A stretch of DNA of 64,000 bases from positions 141,918,001 to 141,982,000 of the forward strand of contig NC_042999.1 of the NCBI RefSeq assembly GCF_006345805.1, read 5' to 3'. Of this stretch, positions 1 through 64,000 are shown one piece after another; position 1 is the first letter of the stretch, and every line of letters starts with the position of its first letter. The notes under the pieces were generated by a model, which saw only the letters and a program-made list of their open reading frames with translations, did no database searches and was not told where the DNA came from. A program made the translations under genes and the position numbers. This DNA comes from Octopus sinensis. Taxonomy: Eukaryota.

Positions 1-702
1 GCTCCAACTCTTCGACTTGGTCGTGATCGTGCAAAGGATTTCCAAGCTGGTTCAGTCCGAGGTAAGACAAAACGCAAAAGAAAATTGGATTCCAGCTCTG
101 ATGATACACTGTTTGCTCTGTCTGTTTGCAATTCTGAATTGCAACAAAGATGTCAATCCCTCACAAATGTTGGATCTGAATCTTACCGAAAAGCAGTTCA
201 CAAATTTCTTGAAACAAAAGAAGTTATGGATTTATTAATGCTACCAGATGAAGTTTTTTCAAGTCAACCTCCTTGTGAGCCAATTCGGGGAGAAATTTAC
301 CTCATGAAAATAGATCCTTCACAGGAATCCAGTGACTGGACTAAAGATGGCTACTCTTGGTTAAGTTTAGGATCGAATGATTTAATCTTGAATCAGAGCC
401 CTGCTCTGCGTCAAAGTACTTTTCGAATGTTAGTTAATGAGATTGAAACTTGTCTGCTAAAACATGTTTATCGTTCTTTTAATAATAACCAAAAAGTTGT
501 CATTCATTATGTTACTGATGAAAGACTTAGTAACAGTAAGTCTTATCCACATTCTATGGACATCACTGGAACTTCATCAGTACCACAAACCCATTTAGGA
601 ATTACTCAGTATTACCACCAGCTAGTGGAAGATTGTAATGTTGACAGTCAGAAATCATCTGAGGCTCTCTGGGAGATGGCCCCCACCAACAAGGAGAAAT
701 CT
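1..702 (+). CDS. Coding exon (5' end outside window) encoding a basic KTKRKRK patch and a CG-1-like DNA-binding domain
   Basis: Frame 1 is open from base 1 to the GTAAGT donor at 703 (phase 0). Motif order PPxxPxxGEIYL...DWTKDGYSW...KHVY...VVIHY resembles the CAMTA CG-1 domain (P..G...RKDGYxW...R.Y.L...VLVHY). No downstream partner exon recognised before 11 kb. Confidence 0.7.
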
Positions 703-1022
703 GTAAGTTAATGATACTTTTTCTTTCTTTTTTTTTTACCGATATTAGATCATATTACCTTATATTCTGGATTTTTATGTTAAGCTCTACATTCAGCCTG
801 CTATACCAAGGTTTATTGAAGATCATTATTTTATTACTCTAATATCTACTTTTTTTCCATACTGGTATGCATTCAATAAGTCTCTAGTATTCCTCATCAC
901 CATTTTTGTCTTTATCCTGCATCATTTTATCTGTGAAGTTCATTAACTTTCTCATACCTGGCCTCACTACTTCTTTCTGTTTTCTTCGATCTGCTCATCA
1001 CACATCTTCCACTATCTGTTGC

Positions 1023-3038
1023 TTTGCCGTAGTCAGTACCGCTTGTGGTACCAGTGCCGGTGGCACACAAGAATCCATCCGAACGTGGCCGTAGTCAGTA
1101 CCGCATCACTGGCCATCGTGCTGTGGGCACATAACAAACACCATCCGGTCGTGGCCGTTCGCCAGCCTCATCTAGCACCTGTGTCGGTGGCACATAAAAA
1201 CACTTTCCGAAGACCCGGCAAGACTAGTCAGGCCATAAACCATGGCCCCTACCTGGGACGTAGTCAGTCCACTGTGCATACCTTCCTCCTTGTGATACTT
1301 GTGAAGGCCTGTTGAGGCAAGTGAAAATCAAATCAAAATCAAAATCAATCAAAACAAATCAAAATAGATGAACATCAATGGAATTTGTATCTTTGTGGTA
1401 CAGTGCCGGTGGCACACAAGAGAAAACCATCCGAAAGTGGCCGTAGCCAGTACCGCATCGACTGGCCTCCGTTCTGTGGGCACATGACAAACACCATCCG
1501 ATCGTGGCCGTTCGCCAGCCTCATCTGGCACCTGTGTCGGTGGCACATAAAAACACCATCCGAAGACCCGGCAAGACTAGTCAGGCCATAACCCATGGCC
1601 CCTACCTGGGACGTAGTCAGTCCACCTGTGCATACCTTCCTTCTTGTGACACTTGTGAAGACCTGTTGAGGCAAGTGAAAATCAAATCAAAACAAATCAA
1701 AATAGATGAACATCAATGGAATCTGTATCTTTGTGGTACCAGTGCCGGTGGCACACACTTTGTGGTACCAGTGCCGGTGGCACACATGAGAACCATCCAG
1801 TGCCGGTGGCACACACTTTGTGGTACCAGTGCCGGTGGCACACATGAGAACCATCCGAACGTGGCCGTAGCCAGTTCCGCATCGACCGGCCTCCGTGCTG
1901 TGGGCACGTAACAAACACCATCCGATCATGGCCGTTCGCCAGCCTCATCTGGCACCTGTGTCGGTGGCACATAAAAACACCTTCCGAAGACCCGGCAAGA
2001 CTAGTCAGTCCACTGTGCATACCTTCCTTCCTTCTTGTGACACTTGTGAAGACCGGTTGAGGCAAGTGAAAATCAAATCAAATCAAATCAAAATAGACAA
2101 AATAGATGAACATCAATGGAATTTGTATCTTGTGGTACCAGTGCCTGTGGCACACAAGAATCCATCAGTGCCGTAGTCAGTGCGGTGGGCACATGACAAA
2201 CACCATCCGATCGTGGCCGTTCGCCAGCCTCATCTAGCACCTGTGTCGGTGGCACATAAAAACACCATCCGAAGACCCGGCAAGACTAGTCAGGCCATAA
2301 CCCATGGCCCCTACCTGGGACGTAGTCAGTCCACCTGTGCATACCTTCCTTCTTGTGACACTTGTGAAGACCTGTTGAGGCAAGTGAAAATCAAAATCAA
2401 ATCAAATCAAAACAAATCAAAATAGATGAACATCAATGGAATTTGTATCTTTGTGGTACCAGTGCCGGTGGCACGTGGCACATAAGAAAACCATCCGAAC
2501 GTGGCCGTAGCCAGTACCGCATCGACTGGCCTCCGTGCTGTGGGCACGTAACAAGCACCATCCGATCGTGGCCGTTTGCCAGCCTCATCTGGCACCTGTG
2601 TCGGTGGCACATAAAAAACACCATCCGAGCGTGGCCGTCTGCCAGCTCGTCTGGCACCTGTGTCGGTGGCACATAAAAAACACCATCCGAGCGTGGCCGT
2701 CTGCCAGCCTCGTCTGGCACTGTGTCGGTGGCACATAAAAACACCATCCGAGCGTGGCCGTCTGCCAGCCTCGTCTGGCACCTGTGTCGGTGGCACATAA
2801 AAACACCATCCGAGCGTGGCCGTTTGTCAGCCTCGTCTGGCACCTGTGTCGGTGGCACATAAAATCACCCACTACACTCTCGGAGTGGTTGGCGTTAGGA
2901 AGTGCATCCAGCTGTAGAAACACTGCCAGATCTGACTGGACTGGTGCAGCTTTCGGGCTCCCCAGACCCCAGTTGAACCGTCCAACCCATGCTAGCATGG
3001 AAAGCGGACGTTAAATGATGATGATGATGATGATGATT
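1023..3038 (+). mobile_element. Non-autonomous retroposon with internally amplified tandem repeats and an RTE-type 3' tail
   Basis: Marker AATAGATGAACATCAATGG recurs at 1363, 1701, 2101 and 2421. A ~60-bp subrepeat occurs about 5 times at ~2560-2860. Ends in CCAACCCATGCTAGCATGGAAAGCGGACGTTAAA(TGA)n, the same tail as the RTE copies elsewhere in the window. Confidence 0.75.
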
Positions 3039-3314
3039 ACCTGTTTATATCAGTACATCTGCTTCTCCTGCATACATTAGCTAACACCTTTAAATCTTAG
3101 CCAACAACAACAGTAATATCAATTATCATCATTGCTACAGACATGAGCAACACTTATTAATATGACGTCAGTCCTTATCTTCATGAGAACCAGTAATAAT
3201 TGAGCCACTAGAATATTAATCTTTCTATCAAATGGTCAACTTTTCACACTTAACTCTCAACCAGTAGAAAGTTCAATACCTCAGTCTAGCACCTATTTCT
3301 ATTCATAATTCTTG

Positions 3315-3637
3315 TAAAAAGCACCATTTGAGCATGATCGTTACCTGCATCGCCTTACTGGCACTTGTGATGCTGTTGCCAGTGCCGCTGGACTGGCTCC
3401 TATGCAGGTGGCACATAAAAAGCACCATTTGAGCGTGGTCGTTGCCAGTACTGCCTGACTGGCACGTTAAAGCACCCACTACACTCTCGGAGTGGTTGGC
3501 ATTAGGAAGGGCATCCAGCTGTAGAAATTCTGCCAGATCAGATTGGAGCCTGGTGCAGCCATCTGGTTCGCCAGACCTCGGTCAAATCGTCCAACCCATG
3601 CTAGCATGGAAGTGGACGTTAAATGATAATGATGATG
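3315..3637 (+). mobile_element. Short copy of the RTE-tail retroposon family
   Basis: Same 3' block (AGCACCCACTACACTCTCGGAGTGGTTGGC...CCAACCCATGCTAGCATGG...TGATAATGATGATG). Confidence 0.7.
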
Positions 3638-3895
3638 CAATCTAATTAATAAATCATCATTACTATCATTATCACATATTTACCTTAATAATGATTGCAA
3701 AATCTTCCCTGCAAAAATTCCTGTTATCTGGAGTAGATGCCACATCTCAGTACACCTAACATATACATGGATAATATACATAACAAAGATGGGTCAGTCA
3801 TAAATAAACAATGATGTAAATATCTCAGAGGAACTCATAAAACATTATGCATTAAGTGAATGATGGAAAATCTTCGTCTTGATACACTACTAAAC

Positions 3896-5490
3896 CATCA
3901 TCATCATCATTTAACGTCAGTTTTCATGCTGGGTTGGACGGTTTGACTGAGATCTGAAGAGCCAGCAGCTGCACCAGGCACTAATCTGATCTGGCAAAGC
4001 TTCTACAGCTGGATGCCCTTCCTAACGCCAACCACTCTGAGAGTGTAGTGGGTGCTTTTTACGTGCTACCAGCACAGGAACCAGTCAAGTGGGCAACAAT
4101 CACATTCGGATAGTGCTTTTTATGTGCCACCGGCACTGGGGCCAGTCAGTGGGTACTGGCATCGGCAACATTCGGATGGTGCTTTTTACATGCCACCAGC
4201 ATGGGAGCCAGACAGGGGGCACTGGCCACAGCTATGATATTGGTTTCACTTGACCCAACAGGTCTTCTCAAGCATATCATATTGCATGACGCATCAGGGG
4301 TACTCTTAACTGAGCCGGACATGTATGGCTGCAATCTCACTTTAGTTGTCGGGTCTACACAATCACTGTATGTCTCCAAAAGTCTTGGTCTCCTGTCATT
4401 GCCTCTGTGAGGCCCAATGTTCAAAGGTCATGCTTTACCACCTCATCCCATGTCTTCCTGGGTCTACCTCTTGCAAGGGTTCCTTCCACAGTTAGGGAGT
4501 GGCACTTCCTCATGCAGCTGTCCTCATCCATATGTAACACATGACCATACCAGCACAGTCATCTCCCTGCATACCACATTTGATGCTTCTTATGCCCAAC
4601 TTTTCTCTGAGGGTGCTTACACTTTGTTGTGTATGCACATTGACATTACACATCCTGTGGATCATACTAACTTAATTTCTTTCAAGCCTACACATGTCCT
4701 CAGCAGTCACGGCCCATGTTTCACTGCCGTGTATCATGGTAGTTTGCACACATGCATCATACAGTCTACCATTCATCCTGAGCGAGAGGCCCTTAGTTGC
4801 CAGCAGAGGTAGGAGCTCCCTGAACTTTCCCCAGGCTATTCTTATTCTAGCCACTAAACTCTCAGAGCAACCACCCCCACTGCAGACTTGGTTGCCTAGG
4901 TAGTGGTAGCTATTAACTACTTCTAGTTTTTCCCACTGGCTGTGATGGAATCTGTTTTCTGTACATCTTCAGTGTTTACTGCTCCTGTGCATCTGCCACA
5001 CACAAAAACTATTTTCCCGGTTAACTTTCCTTTGATATTGCTGCACCTTTTATGTGTCCATAGCTTACACTGGATACATTGTATGGAGTTTCTACCCACA
5101 CCTTTTCTAGAGATCGAGCAGGGCCATATACCTGAAGGGGATTGTGGTTTGACAACCTTCCTACTTACTAATACTTTGGATTTTACTAGGTTGATCCTAA
5201 GGCCCTTCAATTCTAGACCTTGCTTCCACACCCTAAACTTCATCTCTAGTTTTGGCAGTTTCTCAGCTATTAGGGCAAGGTCATCAGCATAGAGAAGCTC
5301 CCAGGGGCAGTCTGTCTTGAATTCCTGTTATTGCCTGGAGGGCTATAATGAATAAGAGGGGACTGAAAACTGATCTTTGGTGAACCCCTACTTCTATTCA
5401 GAAGTCTTCACTGTACTCATTGCCAACCCTCACCTCACTGACAGCATCCCAGTACAGGGCTTGTAGAGCTCTTACCAATCACTCTATAAC
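3896..5490 (-). mobile_element. 5'-truncated RTE-clade LINE (degraded RT C-terminal part plus 3' tail)
   Basis: Minus-strand ORF fragments: KGLRINLVKSKV, CSI..KGVGRNSIQC..CKLWTHKRC, ARIRIAWGKFRELLPLL, MIHGSETW. (ATC)n tail at 3896. Confidence 0.9.
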
Positions 5491-6369
5491 CATGAAAGAT
5501 AATATCCTCACAGCATTGTAGGCTAATAAACATAAAAAAGAAGAAAAGAAAGCAGCTGTACACTGAATCTCTTTTTATCACTTAATCGGTGAACTGTACT
5601 TCTATTCAGTATGTGACTGCAGCTGAATGAATTGAACTTTTGATAGTTTATTGTCTTTGTCAGAGATACAACTCACTCCAGGTATATATATATAAACTAT
5701 CAACTTTTCTGAGCTAAGAGCTGTAAACTATTGAGTCTTTCAATTATATTTTATAGAAATGTAACACATATATCCATGAGATTTTTATACTTCTAAAATA
5801 TACTCGTTAGTCCTTTTTTCTTCTGCTTTTGTCAAAATATAAATATTCAGAGCTGTATGGAAATTATTGTTAACTCTACCTTTAATTTTTCCTCAGTCTG
5901 TATTGTGATGTTCATATCTTTCCATATATATGTTGATCTCTTCTTATTTGAATTTTTTTTCTGGATTATAGCTTTTCTTTAAGATTAACTGGTGCTCAAA
6001 AGGTATCCTGCTTTCCTATAGTAGATTTGGCCTGAAAGTAGGATGAACCACTCTTTAGTGTTCTTTTTCGTAATCTCATTTCTCCCTTGAATACATTTAA
6101 AACTGGAATATTTTATACTATTCTAGAATATAGCCTATCAACCAGCAATTTGAACAAAATTAGTCTAAGAGATTAAAATAAATAGGATCAACATAGTATT
6201 TTAAATTTACATAGAAAAGGTCGTCCTAGAGTAAATAGAACTAATATCTTGTGAATTGGAAAGAAACAGACAATAATAGTAATTAGACAAGAGTTCAGAG
6301 AACAAGAAACCATGCTCTTCTTCCCAGTACTGATGGGACAAATAAACATGAAGATTTCAGTTTGAGATT

Positions 6370-6900
6370 ATATATAAAACATAAAAGAATATGCAAAATG
6401 GTAGACCTGTTTTTATGTTTCAAATCTCTATATTGAAAATGATTGAGTTGTCTTACCAAAGTTCAGTATCAAGGATGGGGAGTCTATTGTTGGGGTGCCT
6501 ATTGGATTAATCTATAGTTACCTTGATACTTTAGTGGATGGAGTTAGCTACTTGCTGGATGCTCTCATTTACATTCCTCTCAGTTTCTACATTACCATTA
6601 CTAGAGTTGGTCTTAACTATGATATTAATGTCATTTACATACCTACTGTAGAGTAGAAGAGTTGTGGACTGTTCTGCTAAGGATTGCTAAAGTTTTCAGT
6701 CCCACAAGGTCATGAAGAGGCTGGCCACATCTTCAGCTACACCAACATCAATGGCTGCACCTTGAACCTGTATATATAGTTTCTTGTTAAACTTTACTAT
6801 GTGGTTCTTCAAGGTGGTTCTTACACTGGCCCCTATGCATGCACACAAACAAAAAGAATGCAGCTTCAATAATGGACAGAGTTAACAACTATTGAAAAGG
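6370..6900 (-). mobile_element. Penelope-like element RT remnant
   Basis: Hand translation of the minus strand gives TLKNHIVKFNKKLYIQVQGAAI...ASLFMTLWD, LYSRYVNDINII (YVDD-like, ~6629-6644) and NRLPILDTELW, with stops and frameshifts. Confidence 0.7.
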
Positions 6901-6991
6901 TTGCAAGACGCATCAAAAATTTTAGAATAAGTGGGTGCTTTTTACATGCCACCGGCACAGGTGCCAGGGGAGGCTGGCAACGGCCACAATC

Positions 6992-7445
6992 GTCTTGGTT
7001 TTGGACGACTGTTGCTGTAATTTAACCCCAGGAGACATAGTCTCCAGCTGGCTACATGACACGATCTGTGTCCTTGTATTTTCTAACAAGGGAATCTAGC
7101 AGCCCCACTCGGCTCAAAATAATATCTGTGTATCGCAATTCCTGGGTTATTTCTCTTCATCAGCACAGAATAATCGTTCGACTAGAGGTGGCGCTGCCAA
7201 ATTCCCATTCGAAAACTATATATTTTGAACGGGAATTTGGCAGTGCCACCTCTAACCGAACAATTATTCTGTGCTGATGAAGGAAAATAACCCGGAAATC
7301 GCGATACACAGATATTGTTATGAGCTTAGTGGGGATGCTGGATTCCCTTGTTTCAAAATATAAGGACACAGATTGTGTCATATAGCCAGCTAGAGACGAT
7401 GTCTCCTGGGGCTAAATTACAGCAACAGTCGTCCTAAACCAGGAC
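6992..7445. repeat. ~450-bp near-perfect palindrome (arms ~220 bp) with a hammerhead-like motif in each arm
   Basis: Left arm GTCTTGGTTTTGGACGACTGTTGCTGTAATTT... is the reverse complement of right arm ...AAATTACAGCAACAGTCGTCCTAAACCAGGAC; centre at ~7218. Confidence 0.9.
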
Positions 7446-8601
7446 TGCCATATTATGTTGGCAAACAATCTTTACTACAAAGTACTGTTGCTGAATATCT
7501 CATGTTGTGAGATTTAAAAATAGTAATTTTCTAATCCAGCTAACTGTTTACATTTAGCTTGTTTAAACTTTTCATATTTATGAAAAATAAAATGCAAACA
7601 TTTCATTTTTCATCTCTTTCTGCATAAAGAACTGCTAGCTAAATGTGCTAAATATATTTAAAAACAAATGATTGACAGTGTATAAAAACACAGATAGGTT
7701 GACTAAGCATTATTAAAGCCATATGGAAAATTATATTTGAATGTAGTATTTTAATTTAAATTGTTAGTAGTCATCATCATTTTACATCAGCTTTCCATGC
7801 TGAATTGAATTGGATGGTCCAATACAATCCAACAAGTTAATAGATTGAGTTGTGCTCCAGGCAATGATGTAGCTTATAGGGAAACAACCCTCCCAGCACA
7901 GTTTTCAAAATTGATGACTTTTTTATGTGCCCACTCTCACTAACATTAGGACCTGGCTATGCCCTTTGCTCCAGTGTCTCAATTTTGGCACAGTTTCTAC
8001 TGCTGGATGCCCTACCTAACACCAACCAATTTAAATAGTGTACTAAGTAATTTTTTCATAGTACCACCACTAGCGAGATTTGCAATGTGCCAGTGTAAAG
8101 AGACCCCATGAGTAAAAGGGGAATAGGAAAAAGAGATTGATTTTTAAGTAAGGTGATGAGAGTAAAGCAGAATAGGAGGAATAGACTTATTGTTGTGAGA
8201 GGGTGTTATCGGCACTAGTAACTTGTAAGACAAAAAAGAAAAAGGAAAAGGAGTGTACTTGAGAGAGAGAGGGAGATGGCTACAGGTCACTCTTAGTCTT
8301 ACAAGCTGGGTAGATATGCTTTGTTGTGGAGGTCTAATATGGCTACAACATGTCCCTTGCTTTTCATCAGTTTGCTTCAAGACCAATTCTGCTCCCCCAC
8401 TGCATTTCTACATTTTCCAAACACTTCAATTGATTTTATTAAAGTTTTATCAAAGCTTATGGTTTTTAAGCTTTTACAAGAGAACTTTGCAATTGTAACA
8501 GAAAATGTGGTGCATCAAACAATATAAGTGAGACAGAGTAGAGTTGAAATTTCCAAGCTATAAGGAACTATTGTAGTTATAGTTATAAAAAATGGAGAGT
8601 A

Positions 8602-9435
8602 TGAGGTGCATTCAAAAAGTATCTGACTTCATTTTTTCCCACTGAAAATAATGCAGTGTGGGCAAAATCCTTTGTGTGAGAGGTGATGTCACTCTTTCAG
8701 CACATGTTTTCATACTGGTAGGCCATGTTAGTTCCCGGCTGTTACACCTAGAATACAGATGTGTAGTGGGCACTCGGTGGATTTTCGTTATTGCATCAAG
8801 TTTTGGCAAAAGCTTAATGATACTCAAGTTCAACCCATTCAGAAAATTCAGCAGGCCTTTGCCAATGATGCTATGGGCAAAACTCAGATCAAGGAGTGGT
8901 AATGCATGCTTCAAACATGGCCACACATCAATGGAGAGCAAGGCATGCTCAGGCAGGCCATTCACAAGCTGAAACAAGGAGCTGATTGAGAATATTTGGT
9001 GAATAGTCATGGAAGACTGTCATGTAACAATCCAGGAAATTGTTCATGAAGTGGGAACAAGCACGAGATCAATGCATTTCATTTTAATGAAAGATTTGTG
9101 CATATGGAGAGTGTCTGCACAGTTTATCCCCAAGGTGCTGGCAGAGCAGCAGAGTTGCCTCTGCATGGAAATCACATAGAACATGCTGGACTGTGCAAAC
9201 CATGACCCAGACTTCATGAAGACCATTATCACTGGCGATGAGACATAGGTTTATGGTTTCTGCTCAATGCATTCGGTCATCTTGCATGAAAATGAAAATC
9301 TGACAAGTGCATGCTACACGTCTCTACTCTCGGAATATGCTTGAAGAGTGATGTCACCTCCCACCCAAATGATTCTCCCCATGTGACATTAGTTTTGGCA
9401 GAAAAAATAGTTGGATACATTTTGAATGCACCTCG
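8602..9435 (+). mobile_element. Internally deleted mariner element
   Basis: TIRs TGAGGTGCATTCAAAAAGTATC / GATACATTTTGAATGCACCTCG. + strand remnant DPDFMKTIITGDET*VYG matches the first-D motif of the mariner transposase. Confidence 0.85.
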
Positions 9436-11177
9436 GATGCTTGGAGGTCAGTTATTGAAGGGTTGGTGAAAGCTTCTCTACTTGTTGGATGTTTTTTTGT
9501 GAATACTCCATTTTCTACTTATGAGAACAGTAACTCATTGATGCACACGAGGCAGTGAATAAGCAAAATCATTACAGCATCAGACAAAAGGAGTGGTGGC
9601 ACTTGTTCTGGTTCATTGCATTCTGAGTTCAAAGCAGTGGATTAATAGAATTGTTAGATTTTAGGATAAAATGTTTTACAGTATTTGTTCTAGTTCTTTA
9701 CGTTCTGAGTGCCTAGGAAGGTGTGGCAAGAGGTACCATGTAAAAAAAATTTTTTTTTTAATCCAAAAGAAGGTAACAAGAAAACACCTCTATAATCCCA
9801 CAAAATTTCCATAAGCATATAACGCAAGTCAAAGAAGCCATTATTTGTTTACCGACCTCATCACGTAAGGAAGAAACTTATCTTTTAGGGAGTTACTAAG
9901 CGTTCATGCCTGCAGTATCTTGATACTGGTGCAAGAGAGAAAACAGGGCGGAGGTAAAGCATACATACACAACCCGTTTTCGGCGTAACAAAAACCCTAA
10001 CCCTAAACACCGGTGTACATATTCCTTACTTTAGCCGAAAACAGCTTTTGTAATCAAAACTGGGCGGCTTCCTTAAAAAGTTACGTTATGAAGATTGTCA
10101 GACTTGGTATATAAAGGTTTTAGATGTCTATATACTAGTTAAAAGCGACCTGGGTGTGCTGCACTTTTCAACTATATATATATGTAGCCAGCATATGTTA
10201 CATGCTGGCTACTTGAAATCTTATATAGTTTTTATCCTTGATTTTATATATATATAGTGATCATGTTCTCGTGTTTTGATGCTGTTAAGCAGAGCTAAGT
10301 TATCACATACAGACTGCTGAATGAATATGCAAGTATGCATGTTTGAGATTGATGTGAAGAAAAATCAAGTTTGCCGAGAGAGGTGTGCGATGAAGCAGAG
10401 TGACCATGTCAAAGATGTACAATTCAATAAGAAACATGCATAAAAATGGTTTTCTCTGAACTTTCAAATCAAAATTATATTTCTGTATGCTAAGTAAATT
10501 TAAATTTTAAGCGCTTTTGCAATAACTATCACTACATCATGCGGAAGGAAAAGAGCGAGAAATTGGTGTTTTCTTCCTTTTAAAAATTGCTTTTAGTATT
10601 TTCGTGTTTCACACAACGGAAGTACAATTCTGAAAGCAATATTATCGGAAATTCCGTGCCTTTTTCTTTGTCATGAAGTTAGTGAAAGCTATTCCCAAGC
10701 GCCGTCCAGTTTTTATACAAAAGGATGACATAATCAGATCCATTTGCAAATCAAATTTCCGAATTTATTTTTAAAACTTACGGCGATACGCCAAACTTAC
10801 TGTTGTGGCAAAGAATTTACTCTGAAGAGACCCAGGTAACTTTTCAATTTAGGGAGAAAATATTTCACCAAAACAAATACAACAAAACTTCTGCAAGTTG
10901 TTATTAACGACAACTGTTAGAAGAGTTCTAAACACAAATTATTCCGGAACACAGCAACCGGATGTCTAACAGAATAATAAAGACTAATAAACCTGACACA
11001 CCATCAGTTGATTCACATGCGGATGAATACAATGTTTACGCCAAATGAGTTTCCGTGTGTATTTCACATGTACTGTTAACAGACATGTCTTGTTGTGATA
11101 CCCTCTTCCTGAGAGGTACTCCATAAATTCTCAGTCCTTTCTTTCCTTTTTTTTTTTTTACTTTGCTACCCATAAAT

Positions 11178-11723
11178 ATGCAAAGACTAAATAACACGAC
11201 TGCATATAAAACGTCTTCTGGTAATAAAGTTGCGGGAGGTGAATGTAAAAGAAAAGCTATAACGCTTGAAGAGAAGCTAGATGTAATACAGCGTTTTGAA
11301 CGTAATGAAAGAACATGTGATATTGTTCGTGCAACGGGAATAAAAGAGTCTACTCTACGCACCATTAGAGACAATGCCGAAAAAATTAAAGCTAGCTATA
11401 TTGCTGGAACAAGCCTCAGTGCTTGCAAATCTGTAAGATCGCGACCAAGGGAACTTGAGGAGATGGAGCGGCTTTTATGTTTGTGGTTAGAAGATCAATC
11501 AGAAAAACTATCTGGAACAAGCTTTCTCACTATAAAAGAAAAAGCTTTATCAATTTATGAAGACCTGAAGAAGAAAGCCGAAAACCCGGCAATCGTGCCT
11601 GCTTTTAGTGCTAGTAGTGGCTGGTTTGTTGGTTTTAAGAATCGTTATACTTTTTATAATGTGAGGTGTGGTGGTGAAGTTCTTAATACACACGAGGAAC
11701 GTGCTATGACATTTCGTCCTAAG
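11178..11723 (+). CDS. Unit 1 exon 1: Tigger/pogo-derived HTH_psq + CENP-B HTH DNA-binding domain
   Basis: Intact 182 codons: KRKAITLEEKLDVI...ELEEMERLLCLWL...FSASSGWFVGFKNRY. Donor AAG|GTACTG (phase 0) lies just after the HTH; no DDE domain or TIR recognised. Confidence 0.8.
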
Positions 11724-12253
11724 GTACTGTAACACGTATTTCATTAAGACATGTAAATTAAACATTCGTTCACAAATCACTTTTTCCAATACATAATTTT
11801 TCTTTTTTTATTCTTGCACAAAATCGAGACTATTGCTTTATCTCTGTCCCAAAACCGATAAATATATAATCCTTTGTTTGTTCTTTTTATAGAAGCCAAA
11901 TTTGATCGTTATAAAAGTGTATTGCATTAATAATAATATATAATGCAGTAAGGATTTGTTACTACTGACATTATATTTTAAACCTATTTATGGTAAATAT
12001 TACCTTCTAATATCTCATAGTATTTTGACAAGTTTTCCAAAGTGGTTTATCTCTCTCTCTGTCTCTCTATTTCACCATTTCATGCATCATGCATCATGCT
12101 TTTGTGTTCGCGATACACAACACTCGCAGAGTTGATGTTAGAAAATAAAGAGAAATAACTCATCCTGGAAAAGTTGGCAATATAAAGGGATGTCTAAAAG
12201 TAACAATTTCATAGATTAATATCAAAAGTGACAACGACAATTTTTCTTTTCAG

Positions 12254-12693
12254 CCTCTAGCACACCAACAGCGTTCACCTTTGGCTATTTCTGATTTGAA
12301 TCAACCGGTGGAATTCAGTTCATCTGACCAGTTAAAAGTCAATTCTAACAACGATATACAAAAGGCTATTCAACCTTTCAACATGAATGATGTGCATCTT
12401 TCTAGTCGATCTATCATTGATATTGAACAAACTGGGAGATCTTTCGGAGTAAAACCTCGCATGAAACGGCTTCCTAAATTGAAACGCCAATTTGGATCCG
12501 GAGCTAAAGATTTATCAGTGAACAGATCTCATTTATCTCAGAGGCCATCCAACCAAATTAGATCTCATCAGCGATGGATAAAAGAATCTACTGGTAATTC
12601 TTCTGTTGGAGAGCAGCATTTTGACGTAGTTTTAAATAAAAATTCTGTAGAATACAATTCAAAAGTACCAAAAATTAACAGCAATTCAATAGC
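12254..12693 (+). CDS. Unit 1 exon 2: low-complexity basic linker
   Basis: Acceptor TTTTCTTTTCAG|CCT (phase 0), open frame PLAHQQRSPLAISD...NSIA, donor GC|GTAAGT (phase 2). Confidence 0.8.
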
Positions 12694-12940
12694 GTAAGTG
12701 TCTTAAAAACATTTTTTTTTCTTTCAAAGAGAAATCTACTTTTCGTTTTGTGTGTATAAAATGACAAATTGTTTTATCTTAATGTGTAACATTTCACTTT
12801 TATATAATACAGATGATATTTTCTGTTAGATATATAAACTATCAAATATTTTATTACATAATGTATCAATATTCAGTTTTGATGCATTTTATATTCGAAA
12901 ACATTTCGATTTCATTGATAACAATTTATTTTATTTAAAG

Positions 12941-13121
12941 TCATTCCCTGTCTGATGAAGTCGTAGTTCTTCCACAATCAACTATACCAGCTGTTCAGAA
13001 AGAGAAACGTACTTTAGTTGTACCAAATCACCAAGTAGCAGTAATGTCCAATCTATTCTCTATGTGGAAAGTTGGGCGTTTGTGTGACTCGTATATTAGT
13101 AATGGTACCACAAATGTAATG
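12941..13121 (+). CDS. Unit 1 exon 3: BTB/POZ N-terminal half
   Basis: Acceptor TTTAAAG|T completes the phase-2 codon. HSLSDEVVV...VPNHQVAVMSNLFSMWKVGRLCDSYISNGTTNVM; donor ATG|GTATGT (phase 0). Confidence 0.9.
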
Positions 13122-13861
13122 GTATGTATGTTATAATTGTTTATCCCTTTTACTCAGTATAAAATTTACATTTTACAATACTAATGAATCATTAAAGATA
13201 TATTTATAATATTGGTACAGTAAAATAAGCTGGTATAATTTAATATGTCAGAATTCTGATCTAGTTCAAAAAAGAAAGTTATGGATGTCTATGTCATTGA
13301 AATAACATGTTGACGGAAAGATCAGTAGTTCAAAATACTATCTAGTGTCTCTTAAGTCTCAATGACAATTTTCAGTTAGATGTCATTAGAAGATGCAAGT
13401 GCCACAAGTAGTAAGTATACTGTGTAATAAATAACTTGTTGTTCTGAGTCTAAATCTTCTTATTGGTAAAACATGCAAAAGAATAACATTCCTATCCAAT
13501 ACTGGAAAATATCTGTGATTTCAAATCTGAGTAAAATTGCTGCATACTTTACCTACTACTTGGGATGTTTCTCAGCCAGACAATATACACAAGTATTTAT
13601 GTGGTAGGATCTAACTGAAATTAAATTTAAGTTCCATTTCTTAAATGCTCTTCTCTCGGTTTTGTCAATATCAATGATGGATCAACTAGAAAGATGCACA
13701 TCATTCATGTTGAAAGGTTGAATAGCCTTTTGTATATTGTTGTTGACTTTTAACTGGTCAGATGAACTGAATCTTTAAAAAATGTGTGCATTGTAGAGAA
13801 TTTCAAATAGCATTTAGCAATATATAAAGCATGTTTTTACCACATTTATTTTATCTTTCAG

Positions 13862-14899
13862 GTTCATAAAATGGTTTTGGGAGCTGTGTGTCCAAAAGTA
13901 TTGCCCATTCTATATAACACCTCAAGTAGTTTGTTTCCTAAAGTGACATTTCCAAGTTCAGTCAGTAAAGAAGCACTTTTAGCATTTGCAGAATACATGT
14001 ACAGTGGTGTGTTAGATCTGAATGAAGATATTCTAGTGCAGCTGAAAACTATTGGTGAGAGATTAGATATGAAAGATTTTGAACAACTTTGTAGTAATGA
14101 ATTGAACAAAGCTAAGACTAAAGATATTTTATCAGCTGTGGTGGAACCTTTGTTGGCAGAACCTTGTTCTTTATCAGGATTACTCCCTTCCAGAACACAT
14201 GGAGACTCTAATGAGGTTCAGAACTCTATGTTAATGAAGATACTTGGAAATATTTACAGCAATAATAGCATGCAAACTGATGTTCCTGTTACCATTGCAT
14301 CAACATCTGCATCCAGTTCTTCTTCTGTTTCTGATGTAAGGTCTGCAGAAAATATGGCTACAGACCAGATTGTTGATATCAAAACTGAAGTGGAATCAGA
14401 AATAGAGCCTGCAACAAACCACAACTCTCTACAATTAAAAATGGAACCGTGTAGTCCTGGTGAAAATCAATATAGTATTCAAGAAGAATTATTCATGGAT
14501 ATTAGCAACATTACTTCCAATAATAATCTTCATCTAACACCTGGTACCAGTGCCACTTCTGGAAATATCATCAATAACCAGTATAGAAATGATCTAAATA
14601 TGGATTCCAATGATATCATCAATATATCTGATATCCCTCAATCTGAAGAGACTTGTTTATCCCAGCATACTGAAGATTGTGATAAAGATACTGATAATCA
14701 GAAAGAACTACAGTTAATTTCAGTAACATCTGCCACAGGGAATATAAGTGAAGACAGTCTCAGTAATAATTCTGATTTGATAGAGATCTCCAGTACCATA
14801 TGTACAGAACCCCCACCAACATCAAATTCTAGACCATACCCTGTAAGTTTATTTTCTGTGAATGGCAGTAAAATTCCAACTACATTACCAGATAGCTGA
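13862..14899 (+). CDS. Unit 1 terminal exon: BTB C-half plus disordered S/N/T-rich tail
   Basis: Acceptor TCTTTCAG|GTT. VHKMVLGAVCP...EALLAFAEYMYSGVLDL...LDMKDFEQLC is typical of BTB; stop TGA ends at 14899. Spliced CDS totals 2205 nt. Confidence 0.9.
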   Translation, partial: VHKMVLGAVCPKVLPILYNTSSSLFPKVTFPSSVSKEALLAFAEYMYSGVLDLNEDILVQLKTIGERLDMKDFEQLCSNELNKAKTKDILSAVVEPLLAEPCSLSGLLPSRTHGDSNEVQNSMLMKILGNIYSNNSMQTDVPVTIASTSASSSSSVSDVRSAENMATDQIVDIKTEVESEIEPATNHNSLQLKMEPCSPGENQYSIQEELFMDISNITSNNNLHLTPGTSATSGNIINNQYRNDLNMDSNDIINISDIPQSEETCLSQHTEDCDKDTDNQKELQLISVTSATGNISEDSLSNNSDLIEISSTICTEPPPTSNSRPYPVSLFSVNGSKIPTTLPDS

Positions 14900-15894
14900 A
14901 CATATTTGTTGGATCTGTTCCCGATTTAATAGGTTTGTGTTTCATTTTCTTCCAGTACTCTATTGTATTTATTAAGAGTTCTTATATAATGAGCAAGAAA
15001 TCTAACTTCATCATCTCAAAAAATTAGAAAAGTCTATTTTTTCTTTAACAAAGTAGGAAATTGTTTATTAGAAATGATTAAAAATGATATATATATGTTA
15101 GATTTGATGCATGTACATTAGATTTGGTGTAAAATTGTAACTTTTCACACTGTTAAACTTCTGTTATTATCTTAAATTTATTAATATTGATGCAGGTGTG
15201 TCTGTTCCCGCCTACATAGTTTAGAATCCAGTCCCACTGTGTGGAACCTTGGGAAAGTATCTTCTACTATAAGTCTTGGGCCAACCAAATCGTGTGAGTG
15301 GCTTTCATAGGCAGAAACTGAAAGAAGGCCCATCATGCATGTGTATGTAATATATAGTTAAGAAGTACGCTTTCCAACCAGATGATTTCAGGTTTAGTCT
15401 CAATGCATGGGACCTTGGGCAAGTGTCTTCTACTATAGCTCCAGGCCAACTGAAGCATTGTGAGTTGATTTGGGAGATAGAATTTGAAAGAAGCCTATCT
15501 TGTTTGTGTGTATTTATTTTCTAAAATCTCTCATCACTCAATGGCTTAATTTTTGTGTGTGTGTATGTTTGCATCTCCTTTTTTTTGGACATAACATGAT
15601 AGCTGTAAATAAATATCACTGTTATACAAGCAATATTCTGTGAAAACATGTCTGACCATGGGGAAAATATTACCTTGCTTGGTAACAGGTGAGGGTTGGT
15701 GACTGAAAGGGCATCCAACCATAGAAAATCTGCCTCAGTAAACTCTTTTCAACTCGTGTGAGCATGGAAAAGTGGATGTTAAAATATTGATGATTGATTG
15801 ACGATGATATGTATATACATATATGTGTATGTATGTATATCTATATAGGTATGTGTGTATATATGTATGTATTTGTATATATTATACATATATA

Positions 15895-16111
15895 TGAGAG
15901 GGTGCTGAAAAATTCCTGGCTTTGGGTAAAATAAAATACAGGCAGATCAATTAATTATGATTTTATTCAACATATTCCCCTCTCAGATTTACACACTTAT
16001 TGCAGCAGCCCTTCAGTTTTTCTAAGCTCTGTAAAAGAACTTGGAAGATTGGGCCTCCAACTAGGCCTTTCACAAAACCCTTAGAGGCAGGAACTTTTCA
16101 GCACCACCTTG
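15895..16111. mobile_element. Mariner-type MITE
   Basis: TIRs GGTGCTGAAAAATTCCTG / CAGGAACTTTTCAGCACC flanked by TA. Confidence 0.7.
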
Positions 16112-19100
16112 TATGTCTGTGTATATTTCTGTGTCCTTGTTTTGACATCATGTAATAGCTGTAAGTGATTGTCACTATCATCAAGCCATGTCATTAATTT
16201 TCAATATTCTGTGAAATGTTTGACCATGGGGAAATATTACTTTGCTTGGAAACAGGTGAGGGTTGGTGATAACAGCATCTGCCTCAGTAAACTCCATTTG
16301 ATCTGTGCACACATGGACAAGTGGACATTAAAACAATGATGGTGACACTGGTGATGATAGTTTTTAGAGGAAGTTGTCAGAAACTTACTTCTGTCATTTC
16401 CAATTTACATTGTTCAATTATTAAGACTCATTATGTTATCTCATTATTGGTTTCAAATTTTGGCACAGGGCCAGAAATTTCAGAGGAGAGTGTAAGTCAG
16501 TTACATCAACCCCAATATGCAACATCATTATCATCAACATTTCACATCCATTTTCCATGCTGGCATGAATTGAACAGCTTGACAAGAACTGGCAAGACCA
16601 GGGGCTGCACCAGGTTCCATAGTCTGTTTTGGTTTGGTTCATACACATGGATGCCCTTCCTTACACCAACATCTCCATAGTGTACTGGGTGCTTTTGAAT
16701 GTAAATTTGGAAGAAATGCTTGGTGCGGTAACTATTCTGCTAGCTCACAGCCCTTTAAAGTTATCTAATTATTAAAACTTATTTTCTAAACATTCCTCAT
16801 CATTTGTTGACTTAATTTTTATTACTTATCAATATTAAAATTTGTATTGATATATTCTTTATATCTACAATCTTATACAATACAAAGCTAGTATAGAAAA
16901 TAGATTAATTTGCTTGTACTTTCCAAAAAAATGAATAAGATGTTTTAATTGTTCATGGAATATGTGTAATATATTATTGAGACAGAAAAAAGAAATGTTA
17001 AACTCATTTATTTGTTTACATTAGTCATTTAATTTCCCTACTAATAATTATATCTAATATGGCTTTTCTATATAAGGCAACAAGCTGGCAGAATCGTTAG
17101 CATACCAAACAAGATGCTTTGTGGCATTTCATCTATCTTTATGTTCTGAGTTCAAATTCCACCTTTTATCCTTGGGGTTGATAAAATGATTACCAGTTGA
17201 ACATGAGGGTTGACTTACACTGTCCCTTGAAATTACTGGCCGTGAGCCAAAATTTGAAACCAATATGACTTTTCTATTTATAATGTTTCAGTATAATAAA
17301 GTATCACGCATTTTATGATTTTTACTGCAACAATTCAGAACATCATAGCATTTTTTTAATTAACTTATTTCAGATTTCATTAAAAAGCTAAAAACATTTG
17401 ATAACCATTTAGTATTGTCTGTTAAAGTTTACATTTGTTTACTTAAGGTATTTTATGCTCACAGGTTTCTGTTTTAATTGCAGAGTGACCAAAACTAGCA
17501 AACGCTACATAGAAGTATTTGAAGATAATAACCCAGTGTATGTAATGAACAGAGTCATTTAAAAACAGCTGAACTTCCCATTCTTGCATTTCTGCTGTGT
17601 GACTTGTTGATTTCAGATGTTTCTGAGATGTAGTTTTGTTGCGGTCAGGATTATAAATTTCCTGTACAATGAGATTTTTGGTGATAACTTCTGTTTGGAA
17701 ATTCTTTTCTTTTTTTTATGTTCTGAGAGAACTGTACAAGAAGAATGTTTTTCCTAGAGTTAACTGTAATATCTCGTATATGATGGTATGTATATGTTAT
17801 GCTACCAAGAAAATTGAGTACCAGTTCAGAGTAACTTTGTGCGTTGTTATTACTCAGTCATTTGAGTGCAAATTTTATAAAGCAATACACTACAGTTTTT
17901 GCTGAGAAAGCATAGAATTGTTCATTATGTATCATTAAAAACTATGACACCTGTCTTTCCATACCATCTTCAAATGATCTCTTTCTGTACCATCTTCAAA
18001 AGATCTCTTCAGAATGTGTTTAACAGCATTATTCATTAGGAGTGAAGAACAAATACTGAGAAAATAAATCAACAAAACCAATGATGATTTACCATAATTT
18101 CTGGGGAACTCTCCCCACTTCCCCCACAAAAAGCAATAACATGAACTGAAAGGAAAATGGAATAAAGGTGTAAATTCTTATGCCAGATTGCCTGAAAAGC
18201 AATTTTTCATAACATTTATTTTCCACTGTGATAGACAATGTTGATAAAACATATTTCTAAAATGATATAGTTTGCTTTGAATTTGTGTGAAGGCATCAAC
18301 ATTTCAAAATACATTTATATTTTATATCTCCGGTGACACCACTGTCTTTGCTTATCATTAGACACATGAATCACTTCCTAAAAACGTTTCATTCAATGTT
18401 TCAGAAATTGGCAGTATTTAAAACTAAGATACTTGCATTCATTTGTTACATTTTACAAAAAAAGTTATCACGAGATCTGTAGTGTCACAAGATTTCCAAC
18501 ATTCATCGCCAATATTCAAATTTCAAACTGCAAATTTTGCTCATATTTATTTGGGTGGGAAATTATTGACTAGGAAAGTCAAAATCGTAAAACAAGGGAT
18601 GTAACTCTAACATAGCTTTCTTTTTAGATCGCTGTCCAGTACGACGACTGACTACAATTAGATTTCTCCATTTTACATGACAGCTAAAATTGTGTCTATT
18701 TTATCTATTCTATTTAACATATTTTTAAAGAACCGCGAAGTTTTATTTGTGAAACAGTTTACGATTTTGTTGTATCTGTAGAAATTAAATTAAAACAAAA
18801 TTGTGGGTAATGTTTATTTGTTGTTATGGATTTATTAGAATTTAACTTCTGAAGATAAAACTCTATTTTTAGTTGTGTATTTAATTATTCCCGTTTTATT
18901 TCTAGACTTTTTTTCCTTTTTAATTATATGTGCTCATTTATCGTTCTGCAAAACAATTCAATATCTTCCAGCTACTACAATTTTCTTTGCTCTATTCATC
19001 ATAATAATCTTTGTCATTATTATTTATGTAATTAATATTTGAGAAAGATATGAATTCCACTAATTACATTCCCCTTCTCTTCTGTAAATATGAAGCTGTG

Positions 19101-19539
19101 TTAAATAAGGAATCGATATTGATTTAAAATAGTAGATATATATATGTGACAGATTGTAATACAAAATTCAATGTTTCATTGATCTTGAAGGTTTCTATGG
19201 CATGGCAGTCATGCCCAAACAATTATTAAGTTTGTTTTGTCATTGGTGATAAGTAACAATATTCTTATTGAACTTGTTGATGTAGCTGTAAATAGATATC
19301 AGCCGTTGCACACTGCAAAAACCTCTACACAAGTATTTCACTAGCTAAAAGTGGTGTTAAGTTCAAAGTCTTACAGTCTAGACAAAGATTTTTTGCAAAA
19401 TTTTCTAAATCAAGTGGCATAAGCATGAGTTGAAACTACTCATACTATCTTCATTAAAATAAAAGTAAGGACCAACCATATAACAATTATGAATAAACTA
19501 TCAATTGACTCTATTTTGCTTCATTTATTATAAATTCTG

Positions 19540-19845
19540 TGGTGGAGGCACATAGCCTAGTTGTTAGAGCAGCAGACTCACGGACAAGGGATCATGGGTT
19601 CGAATCTCAGGCAATATGTGTTTTTATGAGTGAAACACCTAAGCTCCACACAGCTCTGGCAGAAGATAATGGCAAACTTCTGCTGACTCTTTCGCCGCAA
19701 CTTTCTCTCACTCTTTGCTCCTGCATCTAGCAGCTCACCTGTGATGGACTGGTGTTCTGTCCAGGTGGGGAACCTGTACATAAATGAAACCAGGAAACCG
19801 GCCTTATGAGCCAGGCATGGCTTGAGAAGGAACAAACAACAACAT
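19540..19845 (+). mobile_element. tRNA-derived SINE (V-domain-like body)
   Basis: A-box-like TAGCCTAGTTG and B-box GGTTCGAATC; body CCTGTGATGGACTGGTGTTCTGTCCAGG; (AAC)n tail. Confidence 0.7.
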
Positions 19846-20227
19846 TATAAATTCAGTGGTTTGAAAATTTGGGGGTATCACTACTCTTCATTTAATTAAC
19901 TCCTCTCTAGTAACCATTACACTGTCCTCCATATATGAAAAATCTATATGATAATACAAGAATATTCAAAGCGGTTATAATTAACAGTAATTTAACATCT
20001 TCAAATTACTGACCGTACTCATGAAGTCCATTAACCAGTAAAAGAATAAAATAACATGTTAATCAATATAATTGTTTTCAGACTATATTGCACTGCACAT
20101 TAGCATCATATAGTCTGTTTTTCACTCTTGAAAAAATTCCTTTCTTACCAACAATGTTTTTCACTCTTGAAAAAATTCCTTTCTTACCAACAGACTACTG
20201 TTTGAAGGATGCAGTCATTAAGCTTCC

Positions 20228-20667
20228 GCTGCCTAGGCAACCAAGTCTGTAGTGGGGGTGGTTGTTCTGAGAGTGTAGTGGCTAGAATAAGATAGCCTGA
20301 GCAAAGTTCAAGGGGCTCCTACCTCTGCTGGCAACTAAGTGCCTCTTGCTCAGGTTGAAATGTAACCTATATGATGCATGTGTGTGAACTGCCATGCTAC
20401 ATGGCAGTGAAACATGGGCCATGACTGCTGAGGACATGCGTAGGCTTGAAAGAAATGAAGCTAGTATGATCCACTGGATGTGTAATGTCAGTGTGCATAC
20501 ATGACAGTGTAAGTGCCCTGAGAGAAAAGTTGGGTATAAGAAGCATCAAATGTGGTGTGCAGAGAGACAACCGTGCTGGTATGGTCATGTGTTACATATG
20601 GATGACAGCTGTGTGAGGAAGTGCCACTCTCTAACTGTGGAAGGAACCAGTGGAAGCGGTAAACCCA
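20228..20667 (+). mobile_element. RTE LINE fragment
   Basis: Homologous to the 4400-4900 and 33280-33700 copies (GCAAAGTTCA..., CATGGCAGTGAAACATGGG). Confidence 0.85.
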
Positions 20668-20854
20668 ATATTAATTTTTAAATCTTATGGAAGAATAGCT
20701 TATTGAGAATTCGGCTATGCAAAGGTGATTTCATCATAATGAATTCTTCAGTTATGTTGCAACAGCCTAGTCAGTTGTGGTGTCACCAGCATCTGATCAA
20801 CAATAATTTTTAAATTACCTTCTCTATTTCAATATAGAGCATCCTGTAAATCAG

Positions 20855-21060
20855 TGAGCTGGCAGAAACATTAGCAAACCGGGTGAACTGCTTAGTGGTA
20901 TTTCGTTTGTCTTTACACTCTGAGTTCAAATTCCGCTGAGGTCGACTTTGCCTTTCATCCTTTTGGAGTCGATAAATTAAGTACCAGTTGCATACTGGGG
21001 TCGATTTAATTGACTGGCCGCCTCCCCAAAAATTTTGGGCCTTGTGCCTAGAGTAGAAAC
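20855..21060 (+). mobile_element. Abundant SINE family; related copies at ~17085-17260 and ~30760-30950
   Basis: GGCAGAAACATTAGCA...TTCTGAGTTCAAATTCCGC...TAAGTACCAGTTG...GGGGTCGAT recurs in the window. Confidence 0.7.
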
Positions 21061-21567
21061 GAGTATAGAGCATCCTGTATTTTCTTTTAAAAATCTAAAA
21101 AGTATATTTTTTTACATCAGTTTAATATTAAATGCTTTTTCCAACAAATTTAAAATGAAAAAAAATTACTTATAAGTATTCTCTAGGGGAAGGGAATGAA
21201 CAGTAAAAGTCTATACTATATTAAAATCCCTTTTCAGAATAAAATAATTTGATTCCTTAAAATAGTTGTATTCTTTTAAGCACCATCCAAGAATTTTATT
21301 ATCCTACATATGTAGATCAAACTCTTAGGAGATTATGACTGAGAACTCTGTTCACATTATGTGCACAGTGATGTACTTGTGTGAATCTGTAAGCAGCTCT
21401 CTTTTGTTAAGACCAAATCTAAGAAATCCAGTCAGAATTGTGGTCACAATCAACAAGAAAGTTCTGTTTTGATGAAGTCATAAATGAGAAGCACAAACAT
21501 CTTTGTTTTCATTTCAACTTAATGTGTCAAAAGTAATTTTTTGTTTTAGTTCAATTTGTTTATAGTA

Positions 21568-21934
21568 TACTAGCAGTATCGCCCGGCGTTGCTCGGGTTT
21601 GTAAGGGAAATAACTATAAAGCATTTTTAGAGAGTTATAGCAAAAAATTGGAAAAAAAATTTTGGTAAATTTATTTTTGAGAGTTAAAAAGGTGGAGTTG
21701 CGTCCCCATGACAGTCTGTGGTTTGTGTTTCTGATTCTCGACCCCATGTCGAATTTATCGATTTTTTTCAGAACTGGGGGAACTTTTCAAAATTTTCGCT
21801 GCGTTAGTTTTGAATTATGACATTGGGCTATGTGTGTGTCAAGTTTCATCAGAATCGGTTGAAAGCCGTGGTCAGGGTGAGGGTACAACCTAACAGACAC
21901 ACAGACAAACTGCCGTTTATATAGAGAGAGAGAT
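21568..21934 (+). mobile_element. Putative non-autonomous Helitron/Helentron-like element
   Basis: Starts ACTAGCAGTATCGCCCGGCGTTGCTCGGG and ends ACAGACAAACTGCCGTTTATATAGAGAG, a layout resembling DINE/Lep1-like elements. Family assignment is from recall. Confidence 0.5.
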
Positions 21935-21959
21935 GTTGTTCAAGTAAAAAAAAAAAAAA

Positions 21960-23130
21960 AGGGTTAATCTCTAGTCACACCAGTTACAAAAATGAAAGAA
22001 ATAGTGTAAAACAATGTGTAGTAAATGAATATGAAAAAAATGCACGCTGATCAATGAGAAGACTTGGAAAATTTCTCTGTAAATTCTCCGTCCTCTCCCT
22101 ACCCCACCCCGTTCATTGGCACAATTTTTTAAAAATCATATTCGTTTACTACACATTATTTTACACCTGTTACCCTATTTTTTTTTCTTCATTTTTGAGA
22201 CTGAGAAGTGGACGATCTGGTAACCTAACTTTGACACCCAGCCACCAGAAAAAAAAAACAAAAAACAAGTATAATAGGTGTAAAATGTATACTAAATGAA
22301 TATGGAAAAAATGCGCACTCACGATGTGGTGGATGGGGAGAGGACTCGGAAAATTCGCACAATCAAACTCACAGGATCCAAAACCCCAACTTTAACACCC
22401 GGTCACAAAAATGAATAAAAAACATAGGATAATAGGTGTATTCAATTATAGCCTCATCGTAGACTCATTGGTCGGCCCTAGGCTATAGTTGAAGACACTT
22501 GCCCAAGGTGCCACTGAACCTGGAACCATGTGGTTGGGAAGCAAGCTTCTTATCACACACTCTTTAAAAGATATCCATTTTCCTGACATTTATGAGGGAA
22601 ACAATCATGTGCATTTACTTCCTTCATATTTGTTTACTACACATTGTTTTACATCTATTACACTATTTTTTTCTTTCATTTTTGTGACCAGGTGTTAAAG
22701 TTGGGTTTTTGGAACCTGTGAGTTTGATCGTGTGAATTTTCCGAGTTCTCTCCCCACCCACCCCTTCATTAGCGCCCATTTGCTTTTTGTTTTTTTCATA
22801 TTCGTTTAGTACACATTATTTTACACCTATTACACTTGTTTTTTTCTTTTTTGGAGGCCGGATGTCGAAATCAGGTTACCAGATCGTGTGAATTTTCCGG
22901 GTCCTCCAAGACCACAAAAAATGAAAAAAAAGTAGTGTAATAGGTATTGAACAATGTGTAGCAAACAAATATGAAAAAAAAATTACACCAACGAAAATTC
23001 ACATCAAGAATTTTCCAAGTCCTCTCCTCACTCCTTGTTCGTCAGCACACATTTTTTTTTTCATATTCGTTTACTACACATTGTTTTACACCTATTACAC
23101 TATTTTTTTTCATTTTTGTGACTGGGTGTT
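21960..23130. repeat. Composite direct/inverted ~130-bp repeat cluster (foldback-like)
   Basis: AAATAGTGTAA..CAATGTGTAGTAAA..AATATGAAAAAA and its reverse complement alternate several times; the cluster is interrupted by a SINE fragment at ~22440-22560. Confidence 0.65.
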
Positions 23131-23992
23131 AAACTAGAGATTAACCATAGAAAAAAGTATATTAGTACCTAGAAAATTGACTTTTCCTTACCTGCCAATA
23201 CAACATAAAAAATTGAAAAATTGTATATATCTGTTGGTGAAATGAACAAATTTAAATTGTACGACAATGAATCACATTGGATAGTAACATTATAGTTTGT
23301 AAATCTTGGGTACAGAGGAGCAAATATTACATAGTGGTGGTAAATAACAAATGCTTCAAAACATTAGCAGCTAAGTACTGATAGATATCGGGAAAGTTTA
23401 TAATGGAATGATAGAAATTTTGGTGCTAATGCAGAATCACACCTCTTCTGGAAGAAAAAAAAAAAGATTCCTGCATTTTAGATGTCGGAGATTACGAATA
23501 TGGAATAAAATTTTGAATGTCTTCCTGGGGATAAAAACAACAGGAACACCATCCCCTATAGGGCCGCCATATTTAGATGGCAAATATATTTTATGTATAA
23601 ACGGATAGGGATAAATAGATAGACAAATAAATAAATGGATGGAAAAGTACAAAATTTAAAATTGGGGGAGGGGGTAAAATTTGAGCCCCCTATTAAACTT
23701 TATATCATGAATTATTAAACATATTGTTTGTTTCTCATAAAATGGTGTATATTTAATTTACATTTAATTAGTTACAATTAAGGCAAACATAAGTAAAACA
23801 CATTCTTTTCACTTTAATGTTTTTGTCTGTATTTAATTTTGATTTGTCAATTCACTACAATCTCTTTAAAGTAAACAAAATCAAAATTTTAAATTCGGGG
23901 GGGAGTGAAATTTAAAAAAAAACATGAAATATACAAGGACAGCAAAAGAAAGCCAAGATGACTATCTGTGGTAGTCAACCTACTAATAGTAG

Positions 23993-24026
<34 letters not shown>

Positions 24027-24400
24027 CCTCTGGCAAAGAAAAAAGGGGGTGGGGGAAATTAAAATTGTGAAAACGGGTTTCGTCGTTTAGCTGCTGTTTC
24101 TAGCATGTCGTGTTTTCTGTTTTGATACTTTTTGCGTCTGCTATTTTAGTAGGAGGGGAGGGGTATTTATTTTTTGAAAAATTGTAATTTGACAAAATTT
24201 TTTTTTCAGAATCATAATCTCCGTATTTTTCAACGTACTTCTCCCCCCCCCCAATTTTTTTAATGTGAAAAATTGGCGGGGGGGGGGTACAATTTTGAAA
24301 TGCCGATTATTTTGGCAGATACGGAATCTCAGCAGTCGAAAAGGTGGGTTTCTGTAGAAAAAGAAAAACAAAAAAATAAAAATAACCGAAAACTGAATCT

Positions 24401-24804
24401 GGATCTTTTCAGTTTGACCGGCAGTTTTTTAAAATAATTTCCACGTAACCAAACACTTATAAACTTCGTATACTGGTAGAATGTGTTTATAAAACATCTT
24501 TTTCTCTTGGCTTTATTGAGAAAATTCTATAGCTAGTAAGATATTTGTTGTTGTTTTTTCTTCAATTTCAACAAATCAATGACGTCTATTGAGGTGAAAA
24601 CTTTCTGTGCCGTATGAATATGTCCCTCGTTTAAGAAACAGATTGGGTTTATTTACATTTCTGAAGAAAAAAAAAATTACCCTTCCCCCACCCCTAACCC
24701 TAAAACAGATTGAAATGCAATAGATCGATACTAAGGTCATAATTATGGGTGACAATTTCATATGACACCGCTAGAAAAAACTGCCGTTCAAACCGAAAAG
24801 ATCC
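24401..24804. mobile_element. MITE
   Basis: TIRs GGATCTTTTCAGTTTGACCGGCAGTTTTTT / AAAAAACTGCCGTTCAAACCGAAAAGATCC. Confidence 0.8.
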
Positions 24805-24935
24805 CTGGTTCTGTTTGATAAGGTACAAATCTGGACGAGCATTTATTTTATTTTATTACCATGAAAAATAAGCTCAGAAATGCATCAATTCCGATTTCGA
24901 AACGTGTTTACTCACGACGAACAGCGTTGAATGGT

Positions 24936-25035
24936 ACTTCCGGAAAAAGGTCACTTCCTGAGATGTACTTAAACCATGAAGTGAGAACAGAGCTAACGCT
25001 GATTTTGGAGTCTCATATTTTATAAACTGGTGAGA
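24936..25035 (+). promoter_or_regulatory. Candidate TATA-less promoter / non-coding first exon for unit 2
   Basis: Tandem ETS-like sites ACTTCCGG (24936) and ACTTCCTG (24953) in a CpG-containing patch, followed by a G|GTGAGA donor at 25030. Inference only. Confidence 0.25.
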
Positions 25036-27936
25036 CGTACGCGTGAAGTATTTTTGTAAATAAACTTCCTTTAGACTGATGTAAATTTTATGAATAAAGC
25101 TGTAAAAGACAAGACCGTGATTGCGTAACTTTTAATTATGCTGGCTTTACCTCTGCAATTTAACTAGGCGTTGCTCAGAAGGAGTATTCTTTGATGAATG
25201 AAAAGTTTTCATATTTCCAATGCGTTAACATCGAAAAAAATTGTAATTTAATACCGAAAAGTTTTCAACTTCTTCGATGGACGAGATGACTCCCTATGCA
25301 TATTTTGTTTCCACTTATTCAGATCTGCTATAAATTTATTTAAGGAATGATACAAATTTTTTCACCAGTTGGAATTAGCAAATAATATTTGAGTTAACGA
25401 CAAACCACCAGTTGAAGCATAGACTGTTGACGTTTTAAACTTGCCGCTCGAAATCATCAAATTCACTTATTTAATTTCTTTTCCTTCTCACTGTTTTTAT
25501 TTTGTTCGACATTATTTTGTTATAGTGGTAAAAATTAAAAACCAAAATAAAAGAAAACAATTTGAAGAAATGAAAATGTATCATAAATGAGAATTTAAAT
25601 TTGATCATTTAGAACGTAGAGCTTGACATAAACTGCCATACAATCAATTTGAAATAATTGTTTTCTTATGGAACATTTATTTCATGCAGGGGAAAGGCTT
25701 AGCTTAAATAGGTCGACATTTGTATAATATAATCTTCAACCAAAGTAATTGATCCGAATTTCACCGAAACTTCTACATACTGTATATCATTGTCATTTGT
25801 ATAGTCTACTGTTTCAATTCATGAGTTCCTCTTATGTTACATTTTTCACAAAATCTAGTCAAACCAAAAGAAAGCGCGTTCTTTTCATATAATCAAAAGA
25901 TTGCCCTTTGAAGTTGCACTTAAACTGGGTAGGAAACTTTGCTTGATACTGGATTATTGTCTAACTAAACAGCGCTAATACTAATATTTCACAGCCTTTA
26001 AGTGAATCGTGATTGTAGAAGTGGACTTGAAAGGTCAAATGGAAAATTCTCAGCTCTGTATTAATGTATGATCTTATTTATCAATGGTTGGTGACTGTCT
26101 ATATCATTTCAGTTTTGAGAAAGAAATGTATTTTGGTGTATAATATAAAACTTTATAGAATGGTAATAAGTGGATATGGCGTTGTTCCTCAATTACCTGA
26201 GTATTTTTATGCTGTTTCTGTAGAAACACTTGTTAATTTAACCATTTCAAAGTTTCTACAAACTAAAATTAACGTATTTTGTAATAAATAAGTTTTAATA
26301 AATTTTGTGTGCACACTATTTAGTTTTCTTAACATGACACATCGATATATATACACTTGTAGAGTTTGGTCATGTAAATAAGATAGTCACTACATAGTTA
26401 ACTCCCTTAGTGTACACACTTTAGTTACAACCCATTGATGAAATTATTCCTTTGGGATAATAAAACATTAAAAATATACAAATCAAATTTTTATCTCATT
26501 CGACAGATTTTTCAAAGTTGTCAGAAAATATAATTCGTTTTAAAATAACAATAGAGTAGGTATTTCTAGAAAGAGAAAGAAAATTCATTCCCTACATTAC
26601 TAGTTGCAATTTTAGCAATACTTACGTACATGCAAAAATAACATCTACGCTGATCTTCACAATCCACTGCATTCCTATTTACCATACCTAAGCAACGATC
26701 AACTAAAGTGTTTTAAAATTTACTCCTGAAAATATCAGGTGAGTCATTTTTTAAACAAATAATGATGGCAATTTTGTTTATGGAAACTACTTTTGCTTGG
26801 ATGAATTTTGTTTTTATTTGTGACAGTATATATCGATGACATTTGAAAACAACTTTTACTTCTTAAAAGTAGCGAGTTAACTATGATTAAAAAGAAGTAT
26901 TGTGATTTTTATTGCTATTGTTGTATTTTAAATATTAATGAGAGGCATGACAATTAAAGCATTAAAGTTCGTGTGATAAAAAATAGTAATTGATCCGAAT
27001 TTCACCGAAACCTCTACATACTGTATAGACTACTGTTTCAATTCATGAGTTTATTTTATGTTACATTTTTCTCAAAATTCTGCAAAATTTAGTCAAACCA
27101 AAAGAAAGTGCGTTCTTTTCAAATAATCAAAAGACTGCTTTAATCTAGAAACTCGCATGGGCCAAAGTGTTATGCAGTAGTTCAGAATTGGCGCCTGTGC
27201 AATATATATCTTTAAACGGAGACAATTTACATTAATTTATTAGTGTCTTGACTTGGCAAGAATACATTGGCACTACACGATACTTGTCAGAGACTTCAAG
27301 ATCCTAGTTTGTATAAGTTAAATGCTAAACTATCTAAAAATTGTTCGGCATTCTTTCGAAGGAATGACAGATAGAATATCTATATCCAAAGAATGTCAAT
27401 TGGGAAATTGTTTTTATTCTAGAGGGTAAACAAATATAGAAATAATTAAATTCAAATGTAAAATAAAAAAAAATTTTTTTCTTATCAAGCTGCTTGCAAA
27501 GATTTAAGGTGAGTAAGATCGTGACTGCAAATCAGGATGAAGTAATAATTTTGTGGGGTTACCTTATGAATAAAATAATGCCGAATGATGTATAACTGAA
27601 GAGATAATGAAATCTTGCTTTAGAATATATCTCATTGTAAAGTAGTTGAGGTAGTATATGTATGGAAACAGAGAATTTTAACTCTTTAAAACCGAGATAG
27701 TTAATAATTATATTTTTTCTCTGGTAATTGATATACTAATCTCATACAAAAGTATAAAAGGAAGTTGTTATTCATTACTAAAGTAATTGTGCAAGTTAGA
27801 TTTTTAATTTTCAGAGTCATGTTAAAAGTTTACATCATGTCTGTAGACTCAAAACATTGTACTCAGGAAAAAAATCTGAATCCAATTTATTTTTGTATGT
27901 TTTCAATAAATTTTTATTTATTTGAAGGGCAAAACA

Positions 27937-28366
27937 ATGGGGCGGTTCAAGAAATACCTTAATGAAACTGAAAAGCAAGAAGCAAAAAAAGTGCGAGAAA
28001 GAGAAAGACGTGCAAATGAAACAAATGATGAGAGACTTGAAAGACTAAGAAAGCTGTCTTTCAATGCACAGAAGAGACGAGCTGAAGAAACATCAGAAGA
28101 GAGAAAACAGAGGCTTAGAAGATTGTCTCAGAATGAATTGAAAAGAAGAGCCAAAGAAACGAAAGAGGAAAGATATGAAAGACTTAGGAAACTTGCTCAA
28201 TATGCAAGGAACAGACGTGCTACTGGGTCAAAGAATCATAACACTCGACAGGGTAAAAAAATTCAAGAAGAAAAGCAAAATGCTAATGGCTACATTAAAG
28301 TCAATCTTTTAAAGTATTATGATGTCCAAGAATTCCATCATCAGGAGGAGATGCAACATAACCCTG
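27937..28366 (+). CDS. Unit 2 exon 1 (coding part): STPR-type 23-aa repeat DNA-binding domain
   Basis: Three exact 23-aa repeats ETxxERxxRLRxLxxxxxxRRAx (28018-28224), like Bombyx FMBP-1 STPR. Upstream acceptor TTTGAAG| at 27927; donor CCTG|GTATTT (phase 1). Confidence 0.8.
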
Positions 28367-29037
28367 GTATTTGTCCCTCTGAACTTTTGTTTCATTTAAG
28401 TGTGATATCTAGTTTAATTTCTGTACATATTTAAGCATTTATATGTTTGACTCTCATAACTGATGTAAATATTTTGTACAATTAGTTGCTGTCCATTGTG
28501 CTTAGATAATTTGAACTGTTGTTCATTTTAAACTAATTTGAATATTGTGATATATTATATTATTATTTTATACTTATATTCTTTTATATTATTATTGTTA
28601 TCATTTTGATTTATGTTACTGTTTACAATGTGTGTCATGTAACAACTATCAGAACCTTGTATATACTTCATTCTTCACTCAAATAGTATTTGGGTTTTGA
28701 ATGAGTCACAGCGCATGCAGGTTTCTTCTTGAGAATTTTTAACTACATCATATGATCTAAACAGCAAATGTTTTGTTTGTTAGGTTTTATCATCATTCTA
28801 CTGAGTCATTTACACCAAAGGATGTATATACCTTGCTGTCTTCTGATAGTGTTGTTTTCAAGTGATTTCCATAACTCGGCATTGTATTCCTGTTTGGATA
28901 ATTGTTCAATTATTACCTAAGTCATTTTGAAATCTCAACAATATTCTAACACATTTGCTATTTTGTCTTTCCTAACCACTTCATATTTTAAAATGATCCT
29001 AATTGAGTACTAGAGTTACTTATATTCTATTTCACAG

Positions 29038-29260
29038 GAAATAATATATCTCGCTTAAAAACATCAAGACTTGATTGTGCCTCAACTCTTCAATTGCATC
29101 AAACTCATGCTAACAATGTGCAAAATCTTAATGAAATGAGTTCATCACAATGGAAAAGGAAAGCCTCTGAAGCAGCTACAATTCGGATAGAAGATGTAAC
29201 CCCAGACACAAACTTCAAACAAACAAATTCAAAAGCCTCAAAAACAAGAAGATCAACATC
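29038..29260 (+). CDS. Unit 2 exon 2: linker (missed by the ORF track)
   Basis: TTTCACAG|GA; open frame (G)NNISRLKTSRL...KASKTRRST; donor TC|GTAAGT. Phase 1 in, phase 2 out. Confidence 0.8.
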
Positions 29261-31388
29261 GTAAGTGTTACTCATCTAATTTCTTTCATATTATTGACTT
29301 CTCTAGCTCTGATTGATTCTGTATTGGACATCTGATCATCAGAAGATGACCATTTTTTAAAAAATTCCTCTGTAACCTCTTTAAGAGGCAAAACAAGGAT
29401 AAGATAAAATTTTAGAAGCTGTAGGAATCTATAATTTTACTGAAACGTGACAAAATCTATACAAAACATTAACAGCTCTCAGTCATTCATTTGTGACAGC
29501 TTTTATTATTCACCAAAACACCTTTTTTTTTTTTTAGCAGTAAACATAAGAGAGTGTTGGCTGATCTTGAACAAGAACTTCTGCAGTTGTTCAAAAATAA
29601 AGTGTTGCATTAATATAAAGTTAAAGTGTATACTAGATCCTTTAGCCCTCTCAGACCTGGGCTCCTGACCAAAAAAAAAAAAAAAATAGATAGTTGCATA
29701 TACAACTCAAGAGTAATGATTACAGGTAAACTAATGAACAAAATCACAAAAAAATTCTGGAGGATAACAATAATAGGCCTTTCTCTCAACTACCATATTT
29801 GTTAGACAAACTGATGGATAGAATCACAAATATTCAGGAGAGTAATAATAACAGGGGAACAATTATGAAGATAATTTCTCTTGAGGTTGCTTTTTCACTT
29901 GACTTAGATTAAAATTGGCATCCTGATTCAAAACTATAGTCAGTTTTCTTTTATCATGTCAAGTTTTTTTCTACTGCTTATTCTCTGAATAAACACAATT
30001 GTATTGTTTGTCCATAATAGGACTAATCAGCTGCTTTTATTATTTTATTGATATTTATTTTCTTGAAATCAGCACCCCAGAATTACTAGGAAACATGTTT
30101 CCAACACCAGACAACAAAACCATGGGCTTGCTTCTTAATGATCATATTTGTTCCCTTGACACTAGTTGAATTGTCCAAATCACTCTCATTACCAGCATAA
30201 GTGTAATCTCTTCATTCAAAGAATATCATCAATAATTTCCTTAACTGCAGAGAGTCTAGGCCTTGCTTGTTTACAAGATGAAGTGGTGGGTTCATCACAT
30301 GCTTGTTTCATTGCAAAATTGTTTTCTTTTTCTTGATTAAAAACATCTATGGGGGACACCATTAACAATGAGTCATAAACACACTAGACTACAAAGCTGC
30401 AATGTGATCACTTGTCTAATTTTAGTATTTCATCTTCTTTTTGTACCTATTTTGTTCATTACCACTTTATTAGCAGTCTGGCAGAGATGATGTTTAAGCT
30501 ATGCCTGCTATGGTGGGAACATGGTGTAACAGGGTTATTTTTACTTTTCACCAATTTGACTAAGTTTTTCTCCACCACCATTGTTGTTTGCTTCAGTAGC
30601 TTAATTCCCTTATTACATCCCAGCTGTCCATCTTGTACAATCTTAATGAAAAGCAACAGCTTGTGGAACACCCACTCATCTGTACAATACCGTCATCATC
30701 GTCAATAATTTAATCCCCATTTTCCCATACTTAGGTTAAAGACAGGATAGGTGGCAAGCTGACAGAACCATCAGCATGATGGACAGAATGCGAAGTGGCA
30801 TTTCTTCCAGCTCTTTACATTGTGAGTCCAAATCCTACCATGATCAACTTTGTCTTTCATCCTTTCAAGGTCAATAAAATAAGATACAAGTCAACTACTG
30901 GGGTCAATGTGGTTGGTTTGGCCCCTTCCCTCAAACTTACTGGTCTTGGGCCCAGCATCCCATCCAAAAGAATATTGTGAAAGAACAGCCCACATCACTT
31001 TTGCAGGCCTTCCAAGATTGGTAGACTTAATACTGTTAATATTCCATTTAATCTATTGCAGATTGACACCTGCAAGAAAGAAATGAGTGGGTAGGAAATT
31101 CCAAAGGACTCATGTTCTGAGGAGGAAGTATTGGTCAGAGTGGTTAATGCAGGGTGAAGAAAGGAGGGAGGAAAGAATGGATTGGAGATACCTGAATGAT
31201 GACTGCTTTGGAATTTGGCAAAGACAAATTAGCTAGTACTAGTGACTCACTAGTATTTGGAGGAAGATCTGTTATGTATCCTAATCTAAATCTAACACAT
31301 GCAATATGTTACCTTAACATGTTGATATGTTTTCTTTTCCCATATTATGTATCTAACCAATGCTGTTTTACATATTTTGTATTTACAG

Positions 31389-31566
31389 TCATTCAATGAC
31401 TGATGAAGTCATAGTTTTCCCACAATCAGCTGTGTCTCCAGTTCAAGAAAGACATGTTTTAGTGGTTCCAAATCATCAAACAGCAGTAATGTCTAATCTG
31501 TTTTCTCTATGGAAAGCACGGCGCCTCTGTGACTCATATATTAGTAATGGTACCATAAATGTAATG
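31389..31566 (+). CDS. Unit 2 exon 3: BTB N-half
   Basis: TTTACAG|T; HSMTDEVIVF...VPNHQTAVMSNLFSLWKARRLCDSYISNGTINVM|GTATGT. Confidence 0.9.
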
Positions 31567-31899
31567 GTATGTATGTTTTAATTCTATTTTATTCACATCT
31601 AGGATTATGTATCTCAACTTCCAACACCTAACTAGTATTTTATTTTATCAAATTCAAAAGTATCAGAGACAAAGTTTCAGATTCAGTCCCACTACAGAGC
31701 ATCTTGGCAAATCTTTTACTGTAGTCCTATCTTAACCAAAGTTTTGTGATCCAAACAAATCAGTGATGGTATGCTTAGGAATTAGTAAGTATAAACAGTT
31801 GTATAATGGAAGAAATTAGAAGTGGCATATCAGATATACACCCCACTTCCTTTAGTTATATTTTTTCCAAATATTTCTTTATAATCCTATGTTTTCAAC

Positions 31900-33140
31900 A
31901 ATCATCATCATCATCAACGTCTGTTGTCCATGCTAGCATGGGTGGGACAGTTTGACCAGGGCTGATAAGCCAAGGGGCTGCACCAGACTCCAGTCTGATT
32001 TGGCATTGTTTCTATAGCTGGATACCCTTCCTAACGCCAACCACTCCAAGAGTGTAACAGGTGCTTTTACATGCCAGTTGCCTGGCACCATTAACTACCA
32101 TGACTACAGTTTCACTTGTCTTGATGGGTCTTCTTCTCAAGCACAACATATTGCTGAAGGTCTTGGTCATTTGTCATTTCCTCTGTGAGGCCCAACACCC
32201 AGCACGGGTGCGAGTTACATGACAGTAGCATCAGCTATATTGCCTCCATGAGGGCCAACACTCAGAAGGGGCTTTTCACATGCCACCGGCATGGATGCTA
32301 ATGTCACAACACCAGCAATGGCCATGAGGCCCAATATTCAAAAAGTGCTCTTACATGGCACCAGCACAAGTGGCAGTAACATGACAACATTTGGCCACAA
32401 CTATGATTTCACATGGCTAGACAGGTCTTCTCAAGCATGGCATATCACCAAAGGTCTCAGTCACTAGTCATTGCCTCTGTGAGGCCCAACATTTGAATGT
32501 CTTCCTGGATCTACCTCATTCCATGTCTTCTTGGATCTACCTCTACCATAGGTTCCTTCCACACTTAGAGATCGACATTTTACGCAGCTGTCCTCATCCA
32601 TATGCATCACATGACCATACCAGCACAGTCATCTCTCTTGCACACTACAGATGATGCCCCTTGTGCCTAACTTTTCTCTGAAGATGCTTACACTCTGTCA
32701 AACATGCATACTGACATTGCACATCCAGTGACACATACTGGCTTCATTTCTTTCAAGCCTACACATGTCCTCGGCTGTTACAGCCCGTGTTTTACTGCCA
32801 TGTGATATAGCTGATTGCACACAAGCATCATACAGTCTGGCTTTCACTCTGAGGGAGAGGCCCTTTGTTGCCAACAGAAATAGAAGCTCTCTGAACTTTG
32901 CCCAGCCTATTCTTATTCTCACAGCTACACTCTCAGAGCATCCACCTCCACTTTTGACTCAGTCACCTAGATAATGGAAGCTATCCACTACCTCTAGCTT
33001 ATCCCACTGGCATTTGATGGAGTTTATTTTCTGTACATATTTAGTGTTTATTGTACCTGTGCACCTTCCATACACAAAAGCTATTTTTCAGTTAACCTTC
33101 CTCTGATATTGCTGCACCTCTTATGTGTTCATAGCTTGCA
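31900..33140 (-). mobile_element. 5'-truncated RTE LINE (left arm of a head-to-head pair)
   Basis: Minus-strand RIRIGWAKFRELL...HGSKT; (ATC)n tail at 31900. Confidence 0.85.
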
Positions 33141-34430
33141 ATATCAAAGGAAGGTTAATCAGGAAGATAGTTTCTGTGTGTGGTAGATGCACAGGGGCAA
33201 TAAACACTGAAGATGTACAGAAAACAGATTCCATCACATGCCAGGGGAAAAAACTAGAAGTAGTTGATAGCTTCCATTACCCGGGCGACCAAGTCTGTAG
33301 TGGGGGTGGTTGCTCGGAGAGTGTAACAGCTAGAATAAGAATAGCCTGGGCAAAGTTCAGAGAGCTCTTACTACTGCTGGCAACTAAGGGCCTCTCACTC
33401 AGGATGAAAGATAGACTGTATGATGCATGTGTGCAAACTGCCATGATACACAGCAGTGAAACATGGGCCATCACTGCTGAGGACTTGTGTAGGCTTGAAA
33501 GAAATGAAGCTAGTATGATCCACAGGATGTGTAATGTCAGTGTGCATACACAACCGAGTGTAAGTGCCCTGAGAGAAAAGTTGGACATAAGAAGCATCAA
33601 ATGTGGTGTACAAGAGAGATGACTGCACTGGTATGGTCATGTGTTACATATGGATGAGGACAGCTGTGTGAGGAAGTGTCACACCCTAACTGTGGAAGAG
33701 GTAGACCCAGGAAGACATGAGATGAGTTGGTGAAGCATAACCTTCGAATTTTGAGCCTTACGGAGGTAATGACAGGAGACAGACCTTTGGAAATATGTTG
33801 TGATTGAGAAGACCAGGCAACTAAAATGAGATTGCAGCCACAGTCAATGCCAGTGTTGCATATCTGGCCCATTTAAAAGTACCCTTGATGTGTCAGGCAA
33901 TATGATATGCTTGAGAAGACCTGTTGAATCAAGTAAAACCAAAATTGTAGCTGTGGCCAGGGCCCCCCCTCCTGACTGGCTGTTGTTCTGCTGGCACATA
34001 AAATGCCTTATCCAAGCGTGTTCGATGCCAGTGCCCCTTGACTGGCACCTGTGTCGGTGGCACATAAAACACACCATCCGAATGTGATTAATGCTAGGGC
34101 TGCCTTACTAGCTCCTGTACCAGTGGCATGTAATAAGCACCATCTGAATGTGGCCGATGCCAGTGCCCTCTGGCTCCCGTGCTGTTGACACGTAAAAAGC
34201 GCTATCCAAATGTGATTGATGCCAGGGCCTCCTGACTGGTTCCTGTGCCGGTGCCATGTAAAAAGCACCCACTACACCCTTGGAGTGGTTGGTGTTAGGA
34301 AAAGAATCCAGCTGTAGAAACATTGCCAGATCAGATTGGAGCTTGGTGCAGCAGCTAGCTTTCCAGACCTCAGTCAAACTGTCCAGCCCATGCCAGCATA
34401 GAAAACGGATGTTAAACAATGTTGATGATA
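33141..34430 (+). mobile_element. 5'-truncated RTE LINE (right arm of a head-to-head pair)
   Basis: ORF 33125-33622 CNIKGRL...ARIRIAWAKFRELL...SETW; family 3' tail ends at ~34430. Confidence 0.85.
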
Positions 34431-34495
34431 TGTAACATGTTATTAAACTGTATATTTGCCACATTTATTCCAGGTATATTTTATATATTTTTCAG

Positions 34496-35506
34496 ATTCA
34501 TAAAATGGTTTTAGGAGCTGTGTGTCCAAAACTACTGCCAGTTCTCCATCATTCATCAAAAGGTTCATTCCCCAATGTGGTCTTTCCAAGTTCAGTCAGT
34601 AAAGAAGGACTTTTAGCATTTGCAGAATACATGTACAGCGGCATTTTAGATCTGAATGAAGAAATTCTAGTCCAACTGAAGACTATTGCTGAAAAATTAG
34701 AAATGAAAGATTTTGAAGATCTTTGTTGTAAGGAATTGAACAAAGCTAAGACAAAAGATATTTTATCTGGTGTAGTGGAACCTTTGTTGGCAGAACCTTG
34801 TTCTTTGTCAGGATTATTCCCTTCCAGAACCCAAGGAGATCCTAATGAGGTTCAGAATTCTATGTTTATGAAGTTATTTAGAAATAATTATAGCAATATT
34901 AATATGCAAGCTGATGTTTCTGTCACCACAACTTCAGTTTCTGATGTAAGGTCTGCAGAAAATATGGTTACAGACCAGATTGTTGACATCAAAACTGAAG
35001 TGGAACCAGTAATACAGGCTGCAACAAAGTACAACTCTCTTCAGTTAAAAATAGAACCCTGTAGTCTTGGAGAAAGTCAAAATAGTATTCAAGAAGAACT
35101 GTGTATTGATATTGGTAACATTACTGCAATTAATAATGATGTTCAGTTAAAGCCTGCTGCCAGTACCACTTCTGGAAAGGTCATCAATAGGGACAATGAC
35201 TTTGGAGTTTCTCATTCAAACAAACATCTGGATTCCAGTGATGTCATCTATATATCTGAAGACACTTGTTTATCGCAGCATTCAGAAAATTGTGATAATG
35301 ATACTGATGATCAGGATGAAGTACAGCTAATTTCAGTAACATCTGTAACAGGCAATATAATTGAAGACAATCTCAGCAATAATTCTGATTTGGTAGAGAT
35401 CTCAAGTACGCTGCCTACAAATACAAAGTGGCTGCAAACATCAAATTCTAAACCATGTCCTGTTAATTTATTTTCTGTGAATGACAGTGGATATTCAACT
35501 CTATAG
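34496..35506 (+). CDS. Unit 2 terminal exon: BTB C-half plus tail
   Basis: TTTTCAG|ATT CAT AAA ATG; paralog of 13862-14899. Spliced CDS totals 1842 nt. Confidence 0.9.
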   Translation: MHKMVLGAVCPKLLPVLHHSSKGSFPNVVFPSSVSKEGLLAFAEYMYSGILDLNEEILVQLKTIAEKLEMKDFEDLCCKELNKAKTKDILSGVVEPLLAEPCSLSGLFPSRTQGDPNEVQNSMFMKLFRNNYSNINMQADVSVTTTSVSDVRSAENMVTDQIVDIKTEVEPVIQAATKYNSLQLKIEPCSLGESQNSIQEELCIDIGNITAINNDVQLKPAASTTSGKVINRDNDFGVSHSNKHLDSSDVIYISEDTCLSQHSENCDNDTDDQDEVQLISVTSVTGNIIEDNLSNNSDLVEISSTLPTNTKWLQTSNSKPCPVNLFSVNDSGYSTL

Positions 35507-36595
35507 TGCGCAAATGTTCAATTAAATTTCCCAGTATATTATATTTGTAATTATTTTTAACTTCAGATTTCATTTTATTGTCCAGATTAAAATACTGCTA
35601 AAGTAGGTTTCTTACCTAACTGATTTTCACCTTCACAACTTAATCATCACTATCCCCATCATTATCTCTATTATCATGAATTTTCTTTACCAATATGTCT
35701 CTGACATCTAACTGGTCTGATAATATAAGTTTTGGAGGATAAACATACCAAGATTAATTTTCATCAACAAACTTGTGGAAGACTTACCACTTTTGGCCTA
35801 ATTGGAAAATTTCATTACTACATCTTTTGAAATACTTGAAAAATTCAAGAAAGTTCTGGTAAATAAGTAAAAAGGAAGAAAAGATAGTTATTTTCAGTTG
35901 GTTTTTCTTTTACTTTTCAGTGAATTTATCTGTAATTTTTAAAGTTGTCACTGAATATCAGTTAATTCCTGTCAACAAAAGTATTGCTAATGAGAACTGG
36001 TTCAGTAGTTCAGTAAATCTCATTGATGAGTTGATGTTTTATTATGACAGAATCTTTAAACCATAAGCAGTAATCACAAGATTCATCTCTCAACATAAAA
36101 GTTTGTTCAAGCCAATAAGGAGGCCTCTATCTATCTTCCTCAGAAAAAAAAGGACACTTTAATAGTGTGTGAAAGAAATATTGTTATGGAAATGGCTGGA
36201 ATATCTGTAATTATAGGTTTATTTAATCAGATCTGTTGTGGGTATAAACAGCTCTCTTAAATAGGTTTTTAAGATCAGTTTCCACCAACCATTCTAAAGA
36301 TAAAGAATATATTCATAAAATGTCATATATTTTGGCAATTTTCGTTCATGACACATGAAATTTACAAATTACAAAACTCGTAATATTATACGTATTACAC
36401 AACAAATACATATTGCCACTAAACATATTCAACTAGGAATGGTGTAATAGGTTCAGGTCTGGCCCTGTGCCTAAGAAGTTCGCTCCCCAACCATGTGGAT
36501 CTGTGTGATGCCTTGGGAAAGTATCTTCCACTATAGCTCCAGGCTGACCTAAATCTTGTGAGTTGATTTGATAAGTGGAAATAGAAAGAAGCCTG

Positions 36596-36626
<31 letters not shown>

Positions 36627-36819
36627 GTCACAATGAGGATATTCAAACCTCTTATAGGGATATTTATCCAAGATACACTGGTTTAATATGTCAAATTTTG
36701 AAGAGATAATTCTTCACTGAATATATTATATAGAATATTGTAAGATACAAATTAATTTATTAATTAATCAACATATTAACTAACAATTGTTTCATTTCTC
36801 AAGATTAGAATTCATCATC

Positions 36820-37640
36820 AGCATCATTTACATGCCATTGGCACAGGAGCCTGTCAGGCAACCTGGCATCAATAACATTCAGATAGTGTTTTTTACATGC
36901 CACCATCACGGGAGCCAGCCTAGGTTACTGACATCGGCCACATCCGGATGGTGTTTTTTACATGCCACTGGCACAGGAGCCAGTCAGGGGACACAGGCAT
37001 CGACCATGTTCAGATGAACAGCAAGCAGCCAGTCAAGGGGCACTGGCCACAGCTGCGATTTTGGTTTTACAGTATGCAATAGGTGTAATTGATTGTCATC
37101 ATCGTTTAATGTCCGTTTTCCATGCTGGCATGGGTTGGACAGTTTGACTGAGGTCTGGAGAACCAGTAGCTGCACCAGGCTCCAATCTGATCTGGCAATG
37201 TTTCTACAGCTGGATGCCCTTCCTAATGCCAACCACTCTGAGAGTGTAGTGGGTACTTTTTACATGGCACCGGGACAGGAGCTAGTCAGGCGAGCCTGGC
37301 ATCAATCATGTTTGGATAGTGCTTTTTACATGCCACCGGCACAGTAGCCAGTCAGGGGGTACTGGCATCAGCCACATTCGGATGGTGCTTATTACATGCC
37401 ACCGGCACGAGGACCAATCAGGCGGTCCTGGCATCGATCACATTTGAATAGTGCTTTTTACATGCCACCGGCATGGGAGCCTGTCAGGCAGACCTGGCAT
37501 CAACCATGTTCAGATGGTGCTTTTTTACATGCTACTGGTATGGGAGCCAGTCAGGGGACACTGGCATTGACCACAATCAGATGATGCATTTTACGTGCCA
37601 CCGGAACAGTTGCCAGTCAGGCGGCACTGGCCACAGCTAC
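36820..37640 (-). mobile_element. RTE-tail retroposon copies with ~60-bp subrepeats
   Basis: Reverse-complement tail ATCATCGTTTAATGTCCGTTTTCCATGCTGGCATGGG at ~37095, plus repeated GTGCTTTTTACATGCCACCGGC units. Confidence 0.7.
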
Positions 37641-39166
37641 AAATGGTATGGTTCATTTCCAATGAGAAAATATTACCTTGTTTGGAAACATGTAAAGATT
37701 GACAACAGAAAGGCACCTGGCCATAGAAAATATGACCCTTACAAGCCTGGAAAATTGGGCATTAAAACAATGATGCTGACTTTGGAAATCAGATAAGATT
37801 ATGACTAAGCTAGGAGCCCTTAAAGGCCTTATAATGTTCATAGAACTTGTATAGTTTCAATTAATCCCAAATTACCATTTCATGCAGATTATGAGACCAT
37901 CGTGGTAAATGAAAATATATGACTACACAGCAGCGAGTATAACGAATAGCCTTTCTCAGAACTGTATTGGCCTTATAATTTCATTAAAGACCATGTTAGC
38001 CAAACAAATAGATGATCTACTTAAGTCTCATTCAGATTCACAGATTAATAAAGCCATATCCTCTATCTATCAAAATTTTTATCATTGTTATCCACAATAA
38101 ACTATTTGTAATGTCAGTTTCAGCAATCATTGTACAAAGAAAGCTATGTCACAAAACATGAATTCTATATAAGAATATATGAACCCAAAATTGTTTTAGT
38201 TCAAGGCTAGGAATATATTCAGAAGTAAAATTATATTTGTTACCTGACTGAATGGATATGTTGTCAGCATTGTCATCACTAGAAAGAATGATCAGTCACT
38301 TGGAAATTAATTGGGCAGTACACATGTTTTCAAAACAAGATTGAATCTTCCCAGATTAGAATAGAATGCAAGGAAAATTATTAAGCTATCAGTGATGTAC
38401 AAAACAATTCAAAAATAGAGATGTTCATTAAAAATATTTTTTTTTATTTTCATAGGCATGAAATTATCCAAAAAAATTTAAAGATGTAAATGAAGTTACT
38501 ATACTATCTAGCAATTGTAAGCGAATAAATAAAACCACAAACTTTTCTAAATTCTAGTTGGGACCTTTTTTCCAGAAAATGGTCTAAAACAAGTAGAGTG
38601 CACAAAAGGTTCATTAAAATTTGAGTCCTACGAAGGAAAAGGATAACGTTAAAGCTGTTGTTATGAAAACAATTAAATGCTACTTCCTATAAGTCGGTAA
38701 TGGAAACTTTTGATTGGCTAAAATTACATTAACGATTTGTTACTTTTTTATTACTAATTTCTAGGAAACAAAAGGTGATTTTTGCAATTAGCATGCAAAA
38801 CTGTATCAGTTACAGTTCTGGTGGTTATTTGTAAAAGTTCTTAGAAATTTTTCCCTGTGTTACGAAACCAAATTTTATCATTTACTAACCAAAGATTGAT
38901 GAGGTAAACAAAACATTCTCATGTGAAATGAGGTAGAACGGATTTGACTAAGGATCGTAGCTGGCTGACTCTGTATAAGAAAATGTCGGGTTCGTAATTT
39001 GAGAAGGAAAAAGTGGCAGGCAGTCAAGCGAATGATGATCAGTCTGGGAACTTGTTTGTTTTTCTTGTAATGTTTATAACGTCAAACATTTTGTTAGTAG
39101 AGTTACAGTAGAAATACGAAACTTATATTATGAATAAACTCCTGTTCGTATATGCACTCACACACA

Positions 39167-40200
39167 CGGTAGGGTTCTCATGTACGAACAATTCTTTAAA
39201 CAAACATCGAATAACGAACGATTTTTCCGAAGAAAATTAAACTCGCTTAACGAGCTAAAATTTGATTAACGAAGCACGAACAGACTACGCACGCATATGT
39301 GAGTGGTAGAACGTTTACGAACGGTACGCTAAATGAATAAATTGTAGTGAATAACGAACGAATAGACTACGCACACATATAAGTAGCTGGGAAGGATATA
39401 CGAACGGTTCGTTAACGTACGCAAATTTTCATATTTCATATAGAAAATATTATTTCTCATTTTTAGCTAAAAAAAATAAAACCATGGATCGACAGAGGCG
39501 AATTAGAAAATCAATTACTATAGAAACTAAGAAAGAAATAATACATAAACATGAAAATGGAGCTAGTGTTAGCAACCTTAGTTTGGAGTACAGAGTGGCA
39601 AAATCAACTATCTGCACCATACTGAAAAACAAATGTAAATTTAAAAATGTTCGGGTAGCTAAGGGAATAACCAAGCTTAGTAAATCGCGTAACAATTTTA
39701 TTGAAGAGATGGAAAATTTACTTTTGGTATGGATTAAAGAAAAAGAAATTGCTCGTGAAAATATAAGTGAATCGATGATTTGTGTAAAAGCCAAACAATT
39801 ATTTGATGATCTTGTAGCGAATTCTCCCAGTGGAAATGATACTGTGCTGGATTTTCTTGCTTCAAAGGGTTGGTTTACCAGATTCCGGAAAAGAAATGGA
39901 TTACATAATGATGTTAAGTGTGATAAGTCTGCTAGTGCAGACCATAAAGTAGCTCGTGAGTACCACTTTTTAAACTTTATGGCTATGAGTGGCTTCGTTT
40001 CACAGCAAAATTTGAACTATGATGAAATGGGGCTTTTTTTTTTTTTTTTTTTTAATAAATTGCCGTTCAGAAGACCCTAGAGCACTTAAAATCATAAGAA
40101 CCGCCTTGGGGTTTGGACGAACCACAAATCACCAGTCATCTTTTCACTGAGTAGTTGTCTGTGGTGTTTTGTCCTACTGTGCCTAAGTACCTTAGGGACA
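39167..40200 (+). mobile_element. Truncated Tigger/pogo element (5' end plus DNA-binding ORF 39484-40080)
   Basis: AACGAAC-rich subterminal region; ORF RKSITIETKKEII...EEMENLLLVWI...FLASKGWFTRFRKR; the DETGLFWKK motif has decayed into a poly-T run. Confidence 0.75.
39484..39955 (+). CDS. Candidate alternative first exon of unit 3: Tigger-derived psq + CENP-B HTH
   Basis: ATG at 39484; consensus donor C|GTGAGT at 39956 just after the HTH, phase 1. In frame with acceptors at 41628 and 44386. Confidence 0.5.
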
Positions 40201-40789
40201 ACAATCTTCTCTCGAAGTTCTTTTGGTAATGGATAATGACTCAACTAAACCGTCTTTAATGTACTGATTGCCGGAACAGTTTAGTTTGTAAAGTGCATTT
40301 CTTGCCTGTCATCACATCTTCTGTTCTCTAGGTCATGGACCAACAGGTCTACATAGTCCGAGGTATATTTGTAAAAAATTTCATTAAAAAATAAATATTT
40401 TCTTGAAAGTTAAGACGAATTGAAGTGGACGCCGGTGAATTTTCCGAAATTCCCCACCTAAAACACTTTCCCCAAAAGTTTTGTATATTCGAAATCTACA
40501 TGATATAACTCATATTCGTAGAAAATTTCATTAAAAAATATCCATTTTTCTGAAAGTTATGATCATCCAAAGTCGGGGGGTGGGGGCAGAAATCTGTAGT
40601 TATGCCAATTTATATATGATGTTTAATATTACATTAGCTTTAAATATTAAGTGACAGTTTACCAAATTCACAGTGAAACTTTATAACACTGGAATCGTAC
40701 GTAGAATTACAAGATGAATTAATATTCACTGATATTACTGCTCTGCATCTACAAATGAAATGCTTCAGTTCATCGTAGGAGTCACTGGG

Positions 40790-41130
40790 TATTTTGGACC
40801 TAACAATATCCCTCATCCAGGTGACTTGACCTAGGTTGGTGAAGCATAAGCTTCTCCAAGTGGTGTTCTACTGGCCTCACCGATCACCTCTTTTAATCCA
40901 GAAAGATTTAGATGCTTTCTCAGCAGCCTCTACGGTGTTTTTGATTGATCATTAGCTCGTTTTTATAATGCCCGGTATACAATTTGCGAACTCTCGACTG
41001 GCAAACACCTCGCTCTCCACCCATTTTGCGGCAGTCTTTTACAACTAGCTCCTGATATTTAGCTATCTCTCTTGCGCCTCCTGCCATCTTGTAGGTCACG
41101 GCAAACTCCAACAGAATTAGCTGCTTTGTA
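40790..41130 (-). mobile_element. HERO/R2-group LINE 3' remnant (restriction-like endonuclease region)
   Basis: Minus-strand LILLEFAVTY...REIAKYQELV..DCR resembles the IELTVPWE...K.AKY.ELV motif. Confidence 0.5.
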
Positions 41131-41644
41131 ATTATGAACATTAATATTCGTGCTAAAAAAAAAGACTTGTGTAATTACGTCCCTTTAATGCCTCTCTGCT
41201 GAAATATTTCATTTGAGTGTTATAGTGACGGTCACAGTTGGCGGGACAAGAATTTTGACTCTAAATAATATATGTTCAATGAAGTTTAAGTTTTTGTGTG
41301 TTTTTGAAAGACTGATATTCCATGCTGTGATTGTCCTTTACCATAGTTTCTATTAATTTTAATACCAGTTCTCGGAAACTACCGAAAATTAGTCCCTTTT
41401 AAGGAGAGAGACAAAAAGAGAAGGATGATGTCTCTTGATTGTCTGTGATATCCCTTCATTTTTCACTATTAATATATTTGTTTATGCTACCCTTCTTTTT
41501 CACTATTGATATATTTATTTATGCTATCATTTGGTTAACTTATTAAACACTGAAAATTTTAATATCTGTTTAATCTCGAATATCGCCGCATCAATTAACT
41601 TCCAAGTCACATCATTTTATTTCTTAGGAAATCTAGTTAAGATA

Positions 41645-42116
41645 ATGCCTAGGCTCAAAAAATACAAGACTGAAGCAGAGCGACGAGCGGTTACACGACA
41701 GCGTGCAAGAATCAAAAGAGCTAATGAAACACCTTTAGAGAGAGATCAAAGATTAATGAATTTGTCTTTGAATGAATGGCATCGGCGAAGAAATGAGACA
41801 TTTGAAGAGAGAAAGGAGAGACTTAAAAGGCTGTCCTTAAATGCACGAAAGAGACGGGCTAAGGAAACGGCAGAAGAGAGAGCAAATCGGCTTCGAAAAC
41901 TATCTGAGAACGTAATGAAAAGACGTGCCGGAGAATCGAGTCAGAAAAGAAACAAAAATACAAACAAGTGTGCTTCAAAGCCAAATTGCCATAACACTCA
42001 AGTGGCTAAAAGGCAGCGGGGCCGAAAGCCGACTGCTAAAGGCATTAAGATCGCTCTGACCAACTGTTATGATGACCAAGAAAAATATTACCTGGAGCAG
42101 ATGCATCAAGATCCTG
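41645..42116 (+). CDS. Unit 3 exon 1 (coding part): STPR-type repeats
   Basis: Three full 23-aa repeats (41726-41932) plus a degenerate fourth. Acceptor TTTCTTAG| at 41627; donor CCTG|GTATCT (phase 1). Confidence 0.8.
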
Positions 42117-42443
42117 GTATCTGTCCCTATGATTTTTTTTATTCATTTGAGGGTTATAATAACTAGTGTATCTAATTTTCTTTTACTCTAACACCATTAA
42201 TGTAATAACTACCATGTCTAATTTTTGCGGTTGTCTTTTTTCCTCTGACAAGAAATCAATGTTTATATTCTTTCTGCTTTGGATTTGTTTCTTTTTGTTG
42301 GATTTCTGTAATCTACTGACACGTTTTTAACTTTACATATCCCATGCCATTTTGACAACTATTCAAGCATGAAATTCGTTTCTTTTATATTTCTGTTTCA
42401 TTAATGTGTGTGAGAGGTGTGTATGTATGTGTGTGTGTGTATA

Positions 42444-43554
42444 CACACACCTCGACTTACGACCACAATAAATTTTAAAAATCGATTTTCGGACGTTGGG
42501 CAGCTGCGCGTACGATGACTGGCATCATCTAGCAACGCATGCCTCCCTCAGACCCAGGCATCCACTGCCTGCAACCGTCTCTCACTCAGTCGCTTTCAAG
42601 CATCAGTTGCGTGTGGATTTGTTACAATTGTATCTGAAATACCCCTAAAATGACTGGTAAAAGGAAAATGCTTTCATCTACAGATGCGCCAGCTAAGAAG
42701 TCAAGGAAGGCTATTGATTTAGACTGTAAAATGAAGATTATTCGGCAGTATGAAGACGGAAAGAAGGTGAATACAATAGCACATGACTTGAAGTTATCGC
42801 ATTCCACGGTATCAACAATACTTAAAGACAAAGAAAGAATTCGTGAAGCTGTGAAAAGTTCTGCACCTATGAAGTCTACAATTTTAACTAAACAACGACA
42901 AGGACCCATCCATGAAATGGAGAAATTGTTATTCATGTGGATGAAAGATTTAATACAGAAAAAAACACCCATCAGCCTTCTTACAGTGCAAACAAAGGCT
43001 AGAAGTTTGTTTCAGACTTTAAAATCACGCTCCGGATACGATTACGCACAAGATTTTCAGGCTAGTAAAGGGTGGTTTATGCGTTTTAAAAAAAGATTTG
43101 CTTTGCATAATGTACGTGTCGCAGGAAGTACAGATGAAGGAGCCCAAAAATTCGTTGATAGATTTGACGAAGGTTATCTACCAGAACAAACATTCAACGT
43201 AGACGAAACAGACTTGCTATGGAAACGAATGCCTACTCGTACGTACATACACCAAGGAAAAAAGATGCAGAATTCAATGCTTTTAAGGATAGGTTAGCTT
43301 AGTTGCTTGGTGGTAATGCCGCGGGTTCTAAGCTGAAGCCTTTTCTAATTTGTCATTCGGAAAACCCTTTAATTTTTGTTTATAGTAAAATAGAGTACAT
43401 ATGTATTTTTCATATTATGAACAATAATTATGGATTAAATTTTTGTGTTTTATATTTTTATAACCCGTTTGAATGAAAATAGTGCTGAAAAATATTATTA
43501 ATCCGACATACAACCTGCTAGTCGGAACGAAATTCGGTCGTAAGTCGAGGTGTA
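42444..43554 (+). mobile_element. Internally deleted Tigger with both TIRs, in the unit 3 intron; intact DNA-binding ORF 42650-43297
   Basis: TIRs CACCTCGACTTACGACC (~42448-42464) / GGTCGTAAGTCGAGGTG (43536-43552), TA-flanked. ORF RKAIDLDCKMKII...FQASKGWFMRFKKR...NVDET.L.WKRMP, then a frameshifted DDE start (KDRL.*LLGGNAAG.KLKP). Confidence 0.85.
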
Positions 43555-44385
43555 TATCATATTAATATATCAACTCCGAATGAAAAGTTGTCAAAATACC
43601 ATAGGAATCGTAGAAGTAACAATATGTTCATAAACTTTGCTCAATTTATGTTACATTCTAATATAAATATTGCTACTATGTTCTGATGTAATTTCATCTT
43701 TGATTCGCGGCTGGTGCTATTTGTGTCAACATTCTCGGTATGCATTCTGTCCACTACTAACGAAGGCTTGACTCTCACAGTCTCATGTTGAATGTGGCAT
43801 ACTCCTCAGGGCATAAATAGCTATAACTCTACATTGGATTACGATTCATTGGCAACAGCTTCACTTGCTTTGGAAAATTCAATGAAATTTCCAATTGTTA
43901 TGAATTATAATATCCTATCATTAATTCCTTTCAATAATAGTAAATAATAGATTGAAATATAGATATCTTAATTTGTATTGATTACAAAAATGAGGCATAG
44001 TATCGAATGACGTTGATAGAAGGCTACTACCTTTACCTAATATAAAAACGTTGAACAGCCGTGATTAACGGATTAGACGGCGAGTAGAATGAAGTTTGAA
44101 TAAAAGACCTCTTTGAACTGGTTCATGATACAAATATACATATAAATTCTTAATTTTGATAATGATAAAATGAACGTTGTTGGTTTGGGGAAATAGCAGT
44201 GAAGATGAGCTATATTAATTTTGAGCTTATAGATACAATATATTACACTTTAAAAACAAAATTTACACTAAAATGGGAAATGTGAAGTTTGTGAAAATAG
44301 AGTAATATTTCAAAATACTTGTTTGTTGTTTTCAGTCAGAATAATGTTTATTTGGATGTAACTTGTAACTTTGATGTTTTGACAG

Positions 44386-44596
44386 GAAAATTTGAAGCTC
44401 CCATTGAAAAATCAGAACTTAATTCCATTCAGTCTTCTCAACATTCTGTTGAAACAAAAACATTACAAAAAGTCTCTGTTGAAAATAATGCAAATTTGAA
44501 GCAGCAAACCAAAGCAACAACTAGAGCACAGAGAAACCAATTGATCTCAGTCAACACATCTAATGAAGTGAATTCAAAATTATGCAAAACTAACAG
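44386..44596 (+). CDS. Unit 3 exon 2: linker
   Basis: TTTTGACAG|GA; KFEAPIEKS...SKLCKTN; donor AG|GTGAGA. Phase 1 in, phase 2 out. Confidence 0.85.
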
Positions 44597-44699
44597 GTGA
44601 GATAGAATTTTGTTAACATATGTTATCTGTTTGATTTGAGCAAATGTTCTTAGAGATGTATGCCCTTCCTACAACAAAACATCCAAATAGATGGTAGGA

Positions 44700-46380
44700 A
44701 TGGAACTTTTTGTCAGTCAACCAATCTGAAACAAATAGTTTTGTGTGCATTGTCTAGAGATTGTCAACAAACATTCTGTATTCAGAATGATGAATGCAGG
44801 CTCACCATTGATGCACAGGACAAGAAAGGCATGGAAGTGCTATTGTGAGGCTGTTGAATATGGAGAATATATGGGATAAAGAGGGGACTACCTCATCCTG
44901 ACCCTGCAAAGGAACCAGAAAATCAAGTTGACATAGATGAAGGAAGGATATGAAGAGAGTGAATGTTGTGGGTCCATCAGGAACAGTTGCAGAGATGCTC
45001 AAAATATCTAGTGAGATACATGAAGGTATCATACCCCATGATAGGCATAGTAGTATCACTGTAAACTGCTGCAAAGGCAAAGGAGATGCCTGAGAGAGAA
45101 GCAGCTATAGCAGAATCGAACAACTTGATCAGTTTATGAAGGTCATGAAACAGCTATAGCACAATTGATCTATGACGGGGTAGATGTACATTAGATGCAA
45201 TTTGGCTTTGTGCCCAAAAGAGGTAACATGGATGCAATCTTTCTTGTGAGGCAAGAGAAATACTTGGCTAAGAGTAAACCACTATACTTGGCATTCATTG
45301 ACTTGGTGAAGGCATTTGACATGGCACCATGTTCAGTAATTTGATGGTCTCCAAAGAAACGAAGTATAGCAAATGACTTGTGGGTGCTATACAAGTTATG
45401 AACAAAGATTTAGTAAATAAAGTGAGGATTCAGTGATGAATCTGATGTGAAGGTAAGTAGCCATTACATTTAGTCCTTAGTCCTACAGATTGTCATGGTG
45501 GTGTTTTAAGACATGCTGCCCATGCATCTATATGCTGATGATCTAGTCCTCATATGTGAATCTATAGAAGTATTAGATGAAAAATTCAAGGTAAAGAAGC
45601 TAAATCTAAAATCAAGAGGCTTCAAGGTAAACTGAGCATAGACTAAAGTTTTAGCAAATAGGAAAGAAGATAGGACCCTAATGCCTTTAGGGAAATGACC
45701 TTGCTCAGTATGCTGTATCTAATATAAACTATTGACACACAAGAGATGTGGAATCACAGGCATGCTAACAGAAAGCAAACTTCACATGTGATTGATGCAC
45801 TGGAAGGGTATATGCTTGAATGTCTCACTAGAAATAGTTGATAGCTTTTGTTACTTTGGATGTGGTTAGCAAGGGAGGTGGTTGCACTCAAAAGTACAGT
45901 AGCCATAGTAAGAACAGGTTGGAAAAGTTCAGAGAGCTTCTATCATGGCTGGTAACAAAGATCTTTTCCCTTAGACCTAAAGATAGATTGTATAATGCTT
46001 TTATTAGAATTGTGGTGCTGCATAGTAGTGAGATATGGGCCTAAAATGCAGAGGACTTTAGAAGACTTAGAAAGAAATGAAGCTTGCATGCTCTGTTGGA
46101 TGTGCTGAATAACAAGGTACAATTGGTTTGAGAGAAAAAATTATTATAAGAGAAATCAGGTGTGTGCAAGAAAGAAGAATGTACCGGTATGTGATGCATA
46201 TGGCTGAGGACAGCCAGCATGGAAGGAGAATGTTAAACGATGATGACGAATGTGGATGGAGCTTGCAGAAGAGGGAGACCCAGGAAGACATAGAATGAAG
46301 TGGTAAAGGCTGATCTCAGGACTTTGAACCACACAGACAAAATAACAAGGAACTGGGATGACTGGCAATATGTGGTTCTC
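44700..46380 (+). mobile_element. Degraded RTE LINE
   Basis: QFGFVPKRG.MDAIFLVRQ...LYLAFIDLVKAFD at ~45190-45330; RLEKFRELL...LHSSEIWA at ~45900-46040. Confidence 0.8.
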
Positions 46381-46980
46381 AAAAAGATTTACCCATATCA
46401 GTGAAACTGAGATTCTGAAAGCACAACATGCCCAACTGTCTCCCCTCCATCACCATTTCTTCCTTAAGACATCCCCACCACTTACCATCATCTCTCTTAA
46501 CTGAACTGTTCTTAGCAGAACTGGTATCTTCTATTAGCTTTTCCCTAATACCACTTATCCTTCTCACTACCTGGAACCATTTTGCTTATTATCTCCATTT
46601 CTCACACACTTTAACCCCTCATCCTACAACAAAAGCCACCTCCCTCTCTACTCTGGTCCCTTTCAGTCAGAAGGGATCCTACTTTTACAAGTTGCATAGT
46701 AACTTCATTAGTGCTGATGCTATGAAAAAATGCACCAAATACACACAGTAAAGGGGCTGGTGTTAGGAAGGGCATCCTGCTATGCAAACTTTGCCATGTC
46801 TGACATTGGAACATGATGCAGTCTTCGGATGTGTTGAATCCTGCAGGCCATCCAACCAATGCCATTGTAGAACATAGACATTAAATGATGATGATATTGA
46901 TTCTGTGTTGTTTGAATTTATTTACATGTTCTAAAATATTTGATGTTACTATTGACTGTTTTATGTTTTTGTATTTGAAG

Positions 46981-47143
46981 TGAAATCTTACTTCATCCAC
47001 AATCAGCTGTACCCCCTGTTCAAGAGAAACGCATTTTAGTGGTTCCAAATCATCAAACAGCAGTGATGTCCAATCTATTTTCCATGTGGAAAGCAGGGCG
47101 TTTGTGTGACTCATACATCAGTAATGGTACTACAACTATAATG
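46981..47143 (+). CDS. Unit 3 exon 3: BTB N-half
   Basis: TTTGAAG|T GAA ATC...VPNHQTAVMSNLFSMWKAGRLCDSYISNGTTTIM|GTAAGT. Confidence 0.9.
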
Positions 47144-47379
47144 GTAAGTTATAATATTAAGTTTAATGTAATTATAACAATTGTAATATAATAGATAAAT
47201 ATTAAATACATTTAAATTATATATATATTAAATTACATCCTATATTTAGTGAATAATTTAACTTGGTTCTGCGTTTTTTTCTTCCATGAAATTCAATGTT
47301 CTGAATGGCTTCCTTTTTTTTTTTTAGCCTAGTTTATCTTGATCTGACTCTAGTGTGGGAGGAGCTATTGCCATGACTT

Positions 47380-48450
47380 ATGCAGGCTCTTCAAGACCAG
47401 AGAGCTTGATGTTGTTGACATTCCATTTAAACTGTTGTAGTTCAACACCTGCAAGAAAGATTGGGTTAAATATTCTAGAGGGCTGAATTTGTGAGGAAGA
47501 AAGGTGTGGATGTTGAGATGTCAAGAATAAGGATGGGTCCAGCCACTGCAGAGTTACCAAGGCCATTATAGTAGTGATAAAAAAGACAGAGGAGACAGCA
47601 TGCATGTAGGCCAAACTGCTAGAGCAAATATTTGAGTGGCTCTTTGATGCCTGTGAGCATAACTGCACTCTCTTAGTTGTGGAAGCAATACTGCATTTTG
47701 ATCCTCACTTGAATCTTGTAGTTTCAGCAGTTACTGGAGGCTGAAATACTTTCTAGCTCTGAAGAGAAGAGCCAGTCTAGAATAACAACATTGCTTTCAT
47801 CAAACTTCTTTAAAGCAAGAACCCCTGATGAGTAATGTAAGAGAGTAGGTCACCAATAAAAATGGCTCTGGAAGCCATACTGCTCTTCACCAAGGTGAGA
47901 GATAGATTCAAGTTGTTAGAGAGTATCATTGTTATTGGCTGTCTGCATTACTTTAGAGATACTTGAGGTGAGAACAATAAGACTAATTAGCTGGGTCAGA
48001 AGGGTTACCTTTCTTTGGACTTGGACACCCTGCGGTATACTTCTAAATGTCGTAAGGACTCTTTGTAGAAAGTGAGAGATTAAAGGGTTTGGTGAATTTG
48101 ATGCTGCTAATGTTCTGCTTAAAATGTTGCAAGTTAATACCTACATGAGCTGATAGGGTGGATGTTCTGAAGGAGGGCTGGGTATGGTGCTTAGCAATTA
48201 ATGGGGCCTGAAGTATTTTCTGACCTTGAAAGAAAGGATAGTTTTTGAGATGTGGCCCTAGCTTTCACTAAGAGAGATTCTCAATAATAGAGAGACCTAA
48301 CATGTGAAGTAACAGTGAGGGCTCTAGTTTAGTGTTACTCTTGTTCAAGTGGATTGTGATGCACTGATGCATCACAATGAGGTTTTTGCTGTTTAAGAAA
48401 CAAGTTTTACATGATCCCACTAGAAGATGCATTTTTGAGATCTCTGTTGA
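47380..48450 (-). mobile_element. Old CR1/Jockey-like LINE RT remnant
   Basis: Minus-strand KGNPSDPAN (cf. KGDPSxPxNYRP) and EQYGF...GDLL. A related fragment lies at ~31030-31200. Confidence 0.5.
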
Positions 48451-48981
48451 TAGAATTAGTGCAGGTTTGGCAGTTGGTGTTCAGGTTGTTTGTATATGAG
48501 GAAGGTTACAGAGGAAAGGGTTATATCATTTCTATAAAAAAATTGGGATCTATTCCATCTCAATCACAGATTTTTAAAATAATTTTTTTAAACAAAACAG
48601 TTTGAAACTTCGAATACTGGTAGAATTTCTCACATAGAACATGGTTTACTCTGAACGTTTTTGACAAAATTTTGTATTTTAGAAGTTATTTTGTGTTAAA
48701 GTTGTCATATTTGGGTAATTTCAACCAACCATATGTATTCAGTTGAAGAAAGTTACTACTGTTTAAGATAGTAATTGAATGCTATCAATGCCCCACTTCA
48801 GTGCTTCTCTGAAATTTTCTTTAGTCAGAATTTAGTCAATGTATTAGGATAATTTTGTCATAAGATGTTAAGTGAGTGAACAGTACAAAGTTATAGAGTA
48901 AAGTTAATTATGCTGTGAAAAAAAATAGAATCACTGTAATTTTTGCTAGATTTATTTCAGATGTATTTTTTATGTTTTCAG

Positions 48982-50031
48982 GTCCATAAAATGGTTTTAG
49001 GAGCTGTGTGTCCAAAATTGCTGCCAATTCTCCATCATTCATCAAAAGGTTCATTCCCTAAAGTGACATTTCCAAGTTCAGTCAGTAAAGAGGGACTTTT
49101 AGCATTTGCAGAATACATGTACAGTGGTGTGTTAGATCTGAATGAAGAAATTCTAGTCCAACTAAAGACTATTGGTGAGAGATTAAGTATGAAAGATTTT
49201 GAACAACTTTGCTGTAATGAATTGAACAAAGCTAAGACAAAAGATATTTTATCAGCTGTGGTGGAACCTTTGTTGGCAGAACCTTGTTCTTTGTCAGGAT
49301 TATTTCCTTCCAGAACACATGGAGACACTAACGAAGTACAAAATTCTATGTTAATTAAGTTGTTTAGAAATAATTACTGCACTAGTAATAACATGCAGCA
49401 TGATGTTCTTGTTAGTACTGGATCTAGTACATCTTCTGATATAAGGACTGAAGAAATTATGACTGCAAATCAGATCATTGACATCCAGAGAGAAGTGGAA
49501 CCAGAGACAGCGTCTGCAACAGACCACAACTCTCTACAGTTAAAAATAGAACCTTATAGTCCTGGTGAAAACCAACATAGTTTTCAAGAAGAATTATGCA
49601 TGGATATTGGTAACACTAGTTCCAATAATAATCATCATCAAACACCTGCTACCAGTGCCACTTCTGCAAATATCATCAATACAGACAATGACTTAACAGT
49701 TACTTATTCAGACAACCAGTATAAAAATGATCTAAATATGGTTTCCTGTGATAGCATCAATATATCTGATACCCCTCAATCTGAAGAGATTTGTTTATCA
49801 CAGCATACAGAAGATTGTGATAAAGATACTGATAATCAGAAAGAACTACGGTTAATTTCAATAACGTCTGTGGCAGGCAATATAAATGAAGACAATCTCA
49901 GCAATAATTCCGATTTGGTAGAGATCTCCAGTACAATGCCTACAAATACAACACAACTGCAAACATCAAATTCTAAACCATACCCTATTAGTTTATTTTC
50001 TGTGAATAACAGTGAATATACAGCTCTATGA
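48982..50031 (+). CDS. Unit 3 terminal exon: BTB C-half plus tail
   Basis: TTTTCAG|GTC CAT AAA ATG; paralog of the other terminal exons. Spliced CDS totals 1896 nt. Confidence 0.9.
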   Translation, partial: VHKMVLGAVCPKLLPILHHSSKGSFPKVTFPSSVSKEGLLAFAEYMYSGVLDLNEEILVQLKTIGERLSMKDFEQLCCNELNKAKTKDILSAVVEPLLAEPCSLSGLFPSRTHGDTNEVQNSMLIKLFRNNYCTSNNMQHDVLVSTGSSTSSDIRTEEIMTANQIIDIQREVEPETASATDHNSLQLKIEPYSPGENQHSFQEELCMDIGNTSSNNNHHQTPATSATSANIINTDNDLTVTYSDNQYKNDLNMVSCDSINISDTPQSEEICLSQHTEDCDKDTDNQKELRLISITSVAGNINEDNLSNNSDLVEISSTMPTNTTQLQTSNSKPYPISLFSVNNSEYTAL

Positions 50032-52149
50032 TGTACAAATGTTCAATTAAATTTCTCAGCATGTAAGATTTTTAACTGCAAATTTCATGTTTCCTTTCAT
50101 TGTTTAAAACCAAAAATCTTTTCTAGTAAGTTTTCCACCAAATCATCTCTTTCATATGAGCTTCTTCATTGCTTCTACTATCAATAATCTTCTTAAATAA
50201 AATGTGTCTGCTATGCCTTACTGAATCACATTTTTTTAAAGAAACAAACAAGAGAGAACACATTTTCTTTTATACACTTGGTTTGTGCAACATTGTTTTT
50301 TATTTTTTTTTTGTAACAAAGAGACATTTGATTTTTAACAATCATAATTATTGGGTAATTGTCAATGAATTTGTTATTTTTAGAAGACAAACAGTCTAAA
50401 TTTTTATTATTAAATTTTTAGAAGAAATTTAAAATTATGACTTTGTTGGAGAATTTCATTACAATGTCTGAAAAATTGCAAGAAAATTCTGGTATATAAG
50501 TAAAAAGGAGGAAAATAGTATTCGTTACCTTCAGTTGATTGTTTTTCACCACTCAATGAGTTTAACTGTAAAATCGTGTCACAGTGAATATCAATTAAAC
50601 CCAGTGAACAGCGGTGCTAATGACAACAGGTTCAATAACACATTACTCTGATGAGAATGGATGTTTTGTTTTCACTTCACAACAACAGACTTCCTAAACT
50701 GAAAGCAGTTAAATCAAAATTCACCTTCTTACATAAAATTTAGTCCATACCAATGAGGGAACCTCTGTATAGTTGTTCAACCTGCTAGAAATGACAACTA
50801 AAAGTTGTCATAAAAAAGGACACAGTGTATTCTTACATACAATGTATGACAAAAAAGTGCTTAAGGTTACAACCAGAATGTTTTTAATCATATGTTTTCT
50901 CAATCAAGGCTGACTTGAAGCTATATAACTTTCTTGTCTTAAAATATAAATTTTATATATATTCAAATCTATATGATTGAAGCTAAAGTTTTCATATCTA
51001 TCCAATTCAATGTAATTACATATATTGACTTATCTAAATAGTTCTTTAGTTGCAGGTCTTTCCTGATCAAGCATCAATGACATCATTCTTTGGTATCAAG
51101 GATAATTGTTTATAATATTTTAACTTGTGCAAGGTAGGACCACAAATTTGTTTGCAAACTCAGCATTTGTTGTCTTGAGAAAAGACACTGCGTTAGTTGC
51201 ATTCAGTGCTTACGTTTATCATTATGTCATGCTTGAGAAGACTCATCAAGCCAAGTAAAATAGAAGTTGTGACAGATACTAGTACCATGCAAATGGCATG
51301 TAAAAGCACTCATTACACTCTCTGAGTGGTTGGTATTAGGAATGGTATCCAGCCTTAGAAACCATGTCAAATCAAACTGGAGTCTGGTGCAGCTTGCCAG
51401 CCCTGGTCAAACCGTCCAACCCATGCCAGCACGGGCAATGGATGTTAAATGATAATGATGATTTAATATGATTGGCTATGTTGTATAGAATAAATATCCT
51501 GAGAATGTTTCCCTTACATCATAACAGGAACTGACAATTGCATATAACAAATTTGGTGCTGATCTCAGATCATAGTCTTTATATACATATCTACTCGGAC
51601 AAGCAAAGGTTGTGCTGCAATTTTATGTGGTGTTATCTTTATTTAGTCAATTTTCACCAGGTTTCTGCTTGTTTGGTACTTGTTAAAGCAAGTTAAGATT
51701 TAGACTCATGCTCCTATATGCATCATCATGGTGTGTGTTCTGATACAATCTGGTCATTTATTAGCTTGCAATCTAGTATGAGACCTGAATACTTGGTGGG
51801 AGATTACCTAATGTGAGCTTAAGCATAGCTGAGAAGATAGTAAATTGTATGGGGCAGTTAGGCACCCAAGACTTACTCCCACTTCAAACTGATCTGTGGA
51901 AAACTGGCATCACATTTTGGTTTTTGTTGTGCAAAAGCTGTATGATTGTGATGAGTTCTGTGGGAAGCTAAGTTTGGCTAGCACTTTTCACTATGCTTCA
52001 TAATTTATAGAATCAAATGTTTTTGATAAGTTCAAAGAAAACCATGTAAAATAATTTGTTACTCATAGCATTTATTCTGCAGCAGGCTGACAAACAATCA
52101 TCTCTTTAGAGTGGAGTAAAAACCAATAGAATTAGTCCCAAGTGCAGTG

Positions 52150-52810
52150 GAAGAATGTTTTTTTTTTCTCGGACGAGTCATCCTTTTCCTTATTTCCGAC
52201 CACTGGCCGAGTATACGTGTAGAGACAGCCAAAAGAAGCATTTGACTTAGACTGCCTTCTTCCAACTGTTAAACATGGAGGAGGATCTGTGATGATCTGG
52301 ATGGCTATATCTTGGAAATCTGCCAGCCCAATGGTTTCCCTTTGTGGCAGAATTAATAGTCAAGACTATTTATGCAGTTTATCTGATTAAATTCATCTTA
52401 TGGTTGCGGAACTGTTTCCAGAGGGAAACACAATCTTTCAGGATGATAATGCACCAATTCCTGCAGCTAAAGTTGTTACTGAATGGCATGAGGACCATTC
52501 TAGTGAAGTTGAACATTCGAACATCTTATCTGGCCACCACAGTCCCCAGATCTCAATATTATTGAACATTTATGGTGCATTTTAGAAAAACAAGTCAGGA
52601 GTCGATATCCTCCACCATCATCACTACAAGAACTGGAGACTGTTTTAGCTGAAGAATGGACAAAATTTCCTTTGGAAACAATTCAAACTTTGTACGAGTC
52701 TATACCTCATAGAATTCAAGCTGTAACTACTGTCAAAGGCAGTCCTACCCCATATTAAAATATATTTGTTTGAAATTTTAAGGTATTTCCATTATTTTGT
52801 CCAACCCCTG
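52150..52810 (+). mobile_element. Tc1-like transposon 3' remnant
   Basis: DESSF...PTVKHGGGSVMIW...IFQDDNAP; terminal CCATTATTTTGTCCAACCCCTG followed by TA. Confidence 0.85.
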
Positions 52811-52850
52811 TATATATTGAAATTTTATAGAAATGCCGTTCAAACAGCAC

Positions 52851-53490
52851 AAATTACGATTATAAAGAAATTCGTGGGGGGAAAATGTTTTCCGAAGGGG
52901 TGGGGAGAGGATTTTGGAAAATTCACACAATCCGTTTTTTTCCTTCATAACTTTCGGGATCTAGTTTAGCGTCCAGTCACCAAAGCGAAAAAAGAAAACC
53001 AGTCTAATAGGTATATGAAAACAAAAATTGGCGCAAACGAACGGGGTGGGTGGGTGTTGAGAGGATTTCGGAAAATTCGCACGATCCCATTTTTTCCCTC
53101 ATAACTTTTAGGAAAATGGATATCTTTCAACGAAATTTTACAGAAACACCTTTCAAACGGTATAGATTACGATTATAAAGAAATTTGTGGGGAAAATGTT
53201 TTCCTAAAAGTTATGAGAGAAAAAATCGGATCGTGTAAATTTTCCGAAAGTCATTCTCCCCACTTACCCATCCCGTTCGTTTGCACAAATTTTTTGTTTT
53301 CGTATTCGTTTTTGAACATCTATTAGACTGTTTTTATTTAATTATTTATTTTCGTTTTGGTGACCGGGCGCTAAACTAGATCCCGAAAGTTACTAGGGAT
53401 AAAAATGGATCGTGTGAACTTTCCGACAGTCCCCTCCCCACCCCTTCGAAAAACATTTTCCCCACAAATTTCTTTATAATCGTAATTTGA
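52851..53490. repeat. Foldback-like element with ~140-bp inverted arms and internal repeats
   Basis: AAATTACGATTATAAAGAAATT...GGGATCTAGTTTAGCG..CAGTCACCAAA versus TTTGGTGACCGGGCGCTAAACTAGATCCC...AATTTCTTTATAATCGTAATTT. Confidence 0.7.
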
Positions 53491-54732
53491 TTTGGACTTG
53501 TACCATTTGAACGGTATTTCTATAAAATTTCACTAATATACATTTTCCTGAAAGTTATGAGGAAAAATCGGATCTTGTGAATTTTCCTAAAGTCATCTCC
53601 CCACCCTACCCGCGTTCGTTTGCAGAATTTTTTTTTTTTTCATATTCGCTTTCTACACATCTTTTTATACCTAGTAGGCTGTGGTTCTTTTTTTTTTTTT
53701 TGTTCGGCTTTCATTAATGGATCTCAAACTGTATATTGACCAATGTCAACTTATAGAGTTTGTCTTGACGCACTGCAGAACTTTTCAAAGTTTTGTAAAT
53801 GTTGGGAAAATATCTCTCGTAAATAAAATACACTATAGAGCTGTACTAAAATAAATACACCCTTCGCTATATTTACAAACCAAAACCTGTAAACACTCAA
53901 GTACCAAACTAGTTTTTGCGCGTCATGGACACCTATTTTTAAAGTTTAAAAATCTGGCAATAATTCGGTATATACAAACCTACTCAGCTGAAAGCAAAAC
54001 AACACCTATCCTACCTGAGACTAAATTCTATGCTAATTTTTGTAGCATTTACGACTGTTTTCCCACATTTCAGCATTTTTTTTCCAACATATTCATTCAA
54101 GTTAGTTGACAACCCTTAGAATTATGTGTTAACAATTTACCGAATTCATTGTTACTGGCATTGCACTGGTGTCATACATAAAATTCAAAATATGAACAGG
54201 AATATATTTTACAAAAGAAAGACAAAGAAAAAGATATCAATGCAGCACTAAGTGCTTCAATTGGTCGCACACCACAAGGTTGAACGGAACAACAATAAAT
54301 GAATACTACCTTTAGCTTGTATATTTATTATCATTATTATTTATCTACGGGAAAATTATCCGTCACGTCAGTAACTCAAATTAAAACAAACGGATAAATG
54401 GATAATTACCTCCCTCTACTTCGCTTCTTTTGGAATATGGCTTTAAGTGTCATATTTACCCTCGTGTCTTAAACCACGGATCTCGGAAACTGACGGAACC
54501 TACCGAAAACAAATCCCTTTAAAAGGGTAAAAGAAAAGTGCAATTTGATTATCTTTGATGTCTCTTCATCTTTACTATTAATATAGTTATGCTACAATTT
54601 AGTTAATTTATCATGCATTAGTTTAGATTAACGAAGAATACAATACCTGTCTAACCTCGGATATCGCTACATCAATTATCCTCAAAGTCGCATCACTTCG
54701 TTTCTTAGGAAATCCGATTAAAGTTACAGATA

Positions 54733-55228
54733 ATGGCAAGGCCGAGAAAATACAAGACTGAAGCAGAAAAACGAGAAGCCAGGCGACAGCGTGAACGAAT
54801 CAAAAGAGCTAATGAAACACCTTTAGAGAGAGATCATAGACTGATGAAATTATCTTTGAATGAATGGAAACGGCGACGAAGTGAAACTGTTGAACAGAGA
54901 AGTGAGAGACTTAAAAGGCTGTCCTTAAATGCACGGAAGAGACGGGCTAAGGAAACGGCAGAAGAGAGAGCAAATCGGCTTCGAAAACTGTCTGAGAGCG
55001 AAATGAGGAGGCGTGCCAGAGAAACGTCTGAAGAAAGAAAGAGAAGACTTAAGAAACTCGCCGAATATGCAAAGAACAAGCGTACTTCCGAGTCAAATTG
55101 TCCTAATACACAAGTGGCTAAAATGGCGCGAGGCCGAAAGCAGACTGCTAATGGCATTAAGATCACCCTGACCAACTGTTACGATGACCAAGAAAACCAT
55201 TACCTGGAGGAGATGCATCACGATCCTG
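54733..55228 (+). CDS. Unit 4 exon 1 (coding part): AT-hook-like RPRK plus four STPR repeats
   Basis: Four exact 23-aa repeats at 54814-55089; donor CCTG|GTATCT (phase 1); close paralog of 41645-42116. Confidence 0.85.
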
Positions 55229-57895
55229 GTATCTGTCCTATGAACTTTTGATTAATTTGAGGGTGATAATAACTAGCATATCTAATTTTCTTCAACACTA
55301 TTAATGTAAACAAACCTTGCAGGATATGATGCCGGCAATTCCGTGACAACTTCTAGTCCAAGTTGTAAACTATTTGGCTAGCGTCCAAGAAAACGGCATC
55401 AATGTCACATAATCTCATTTTCTGTTTTTACGAAAACAGATTTTATATCATTATAAGATCTGTGTTGATGTTCTAATGTAGATTAATTTTTGACTTTTGG
55501 GTTTAGATAAGCTGGACATATATATATATATATATATATATATCCTATGATATTTTGAAGAGTACTTACTTTAATTTTCTGTTTCATCTCACGATGTGTG
55601 AGAGGATAATCGTATCGATGTCCTTTCTTTTTCTTCCTCAACATCAACTTCTCGTGCAAAAGTTGTAAAAATTCCACAGGAGTCGCATAAAAAGTAGCAA
55701 GGGCTCATAATCAATTCATGTCATTTTATACTTCATTCTAATATATTCTCGAAGTTGTTATGCCAAAACAAACATTTGGAGTAGCGATGCACTTTTCGAG
55801 TTTGTTACTGACTTCCACGACAAACAGTTATGAAGTCACTTTCAGTTTCAGTATTGCTCCGTGACGCGACTATGTAAATCTAAATAACAACAAACATCTA
55901 GGCACAGGATTTGATTATTTATGTTAATATAGTTTTTTAAGTAGGTCAAAATTTTTTTTTCACACCAGAAATACTAGGATTATAACTTATAAATGTAAAA
56001 AAAAAATAATATATATATGGTTATCAGAAATTTTGTTTTATCAAGAGTGTATGAATGAAATCAGTCATTTTCGCATCCTTTATTTTTGATGTTTTATTTA
56101 TTTATTATTAGTTTTATTCGAAACACAAGAAATCAAAAATTACTCTAGTGTTGTAATCATTTAATGTATTTATATGTAAGACATCTATATGTGAAGGTGT
56201 GCAAAGACGAGGAATGAAACTCTAGAACATACAAAAATGTAAACTAATTTTAGCTTTAAATTGAAATTAAGCCAAATGATGTTATGTGTATGAGGGGCTA
56301 AAAATTTATTTATGGAATTAAATATATAGCTAGAAATTATATATTCCAAATAGAAATAATATATACTTTAACACCTATTAATCACTGTTTTAAAACGTTT
56401 TAATGAAGCCGATTATGGTACTGTTTCAGGAGATAACTCTATCAGCATCAACGCATCATTATTTAACGTCTGTCTTCTGTGCTGTCATAGGTTGGATAGT
56501 TCAACAGAATCTGACTTGTTGGTGGACTATTGAGCACCAATGTCTGCTTTGGCATAGTTTCTATGTCTGGATGCCCTTCCCAATGCCAACCACTTTATAA
56601 AGTGTACTGTGTGCTTTTCATGGTACCAACACTAGTGAGACCACTAAATAACTTGGAAGATAAATCCCCTTTACTGAGTTGGGGATGTAAGGTGTTGAGA
56701 GGCTAAAATGTGATAGAAAGACAGCAACAGGTGTCTTATATTATAGAAGAGATACATGGCTTCTTCAGCAATAAAAAGAAGAAAAGACAGTGGTTATTTT
56801 GTGTCAGGGCATATCCTCAAGATAAAAGGAGGAAATGAAAGAGAACAGAGATAGAAGATCAGGAAAAGTGGATGGCCAAGTACATGAAAATATGAAAGGA
56901 GAGTGAAAAATGTTTTGTGATGAGGACAGAGTTGGATGCAGTGAATGATGAACATAGGTGGACATGTAGTCAATGGTGACTATCAGTTTGGAGGAGAAGG
57001 GGAAGAAAATAGGAGTGGGTCAAGGAGCAGGAGGTGATAAATGGCAGTACGAAAAGAGATTGATGAAGAGCAACAGTATAATAAAACTGTAGACAGATGA
57101 GAGATAGTGAGATGATATTCAATGTGTGGAGTGGGTATGAGAAAGGGATGCACAGAAATGGAGGGCAGAGGTATGTAGGAGTGGGTGTTGTGAGTGATGA
57201 ACAAAGGTGGTAGGGTAAAGTGATAATGTTAAGCTAAAGGAATTTTAATGGTTTCTTTATTGATATTTTTTTATCAAGAAATCAGGAAGTGGCATATTAG
57301 GTTGTGATTGAACAGCAAAGGCAATCACTGGTTTCAAAGTCTTAATCATATATTTTGTATTTTGAGTTTTTAAGTTGTTGATCCCTAAACAGTAAGTAAT
57401 TATGAAGAACCTATAAACATCATTTCTAAATAATTGATTTTCATAGTCATGGGGATTAGATTTTTTAAAGAGAAAGTAAATGGAAGTTATCTCATGTTTT
57501 TCTGAAGGAGATTACTGTAAATAAAGGATAGCTCATGGATCCAGCTCTCCAAGAGCGTACCTCTTCTTCTGCAACACTCACAACTACTATTTCCAAAATA
57601 TTAATGCTTGTTCTTTTAAAAATGTCTTAGATATATCATTGAAAGACTAAACCAAAGTTTGAAATATTGATATTTATTGAATTTAAAGAGAGGAAAGAAG
57701 AACATGGTATGGTGTATTGACAAGGGATGTGATGGCTTAAAAAAACTAGATATCTTTGAAACTTTAAAATCAAAATTAACACTGAAAAAAGAAATATGAA
57801 TTCTGCAAAAATAGGACTTAATATTTTAAATAATTACTCTTTAATTGTTTCCGTTCAGAAAAAGGTTTACTTGAAAGTAATTCTTATTTTTACAG

Positions 57896-58121
57896 AAAAG
57901 TTTCAAGCTCTTGTTGAAAAGTCAGGACTTAATTCCATTCCCACTTCTCAACTTCGTTGTGTTGAAACAAGAAAATTGCAAAAAGTCTCTGTTGGAATTG
58001 GTGCAAATAGGAAAAAGAAAACCAAAACAACAACCAGAGCACAGAGGAACCAATTGATCTCAGTCTACACTTCTAATAAAGCAAACTCCAAATTATGCAA
58101 AACCAGAACCAATGCAATGTT
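57896..58121 (+). CDS. Unit 4 exon 2: linker
   Basis: TTTTTACAG|AA; KFQALVEKS...KLCKTRTNAM; donor TT|GTGAGT. Paralog of 44386-44596. Confidence 0.85.
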
Positions 58122-59417
58122 GTGAGTATTTTAGATCATCTCCTTTAAAAGTTTACTTTTTCTTATACTAACTAGTGGAGAATTTTTAAAAATTCAACAT
58201 CTCTTATCTATTGGGTTGAGGAATAATTCATGAGCGTTTTTTTTTTCTTTTCAAATTTATTTTAAACAAAATAACTACAATAAATTAATCGATAATATAC
58301 TCTCTGTTGTTGTTTACGACTTCCCCCTATTGTTCAATAAGTTTTGCAATGTCTCGGTGATAGAAATCTCCCAGTCTTGACTCAGAGAATTCGTCCAACC
58401 AAGCCCTCAATTTCATGTCATTATTGAACAATACACCATGCAAAGCAATCAAAAGAGATGAAAATCTGATGGCACCAAGTCTGGAGAGTATGGAGGATGA
58501 GGCAGCTCTTTCTGTTTGATGTTAGGACACACATTGTGTTGCAGAAGAACTCCATTTCGCCTATTCAGTTTTTTTGCTGAATTGCTTTGTTGAGTCACTG
58601 CAGTTGTTGAACGTAGAGCTCTGCATTAAATGTTTGATTGCGCTCAACCAGTTCATAACAAATTGTGCCTTCCCAGTCACCACCATACACACCACATGGT
58701 CTTTCAAGGATGAAGGTCTTGTTTTGCTTGTAGAGTCGCTTGTTTGTCGGAGCTGAGCCATTTATTTTGCTGCTTCATTTTGATGTAAAGGCACCATTTT
58801 CTATTACTAGTGATAATGTGGTAAAGAAAACGTTGTTTGTGACTATATGTTGAGCGATGTCGAGCAAACAAACTGGTGGCAATTGTGGAGCATTGATTTT
58901 TGTTGTTTTTACTCAAAGTGTATGGTACCCAAGTGCTGAGTTTCTAAACTATTGAGTGAAGGTGGTTCACCACTTTTTTTTCATCACATTCCATTTGCTC
59001 CACCAATTCTCTGGTTGTTTGACGTGGATTTTTATGAAGAAGTTGATTCAATTGCTCTTCATTGAACTCAATTGGTTGACTGGTGTGTGATCCATCCTTG
59101 AGGTCAAAATTCCCATTTTTGAAACATGAAAACCAATGGCAGGCAATATATTGAGACATTACTTCTCCATACACAGCACAAATCTCACAAGCAGCTTCGG
59201 CAGCCTTAACACCTTGATTAAATGCAAAAAGCAAATGGTGTCGAAAATGCTTATGTTTGTCCACTTGACATTCCATTTTAATGATCTGAAGATACACAAA
59301 AATCAACAAAAGTAAAAAAAATCAAAATACAGTAGTCCCCCGGTATTACATTCCTAGAGCATGGTCCATAAAATGCCTACAAATGTCAAAATATAATGTA
59401 AAATATTATATATATCA

Positions 59418-59807
59418 GGAGTGGCTGTGTGGTAAGTAGCTTGCTAACCAACCACATGGTTCCAGGTTCATCCCACAGCGTGGCATCTTGGGCAAGTGTC
59501 TTCTGCTATAGCCCCGGGCCGACCAATGCCTTGTGAGTGAATTTGGTAGACAGAAACTGAAAGAAGCCTGTCGTATATATATATATATATGTGTGTGTGT
59601 ATGTGTTTGTGTGTCTGTTTTTGTCCCCCTAGCATTGCTTGACAACCGATGCTGGTGTGTTTATGTCCCCATCACTTAGCAGTTCGGCAAAAGAGACCGA
59701 TAGAATAAGTACTGGGCTTACAAAGAATAAGTCCCGGGGTCGAGTTGCTCGACTAAAGGTGGTGCTCCAGCATGGCTGCAGTCAAATGACTGAAACAAGT
59801 AAAAGAG

Positions 59808-59810
<3 letters not shown>
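59418..59810 (+). mobile_element. tRNA-derived SINE; related pieces at ~15215-15520, ~22440-22560 and ~36420-36620
   Basis: GGAGTGGCTGTGTGGTAAG...CTTGGGCAAGTGTCTTCTGCTATAGCC...GACTGAAACAAGTAAAAGAG. Confidence 0.75.
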
Positions 59811-59839
<29 letters not shown>

Positions 59840-59892
59840 TTTATATATTCATTTTGCAAGATTCTTGATGTGATTTCCTGTGTTAAAACAGA

Positions 59893-60269
59893 TATTGTTG
59901 CATTTAGGGATGGTCGTGTTGCCAATTTAGCCAATAAAAACACACACACTATATATTTGGTGTTCACTTGCTTCAGCTTTATTTTATATAAATTTTATTT
60001 AGGCCAGAGTTCTTTCGTCACACTTCTGTGACCTCATCAGTGGTCCTTTACTTTCTTCTTTCTTTTCCGTGTGTCTCTCCTTACTAATGATCTGCCATTT
60101 TGTATTCCAATAGGTCACAGAGGTGTGAGGTCACAGAAGTGTGATGAAAGAACTCTGGCCGAAATACAATTCATATAAAATAAAGCTGAAGCAAGTGAAG
60201 ACCAAATATATTGTGCGTGTGTTTTTATTGGCTAAACTGGCAACATGACCATCCCCAAATACAACAATA
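59893..60269. repeat. Inverted repeat (arms ~144 bp, ~90-bp spacer) with a hammerhead-like motif
   Basis: Left arm 59893-60036 is the reverse complement of right arm 60126-60269. Confidence 0.9.
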
Positions 60270-63069
60270 AATATACATAGATACATACATACATATATAT
60301 ATATATACATACATATATATTATATTTAATAATAATTTTATAAAAAATTAAGTAAAATGTACGGTTACTCACCAATAATGAATGATATTGATTTAAGACG
60401 ATGATGAAAATAATGAGGGTAATGACTGCACAGCAAAGAAGATTTAAAGCTCTTCAGATGTTTTAGGGGATGTCGTATCTTCATGCAAGGCTTTTTTGGT
60501 GATCTTGAGGAACATTGTGGTGGGAAGTTGCTGTCGTTTCTTCTTGGTGGTGAGGAGAATTTTATATGTCTGCAATCCTGGCATTTTTAAATTGGAGAGA
60601 CCGAACCATATAGGGATCCCATGCTCCTGCTTTCCCTTGGAATTCCTTTGCTGTCCTTAAAAGATCAGACAGACATTTGATTGTCAGGCTCACCCCATCT
60701 CCCCCTTCCTCTGGATCTGGTGCTTCCTCCTCCTCTTTGCTGGCAGACATTAACTCCAACAAATCTTCATCTATCAGGGTTTCAGAGTAGGCATCAATGA
60801 GGTCCTTGACCTCATCTTGTGTAATGTCAAAACCTTCACCACCAAGTACCTTTGCCAGTTTCCTCTCATTGTTGAAAGCCTCATGCTGAATATCTGCAGG
60901 TGAGAAGCCCCCGTAGTCCTGGACACACTCTGGCCATACCTTCTTCCAGCATGCGATGAGGGTTTCTTTTGTCATTTCTTTAAGAGCAGCGTGGATGACT
61001 GACAGGCACATTGTGTTCGTGAACTTCTCATCCAAATCCATTGCATCCACAGTGTTGGAGAGTGTGTAGAATGCATGGATCATCCCTTGATCTGTAGGCT
61101 GGATGAAGGAGGTGGTATTGGCAGGGAAGATCTCAACTTGAACTTCCTTGTGGTTCAAATCCAAAGAGTGACCACCAGCAACACCTTGAGTTCCATGCAA
61201 ACATTTTGGAAGTATACTTTGGCTTGAGGGATGAAGTATTGGTGGAAGCAATTCAAAGTTAGACCTTTGGTAATCCAGGCCTTGGGGTTGCGCATCCAGT
61301 GGACAGGCAGCAGATTTTTATTCTTATTTTTGAAGGCCCTCAGGTTCATGGATTTGTAGATAAGTCCTGGTTTCATCATGAAGCCAGCAGCATTGCCACA
61401 CGTAATTAGCATCACTTTGTCCTTCTGTGCCTTAAACGCTGGGGCTCTGGCTTCATCCTTCATGATCTATGTTCTGGAAAGCATCTTCTTCGAGAACAAG
61501 CCAGTCTTGTCCATACTAAAAACCTGTTCCAGCTTGTATCCCTTGTCCTCAATAATCTACCTGAAAGTCTCAAGGTACTTCTCGGTGACTTTTTTGTCAG
61601 CTGATGCTGTCTCTCCATGCAGAGAAACACACTTTATTTTAAACCATTTCTGGAAACGGTCAAACCATTCCTTGCTGGTTTGAAAATCTTTGGGCTCCAA
61701 TGTTGTCAGTGATCTTGGTTGCGGTTTTTTGGTGCCCTCTGCTCTGTCTCCTCTGTGAAACTGCTGGTATAATTTCTGCACTTTCTTGTGGGTGATGTTA
61801 CCACTCAAGGAGATGTTTTTCTTCTTGCAGTCAATGATCCACAATACTAAGGCAGATTCCTTCCTGACAAAGCGCTTATTTCTCACTATCGTTATCTTTT
61901 TGGCACTTTCACTGAAACTTACTGCTATGGTAGTCCTGATCACCACCTTGTTCTTCTTTATTTAGCGTATGATGCTTTCATTGACAGCATAATAACGACC
62001 TACTGCAGCATAACTTTTACCTTCCTGGAACATGTCCAGCAGTTGTACCTTCTCATGGAGCGTCATAACAGCTTTCTGGTGCTTAGATTCACTGCCAGAA
62101 GTCTTAGAAGGTGTAGGGCATTTTGGGCAGCATCTTAGGGCTTTAATAACATGCTGCAAAAAATGCAGTACTCAGCAAAATACTGGAGATAACTTGATGC
62201 AGTTTTTCCAAAAAAAGAAACCTACAGAAAAATCTTCTTTGCATCTAATATGCACAAACCACAAATGGGAGATTGAGCAGAGATTAAAAATAATCATGGT
62301 TTTGAAAAATTTAGTTTGTATTACCACTAGATACAGTAATCTATAATATAATAATAAGAGAGAGTGAGTGAGTGAGAGAGGGGGGAGGGAGGGAGGGACC
62401 AGTAAGTGACCTAATTTCAATGATGCTATATTGGCTCATGACCTTAAAAATTATTCTGTTGAAATAAATATTGTGTATGATCAAATGTAGTAATGATTTA
62501 AAAAAATACACTAATAGTTGCTATACTAATTAGCAAGCTTTGAAGGAAAGCAGGAATAAGAGATACAAGATACAGTGTACTCGTATCTAAAAAAAAATCA
62601 AGCGACATAATGCATGGCTATTCTAATCAAAGGTATCTTCAGCTGTGAAGGGGCATCCAATAAACTGACAAATATGGTATCTTATTATTAATAGTTTAGC
62701 CTTAAAAAGTGTGGAAAAGTATATATTGGCACAAAAAATGCCATAAAAAATCACGGATGATATTTATGATTCCGCAAATAACCGGGCCCACAAATTTGAG
62801 AAAAATGCTCATGAATTTATTCCTCAACCAACTATTTGGTTGGAACAAATGTTCTTAGAGTTGAATGCCCTTATAGTTGAACACCCATACAAGAAGTAAG
62901 AATGGAACCCTTTTGTCAGTCAAGCAAACAGAAGCAAATGGTGATGTGTGCATTGTCCAGAGATCTTTAACAAACGCTTTGTATTGTTTGAATTTATTAA
63001 TGGGTATACTTAATGTTACTGTTGACTGTTATCTAACTAGTTATGTGTTTTATGTTTTTGTATTTGAAG

Positions 63070-63247
63070 CCATTCTGTCTCCAGTGAAATCTTACTTCAT
63101 CCACAATCAGATATACCTCCTGTTCAGGAGAAACGCATTTTAGTGGTTCCAAATCATCAAACAGCAGTGATGTCCAATCTATTTTCCATGTGGAAAGCAG
63201 GGCGTTTGTGTGACTCGTACATCAGTAATGGTACTACAAATATATTG
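63070..63247 (+). CDS. Unit 4 exon 3: BTB N-half (terminal exon expected beyond the window)
   Basis: TTTGAAG|C CAT TCT GTC...VPNHQTAVMSNLFSMWKAGRLCDSYISNGTTNIL|GTATGT. Confidence 0.9.
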
Positions 63248-64000
63248 GTATGTCATAAATTTAATTTTAACGCAACTATAATTATAGTTGTAATATAATA
63301 ATTATAATAATTTCAGACATTACCACAAGGCTAAAATTTTGTGGAATGAATATAATTAAATCAGCTTCAGTTCTGCACAGCAACTTCATTTTATCAATTT
63401 TGGAAAGATGAAATGCAAAAATGACTTTAGCAGGATTTAAACTCAGAACATAAAATATTACAACTAAAAGCTGCAAAAAATTTTATCTGACACTAATGAT
63501 TCTACCAATCTTTAAAATATTTAATATAGTTCATAATTCACCCCTATGATTTTATTCATACAGCCTTCTCCTTTTGTCTTGAATCTGTGTAATTTCTTCC
63601 ACGAGGCTGTCTGTTTAAAATGACATCCTAATTTCTTCTACCTAATATTATCTCATATGTACCTTCCACCAGTAACTTACTACACATTTTTACTCAATAA
63701 GCAACGGTTATTGCCATTATATATGTAAATCTGTATAGTTATCTTTCTTGTCATATATCAATCAATAATTAAGATGCTCTGTAACTGTCTCAACTCATGT
63801 ATTTAGCATTTTTTACAAATTAGCAATATATATATCAATCAGCTTGTTCTTAACTTGTTACTTGTCAGTTACAATAGATCTTCTACATTCATTGTCAGTA
63901 TATTATTGCCTTACAGCATAACTTTTACACGTGCTTTATTTGAACTGATCTTTACACAGGGACAGAAATTCATTCTAATACTTCAGTACTACTCTGAATT

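Follow-up and report, generated by a model that had tools for sequence, protein, structure and literature searches.

The Drosophila genes mod(mdg4) and lola are BTB genes that possess dozens of alternative DNA-binding exons. In the stretch of DNA analysed here (hereafter the window; 64,000 nt of Octopus sinensis, NCBI RefSeq assembly GCF_006345805.1, contig NC_042999.1, positions 141,918,001 to 141,982,000 of the forward strand), at least four BTB genes of the same organization follow each other in tandem on the same strand. As far as it is known from gene models, the first of them (unit 1) resembles the Drosophila genes in joining a common BTB module to alternative DNA-binding modules that are clustered and in part transposon-derived. 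The polarity is opposite, however, with the variable modules at the 5′ side as alternative first exons and the BTB module downstream, and each octopus gene offers two or three alternatives instead of dozens, with no sign of trans-splicing.

The fusion of transposon-derived DNA-binding domains to BTB is a known theme, and our findings leave the current understanding of it standing. In passages of the survey by Mukherjee and Moroz (2023; PMC10027918), most of the THAP and CENPB transposon-derived factors of Octopus are described as carrying a BTB/POZ domain, and the unit 1 gene is evidently one of these THAP-BTB/CENPB-BTB proteins. The survey mentions neither CG-1 nor STPR, and these passages contain nothing on alternative 5′ ends or a tandem array.

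Two further described systems bear on a single region of the unit 1 protein, here called the CG-1-like domain. CAMTA proteins combine CG-1 with TIG/IPT, ankyrin repeats, and IQ calmodulin-binding motifs, whereas in the O. sinensis and O. vulgaris models of the unit 1 protein (P0039 and P0021, respectively) the CG-1-like region is accompanied by THAP and BTB alone. Nearly the entire CG-1 profile is covered by the octopus domain, whose family scores above the Pfam threshold; its nearest relatives, however, are proteins with tandem repeats or a MULE transposase and not CAMTAs. The second system is the WRKY-GCM1 superfamily, which comprises the DNA-binding domains found in MULE transposases together with domesticated descendants of these, FLYWCH and FAR1/FHY3 (Babu et al. 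2006; PMC1702500). The octopus domain is similar to these in its predicted N-terminal helix and four-stranded sheet, in its WRKY profile and fold matches, in the MULE transposase fusions found among its relatives, and in its recruitment into host transcription-factor-like proteins, but its family has no conserved zinc ligands. CG-1 is not mentioned by Babu et al. (2006), and a literature search for a tie between CG-1 and WRKY-GCM1 or MULE found no paper making the link. The “Cg-1” of a paper on Meloidogyne Tm1 is, by its title and abstract, apparently unrelated.

The window opens inside an exon that we identify, with high confidence, as the second coding exon (exon 2) of the unit 1 BTB gene, a gene with two alternative 5′ ends on a common body. 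The original prediction had described this sequence as an orphan exon of at least 234 intact codons with a GTAAGT donor that might provide an alternative 5′ cassette for the unit 1 BTB through a 702/12254 junction. Its intactness, its donor, and, at the level of gene models, the junction are all borne out, whereas the exon turns out not to be an orphan. On the + strand, the window holds the 3′ part of the exon (1–702, 702 of 743 nt), where frame 1 is free of stops through all 234 codons while the forward frames 2 and 3 contain many. With frame 1 open and GTAAGT at 703–708, the donor is of phase 0. The prediction had also pointed upstream for the start of the exon, and there it lies, 41 nt before the window at the phase-1 acceptor tattctattttacAG/GAAAAT, so that the complete exon 2 spans −40 to 702 (743 nt, phase 1 to 0). 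Sequence outside the window was taken from GCA_006345805.1 CM016861.1 (L004), in which window position 1 corresponds to position 22821 and the 16,899-nt overlap is identical.

The ATG of this form resides in a THAP exon (−20819 to −20600, + strand, phase 0 to 1, donor CCG/GTAAGA) that is the first coding exon, encodes most of the THAP zinc finger, and is found 20.6 kb upstream of the window. The common body consists of a linker exon (12254–12693, phase 0 in and 2 out, donor at 12694) that begins at the acceptor ttttcttttcAG/CC, an exon for the N-terminal half of the BTB domain (12941–13121, phase 2 in and 0 out), and a last exon (13862–14899, phase 0 to the stop) that encodes the C-terminal half of the BTB domain followed by a long acidic and serine-rich tail ending in PYPVSLF, all on the + strand. 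Joining the THAP exon, exon 2 (−40 to 702), 12254–12693, 12941–13121, and 13862–14899 produces an open reading frame of 873 codons that is identical to the public O. sinensis model P0039 (873 aa), with canonical AG and GT at all junctions and consistent phases. The 5′ unit therefore comprises two exons, the THAP exon and an exon for the THAP tail, a nuclear-localization signal, and the CG-1-like domain, in a splice pattern that had already been annotated.

Another alternative first coding exon (11178–11723, + strand) starts at its own ATG at 11178, encodes a pogo-type HTH module (Pfam CENP-B_N and HTH_Tnp_Tc5), and ends in the phase-0 donor AAG/GTACTG, which makes the linker exon the partner of both 702 and 11723. 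Together with the same three shared exons, it reproduces exactly the model P0022, which is XP_036357331.1, isoform X2 of LOC115209549. By elimination from this isoform X2 record, LOC115209549 is probably the name of the whole gene, whose names are masked in the database. Both the 702/12254 junction and the HTH alternative are thus present in public annotation. We also considered the HTH exon as an internal cassette placed after exon 2 and rejected it: the one AG that follows its poly-T tract would start the exon at 11186, which is not in phase with the donor at 702 and runs at once into a stop, and the in-phase AGs sit in purine-rich coding sequence, so that an in-phase acceptor with a polypyrimidine tract does not exist. 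Since the HTH exon is not a cassette, the two heads are mutually exclusive by construction, as had been proposed, and we infer that the two forms arise from alternative promoters.

The 702/12254 junction rests on gene models, which can err when they are of the Gnomon type, and on an orthologous cuttlefish transcript that is described below. A query with the conceptual spliced protein retrieved public cephalopod proteins. THAP-form models exist for O. sinensis (P0039), O. bimaculoides (P0038), and O. vulgaris (P0021, a lift-over), and HTH-form models for O. sinensis (P0022) and O. bimaculoides (P0040, LOC106872000 X2). The public records of the locus (LOC115209549, LOC106872000, and P0021) have the same exon structure as derived here, and both isoforms match to the residue. 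They differ from our reading in being titled “uncharacterized protein” and in having precomputed THAP and BTB domains only, with the CG-1-like domain unmarked. The O. vulgaris model has a 3′ end and C-terminus different from those of the other models, and its C-terminus is probably wrong. Exact look-ups of P0021, P0038, and P0039 found three genome assemblies only and no transcript contigs. A 120-aa peptide across the 702/12254 junction had 0 matches in a collection of 5.8 billion proteins, a search that also missed the models that contain this peptide exactly.

The domains of the THAP form can be followed along P0039. Pfam THAP (PF05485) matches residues 5–91 with 49.3 bits (cut-off 23.9), and THAP1 is the best sequence match among solved structures (PDB). 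The exon boundary falls at residue 74, with the last 18 residues of the match (74–91) encoded by exon 2 and the rest by the THAP exon. The first codons in the window (1–21, + strand), APTLRLG, with an AVPT-like motif, belong to this end of the THAP domain. The basic stretch KTKRKRK (64–84, + strand), which reads KVRRKRK in the cuttlefish protein P0002, is a probable nuclear-localization signal. The long form of the BTB/POZ domain (PF00651) follows in the same reading frame with 32.5 bits (cut-off 20.5), its nearest solved chains being gigaxonin, ZBTB17, ZBTB9, and PLZF, and the motif at the end of the acidic tail is kept in paralogs and in cuttlefish. The full protein had no match in NCBIfam, a prokaryote-oriented library.

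Between the THAP tail and the donor lies the CG-1-like domain (193–531, + strand), for which a WRKY/NAC-type β-sheet fold is predicted. Pfam CG-1 (PF03859) matches the 234-aa translation of the exon at residues 65–170 (E = 9e-4, 19.4 bits), somewhat upstream of the residues ~85–230 originally proposed, and covers profile positions 2–113 of 116. The gathering threshold of this family is 23.5 bits, which neither this score nor that of the 141-aa domain alone (21.1 bits) reaches, and with the whole 873-aa P0039 as query CG-1 was unreported at E ≤ 0.01. A word-indexed search with exon 2 alone retrieved one unspliced genomic contig (P0001/L001), and relatives came to light only through an exhaustive HMMER search, which identified 20. 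Two phmmer matches, P0004 (E = 4e-21) and P0005 (E = 7e-18), score 33.6 and 33.5 bits for CG-1, respectively. Tandem copies of the domain occur in P0003, P0007, and P0020.

The most serious objection to the name given to this domain is that it might be no relative of CG-1 at all, either an unrelated β-sheet module or a plain WRKY-type domain, with the Pfam match being noise. The sub-threshold score of the octopus sequence itself could be read in this way, and so could the behaviour of an alignment of 26 domain copies (A2), whose profile found only WRKY chains among PDB sequences (12 domains, best E = 1.6e-3) and in which Pfam WRKY was matched by 3 of the 26 copies and by the majority consensus (23.1 bits). 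However, 25 of the 26 copies match CG-1, which is their top Pfam family, and the consensus reaches 43.0 bits for CG-1 over nearly the full profile (positions 5–114 of 116), both consensus scores being above the respective cut-offs. Relatives with tandem copies reach 136.7, 95.5, and 78.7 bits for CG-1. Moreover, the invariant residues of A2 are P, W, W, and Y, and its columns hold no conserved Cys or His at the zinc-ligand positions of WRKY. We therefore consider a chance match unlikely; it is more probable that the CG-1-like domains and the WRKY domains are related to one another. For the octopus gene, the CG-1 assignment is one of family-level homology, the domain's own sequence being below the threshold.

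An AlphaFold2 model based on A2 (pLDDT 86.3, pTM 0.78; core at residues 72–177 of the window translation) predicts a helix at the N-terminus and a sheet of four long antiparallel strands (65–76, 79–91, 94–105, and 111–118). In a Foldseek comparison with the PDB, 9 of the 11 best matches were NAC or WRKY domains (probability 0.99–1.00, E from 1.5e-3 to 4e-2), with modest TM-scores of up to 0.62 when normalized to the target and about 0.4 when normalized to the query. We are confident that the predicted fold is the four-stranded antiparallel sheet of the WRKY-GCM1/NAC type. A CG-1 fold had been anticipated for this exon; the model supplies a well-supported sheet of the WRKY/NAC kind, and no CAMTA/CG-1 chain is present among the PDB sequence or fold matches, so that the comparison of folds is an indirect one with respect to CG-1.

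CG-1 domains are characterized by sequence-specific binding to CGCG-type boxes. The octopus copy of the domain has some unusual features. Its core has a net charge of 0, compared to +8 in both the cuttlefish ortholog and a paralog and a family median of +5, and a Gly that is nearly invariant in the family is a Thr. Because of this core charge and the replaced Gly, DNA binding by the CG-1-like domain may be weakened in the Octopus gene, and DNA recognition by the THAP/CG-1 isoform may depend mainly on its THAP finger. Of the paralog LOC115209547, both a CG-1+BTB and a THAP+BTB isoform are on record.

A different concern is whether exon 2 could be a decaying fragment of a MULE-type transposon that lies in an intron and was stitched into the models by gene predictors. 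The closest relatives of the domain outside cephalopods do include fusions with MULE transposases, most clearly P0012, which passes the Pfam MULE threshold with 30.7 bits, and less so P0008 and P0009, with weaker matches, and P0018, with a weak SWIM match. The surrounding intron is indeed filled with repeats. Codon comparisons argue against decay: exon 2 is 98.0% identical at the nucleotide level to that of O. bimaculoides, with 10 synonymous and 2 non-synonymous codon differences, and it differs from the Octopus-like contig L001 by 22 synonymous and 6 non-synonymous changes, while the intron directly 3′ of it is only 83% identical to O. bimaculoides. In addition, the frame, splice sites, and phases of the exon are intact, the window contains no transposase open reading frame and no further copy of exon 2 at the protein or DNA level, and the domain occupies the same position in a transcript contig and a genomic model from cuttlefish. 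The probability of a transposon fragment is accordingly very small. Judged by its substitution pattern, exon 2 is a real and selectively constrained coding exon and no chance open reading frame, since it is under purifying selection.

The other exons tell a similar story. Compared to O. bimaculoides, we counted 10 synonymous and 3 non-synonymous codon differences in the HTH exon, 9 and 3 in the linker exon, 3 and 0 in the exon for the N-terminal half of the BTB domain, and 15 and 6 in the last exon, and nucleotide identity was 97–98% for the exons and 83–94% for the flanking introns. Both alternative 5′ units look constrained, as synonymous outnumber non-synonymous differences in each.

The intron that separates exon 2 from the linker in the THAP/CG-1 isoform (703–12253, + strand, 11,551 nt) is rich in repeats and harbours the HTH exon, the alternative first coding exon. 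The absence of a linker or BTB exon from the 10 kb behind the donor had been noted before, and we likewise encountered no additional one in the interval 703–11177, where SINE-like repeats in tandem are found along with further lineage-specific sequence, most of it unalignable to O. bimaculoides. About 2 kb of the tandem SINE-like repeats (at about 1026–3035 of the window) are absent from the O. vulgaris assembly. An Rfam scan of positions 1–16000 of the window produced no match.

Independent information on the splice pattern comes from cuttlefish. One of the HMMER relatives, P0002 (901 aa), carries THAP, the CG-1-like region, and BTB, and is encoded by one continuous open reading frame of 2706 nt on a 3486-nt Logan contig (L002) from run SRR8281692. 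Its alignment to the conceptual Octopus protein is colinear and forms one HSP, with 41% identity across 846 columns. Its match with P0032, a genomic model from Acanthosepion pharaonis, spans 694 columns with 92% identity overall, is divergent only in the last ~65 columns, and starts exactly at the residue of the Octopus exon-2 boundary. Because this near-identity begins exactly at the exon boundary, the contig is most simply read as the spliced mRNA of a cuttlefish ortholog. Octopuses and cuttlefish represent deep cephalopod lineages, and if the contig is indeed a spliced mRNA, the order of THAP, CG-1-like domain, linker, and BTB predates their split.

The same transcript bears on the question of whether exon 2 also, or instead, feeds the downstream units as a shared 5′ cassette, for example through a 702 to 27928 junction. 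Such a role is conceivable on positional grounds: the units are all on one strand and organized alike, and in unit 2 the reading frame of the STPR exon is open from 27922 on, so that a start at 27928 would be in phase with the donor at 702. The public models of these units (P0030, P0023–25, and P0029), however, are separate genes that each have their own first coding exon, and no model joins 702 to another unit. The cuttlefish transcript, for its part, connects the CG-1-like exon to a linker of about the length found in Octopus unit 1 (152 versus 147 residues) and then to BTB, and no other unit contains a copy of the unit 1 linker. We regard a contribution of exon 2 to the downstream units as highly improbable.

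The idea that exon 2 belongs to an unrelated upstream gene and that its phase-0 donor is a coincidence, which had been left open as a possibility, can be set aside as next to negligible. In its favour is only that the window starts inside the exon, with the 5′ partner located outside. Against it, the next coding exon upstream is the gene's own THAP exon, whose domain is completed by exon 2, and apart from this gene the only one called upstream encodes a GSKIP domain and runs on the opposite strand. Exon 2 itself has no stop and needs downstream exons, and these are provided by the BTB body in the models and in the cuttlefish transcript.

With exon 2 placed in unit 1, we propose the following mode of operation for the gene. 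From the distal 5′ end, the THAP exon is joined in phase 1 to exon 2, which completes the THAP zinc finger and adds the probable nuclear-localization signal and the CG-1-like domain. The GTAAGT donor at 703 is then spliced across 11.5 kb of intron, rich in repeats, to the acceptor at 12254, also of phase 0, from where the message continues with the linker, both BTB exons, and the tail. From the proximal 5′ end, the transcript instead provides the ATG at 11178 and the pogo-type HTH exon (CENP-B_N and Tc5) and is spliced to the same acceptor at 12254. The outcome would be two nuclear proteins with an identical BTB oligomerization module and tail but with different transposon-derived heads for DNA recognition, among which the CG-1-like domain presumably binds DNA. 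Based on the established properties of BTB-containing DNA-binding proteins, the products may be nuclear, oligomerizing, BTB-dependent regulators of transcription or chromatin, with their targets set by the 5′ end used.

What is new here is the CG-1-like domain in the unit 1 gene, which had been unannotated; the splice pattern was known, and the novelty is modest in this respect. The gene would represent a conserved cephalopod regulator that places THAP and CG-1-like domains on a BTB scaffold and has a second isoform in which both are swapped for a pogo-type HTH; if true, the choice of promoter would re-target a common BTB module. A further novelty, at the level of the family, is a suggested connection of CG-1 with WRKY/NAC folds and with MULE transposases. 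An animal CG-1-like family with these ties is relevant to how the DNA-binding domain of CAMTA originated. Because the family bridges CG-1 and WRKY, is free of zinc ligands, and occurs in tandem and in MULE fusions, it suggests that the CG-1 of CAMTA may belong to the WRKY-GCM1/NAC fold class. Taken together, the locus could be a DNA-binding-domain swapping array that mirrors mod(mdg4) and lola, and the CAMTA CG-1 could be a zinc-free member of the WRKY-GCM1/NAC fold with a transposase-linked history, a combined picture that is tentative and somewhat short of an even chance.

The array itself varies in the number and kind of its heads. Unit 2 (LOC115209332) has one STPR head, with its model P0030 starting at 27937, unit 3 (LOC115209617) has three annotated heads, two of the pogo-type HTH kind and one STPR, and unit 4 (LOC115209550) again has one STPR head. 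If heads are swapped in the array, units 1 and 3 would pick theirs by alternative promoter, and for units 2 and 4 one STPR head each is annotated. The repertoire would consist of THAP plus CG-1-like, pogo-type HTH, and STPR, and all of these proteins would oligomerize via near-identical BTB domains. No homologs of the unit 1 linker were detected in units 2–4. Upstream, beyond the THAP exon, the neighbour is the GSKIP-domain gene, and intron 1, between the THAP exon and exon 2, contains nothing but remnants of LINE, mariner, and SINE elements. Within one of its own introns, unit 1 has a partial copy of its linker in inverted orientation.

Head-swapping in the tandem array of BTB genes is not confined to unit 1. 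In unit 3 (LOC115209617, window 39484-50028), three alternative 5' coding exons are annotated, which encode a Tc5 HTH (39484-39963), an STPR domain (41645-42118) and a CENP-B_N domain together with a Tc5 HTH (42650-43246). The STPR and CENP-B forms have a further exon in common (44385-44594), which is not seen for the form that starts at 39484. All three heads converge on the same BTB exons (46979-47146 and 48982-50028), and therefore the exchange of 5' DNA-binding parts occurs in two units at least, 1 and 3. Elements resembling the transposon remnants on the minus strand in unit 4 may have been the source from which the array's pogo-type HTH heads were captured; these remnants are a mariner HTH_48 ORF (58944-59309), a pogo-type DDE_1 ORF (60562-61251) and a Tc5-HTH ORF (61557-61946).

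The paralog LOC115209547 is located outside the window and is represented by the models P0033, P0034, P0036 and P0037. Its heads are annotated as alternatives, with THAP plus BTB in isoform X1 and CG-1 plus BTB in isoform X2. Whereas THAP and CG-1 are thus found in separate isoforms of this paralog, the window's gene combines THAP and the CG-1-like domain in one isoform. Some of the LOC115209547 models also contain a DDE_3 (Tc1-like) transposase between the head and the BTB part.

Most of the positive charge of the CG-1-like family has been lost from the core of the domain in the window's Octopus gene (window 193-531), which has a net charge of 0 compared to +8 in both the cuttlefish ortholog and paralog LOC115209547. 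In an alignment of 26 copies of the domain (A2), this core also has a Thr past the last strand at a position where Gly is nearly invariant. Among the relatives in this alignment (P0003, P0007, P0008, P0009, P0012, P0018 and P0020), single proteins carry three to six tandem copies of the domain, and it is also found N-terminally in transposase-like proteins of MULE (and possibly also SWIM) type. For both CG-1 and WRKY, the consensus of the family scores above the Pfam threshold; a literature search for a connection between CG-1 and the WRKY-GCM1 superfamily found no paper. A word-indexed protein search with a 120-aa peptide spanning the 702/12254 junction gave no match, even though the peptide is exactly contained in proteins that the same search finds otherwise, and nulls obtained from this search with short queries are not read as absence.

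Within unit 1, a segment of the shared linker exon (12313-12439, plus strand) has a 90% identical inverted copy (13652-13772) in the intron that separates the two BTB exons. The two segments are predicted to form an RNA duplex of ~127 bp (~−194 kcal/mol). The inverted copy is also found in Octopus vulgaris (44969-45088 of locus L003) and in Octopus bimaculoides (38708-38829 of locus L005, 91%). A-to-I editing could use it as an editing-site complementary sequence, or it could be a stem that controls splicing.

At the far 5' end of the unit 1 gene, there is a GSKIP-domain gene (1258-1650 of the O. sinensis locus L004), which precedes window position 1 by ~21.2 kb. As it is encoded on the strand opposite to the THAP exon and lies ~350 nt from the ATG of that exon, the distal promoter of unit 1 may be bidirectional.

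The O. vulgaris THAP-form model of the unit 1 gene, P0021, splices out a 106-nt “intron” within the last exon (window 14763-14868), and the resulting frameshift puts unrelated sequence in place of the conserved ...PYPVSLF... C-terminus. Because the proteins of O. sinensis, O. bimaculoides and the cuttlefish all retain this end, the “intron” looks like an annotation error. The O. vulgaris assembly also lacks a ~2 kb block of repeats, SINE-like and tandem with periods of 29, 58, 62 and 123 nt, that is present in the intron 3' of the CG-1-like exon (window ~1026-3035); apart from this block, it is 99.3% identical to the window across the next 16.8 kb.

What the first reader, a model, noticed from the sequence alone, without database searches (positions are those of the whole stretch)
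11178..63247. Tandem array of BTB genes with swappable N-terminal DNA-binding cassettes
Seen: four same-strand units share two BTB exons with an identical intron position (M|V/IHK), but the first coding exon differs (Tigger HTH in unit 1; STPR repeats in units 2-4). All junctions phase correctly, giving 734, 613 and 631 aa products plus a partial fourth. Known: in ZBTB, pipsqueak, lola and mod(mdg4) proteins the BTB is N-terminal and the DNA-binding part follows; tetrapod KRAB-transposase fusions are a precedent for capturing transposon DNA-binding domains. Inference: this is a lineage-specific, reversed-order, modular TF family that exchanges DNA-binding domains on a conserved BTB scaffold. 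I do not know of a described STPR-BTB or HTH-then-BTB array, but I could not search.
Basis: partly seen in the sequence, partly recalled or inferred. Interest (0 to 1): 0.92.

Follow-up and report, generated by a model that had tools for sequence, protein, structure and literature searches.

The report
Octopus BTB genes with alternative DNA-binding heads
This octopus region holds four neighbouring genes of a cephalopod-only family in which one shared BTB "body" is joined by splicing to different DNA-binding "heads", several taken from transposons, giving an unusually clear view of how new gene regulators are assembled.

Summary
All 11 junctions are GT..AG and in frame. The spliced products are 100% identical to Octopus sinensis RefSeq models: LOC115209549 X2 (734 aa), LOC115209332 (613), LOC115209617 X2 (631) and LOC115209550 (640, cut by the window end). 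Pfam confirms CENP-B_N+HTH_Tnp_Tc5+BTB in unit 1 and STPRs+BTB in units 2-4.

Unit 3 has three mutually exclusive first coding exons: pogo HTH-a, STPR and Tigger HTH-c. Unit 1 has two: THAP+CG-1-like, or pogo HTH. Start codons, donors and exon order are kept in O. bimaculoides.

Close relatives of this BTB, with one unexamined exception, are cephalopod proteins. They carry THAP, FLYWCH, pogo HTH, ZSWIM3_N/FAR1, CG-1, DUF3504 or STPR ahead of the BTB. Cuttlefish-type cDNA contigs show alternative 5' heads on one body.

Constraint is strong on unit 1, clear on HTH-a, moderate on STPR and weak on HTH-c. HTH-c lies in a young 3'-truncated Tigger insertion.

One paper noted BTB on Octopus CENPB/THAP genes. 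STPR-BTB, the array and the alternative first exons appear undescribed. No octopus RNA was available here, and the transcription-factor role is inferred.

The parts
1..702 (+). Unit 1 (LOC115209549), alternative 5' part: CG-1-like exon of the THAP isoform. The exon starts upstream of the window. Donor at 702|GT, phase 0, spliced to 12254.
   Evidence: 100% match to residues 88-321 of the 875-aa THAP+BTB model P0011. Pfam CG-1 scores 19.4 bits, below the cutoff of 23.5. It is 40% identical (E 1e-23) to Argonauta P0044, whose CG-1 hit passes at 33.5 bits. omega 0.04 vs O. bimaculoides.
11178..11723 (+). Unit 1 alternative first coding exon: pogo/Tigger-type HTH (CENP-B_N + HTH_Tnp_Tc5), phase 0 donor.
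   Evidence: Identical to XP_036357331.1. omega 0.08, P=3e-5. At most ~43% identical to any transposase fragment retrieved with the HTH-c query.
12254..12693 (+). Unit 1 exon 2 (linker), shared by both unit 1 isoforms. Bases 12313-12439 pair with intron 3.
12941..13121 (+). Unit 1 exon 3 (first part of the BTB).
13862..14899 (+). Unit 1 exon 4 (rest of the BTB plus acidic/Ser-rich tail with psiKxE and PYPxxLF motifs, and the stop codon).
27937..28366 (+). Unit 2 (LOC115209332) first coding exon: STPR, three 23-residue repeats.
   Evidence: omega 0.31, P=0.005.
29038..29260 (+). Unit 2 exon 2 (linker).
31389..31566 (+). Unit 2 exon 3 (first part of the BTB).
34496..35506 (+). Unit 2 exon 4 (rest of the BTB plus tail).
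39484..39955 (+). Unit 3 (LOC115209617) alternative first coding exon HTH-a (isoform X3): pogo-type HTH, phase 1 donor, spliced to 44386.
   Evidence: Pfam HTH_Tnp_Tc5 9e-10 and CENP-B_N 1.5e-5. omega 0.18, P=0.002. ATG and GT are conserved in O. bimaculoides.
41645..42116 (+). Unit 3 alternative first coding exon STPR (isoform X2), phase 1 donor.
   Evidence: omega 0.48, P=0.06.
42650..43238 (+). Unit 3 alternative first coding exon HTH-c (isoform X1): Tigger HTH plus the first residues of the DDE domain, phase 1 donor.
   Evidence: 61-76% identical to Tigger1-like transposase fragments of other animals. omega 0.43.
42510..43549 (+). 3'-truncated Tigger copy that contains the HTH-c exon. It starts ~140 nt before the ATG and runs ~310 nt past the donor.
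   Evidence: 80-85% nucleotide identity to a dispersed copy on another O. bimaculoides chromosome (L010). It lies in a stretch without homology in the paralogous unit 4 intron: homology stops at 42205 and resumes at 43569.
44386..44596 (+). Unit 3 exon 2 (linker), the common acceptor for all three first exons.
46981..47143 (+). Unit 3 exon 3 (first part of the BTB).
48982..50031 (+). Unit 3 exon 4 (rest of the BTB plus tail).
   Evidence: omega 1.36 vs O. bimaculoides.
54733..55228 (+). Unit 4 (LOC115209550) first coding exon: STPR, four 23-residue repeats.
57896..58121 (+). Unit 4 exon 2 (linker).
63070..63247 (+). Unit 4 exon 3 (first part of the BTB). Exon 4 lies beyond the window end.

Best explanation
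The window (Octopus sinensis, or a near-identical genome) holds four same-strand tandem paralogues of a BTB gene family so far found almost only in cephalopods. Each gene has a constant 'body': a linker exon, two BTB exons, and a long acidic/Ser-rich tail with psiKxE and PYPxxLF motifs. Each body is spliced to a first coding exon that encodes a DNA-binding 'head'. Gene models (shown): unit 1 uses either THAP+CG-1-like or a pogo HTH. Unit 3 uses pogo HTH-a, STPR or Tigger HTH-c. Units 2 and 4 use STPR. Within a gene the alternative heads have their own ATG and donors of the same phase, so they are mutually exclusive first exons, presumably each with its own promoter (inferred). Origin (shown or strongly implied): the THAP/CG-1-like form is the old one, shared with cuttlefish. 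STPR-BTB predates the Octopus-Argonauta split. The HTH heads are 5' fragments of pogo/Tigger transposase genes cut off at the start of the DDE domain. HTH-c is a recent Tigger insertion into intron 1 of unit 3, made after the unit 3/unit 4 duplication and before the O. sinensis/O. bimaculoides split. Function (inferred): the proteins are sequence-specific transcription regulators. The head chooses the DNA target. The ZBTB-like BTB dimerises, possibly between isoforms and paralogues, and together with the tail recruits co-regulators. One locus therefore yields several factors with different targets and the same effector. This mirrors Drosophila lola and mod(mdg4), built with variable first exons as in protocadherin or UGT1A clusters.
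For: Junctions and frames. Identity to RefSeq isoforms X1-X3. Domains. The same array and order, the same three heads in unit 3, and all ATG and GT conserved in O. bimaculoides. Selection against O. bimaculoides (NG86): U1_HTH 0.08, CG-1-like 0.04, HTH-a 0.18, U2_STPR 0.31; pooled HTH 0.25 (P=3e-7); pooled STPR 0.46 (P=0.002). Pooled nonsynonymous rates are also below the noncoding rate of 0.060. STPR exons stay open with 23-residue periodicity across paralogues diverged to dS 0.3-1.6, with omega 0.26-0.43. Family-wide modularity, almost entirely cephalopod. RNA-level precedent: the cDNA-like Logan contigs L005 and L008 match at 97.6% from one point onward but carry ZSWIM3_N versus THAP 5' parts. 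L009 is a FLYWCH+BTB cDNA. BTB type: the AF2 model has the beta1-alpha1 extension, and its best PDB matches are ZBTB9, BCL6 and PLZF. TE origin of HTH-c.
Against: No octopus RNA-seq, Iso-Seq or CAGE data could be examined. The isoforms rest on Gnomon models in two species. The only Logan fragment of these units (P0027) is unspliced. U3_STPR, U3_HTHc and U4_STPR are only weakly constrained between the two Octopus species (omega 0.48, 0.43 and 0.76). The dN of U3_STPR is not distinguishable from the noncoding rate. U3 exon 4 has omega 1.36, so unit 3 may be relaxed or fast-evolving. No DNA binding, dimerisation or regulatory activity has been tested. The tail has no recognisable domain. Sequence-level PDB hits include Cul3 adaptors (gigaxonin, KLHL) as well as ZBTB proteins.
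Confidence: 0.72

Rival explanations
1. The transposon-derived heads, above all HTH-c, are not functional protein parts. A Tigger fragment in the intron, or upstream pogo remnants, is transcribed from its own promoter and occasionally spliced to exon 2 through a cryptic donor. The annotation pipelines turned this noise into isoforms. Only the STPR (units 2-4) and THAP (unit 1) forms would be real products.
For: HTH-c lies in a young truncated Tigger copy, 85% identical in DNA to a dispersed copy, that is absent from paralogous unit 4. Its omega is 0.43 and its dN (0.042) is close to the noncoding rate. Its donor sits inside the transposase reading frame. No RNA evidence was available here.
Against: U1_HTH (omega 0.08, P=3e-5) and HTH-a (0.18, P=0.002) are clearly constrained and have no close transposon relatives. 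All three HTH exons keep their ATG, frame and GT donor in O. bimaculoides, and the same isoforms were modelled there independently. Pogo HTH+BTB proteins recur at other loci of the family (P0048, P0185).
Confidence: 0.15
2. The proteins are Cul3 ubiquitin-ligase substrate adaptors or chromatin-bound degradation factors rather than transcription factors. The BTB would bind Cul3, and the N-terminal domains would tether the ligase to DNA or chromatin.
For: The best sequence match in the PDB is gigaxonin, and KLHL3 and KLHL26 are also hit. Keap1 BTB appears among the structural matches.
Against: There is no BACK, 3-box, Kelch or MATH domain. The best structural matches are ZBTB9, BCL6, PLZF and Miz1. 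The partner domains are classic transcription-factor or transposase DNA-binding domains.
Confidence: 0.08
3. The BTB units are themselves parts of a mobile element, with the BTB as a 'transposon component' as worded by Mukherjee & Moroz 2023. The array would then be a cluster of element copies rather than host genes.
For: PMC10027918 describes Octopus CENPB and THAP genes as derived from 'BTB/POZ transposable elements'. Several family members carry DDE_3 or integrase-like pieces.
Against: The four units sit in the same order, with the same introns, at orthologous positions in O. bimaculoides. The BTB exons are under purifying selection (pooled exon 3 omega 0.12). The only dispersed copy found matches the Tigger part alone. 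BTB is not a known transposon-encoded domain (my own knowledge).
Confidence: 0.03

Closest known systems
Drosophila lola, mod(mdg4), fruitless, broad, tramtrack (BTB genes with alternative DNA-binding exons)
   Same: One BTB-coding module is combined by splicing with mutually exclusive exons that encode different DNA-binding domains. Cassettes are arranged in series at one locus. mod(mdg4) uses FLYWCH, a domain that also occurs as a head in this cephalopod family.
   Different: The arrangement is a mirror image. Here the variable exons are first coding exons at the 5' end and the BTB is internal or C-terminal. The likely mechanism is alternative promoters rather than alternative 3' exons or trans-splicing. 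The heads are STPR, pogo HTH and THAP rather than C2H2. The BTB is ZBTB-like; no TTK-type motif was looked for here, and the TTK type is reported to be arthropod-specific (PMC11426971).
Host-transposase fusion genes (KRABINER, POGK and similar; Cosby et al., bioRxiv 10.1101/2020.05.07.082677)
   Same: A transposase DNA-binding domain is joined to a host regulatory domain by splicing, with the parts on separate exons. HTH-c shows the birth stage: an intronic insertion that has become an exon.
   Different: The host partner is BTB, not KRAB or SCAN; BTB is not mentioned in that paper. The transposon supplies the first coding exon, its ATG and a donor inside the transposase frame, and the catalytic domain is lost. 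This is an invertebrate lineage.
Pipsqueak / Bric-a-brac type BTB-HTH(Psq) proteins
   Same: They pair a BTB with a pogo-related helix-turn-helix DNA-binding domain. The neighbouring gene's isoform P0185 even hits the Brinker DNA-binding domain.
   Different: The domain order is reversed, and the heads are CENP-B_N+HTH_Tnp_Tc5 pairs taken directly from Tigger/pogo transposases.
Clustered protocadherin and UGT1A loci (variable first exons, constant downstream exons)
   Same: Several alternative first coding exons lie in series upstream of shared constant exons, with matching splice phase.
   Different: The variable exons encode unrelated DNA-binding folds rather than paralogous copies of one domain. 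There are only two or three per gene. Promoter choice is untested.
FMBP-1 (Bombyx) and other STPR proteins
   Same: Tandem 23-residue STPR repeats, four in unit 4 as in FMBP-1 (PMC4856987 abstract). FMBP-1's STPR domain binds along the DNA major groove.
   Different: No BTB is described with STPR: a full-text search for STPR+BTB found only unrelated plant and other papers. Here the STPR is an N-terminal head on a BTB body.
Octopus CENPB/THAP 'TE-derived TFs' of Mukherjee & Moroz 2023 (PMC10027918); ZBTB11 (integrase zinc finger then BTB; PMC12062965)
   Same: The first paper records that most O. bimaculoides CENPB and THAP genes carry BTB/POZ. These are very probably members of this family. 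ZBTB11 is a vertebrate precedent for a TE/virus-derived domain N-terminal to a BTB.
   Different: Neither paper describes STPR-BTB, the tandem array, alternative first exons or restriction to cephalopods. The first treats the BTB as a transposon component. ZBTB11 keeps C-terminal zinc fingers.

Membership tests
BTB/POZ, long-form (ZBTB-type) transcription-factor BTB | BTB fold recognised by profile | tested here: met
   PF00651 E 8e-8 to 1e-8, 33-36 bits against a cutoff of 20.5, in units 1-3.
BTB/POZ, long-form (ZBTB-type) transcription-factor BTB | N-terminal beta1-alpha1 extension of dimeric BTBs, and structural similarity to ZBTB BTBs | tested here: met
   The AF2 model (pLDDT 73) has E9-11 and H15-28 before the core. 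The best Foldseek PDB matches are ZBTB9, BCL6 and PLZF (prob 1.0, TM 0.5-0.67).
BTB/POZ, long-form (ZBTB-type) transcription-factor BTB | BTB at the N-terminus followed by C-terminal C2H2 zinc fingers | tested here: not met
   The BTB lies at residues 258-472. The DNA-binding domain is N-terminal. There are no zinc fingers and no Pfam domain in the tail.
BTB/POZ, long-form (ZBTB-type) transcription-factor BTB | Homodimerisation and co-repressor recruitment | not testable with these tools
   Needs biochemistry.
STPR DNA-binding domain (FMBP-1 type) | Tandem 23-residue repeats recognised by PF21107 | tested here: met
   41-61 bits against a cutoff of 27. Repeat starts are spaced exactly 23 residues apart: three repeats in units 2 and 3, four in unit 4.
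STPR DNA-binding domain (FMBP-1 type) | Sequence-specific DNA binding | not testable with these tools
   Known for FMBP-1 only (PMC4856987).
Domesticated pogo/Tigger transposase DNA-binding domain (CENP-B, TIGD, POGK kind) | CENP-B_N plus HTH_Tnp_Tc5 pair | tested here: met
   All three HTH heads hit both models above the cutoff.
Domesticated pogo/Tigger transposase DNA-binding domain (CENP-B, TIGD, POGK kind) | Catalytic DDE domain lost | tested here: met
   No DDE_1 hit in the products. The HTH-c and HTH-a donors sit at the first residues of the DDE region. Transposase similarity ends by ~43470 (protein level) or ~43549 (DNA level).
Domesticated pogo/Tigger transposase DNA-binding domain (CENP-B, TIGD, POGK kind) | Orthologue at the syntenic position in another species | tested here: met
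   O. bimaculoides L001 and L002 carry all three HTH heads in the same order.
Domesticated pogo/Tigger transposase DNA-binding domain (CENP-B, TIGD, POGK kind) | Purifying selection on the captured domain | tested here: inconclusive
   Met for U1_HTH (0.08) and HTH-a (0.18). Weak for HTH-c (0.43, P=0.03; dN near the noncoding rate).
lola / mod(mdg4)-type BTB loci | Common BTB exons joined to mutually exclusive DNA-binding exons | tested here: met
   Met at the level of gene models in two species, with matching phases. RNA reads were not examined.
lola / mod(mdg4)-type BTB loci | BTB encoded by the common 5' exons, with the variable exons at the 3' end | tested here: not met
   The order is reversed: the variable exons are first coding exons.
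Host-transposase fusion genes (Cosby et al.) | Transposase-derived and host domains on separate exons joined by splicing | tested here: met
Host-transposase fusion genes (Cosby et al.) | Expression of the fusion transcript | not testable with these tools
   No octopus transcript contigs for these units were found. P0027 is unspliced.

The most novel reading that the evidence does not exclude
The array, together with at least one further family gene ~22 kb upstream and other loci on the chromosome, could be a cephalopod counterpart of the vertebrate KRAB-ZNF / KRAB-transposase system. A BTB repressor body would keep recruiting transposase DNA-binding heads (Tigger, pogo, THAP/P-element, FLYWCH, MULE/FAR1, Crypton-linked DUF3504) through new first exons. 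Each new isoform would be aimed at the dispersed copies of its cognate transposon, either silencing them or wiring them into host regulatory networks. Because units 2-4 share splice phases (phase 1 after the head, phase 0 inside the BTB), heads and bodies of neighbouring units might also be combined by read-through splicing. The O. vulgaris model P0003 (unit 3 exons 1-3 plus unit 4 exon 4) hints at this. That would make the whole array one combinatorial locus.
Probability: 0.2. Interest if true: 0.88.

Novelty: new variant of a known kind. Interest (0 to 1): 0.68.

Why it matters
Coleoid cephalopods are known for lineage-specific expansions of regulatory genes, but how new transcription factors arise in them is poorly documented. 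This locus shows, in 64 kb, every stage of assembling a factor from parts. There is an old, strongly constrained head (THAP/CG-1-like and pogo HTH on unit 1). There is a duplicated and diverging head (STPR on units 2-4). And there is a head caught at birth (a Tigger fragment in intron 1 of unit 3 that already has an ATG, a donor and the right phase). It extends 'transposase capture' from vertebrate KRAB/SCAN genes to an invertebrate BTB family. It also shows that the lola/mod(mdg4) logic of one BTB with many DNA-binding domains evolved independently in the opposite orientation. In practice it yields a small set of natural isoforms with the same effector and different heads, well suited to testing how DNA-binding specificity alone redirects a regulator.

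Tried and rejected
(1) Octopus transcripts in the protein collection: the clusters of the four units hold only genome-derived models plus one Logan fragment, P0027. That fragment is exon 2 with intron sequence on both sides, so it is unspliced and uninformative.
(2) Origin of the STPR head: a search with the unit 4 STPR exon returned a single Logan ORF (P0270, STPR only). The word index handles this low-complexity sequence poorly, so whether STPR came from a host gene or a mobile element remains open.
(3) Further hidden heads in the window: tblastn with THAP, FLYWCH, ZSWIM3_N, DUF3504, Brinker-HTH, DDE_3 and STPR-like heads from other family members found nothing beyond the known exons.
(4) HTH heads in Argonauta: the Argonauta STPR-BTB locus with 10 kb on each side has the STPR exon and body but no HTH exon.
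(5) Pfam on the C-terminal tail: no domain. The psiKxE and PYPxxLF motifs are pattern matches only.
(6) Literature search by LOC identifiers: no paper.
(7) Whole unit as a mobile element: rejected on synteny and selection.
(8) One Pfam call failed on a size limit and was not repeated.
(9) NG86 dS (about 0.09) exceeds the noncoding divergence (0.06), so omega values may be somewhat too low. I therefore also compared dN with the noncoding rate.

Full report
OBSERVATION. Joining the exons gives uninterrupted frames of 734, 613 and 631 aa, plus a 300-aa partial fourth.

A protein search showed that these products are 100% identical to RefSeq models of Octopus sinensis. They are LOC115209549 isoform X2 (734 aa), LOC115209332 (613), LOC115209617 isoform X2 (631) and the first 300 residues of LOC115209550 (640 aa; its last exon lies beyond the window). 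The O. vulgaris copy of unit 2 differs by one residue, so the window is O. sinensis or something indistinguishable from it.

Pfam confirms the domain calls, all above the curated cutoffs. Unit 1 has CENP-B_N, HTH_Tnp_Tc5 and BTB. Units 2 and 3 have STPRs and BTB. The partial unit 4 has STPRs. The STPR exons contain three (units 2 and 3) or four (unit 4) repeats spaced exactly 23 residues apart. The intron inside the BTB is in phase 0 at the same codon in all units. Unit 4 reads L|VHK rather than M|VHK.

RefSeq gives LOC115209617 (unit 3) three isoforms that differ only in the first coding exon. Mapping them to the window locates a pogo-type HTH exon at 39484-39955 (X3), the STPR exon at 41645-42116 (X2) and a Tigger HTH exon at 42650-43238 (X1). 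Each has its own ATG and a GT donor in phase 1, and all three join the same acceptor at 44386.

Unit 1 also has two heads. One is the HTH exon at 11178-11723. The other is an upstream THAP part followed by an exon that occupies window 1-702. Both end in phase 0 and join 12254 (proteins P0011 and P0029).

The 1-702 exon is CG-1-like. Pfam CG-1 scores 19.4 bits, below the cutoff. It is nevertheless 40% identical (E 1e-23) to an Argonauta paralogue whose CG-1 hit passes at 33.5 bits. The three HTH heads are only 31-39% identical to each other, so they are not recent copies of one another.

CONSERVATION. O. bimaculoides has the same four genes in the same order on one chromosome: LOC106872000, LOC106872009, LOC106872008 and LOC106872012. 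Unit 3 there has the same three heads in the same order, and the same isoform sets are annotated. All start codons and GT donors of the alternative first exons are conserved. A fifth, more distant family gene (LOC106872006 / LOC115209547) lies about 22 kb upstream of unit 1. Its isoforms carry THAP, Brinker-like plus Tc5 HTH, CG-1 or DDE_3 before the BTB.

SELECTION. Noncoding divergence between the two species is 0.060 over 20.9 kb. Nei-Gojobori estimates are:
- U1_HTH: 0.08 (P=3e-5)
- CG-1-like exon: 0.04
- HTH-a: 0.18 (P=0.002)
- U2_STPR: 0.31 (P=0.005)
- U3_STPR: 0.48 (P=0.06)
- HTH-c: 0.43 (P=0.03)
- U4_STPR: 0.76 (not significant)

Pooled, the HTH heads give 0.25 (P=3e-7) and the STPR heads 0.46 (P=0.002). 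Both pooled nonsynonymous rates are below the noncoding rate. Between paralogues the STPR exons have diverged to dS 0.3-1.6 while staying open and periodic, with omega 0.26-0.43.

For U3_STPR and HTH-c taken alone, constraint is weak. The tail exon of unit 3 evolves fast (omega 1.36).

Divergence among paralogues is mosaic. Exon 3 of units 3 and 4 differs by dS 0.06-0.09, and the BTB part of exon 4 of units 2 and 4 by 0.07. The heads are far more diverged. This points to gene conversion of the shared body.

ORIGIN OF THE HEADS. HTH-c is 61-76% identical to Tigger1-like transposase fragments from shrimps, bichirs, bats, Argonauta and O. bimaculoides. At the DNA level, window 42510-43549 is 80-85% identical to a dispersed Tigger copy on another O. 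bimaculoides chromosome.

The homologous segment starts about 140 nt before the ATG. It continues about 310 nt beyond the exon's donor, where the transposase frame decays. Nothing of the rest of the DDE domain remains. The segment falls within the stretch where homology to the paralogous unit 4 intron is missing, between 42205 and 43569. It is present at the orthologous site in O. bimaculoides.

HTH-c is therefore a 3'-truncated Tigger insertion. It was made after the unit 3/unit 4 duplication and before the split of the two Octopus species, and it now offers an ATG and a donor of the right phase. HTH-a and U1_HTH have no relative closer than about 43% among the transposase fragments retrieved with the HTH-c query. 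They look like older, settled captures.

The Argonauta STPR-BTB locus has no HTH head within 10 kb. The source of STPR could not be traced.

THE FAMILY. A full HMMER scan of 1.84 billion representative proteins, using the BTB plus tail as query, found only 160 hits at E<=1e-3. In most of the best ~45 the BTB is internal.

Among 42 members, Pfam finds these domains alongside the BTB: THAP (8 members), STPRs (4), HTH_Tnp_Tc5/CENP-B_N (4), FLYWCH (4), DUF3504 (3), CG-1 (3), ZSWIM3_N/FAR1 (2) and DDE_3 (1). In the members scanned individually these lie N-terminal to the BTB.

Of the 20 hits whose source I looked up, 14 carried a source name. Thirteen of those are Octopus, Argonauta or Acanthosepion; the other is an emu protein. 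The remaining six are unnamed Logan contigs. Many of the named genes sit on the same chromosome and have up to seven annotated isoforms.

Three Logan contigs carry uninterrupted ORFs and are therefore cDNA-like. They encode ZSWIM3_N+CG-1-like+BTB (L005), THAP+CG-1-like+BTB (L008) and FLYWCH+BTB (L009). L005 and L008 match at 97.6% from one nucleotide onward and are unrelated upstream of it. This is transcript-level evidence for alternative 5' heads in the decapodiform orthologue of unit 1.

In a neighbour-joining tree of the BTB region, the cuttlefish-type gene falls outside the four octopus units. In a tree of the STPR heads, the Argonauta head groups with those of units 3 and 4.

HOW IT PROBABLY WORKS. 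The BTB is of the long, dimeric type. The AF2 model (mean pLDDT 73) has beta1 and alpha1 ahead of the core, and its best PDB matches are ZBTB9, BCL6, PLZF and Miz1. By sequence, gigaxonin, ZBTB17 and PLZF score similarly, around 1e-6. The tail has no known domain. It does keep psiKxE sites (LKIEPYSP or LKMEPCSP in units 1, 3 and 4) and, in most members examined, a near-terminal PYPxxLF motif.

I infer that each head directs the same dimerising, co-regulator-recruiting body to a different set of sites. Alternative promoters would decide which head is made. Dimerisation between isoforms and paralogues would add combinations. The structural steps are shown by sequence, gene models and conservation. 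DNA binding, dimerisation and regulatory output are inferred.

COMPARISON WITH WHAT IS KNOWN. The logic matches Drosophila lola and mod(mdg4), but the orientation is reversed, so the locus fails that family's defining layout. The gene architecture resembles the variable first exons of protocadherin and UGT1A clusters. The capture process matches host-transposase fusion (bioRxiv 10.1101/2020.05.07.082677), a paper that does not mention BTB. Here, however, the transposon supplies the first exon.

ZBTB11 is a vertebrate case of a TE/virus-derived domain placed before a BTB (PMC12062965). Mukherjee & Moroz 2023 recorded that most O. bimaculoides CENPB and THAP genes carry BTB/POZ, and they interpreted the BTB as a transposon component (PMC10027918). 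That is the only prior mention I found. No paper pairs STPR with BTB, none names these loci, and the broader searches found nothing on the array or its alternative first exons.

VERDICT. This is a new variant of a known kind: BTB regulators with interchangeable DNA-binding exons, and transposase capture. It is annotated only as 'uncharacterized' and has been glimpsed once in the literature. Interest is 0.68. The main gap is the lack of octopus RNA evidence and of any functional test.

Noticed in passing
window 12313-12439 (unit 1 exon 2) and 13652-13772 (intron 3); O. bimaculoides L002 38387-38479 / 39708-39800: A coding segment of exon 2 is reverse-complementary to an intronic segment ~90 nt upstream of the exon 4 acceptor (30 nt at 100% plus 93 nt at 92%). 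The pair is kept in O. bimaculoides at 94%, and the MFE fold of 12300-13790 pairs the arms into a ~125-bp duplex. It is a candidate exon/intron dsRNA, either an ADAR editing substrate or a splicing control.
   Followed up: partly
It is very strongly constrained (omega 0.04). The Pfam CG-1 hit is below threshold here but above it in an Argonauta paralogue. A CAMTA-type CG-1 domain next to THAP and BTB is unusual.
   Followed up: partly
window 46981-47143 / 63070-63247 and the exon 4 regions (also O. bimaculoides L001, L003, L004): Paralogue divergence is mosaic. BTB exon 3 of units 3 and 4 differs by dS 0.06-0.09, and the BTB part of exon 4 of units 2 and 4 by 0.07. The STPR heads differ by dS 0.3-1.6. 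This suggests gene conversion of the shared body exons.
   Followed up: partly
window 48982-50031: The unit 3 tail exon has 36 nonsynonymous against 7 synonymous differences from O. bimaculoides (omega 1.36), unlike unit 1 (0.10). This indicates either relaxed constraint or positive selection.
   Followed up: no
window 41645-47143 plus unit 4 exon 4 (outside the window): An O. vulgaris gene model (P0003) joins unit 3 exons 1-3 to the last exon of unit 4 (98.5% identical to O. sinensis unit 4). Phases are compatible across units 2-4. It is either a read-through transcript or an annotation chimera.
   Followed up: partly
window 58944-59309 (-) and 60562-62108 (-): Unit 4 intron 2 (4.9 kb) carries two insertions: a mariner fragment (Mos1 HTH_48) and a frameshifted Tigger with HTH_Tnp_Tc5 and DDE_1 pieces. 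The Tigger is only ~26% identical to HTH-c.
   Followed up: partly
window 1729-2869, 4102-4226, 36827-37631: Satellites with 58-66-nt units (some rows report 29-, 123- or 199-nt periods), up to about 6 copies, generate overlapping spurious ORFs on both strands.
   Followed up: no
window 32582-33087 / 33164-33669: A 506-nt inverted repeat (81% complementary, 76 nt apart) lies in unit 2 intron 3 and overlaps an ORF similar to the PHD-finger ORF at 4923-5243(-). It is probably two head-to-head retroelement fragments.
   Followed up: no
protein P0060 (Dromaius novaehollandiae, 3997 aa): This is the only non-cephalopod among the named close relatives of this BTB. It is a giant emu protein with five matching BTB stretches (E 3e-22). 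It could reflect contamination, misassembly or convergence.
   Followed up: no
O. sinensis LOC115209901 (P0021) and the O. vulgaris model P0020, elsewhere on the same chromosome: A more distant paralogue has an isoform with an Arg/Glu-rich repeat N-terminus. The O. vulgaris model (P0020) is named 'stress response nst1-like'. The N-terminus looks STPR-like by eye but does not reach Pfam STPRs at 1e-3.
   Followed up: no

Follow-up and report, generated by a model that had tools for sequence, protein, structure and literature searches.

The 64,000-nucleotide stretch of Octopus sinensis DNA analysed here (assembly GCF_006345805.1, contig NC_042999.1, positions 141,918,001 to 141,982,000 of the forward strand; hereafter the window) contains an open reading frame for a transposase-type DNA-binding domain a short distance upstream of exons encoding a BTB domain. 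The locus raises the question of whether this frame is a relic of a transposon, a small gene in its own right or a working exon of the BTB gene. A first-pass annotation had read it as a completed host-transposase fusion. The favoured reading, which is likely to be right, is that the DNA-binding part of a Tigger transposase has been captured as an alternative first coding exon of a coleoid-specific THAP-BTB gene and is spliced to the BTB exons. The core of the earlier reading stood: the domain has become an exon, with predicted splicing to a host BTB gene, its catalytic part and transposon ends are lost and it is selected. What that reading lacked were the alternative exons of the gene and the presence of three such independent captures in the window.

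Structure of LOC115209549 and its two 5' ends

The gene, LOC115209549, is made up of the following parts within the window:

1-702, + strand: last private 5' coding exon of the THAP/CG-1 isoform (tblastn of P0002, 100% identity)
11178-11723, + strand: Tigger-derived alternative 5' coding exon, 182 codons, phase 0, donor AAG/GTACTG
11724-12253, + strand: intron 1 of the HTH isoform, 530 nt, with no recognisable transposase remnant
12254-12693, + strand: common linker exon 2, with a phase-0 junction to either the THAP/CG-1 or the HTH 5' end
12941-13121, + strand: common exon 3, start of the BTB domain (from frame, Pfam and tblastn)
13862-14899, + strand: common exon 4, with the rest of the BTB domain, a Ser/acidic tail, a C-terminal PYPVSLF motif and the stop codon

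The Tigger-derived exon is 546 nt long, begins with an ATG at 11178 and is read without interruption to its donor, which is of moderate strength only. A stop-free run of 182 codons at 34% GC would arise by chance with a probability of about 1e-6 by our own estimate. Two Pfam domains were detected in the exon, CENP-B_N (aa 24-72, with 36-39 bits against a cut-off of 21.2) and HTH_Tnp_Tc5 (aa 94-158, with 29-33 bits against a cut-off of 22.2), so that both halves of the bipartite Tigger/pogo DNA-binding domain are complete, and residues 4-129 of the human CENP-B DNA-binding domain (1HLV) could be aligned to it. The clean open frame described in the first-pass annotation was thus recovered, but its psq label was not, the Pfam match being to CENP-B_N, with no match to HTH_psq at E<=1 in either the exon or the 734-aa protein. 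The donor had been placed about 20 aa after the HTH and does lie 24 residues beyond the end of the HTH_Tnp_Tc5 match.

Joining of 11178-11723, 12254-12693, 12941-13121 and 13862-14899 across GT-AG introns gives a 734-aa HTH-linker-BTB reading frame without a stop, as had been expected of a frame that runs on into linker and BTB exons. The span first marked out, 11178-12693, runs from the HTH exon through intron 1 to the end of the linker exon and does not reach the BTB exons, which are further downstream. The linker exon (12254-12693) had no Pfam match, and the BTB domain was found at aa 371-472 of the 734-aa protein (32.9 bits, cut-off 20.5). The BTB is of the long dimerising type. It stands roughly as far from Cul3-adaptor BTBs as from those of the ZBTB type, and its best matches in the PDB (gigaxonin, ZBTB17/NAC1, ZBTB9 and PLZF) are all weak, with E values of ~1e-4 to 1e-2.

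The 734-aa model is identical from end to end to XP_036357331.1, isoform X2 of LOC115209549 in O. sinensis, and the 90% cluster of that protein also contains XP_052822519.1 (736 aa), isoform X2 of LOC106872000 in O. bimaculoides. The other product of the gene (P0002, P0055 and P0054; 873-875 aa) carries a THAP plus CG-1-like head in place of the HTH and joins the common exons at 12254, with the result that the DNA-binding head is the sole difference between the two isoforms. Exon 1-702 encodes aa 88-321 of the 875-aa THAP/CG-1 isoform and ends in phase 0 at AAATCT/gtaagt, while the THAP domain itself (aa 5-91 of P0002) is encoded by an exon upstream of the window. The Tigger exon therefore sits inside an 11.5-kb intron of the THAP-BTB gene, 530 bp 5' of the common acceptor. 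It would serve as a 5' end but is not the only one, the older THAP/CG-1 end being mutually exclusive with it. The THAP/CG-1-BTB form was also found in O. bimaculoides and in cuttlefish (P0012, P0013), and its presence in the latter implies that it predates the Tigger exon.

A double-headed protein with both THAP and HTH was considered and is ruled out, since an in-frame TAA at 11124-11126 closes the frame upstream of the ATG and the sole AG upstream of the exon (11133-11134) is out of frame. It follows that the HTH isoform would be translated from the Tigger exon's own ATG, and it probably has either a separate start of transcription or a leader that is non-coding. No promoter-like conservation was seen upstream of the exon in the comparison with O. 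bimaculoides, where identity (95%) was at the level of the intron.

Derivation from a Tigger transposase

The transposon origin of the exon is evident from its similarity to an intact 604-aa Tigger transposase with a DDE_1 domain from the shark Chiloscyllium, to which aa 5-178 are 73% identical. At the nucleotide level the identity is 78%, begins 23 nt before the shared ATG, ends 5 nt short of the donor and is found nowhere else. The start codon of the exon is accordingly that of the transposase itself, the similarity stops within a few nucleotides of the donor and only transposase residues ~1-178 are kept. The GT of the donor aligns with the GT of the Val codon in the shark motif PMVKK, which places it some 25 residues short of the first catalytic Asp motif of the transposase.

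It had been noted that neither a DDE remnant nor a TIR could be recognised, and none was detectable on closer search. When the C-terminal regions of three Tigger transposases were compared by tblastn with 11700-13900 (introns 1-3), the best E value was 0.6, and the 100 nt upstream of the ATG matched the transposon 5' end no better than random tiles of the window. With the ends of the element defined by aligning the two closest (shark) copies, no match with <=2 mismatches to the putative 3' TIR was found in the window or in two O. bimaculoides loci, and ~150 kb of octopus DNA yielded neither a copy of the parental Tigger nor a TIR; the shark copies are diverged and lack a clean TIR pair, which makes the TIR test a weak one. 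The most likely sequence of events would be that a Tigger (pogo-type) transposon inserted into the intron that separates the linker exon from the THAP/CG-1 5' exons, that its 5' part was kept as a coding exon with its own start codon and that the remainder was deleted or decayed beyond recognition. An autonomous pogo/Tigger transposon at this site was ruled out by the lack of DDE similarity downstream (E=0.6) and of a 5'-end match upstream.

Conservation and selection in octopuses

Comparison with orthologues, one of the checks suggested in the first-pass annotation, was carried out in O. bimaculoides (L005) and in a third, more distant species (Logan contigs L001/L002); the Logan runs used in the analysis as a whole were SRR11869394/84, ERR12370324/21 and ERR3431203. 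Between O. sinensis and O. bimaculoides the Tigger exon is 97.6% identical with no indels and has a dN/dS of 0.08, and against the third species it is 96.2% identical, again with no indels, with a dN/dS of 0.16, both ratios resting on few substitutions (13 and 21, respectively). The changes were 10 synonymous and 3 non-synonymous in the first comparison and 13 and 8 in the second (one-sided binomial p=9e-5). All 3 of the amino acid changes among the 182 residues in the comparison with O. bimaculoides fall outside aa 24-160, and the core DNA-binding domain shows no difference (100% identity) between O. vulgaris/sinensis and O. bimaculoides.

Exons 2-4 gave a dN/dS of 0.097 against O. bimaculoides, where the introns are ~95% identical and contain indels, and linker exon 2 gave 0.12 in the third-species comparison. 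The flanks of the Tigger exon are 85% identical to those of the third species, with many indels, whereas both donor and acceptor are kept there. These substitution patterns indicate that the Tigger exon is under purifying selection of a strength equal to that on the BTB exons. It had been stated beforehand that an exon as diverged and broken in related species as neutral Tigger copies would refute the fusion; the opposite was seen, the exon being intact and constrained in three octopus species.

A rival reading is that of a stand-alone domesticated gene nested in the intron, encoding only the HTH, ending after 184 aa in ...RPKVL and selected in its own right, in which case isoform X2 would be a modelling artefact. 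The exon has its own ATG, and a TAA lies two codons beyond the donor in all three species, from which it follows that an unspliced 184-aa HTH-only product could also be made. The 184-aa frame is reported by gene callers on the Logan contigs, and a related HTH-only frame occurs in two further species (L003/L009). Moreover, a transcript-derived protein spanning the junction was not found: a junction-peptide search of the protein database for 11723^12254 returned only the genomic ORF P0038, an absence that is weak evidence because the word index of the database missed even P0001. Against a stand-alone gene, the spliced isoform is modelled in the RefSeq annotations of two species, which are the basis on which the exon 1-exon 2 junction (11723^12254) is proposed here, and the donor, the acceptor and their phase-0 compatibility are conserved. 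The HTH-only frames of the two further species end exactly at a consensus GTAAGT donor. In addition, the paralogue LOC115209617 has a like architecture twice, in phase 1 and matching its own common exon, and one isoform of the LOC115209617 type was already present in the 2015 annotation of O. bimaculoides. A gene for the HTH alone is thus considered quite unlikely, and the exon is treated below as an alternative 5' exon spliced to BTB.

A tandem cluster of BTB paralogues

LOC115209549 is the first of four tandem BTB paralogues (genes A-D) on the + strand of the window, the relevant features of which are:

Gene A, + strand: LOC115209549, with a THAP/CG-1 head or a Tigger HTH head (HTH1)
Gene B, + strand: LOC115209332, with an STPR exon at 27937-28368 and common exons to 35503
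Gene C, + strand: LOC115209617, with three alternative 5' exons, all in phase 1, matching the common exon at 44382
39484-39955, + strand: HTH3, alternative 5' exon of LOC115209617 isoform X3, phase 1, donor GTGAGT
41645-42116, + strand: STPR alternative 5' exon of LOC115209617 isoform X2, homologous to the STPR exons at 27937-28368 and 54733-55227
42650-43238, + strand: HTH2, alternative 5' exon of LOC115209617 isoform X1, with Tigger similarity, phase 1
Gene D, + strand: LOC115209550, with an STPR exon at 54733-55227 and its last exon off the window
60736-62108, - strand: decayed antisense Tigger of a different family in an intron of LOC115209550, largest ORF 229 aa, two HSPs

The two HTH exons of LOC115209617 retain more of the transposase than does that of gene A, which among the three is the cleanest and under the strongest constraint. 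HTH2 still includes the first DDE motif (FNVDET), with a weak DDE remnant in the intron at 43231-43368, HTH3 has weak DDE remnants at 40128-40487, and Tigger similarity continues beyond the donors of both; such vestiges just past the donors illustrate the route by which capture proceeds. Against O. bimaculoides, dN/dS was 0.18 for HTH3, 0.48 for the STPR exon of LOC115209617 and 0.43 for HTH2, which also has in-frame indels.

All three HTH exons are alternative 5' exons placed alike, ahead of the linker exon in tandem paralogues, and could on that ground be diverged duplicates of a single ancient capture by an ancestor of the BTB family. However, the exons are only 31-39% identical to one another, compared with 63-77% for the BTB parts of the paralogues, and they group with different transposases in a neighbour-joining tree without bootstrap: HTH1 has 82-84% core identity to shark transposases and HTH2 has 56% identity to a skate Tigger, while HTH3 reaches no more than 38% with any sequence compared. 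The splice phase also differs (0 for gene A, 1 for gene C), gene A has no STPR exon and genes B and D have no HTH exons. One capture for all three was rejected on the identities and the tree, and must be regarded as very unlikely; the low mutual identity and the different closest transposases lead us to read the three exons as independent captures.

That the exon of gene A is a neutral intronic relic, its frame open by chance and swept into a gene model without function, is made extremely improbable by a dN/dS of 0.08-0.16, by 546 nt free of indels in three species between flanks that have them and by the complete identity of the core domain between O. vulgaris/sinensis and O. bimaculoides, even though the exon lies within an intron of a transposon-rich genome and another intronic Tigger is found 50 kb away; that copy, which is truly neutral, is broken. 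The latter had been described as an antisense Tigger interrupted by stops and frameshifts at 59330-62790, and is indeed fragmented at 60736-62108, with ORFs of no more than 229 aa and similarity split into two HSPs.

The coleoid BTB family

A HMMER scan of 1.84 billion protein representatives with exon 4 returned 46 clusters at E<=1e-3. All 10 of the representatives that were looked up, together with the named matches, came from coleoid cephalopods (Octopus, Argonauta and Acanthosepion), and on these sequences the family appears to be restricted to coleoids and to combine its BTB with variable N-terminal DNA-binding heads. By Pfam, the heads among the 46 clusters were THAP (6), CENP-B_N/Tc5 (3), STPR (2), CG-1 (2) and one each of DDE_3, FLYWCH, DUF3504 and ZSWIM3_N/FAR1; several of these domain types are transposon-derived. 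LOC115209549 has the hallmarks of the family, namely the shared linker, BTB, tail and C-terminal PYP(V/I)SLF motif.

A neighbouring paralogue beyond the window, LOC115209547, is annotated in O. sinensis and O. bimaculoides alike with a cassette of HTH plus DDE_3 that separates its head from its BTB.

Comparison with known systems

To our knowledge, systematic documentation of transposase capture by alternative splicing is confined to tetrapods. Cosby et al., in Science in 2021, reportedly described host-transposase fusion genes formed in this way, among them KRABINER. The octopus gene resembles such fusions in that a transposase DNA-binding domain is kept, the catalytic domain is lost and the remainder is predicted to be joined to a host domain by splicing, with the original host isoform retained and the captured exon under purifying selection. 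For tetrapods this route is established (PMC12062965). LOC115209549 differs in belonging to a cephalopod mollusc, in having as its partner a lineage-specific BTB family rather than KRAB or SCAN and in taking its 5' end and start codon from the transposon. Its cluster differs in having at least three captures, from different Tigger families. The locus is thus an invertebrate example of a known route to new regulators, and its gene model is already annotated.

The Drosophila loci lola and mod(mdg4) encode BTB proteins with many alternative DNA-binding exons, some of which are transposon-derived (FLYWCH). They share with the octopus genes a constant BTB and DNA-binding modules that are interchanged by alternative splicing. 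In Drosophila, however, the BTB is constant and 5' with the variable exons 3', whereas in LOC115209549 the variable exons are 5' and the constant BTB is 3', and with 2-3 annotated variants per gene the octopus BTB genes have far fewer than lola or mod(mdg4).

Arthropod BTB-psq factors such as Pipsqueak, Bric-a-brac and Ribbon, said to have been treated by Siegmund and Lehmann in 2002, likewise combine a BTB and a pogo-related HTH in one transcription-factor-like protein. Their BTB is N-terminal and is followed by a short C-terminal psq, whereas in LOC115209549 the HTH (aa 24-158) precedes the BTB (aa 371-472), consists of the whole bipartite CENP-B-type domain and has no HTH_psq match. Its origin is separate and recent, with 78% nucleotide identity to a living Tigger family.

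CENP-B, TIGD1-7 and JRK/JRKL are whole domesticated pogo/Tigger transposases (PMC4231638, PMC7386202). They have the same type of DNA-binding domain and derive from the same transposon superfamily, but are stand-alone genes that have kept the DDE-derived domain, whereas in LOC115209549 no more than the first 182 residues are left, and these form one exon of a BTB gene.

In Octopus itself, Mukherjee and Moroz (2023) stated that most CENPB-type and THAP-type factors are associated with BTB/POZ, and a supplementary table has LOC106872008 under 'CENPB BTB/poz' and LOC106872000, which is orthologous to LOC115209549, under 'THAP BTB' (PMC10027918). The general class had therefore been catalogued. 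In the portions of that article consulted, BTB is described as transposon-derived and the treatment is one of domain co-occurrence only; they contain no mention of the Tigger isoform of LOC106872000, the alternative-5'-exon structure, the tandem cluster, independent captures or evidence of selection.

Possible function and significance

The HTH isoform may bind DNA in a sequence-specific manner, and its BTB may form homodimers, heterodimers with the THAP isoform and perhaps heterodimers with paralogues. The effector activity of the family could thereby reach a further set of genomic sites beyond those recognised by the THAP head, and these sites might plausibly derive from the ends of the parental Tigger family. 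The partners of the BTB might be co-repressors, as first proposed, or Cul3.

A bolder proposal is that the coleoid BTB family acts as a standing 'exon trap' for transposon DNA-binding domains, with a combinatorial set of BTB-dimerised isoforms and paralogues whose heads recognise the ends of the parental transposons and silence or in some other way exploit these elements. This is rather unlikely. Heads that would fit it are Tigger, three times in the window, and THAP, Tc1/mariner, FLYWCH, FAR1/ZSWIM and DUF3504 elsewhere in the family. If true, it would provide a cephalopod counterpart of the KRAB-based surveillance of vertebrates, made of the transposons' own DNA-binding domains, to which the 120-bp exon-intron duplex described below might add ADAR recoding.

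For the preferred reading, capture of an alternative first exon, the locus is of interest as a mollusc in which the route can be seen with the ancestral isoform kept and with measurable purifying selection on the captured exon. Two younger or less tidy captures with DDE vestiges lie adjacent to it, so that stages of domestication may be compared within 64 kb. The cluster also suggests that a small BTB family confined to cephalopods has repeatedly taken up DNA-binding domains from transposons, and this bears on how coleoids, with their transposon-rich and rearranged genomes, have made lineage-specific regulators.

An inverted repeat in LOC115209549

One further feature of the gene lies within its common part:

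13652-13772, - strand: exon-2 bases 12313-12439 repeated in inverted orientation within intron 3; O. bimaculoides has the repeat as well

The intronic arm of this repeat shows no extra conservation at the divergence from O. bimaculoides, with 95.0% identity compared with 94-97% for the rest of the intron. Pairing of the exon-2 and intron-3 arms is predicted to form a pre-mRNA duplex of -188.6 kcal/mol.

Spread of the Tigger family and related exon architectures

The octopus exon region at 11155-11718, which holds all but the last 5 nt of the Tigger-derived HTH alternative 5' exon (exon 1) of gene A (LOC115209549), is 78% identical at the nucleotide level to positions 2978-3538 of a Tigger from the shark Chiloscyllium (L006), and dS between the octopus exon and the shark copies is only 0.73-0.81. 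Close relatives were also found in Trichuris, monotremes, marsupials and lamprey. The octopus and shark sequences are far too alike to have been inherited vertically since protostomes and deuterostomes diverged, so the family has spread horizontally among distant animals.

The BTB gene has three more tandem paralogues in the window at 27937-63274, genes B, C and D (LOC115209332, LOC115209617 and LOC115209550), and each has a 5' exon encoding STPR. Gene C has two additional Tigger HTH alternative 5' exons, which carry DDE vestiges immediately past their donors and are of independent origin. An adjacent family member outside the window, LOC115209547, and its O. bimaculoides counterpart LOC106872006 (proteins P0019 and P0020) are annotated in both species with an internal cassette of IS630/Tc1-type HTH and DDE_3 domains that has a THAP or CG-1 head on one side and the BTB domain on the other.

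HTH ORFs were also found on Logan contigs assembled from AT-rich species (runs ERR12370324/21 and ERR3431203).

Logan contig regions with HTH ORFs
L003, 3484-3954
L003, 620-1147
L004
L009, 1922-2392

The HTH-only ORF belongs to the same Tigger family as exon 1, to which it has 66% amino acid identity, and its end coincides exactly with the conserved donor ACC|GTAAGT. Between two species it is 97.5% identical with no indels, whereas its flanks, which are orthologous between the two, are 94% identical with many indels. A second HTH ORF, of pogo type, is found 2.3 kb upstream and ends at GTAATA. Together these features may mean that another lineage has the same exon-trap architecture.

Inverted duplicate in gene A

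Intron 3 carries a near-perfect copy, inverted and 121-127 nt long, of part of the coding sequence of exon 2, the linker exon.

Arms of the inverted duplicate
12313-12439, exon 2 arm (coding)
13652-13772, intron 3 arm

The RNA duplex is predicted at -188.6 kcal/mol, as against a shuffle mean of -33, and O. bimaculoides also has the duplicate (-193 kcal/mol). ADAR editing, very extensive in coleoids, classically acts on long exon-intron duplexes of this sort. No excess conservation of the intron 3 arm was seen at this divergence.

Exon 4 of gene A

Short motifs encoded by exon 4
aa 563-566, IKTE, psi-K-x-E (SUMOylation consensus)
aa 584-587, LKME, psi-K-x-E (SUMOylation consensus)
aa 714-720, PYPVSLF, C-terminal PYP(V/I)SLF motif

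When the sequences were compared by reading, both psi-K-x-E motifs and PYP(V/I)SLF recurred in the paralogues, with similar motifs in cuttlefish and the other BTB-family members read; as short linear motifs they may serve effector or regulatory roles in the family. In the 875-aa THAP/CG-1-BTB product of gene A (P0002) an extra intron within exon 4, from ~14757 (…CTCA|gtaata) to ~14862, alters the reading frame, so that an unrelated tail stands in place of the conserved C-terminal PYPVSLF. This is probably an annotation difference, since neither the O. sinensis nor the O. bimaculoides models splice out this intron.

Other repeats

Short dispersed repeats occur directly downstream of gene A (15230-15327 and 15396-15493) and in its large intron (2649-4273). 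Their many matches of 72-91%, scattered across the orthologous O. bimaculoides locus (L005), point to SINE-like or other interspersed repeats. An intron of gene D contains a 144-nt inverted repeat (arms 59893-60036 and 60126-60269, 92% complementary, 89-nt loop), a MITE-like or foldback element that adjoins TA/TG microsatellites beside the decayed Tigger.

Follow-up and report, generated by a model that had tools for sequence, protein, structure and literature searches.

The Drosophila genes lola and mod(mdg4) have a constant N-terminal BTB domain and variable 3' DNA-binding exons, which are partly trans-spliced, giving 20–30 isoforms. In the protocadherin and UGT1A clusters, each variable first exon has its own promoter and lacks an acceptor. 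Host-transposase fusion genes, such as KRABINER, arise by transposase capture (Cosby et al., bioRxiv 10.1101/2020.05.07.082677). Pipsqueak and Bric-a-brac pair a BTB domain with a pogo-related psq HTH (Siegmund and Lehmann 2002, as cited in PMC10027918). In the passages cited here, a survey by Mukherjee and Moroz (2023, PMC10027918) finds BTB/POZ in most CENPB-type and THAP proteins of O. bimaculoides, calls BTB itself transposon-derived and treats the proteins as separate.

We consider it likely that, in the Octopus sinensis gene LOC115209617, a constant linker-BTB module is joined to one or another of three 5' DNA-binding cassettes, two of them former transposon sequence. As in host-transposase fusions, a transposon sits within or beside a host gene, alternative splicing links the transposon's DNA-binding domain to host exons, the fusion stands beside a parental transcript, and the transposase part is under purifying selection. 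The octopus gene differs in that the transposase part is N-terminal, supplying a start codon and, it appears, an internal donor rather than an upstream acceptor. Its host partner is a C-terminal BTB, whereas known cases have N-terminal KRAB or SCAN. It also has two independent pogo captures on one gene, in an octopod rather than a tetrapod.

As in lola and mod(mdg4), a single locus combines one BTB module with differing DNA-binding domains by alternative splicing, but here the BTB is the constant C-terminus, the variable cassettes are 5' and the isoforms number three. A preliminary description of this DNA had cast the locus as an alternative-first-exon counterpart of the fly genes. That likeness survives as a functional analogy only, since the order of the parts is inverted and the BTB does not appear closest to the fly TTK type: by match score, its nearest relatives of solved structure are gigaxonin (E 2e-6), ZBTB17 and PLZF, and the BTB of fly CG6765 reaches only E 0.54. 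Protocadherin and UGT1A similarly splice each of several upstream coding exons to the first constant exon. The octopus cassettes, however, are unrelated domains rather than paralogues, and acceptor-like sites precede HTH1 and STPR. Pipsqueak-type proteins have an N-terminal BTB and an old, fixed psq, in contrast to the N-terminal, recent octopus HTH that transposon remnants still flank. The CENPB/THAP-BTB family of PMC10027918 very probably includes the genes of this array; the passages cited do not describe alternative cassettes per gene, an STPR partner, a tandem array or transposon remnants.

Gene structure and predicted isoforms

LOC115209617 is unit 3 in a tandem array of four BTB genes whose synteny is kept in O. 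bimaculoides. It occupies positions 39.4–50.0 kb of the window, the 64-kb stretch of DNA analysed. Its features are listed below, a slash marking each exon boundary.

39467–39483, +, short non-coding leader, a candidate internal-exon start, between the acceptor-like tattatttctcatttttag (followed by CT) and the HTH1 ATG
39484–39955, +, HTH1 cassette exon, coding part, with its own ATG; first coding exon of isoform X3; bipartite pogo/Tigger module complete
39956–39961, +, HTH1 donor GTGAGT, phase 1; C+GA gives Arg; frame GTA GCT C/GT GAG TAC, the C being 39955
39956–40053, +, remnant of the transposase ORF past the HTH1 donor, now intronic; contains ..FVSQQNLNYDEMGLFF, the motif of the DDE domain's first catalytic Asp
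41628–42116, +, STPR cassette exon; acceptor-like AG at 41626–41627, ATG at 41645, phase-1 donor CCTG/gtatct at 42116/42117; first coding exon of X2
42447–43553, +, internally deleted pogo/Tigger element of 1107 bp with perfect 18-bp TIRs (42447–42464 and 43536–43553); contains HTH2
42650–43238, +, HTH2 cassette exon with its own ATG; phase-1 donor C/GTACGT; a pogo module unrelated to that of HTH1, and first DDE motif; first coding exon of X1
44386–44596, +, linker exon common to all forms; phase-1 acceptor ttttgacag/GA, phase-2 donor AACAG/gtgaga
46981–47143, +, BTB1, common exon with the first part of the BTB domain in spliced models; 97.5% identity with O. bimaculoides
48982–50031, +, BTB2, common last coding exon with the remainder of the BTB domain, a long Ser/Asn-rich tail and the stop

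A start codon and a phase-1 donor are present in every cassette (HTH1 39484–39955, STPR 41645–42116, HTH2 42650–43238), and all three donors splice to the acceptor at 44386. The linker exon is 97.6% identical to that of O. bimaculoides and has a paralogue in the unit 4 linker. A BTB match is found by Pfam within 48943–50031, and profile positions 4–108 of 110 are reached only after splicing: the spliced proteins carry a full-length BTB (PF00651, 34.8 bits, cutoff 20.5). The BTB domain has an omega of 0.16; in the fast-evolving tail of the BTB2 exon the value is about 1.8.

HTH1 matches CENP-B_N at residues 5–53 (23.9 bits, cutoff 21.2) and HTH_Tnp_Tc5 at residues 74–142 (38 bits, cutoff 22.2). 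The sequence and Pfam thus bear out a Tigger HTH ORF beginning at 39484 with a phase-1 C/GTGAGT at 39955/39956, as the preliminary description had it, and every splice context it quoted is present. It had also likened this donor to that of unit 1, which turns out to be AAG/gtactg at 11723/11724, in phase 0 and about eight residues farther from the HTH domain. The STPR profile (PF21107) scores 57.1 bits in 41645–42166 (cutoff 27) and 49.6 bits in isoform X2, and unit 4 contains an 82% paralogue of this exon. HTH2 exceeds the Pfam cutoffs for both CENP-B_N and HTH_Tnp_Tc5. This cassette, between the STPR exon and the linker, is absent from the preliminary description.

Joining HTH1 (39484–39955) to the linker, BTB1 (46981–47143) and BTB2 (48982–50031) gives 1896 nt in frame with a single terminal stop. 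The translation is residue-for-residue identical to RefSeq X3 (XP_029633927.1), in which HTH1 makes up residues 1–157 and the junction reads ..HKVAR/KFEAP. Likewise, the STPR+linker+BTB model is identical to X2 (XP_029633926.1), and X1 (XP_029633925.1) is the HTH2 form, with junction ..RMPTR/KFEAP. The O. bimaculoides orthologue LOC106872008 also has X1, X2 and X3, with Pfam sets of BTB plus HTH or BTB plus STPR. At the level of gene models, then, the suggestion that one locus makes both HTH-BTB and STPR-BTB proteins holds, and splicing places transposase and host domains in one frame beside the parental form X2.

RefSeq predicted these isoforms computationally, possibly with O. bimaculoides proteins guiding the O. 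sinensis models, and among recorded transcript-level contigs none encodes X2 or X3. To our knowledge, NCBI Gnomon builds alternative isoforms only from transcript alignments, so the RefSeq isoforms are presumably backed by RNA. Since RefSeq already lists them, as uncharacterised predictions, the isoforms themselves are not new.

Constraint on the HTH1 cassette

HTH1 is 97.0% identical to its O. bimaculoides counterpart, with 14 mismatches in 472 nt and no indels, while the flanks have about 6–7% mismatch and frequent indels (Fisher p=0.001). Against an octopod contig (L001), taken as orthologous from 1.3 kb of collinear flank, identity is 93.6%, again with no indels, and mismatch is 6.4% compared with 16.7% in the flanks (p=6e-9). 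In round figures, the O. bimaculoides and L001 identities are 97% and 94% for the exon and 93% and 83% for the flanks. The plateau of high conservation spans 39500–39950. Directly past the donor, identity to L001 drops from 94% to 81% and a frameshifting indel appears; mismatch there is 19.7% versus 6.4% in the exon (p=4e-5). Omega for HTH1 is 0.18 against O. bimaculoides (Sd 8, Nd 6), close to the 0.16 of the BTB domain, and 0.44 against L001, values that are rough because the substitutions are few (14 and 30 differences). HTH2 has an omega of 0.43 against O. bimaculoides, with all indels in frame, so that both transposase-derived parts appear to be under purifying selection, albeit from small counts.

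The donor GTGAGT is identical in O. sinensis, O. bimaculoides and L001. Because this donor is conserved and the exon constrained, neither outcome that the preliminary description had named as damaging to its model, an unconserved donor or neutral decay of 39484–39955, is what we find.

Alternative readings of the cassettes

It could be argued that the HTH1 ORF is a mere decaying 5' fragment of a Tigger-like element and that RefSeq X3 is splicing noise or an annotation artefact. The ORF does pass the donor for 41 further transposase-like codons before stopping at a 20-T run (40034–40053), and the initial protein search returned only transposon-like relatives. GTRAGT occurs 57 times on the two strands of the window, no more often than in shuffles; chance alone would place about 0.27 in an ORF of 597 nt, and about 0.09 in the correct phase, so the donor by itself is only suggestive. 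Nevertheless, in two comparisons the exon is free of indels, has diverged roughly a third to a half as much as its flanks and shows a low omega; in L001 the conservation ends abruptly, with a frameshift past the donor; and a second species has this isoform in its annotation. We therefore regard decay as very improbable. A different question is whether HTH1-initiated transcripts also take in the STPR exon through 41628, giving a stacked HTH-STPR-BTB protein with two DNA-binding domains, as the preliminary description proposed. HTH1 does join in frame both to the linker at 44386 and to the AG at 41627/41628, and the stacked model of HTH1, STPR (41628–42116), linker and BTB is open for 2385 nt to a single terminal stop (junction ..KVAR/NLVKIMPRL..). 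The 41628 acceptor has a good pyrimidine tract, and O. bimaculoides keeps the AG, with one substitution and no indels in the 17-nt spacer. STPR exons of units 2 and 4 have an AG and a tract 9–24 nt upstream of the ATG, a hint that exons of this kind may be used internally. However, an open 17-nt path from 41628 to the STPR ATG is expected by chance with probability of about 1/3 x (61/64)^5 = 0.26, a coincidence of roughly one in four. The acceptor-to-ATG spacer is in phase 0 rather than phase 1 in the paralogous units 2 and 4, and so behaves as untranslated sequence. In O. bimaculoides, 21 nt of the tract preceding the AG have been lost, and in Argonauta no AG is closer than about 70 nt to the STPR ATG. 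No protein combining HTH_Tnp_Tc5 (PF03221) with STPRs (PF21107) occurs among the matches to the full constant region in the three annotated Octopus species (O. sinensis, O. bimaculoides and O. vulgaris), Argonauta and the Logan assemblies. The stacked isoform is thus without support and seems unlikely to exist.

The same acceptor-like sites bear on how the cassettes are transcribed. We infer that each cassette has its own promoter, yet the sites near the HTH1 and STPR start codons count against simple first exons. A single promoter could instead serve mutually exclusive internal exons spliced from a common non-coding leader or, for HTH1, from a transposon-derived one. Transposons often bear an acceptor just 5' of the transposase ORF (Cosby et al., bioRxiv 10.1101/2020.05.07.082677), and here the last base of the acceptor-like tattatttctcatttttag is 39466, with the HTH1 ATG 18 nt further on. 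O. bimaculoides and L001 both keep the AG and pyrimidine tract of this site, whereas indels of 2–3 nt occur in the spacer. A conserved block at 39200–39298 (90–92% against L001) is followed directly by GTGAGT at 39299 (GTAAGT in L001), and the STPR exon has its own acceptor-like site at 41628. Against this, no leader exon was found, and the acceptor is missing from the Argonauta exon. HTH2 lies in the 5' region of its transposon, with an in-frame TGA 15 nt upstream of the ATG and no AG between the two. We hold the single-promoter arrangement to be possible but on balance doubtful, and lean towards separate promoters.

Origin and meaning

The HTH1 protein search returned only pogo/Tigger-like matches, some with DDE_1. 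Both captured cassettes have left remnants at the locus: the alignment to pogo/Tigger transposases runs beyond the HTH1 donor through an N.DETGLFW motif of the DDE domain, and perfect 18-bp TIRs enclose HTH2. Two TIR matches of this kind arose in 0/100 shuffles, and O. bimaculoides has the HTH2-bearing element at the corresponding position. The GT of the HTH1 donor falls in an Arg codon where distant transposase relatives carry Ala or Glu, and the HTH2 donor lies within conserved R-T-Y codons of the former transposase ORF. HTH1 shares 38% identity with HTH2 (BLASTP) and 28% with the HTH of unit 1, which argues that the three are separate captures. In Argonauta hians, the homologue shares the STPR-linker-BTB1-BTB2 exon layout of LOC115209617, and neither its introns nor the 10 kb upstream contain a pogo HTH. 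Since the HTH is absent there and present in at least three octopodids, the capture can be dated.

We propose that STPR-BTB was the ancestral architecture and that two different pogo/Tigger elements inserted, one upstream of the STPR exon and one in the intron that follows it. HTH1 and HTH2 would be the 5' parts of those transposons, captured by splicing as host-transposase fusions through donors that lay within the old transposase reading frames. Three proteins would result, differing in the N-terminal DNA-binding domain and sharing a single C-terminal BTB module. These may be transcription factors that pair through the BTB and in which the cassette sets target choice.

A bolder reading takes the whole array as an octopod-specific hub at which DNA-binding domains of unrelated origin are exchanged. 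Cassettes of pogo (two or three captures), THAP and STPR would alternate and sometimes be combined, including in an HTH1-STPR stack, and the BTBs would pair across isoforms and paralogues. We think this improbable; if true, it would be a combinatorial transcription-factor code convergent with that of fly lola, built at the opposite end of the gene and mostly from transposon parts.

LOC115209617 itself appears to be in mid-domestication, with an ancestral DNA-binding exon beside two independent transposase captures whose remnants, a truncated DDE motif and intact inverted repeats, are still legible. It would extend the transposase-capture model from tetrapods to a mollusc, to N-terminal capture via a donor within the transposase frame, and to BTB as the host partner. 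As far as sequence can tell, it offers a concrete, testable case in which the DNA targets of one gene may be switched by the choice of 5' exon.

Alternative 5' cassettes of the third gene copy

Self-comparison of the 64-kb window and its ORF list place a BTB gene there in four tandem copies on the + strand. In the third copy (unit 3, LOC115209617), three ORFs lie upstream of the shared exons, and all are DNA-binding domains by Pfam. The preliminary description had listed HTH1 and STPR as cassettes; the second HTH was absent from its list.

Features of unit 3 (shared exons from self-comparison and ORF list)
39484-40080, + strand: ORF upstream of the shared exons, Pfam CENP-B_N and HTH_Tnp_Tc5 (HTH1)
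41645-42166, + strand: ORF upstream of the shared exons, Pfam STPRs (STPR)
42650-43297, + strand: ORF upstream of the shared exons, Pfam CENP-B_N and HTH_Tnp_Tc5 (HTH2)
44386-44596, + strand: linker exon
46981-47143, + strand: first BTB exon
48982-50031, + strand: last exon

A database protein search with the STPR+linker+BTB model as query returned a 100% identical match, uncharacterized protein LOC115209617 isoform X2 of Octopus sinensis (XP_029633926.1). The gene has two more isoforms, with HTH_Tnp_Tc5 in place of STPRs. X3 (XP_029633927.1, 631 aa) equals the HTH(39484-39955)+linker+BTB model at every residue, with junction ..HKVAR/KFEAP (slashes mark boundaries). X1 (XP_029633925.1, 670 aa) begins with the second HTH ORF, in an exon ending at 43238 with donor ACT C/GTACGT (phase 1) and junction ..RMPTR/KFEAP. 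These two sequences settle the main question. Exact look-ups of X2, X3 and the O. bimaculoides X2 among assembled contigs, indexed by the longest product of each gene, returned no transcript contig. The O. bimaculoides orthologue LOC106872008 has three matching forms (X1, HTH2; X2, HTH1; X3, STPR), and its locus (L002) is collinear with the window, with orthologues of units 2 and 4 on its flanks. The preliminary description had proposed HTH-BTB, STPR-BTB and HTH-STPR-BTB isoforms from one locus. For HTH-BTB and STPR-BTB, both species have gene models, which RefSeq already lists as uncharacterised predictions; the stacked HTH1-STPR-BTB form is the sole part of the proposal without support.

An early leaning was that HTH1 is a dead transposon fragment, as the first search with its ORF gave transposon-like matches and no BTB fusion. 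This was dropped when a later search returned proteins containing the HTH1 query exactly, so the missing fusion is not evidence.

One O. vulgaris model (P0023, 622 aa) carries the unit 3 STPR, linker and first BTB exon (41645-47143) followed by a unit 4-type last exon. Such a model would come from splicing between neighbouring units or else be a chimeric or lift-over annotation.

Splice sites, selection and the stacked form

The HTH1 donor, its acceptors and their frames were all found where the preliminary description had placed them. The HTH1 frame reads GCT C/GT GAG T, which ends the exon at 39955 in phase 1, and this phase is accepted by the linker (ttttgacag/GA, 44386) and by tttcttag/GA (41628). 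The reading frame stays open to the normal stop in both spliced models, HTH+linker+BTB at 1896 nt and HTH+STPR+linker+BTB at 2385 nt. By themselves, such matches would be weak evidence: GTRAGT turns up in shuffled sequence as often as in the window, and chance alone would give the 17 nt between 41628 and the STPR ATG an open, in-frame reading about 1 time in 4.

The donor is conserved and the exon is not decaying neutrally, contrary to the two conditions that the preliminary description had named as refuting its reading. Between O. sinensis and O. bimaculoides, 14 of the 472 nt of HTH1 are mismatched and there are no indels; the flanks show 6-7% mismatch and frequent indels (exon versus flanks, Fisher p=0.001). 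The HTH1 omega (dN/dS, Nei-Gojobori) is 0.18, on par with the BTB domain (0.16). A 1978-nt contig from a more distant octopod (L001), as far from O. bimaculoides as from O. sinensis, is collinear with window 38199-40072. HTH1 is 93.6% identical to it, again with no indels (omega 0.44), against 83% in the upstream flank (p=6e-9) and 81%, with a frameshifting indel, in the 85 nt past the donor (p=4e-5). Conservation forms a plateau at about 39500-39950, and the donor GCTC/GTGAGTAC is unchanged in all three genomes. Though the counts are small, this is the pattern expected of a coding exon ending at the 39955 donor.

The cassettes may be first exons or internal ones. An acceptor-like site whose last base is 39466 is conserved upstream of HTH1; it stops 18 nt short of the ATG, and the spacer between them carries 2-3-nt indels among species. 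Block 39200-39298 (+ strand) is unusually conserved against L001 (90-92%) and ends in GTGAGT at 39299 (GTAAGT in L001), 168 nt upstream of the acceptor-like site. The 39200-39304 block may be a transposon-derived leader exon with a 5' UTR intron for HTH1. Cosby et al. (bioRxiv 10.1101/2020.05.07.082677) report an acceptor immediately 5' of the transposase ORF as a frequent feature of transposons, and a leader of this sort would agree with that. The arrangement could also be coincidence.

The stacked form would use junction 39955/41628. HTH_Tnp_Tc5 and STPRs occur together in no protein, annotated or assembled, among the matches to the constant region, from a search in which any such protein with the constant region should surface. 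O. bimaculoides keeps the AG at 41627 as well as the 17-nt spacer, which says little for stacking since it concerns only 17 nt at 94% background identity. The STPR ATG of paralogous units 2 and 4 also has an AG upstream, but in phase 0, so the spacer phase is not kept as coding sequence would be. In O. bimaculoides 21 nt of the pyrimidine tract are gone, and no nearby AG was found at the Argonauta STPR exon. From its sequence, HTH2 cannot be stacked at all, because an in-frame TGA lies 15 nt 5' of its ATG with no AG between. We consider the stacked form unlikely to be a real product, and probably a minor one if it is.

The final two thirds of the unit 3 last exon (48982-50031, + strand) encode a Ser/Asn-rich tail after the BTB domain. 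Between O. sinensis and O. bimaculoides this tail diverges fast (omega ~1.8; 34 non-synonymous versus 5 synonymous changes), with synonymous divergence (0.03) below that of the cassettes (~0.09-0.11).

Origin of the cassettes

The relatives of HTH1 found by protein search are all pogo/Tigger-type. Their alignment extends past the donor through ..FVSQQNLNYDEMGLFF, the counterpart of the N.DETGLFW motif that bears the first catalytic aspartate of the DDE domain; a 20-T run then ends the ORF. HTH2 lies inside an element of 1107 bp that has an internal deletion and a perfect 18-bp inverted repeat at either end, and the HTH2 exon keeps the N.DETGLFW motif too. The 5' end of the HTH1 transposon was sought at TA/CAGTAGAAATACGAAAC (39106), which is single copy with no inverted partner within the window; a boundary there is unproven.

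Unit 1 (LOC115209549) likewise has alternative N-terminal cassettes, which are joined to one linker. One product starts with its own pogo HTH exon; another starts with an N-terminus containing THAP, of which window ORF 85-711 is a part.

Features of unit 1
11178-11723, + strand: pogo HTH exon, donor AAG/gtactg, phase 0; 28% identity to HTH1
12254-12697, + strand: linker, acceptor 12254 common to both N-terminal forms

With a phase 0 donor and an HTH domain this dissimilar, the likeness drawn earlier between the HTH1 and unit 1 donors is loose. The 38% identity between HTH1 and HTH2, taken with the unit 1 HTH, shows that the array holds three separate pogo captures.

ORF 85-711 (+ strand) belongs to the unit 1 product P0031 (875 aa). 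In Pfam this ORF resembles CG-1 (CAMTA DNA-binding) only weakly, with E 7e-4 and 19.7 bits where the cutoff is 23.5. P0034, a THAP-BTB protein of 901 aa encoded on a transcript-sized Logan contig, shows this weak match too.

The Argonauta hians homologue has STPR, linker, BTB1 and BTB2 exons in the order of unit 3, and no pogo HTH was found in its introns or up to 10 kb upstream. We therefore take STPR-BTB as probably the older architecture, to which the HTH cassettes were added later. A transposon origin of STPR itself was considered and rejected: a Helitron-like ORF within an insertion in O. bimaculoides carries an ET..ER..RL repeat resembling that of STPR, at a BLASTP E of only 0.027, and this ORF has no Pfam STPRs match.

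The insertion lies between HTH1 and STPR of O. bimaculoides (L002 10857-16676), an interval that holds ~5.8 kb of extra sequence with assembly gaps and Helitron-like ORFs, in one of which the repeat is N-terminal and weakly like the STPR exon. Elsewhere in the window, a further degraded Tigger-like element lies inside unit 4 (60562-61946, - strand; ORFs matching DDE_1 and HTH_Tnp_Tc5). At 1000-3000 and 37400-37800, between units, a tandem or satellite-like repeat is marked by ORFs that overlap on the two strands and encode recurring peptide motifs (..HRHRCQ.RLANGH..).

Relation to known systems

The best reading of the locus is transposase capture by alternative splicing, as modelled by Cosby et al. 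(bioRxiv 10.1101/2020.05.07.082677). A transposon would insert into or beside a host gene; its DNA-binding part would be spliced to host exons while the parental transcript persists alongside; selection would act afterwards. The octopus gene differs from that model in that the transposase part is N-terminal and provides both the start codon and a donor inside it, while the host contributes a BTB domain at the C-terminus (nearest solved relatives gigaxonin, ZBTB17 and PLZF). It also holds two captures plus an ancestral STPR exon. With lola/mod(mdg4) it shares one BTB and several DNA-binding domains, a fair functional analogy, but it is not a member of that class because its topology is reversed.

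Passages of a 2023 survey (PMC10027918) report BTB in the majority of CENPB-type and THAP factors of octopus; cassette arrangement is not described in those passages. A literature search for STPR+BTB in cephalopods turned up nothing specific. Judging from the domain families, the cassette would be the DNA-binding part of each product and BTB the part by which products pair. On the capture reading, the mechanism is of a known kind.
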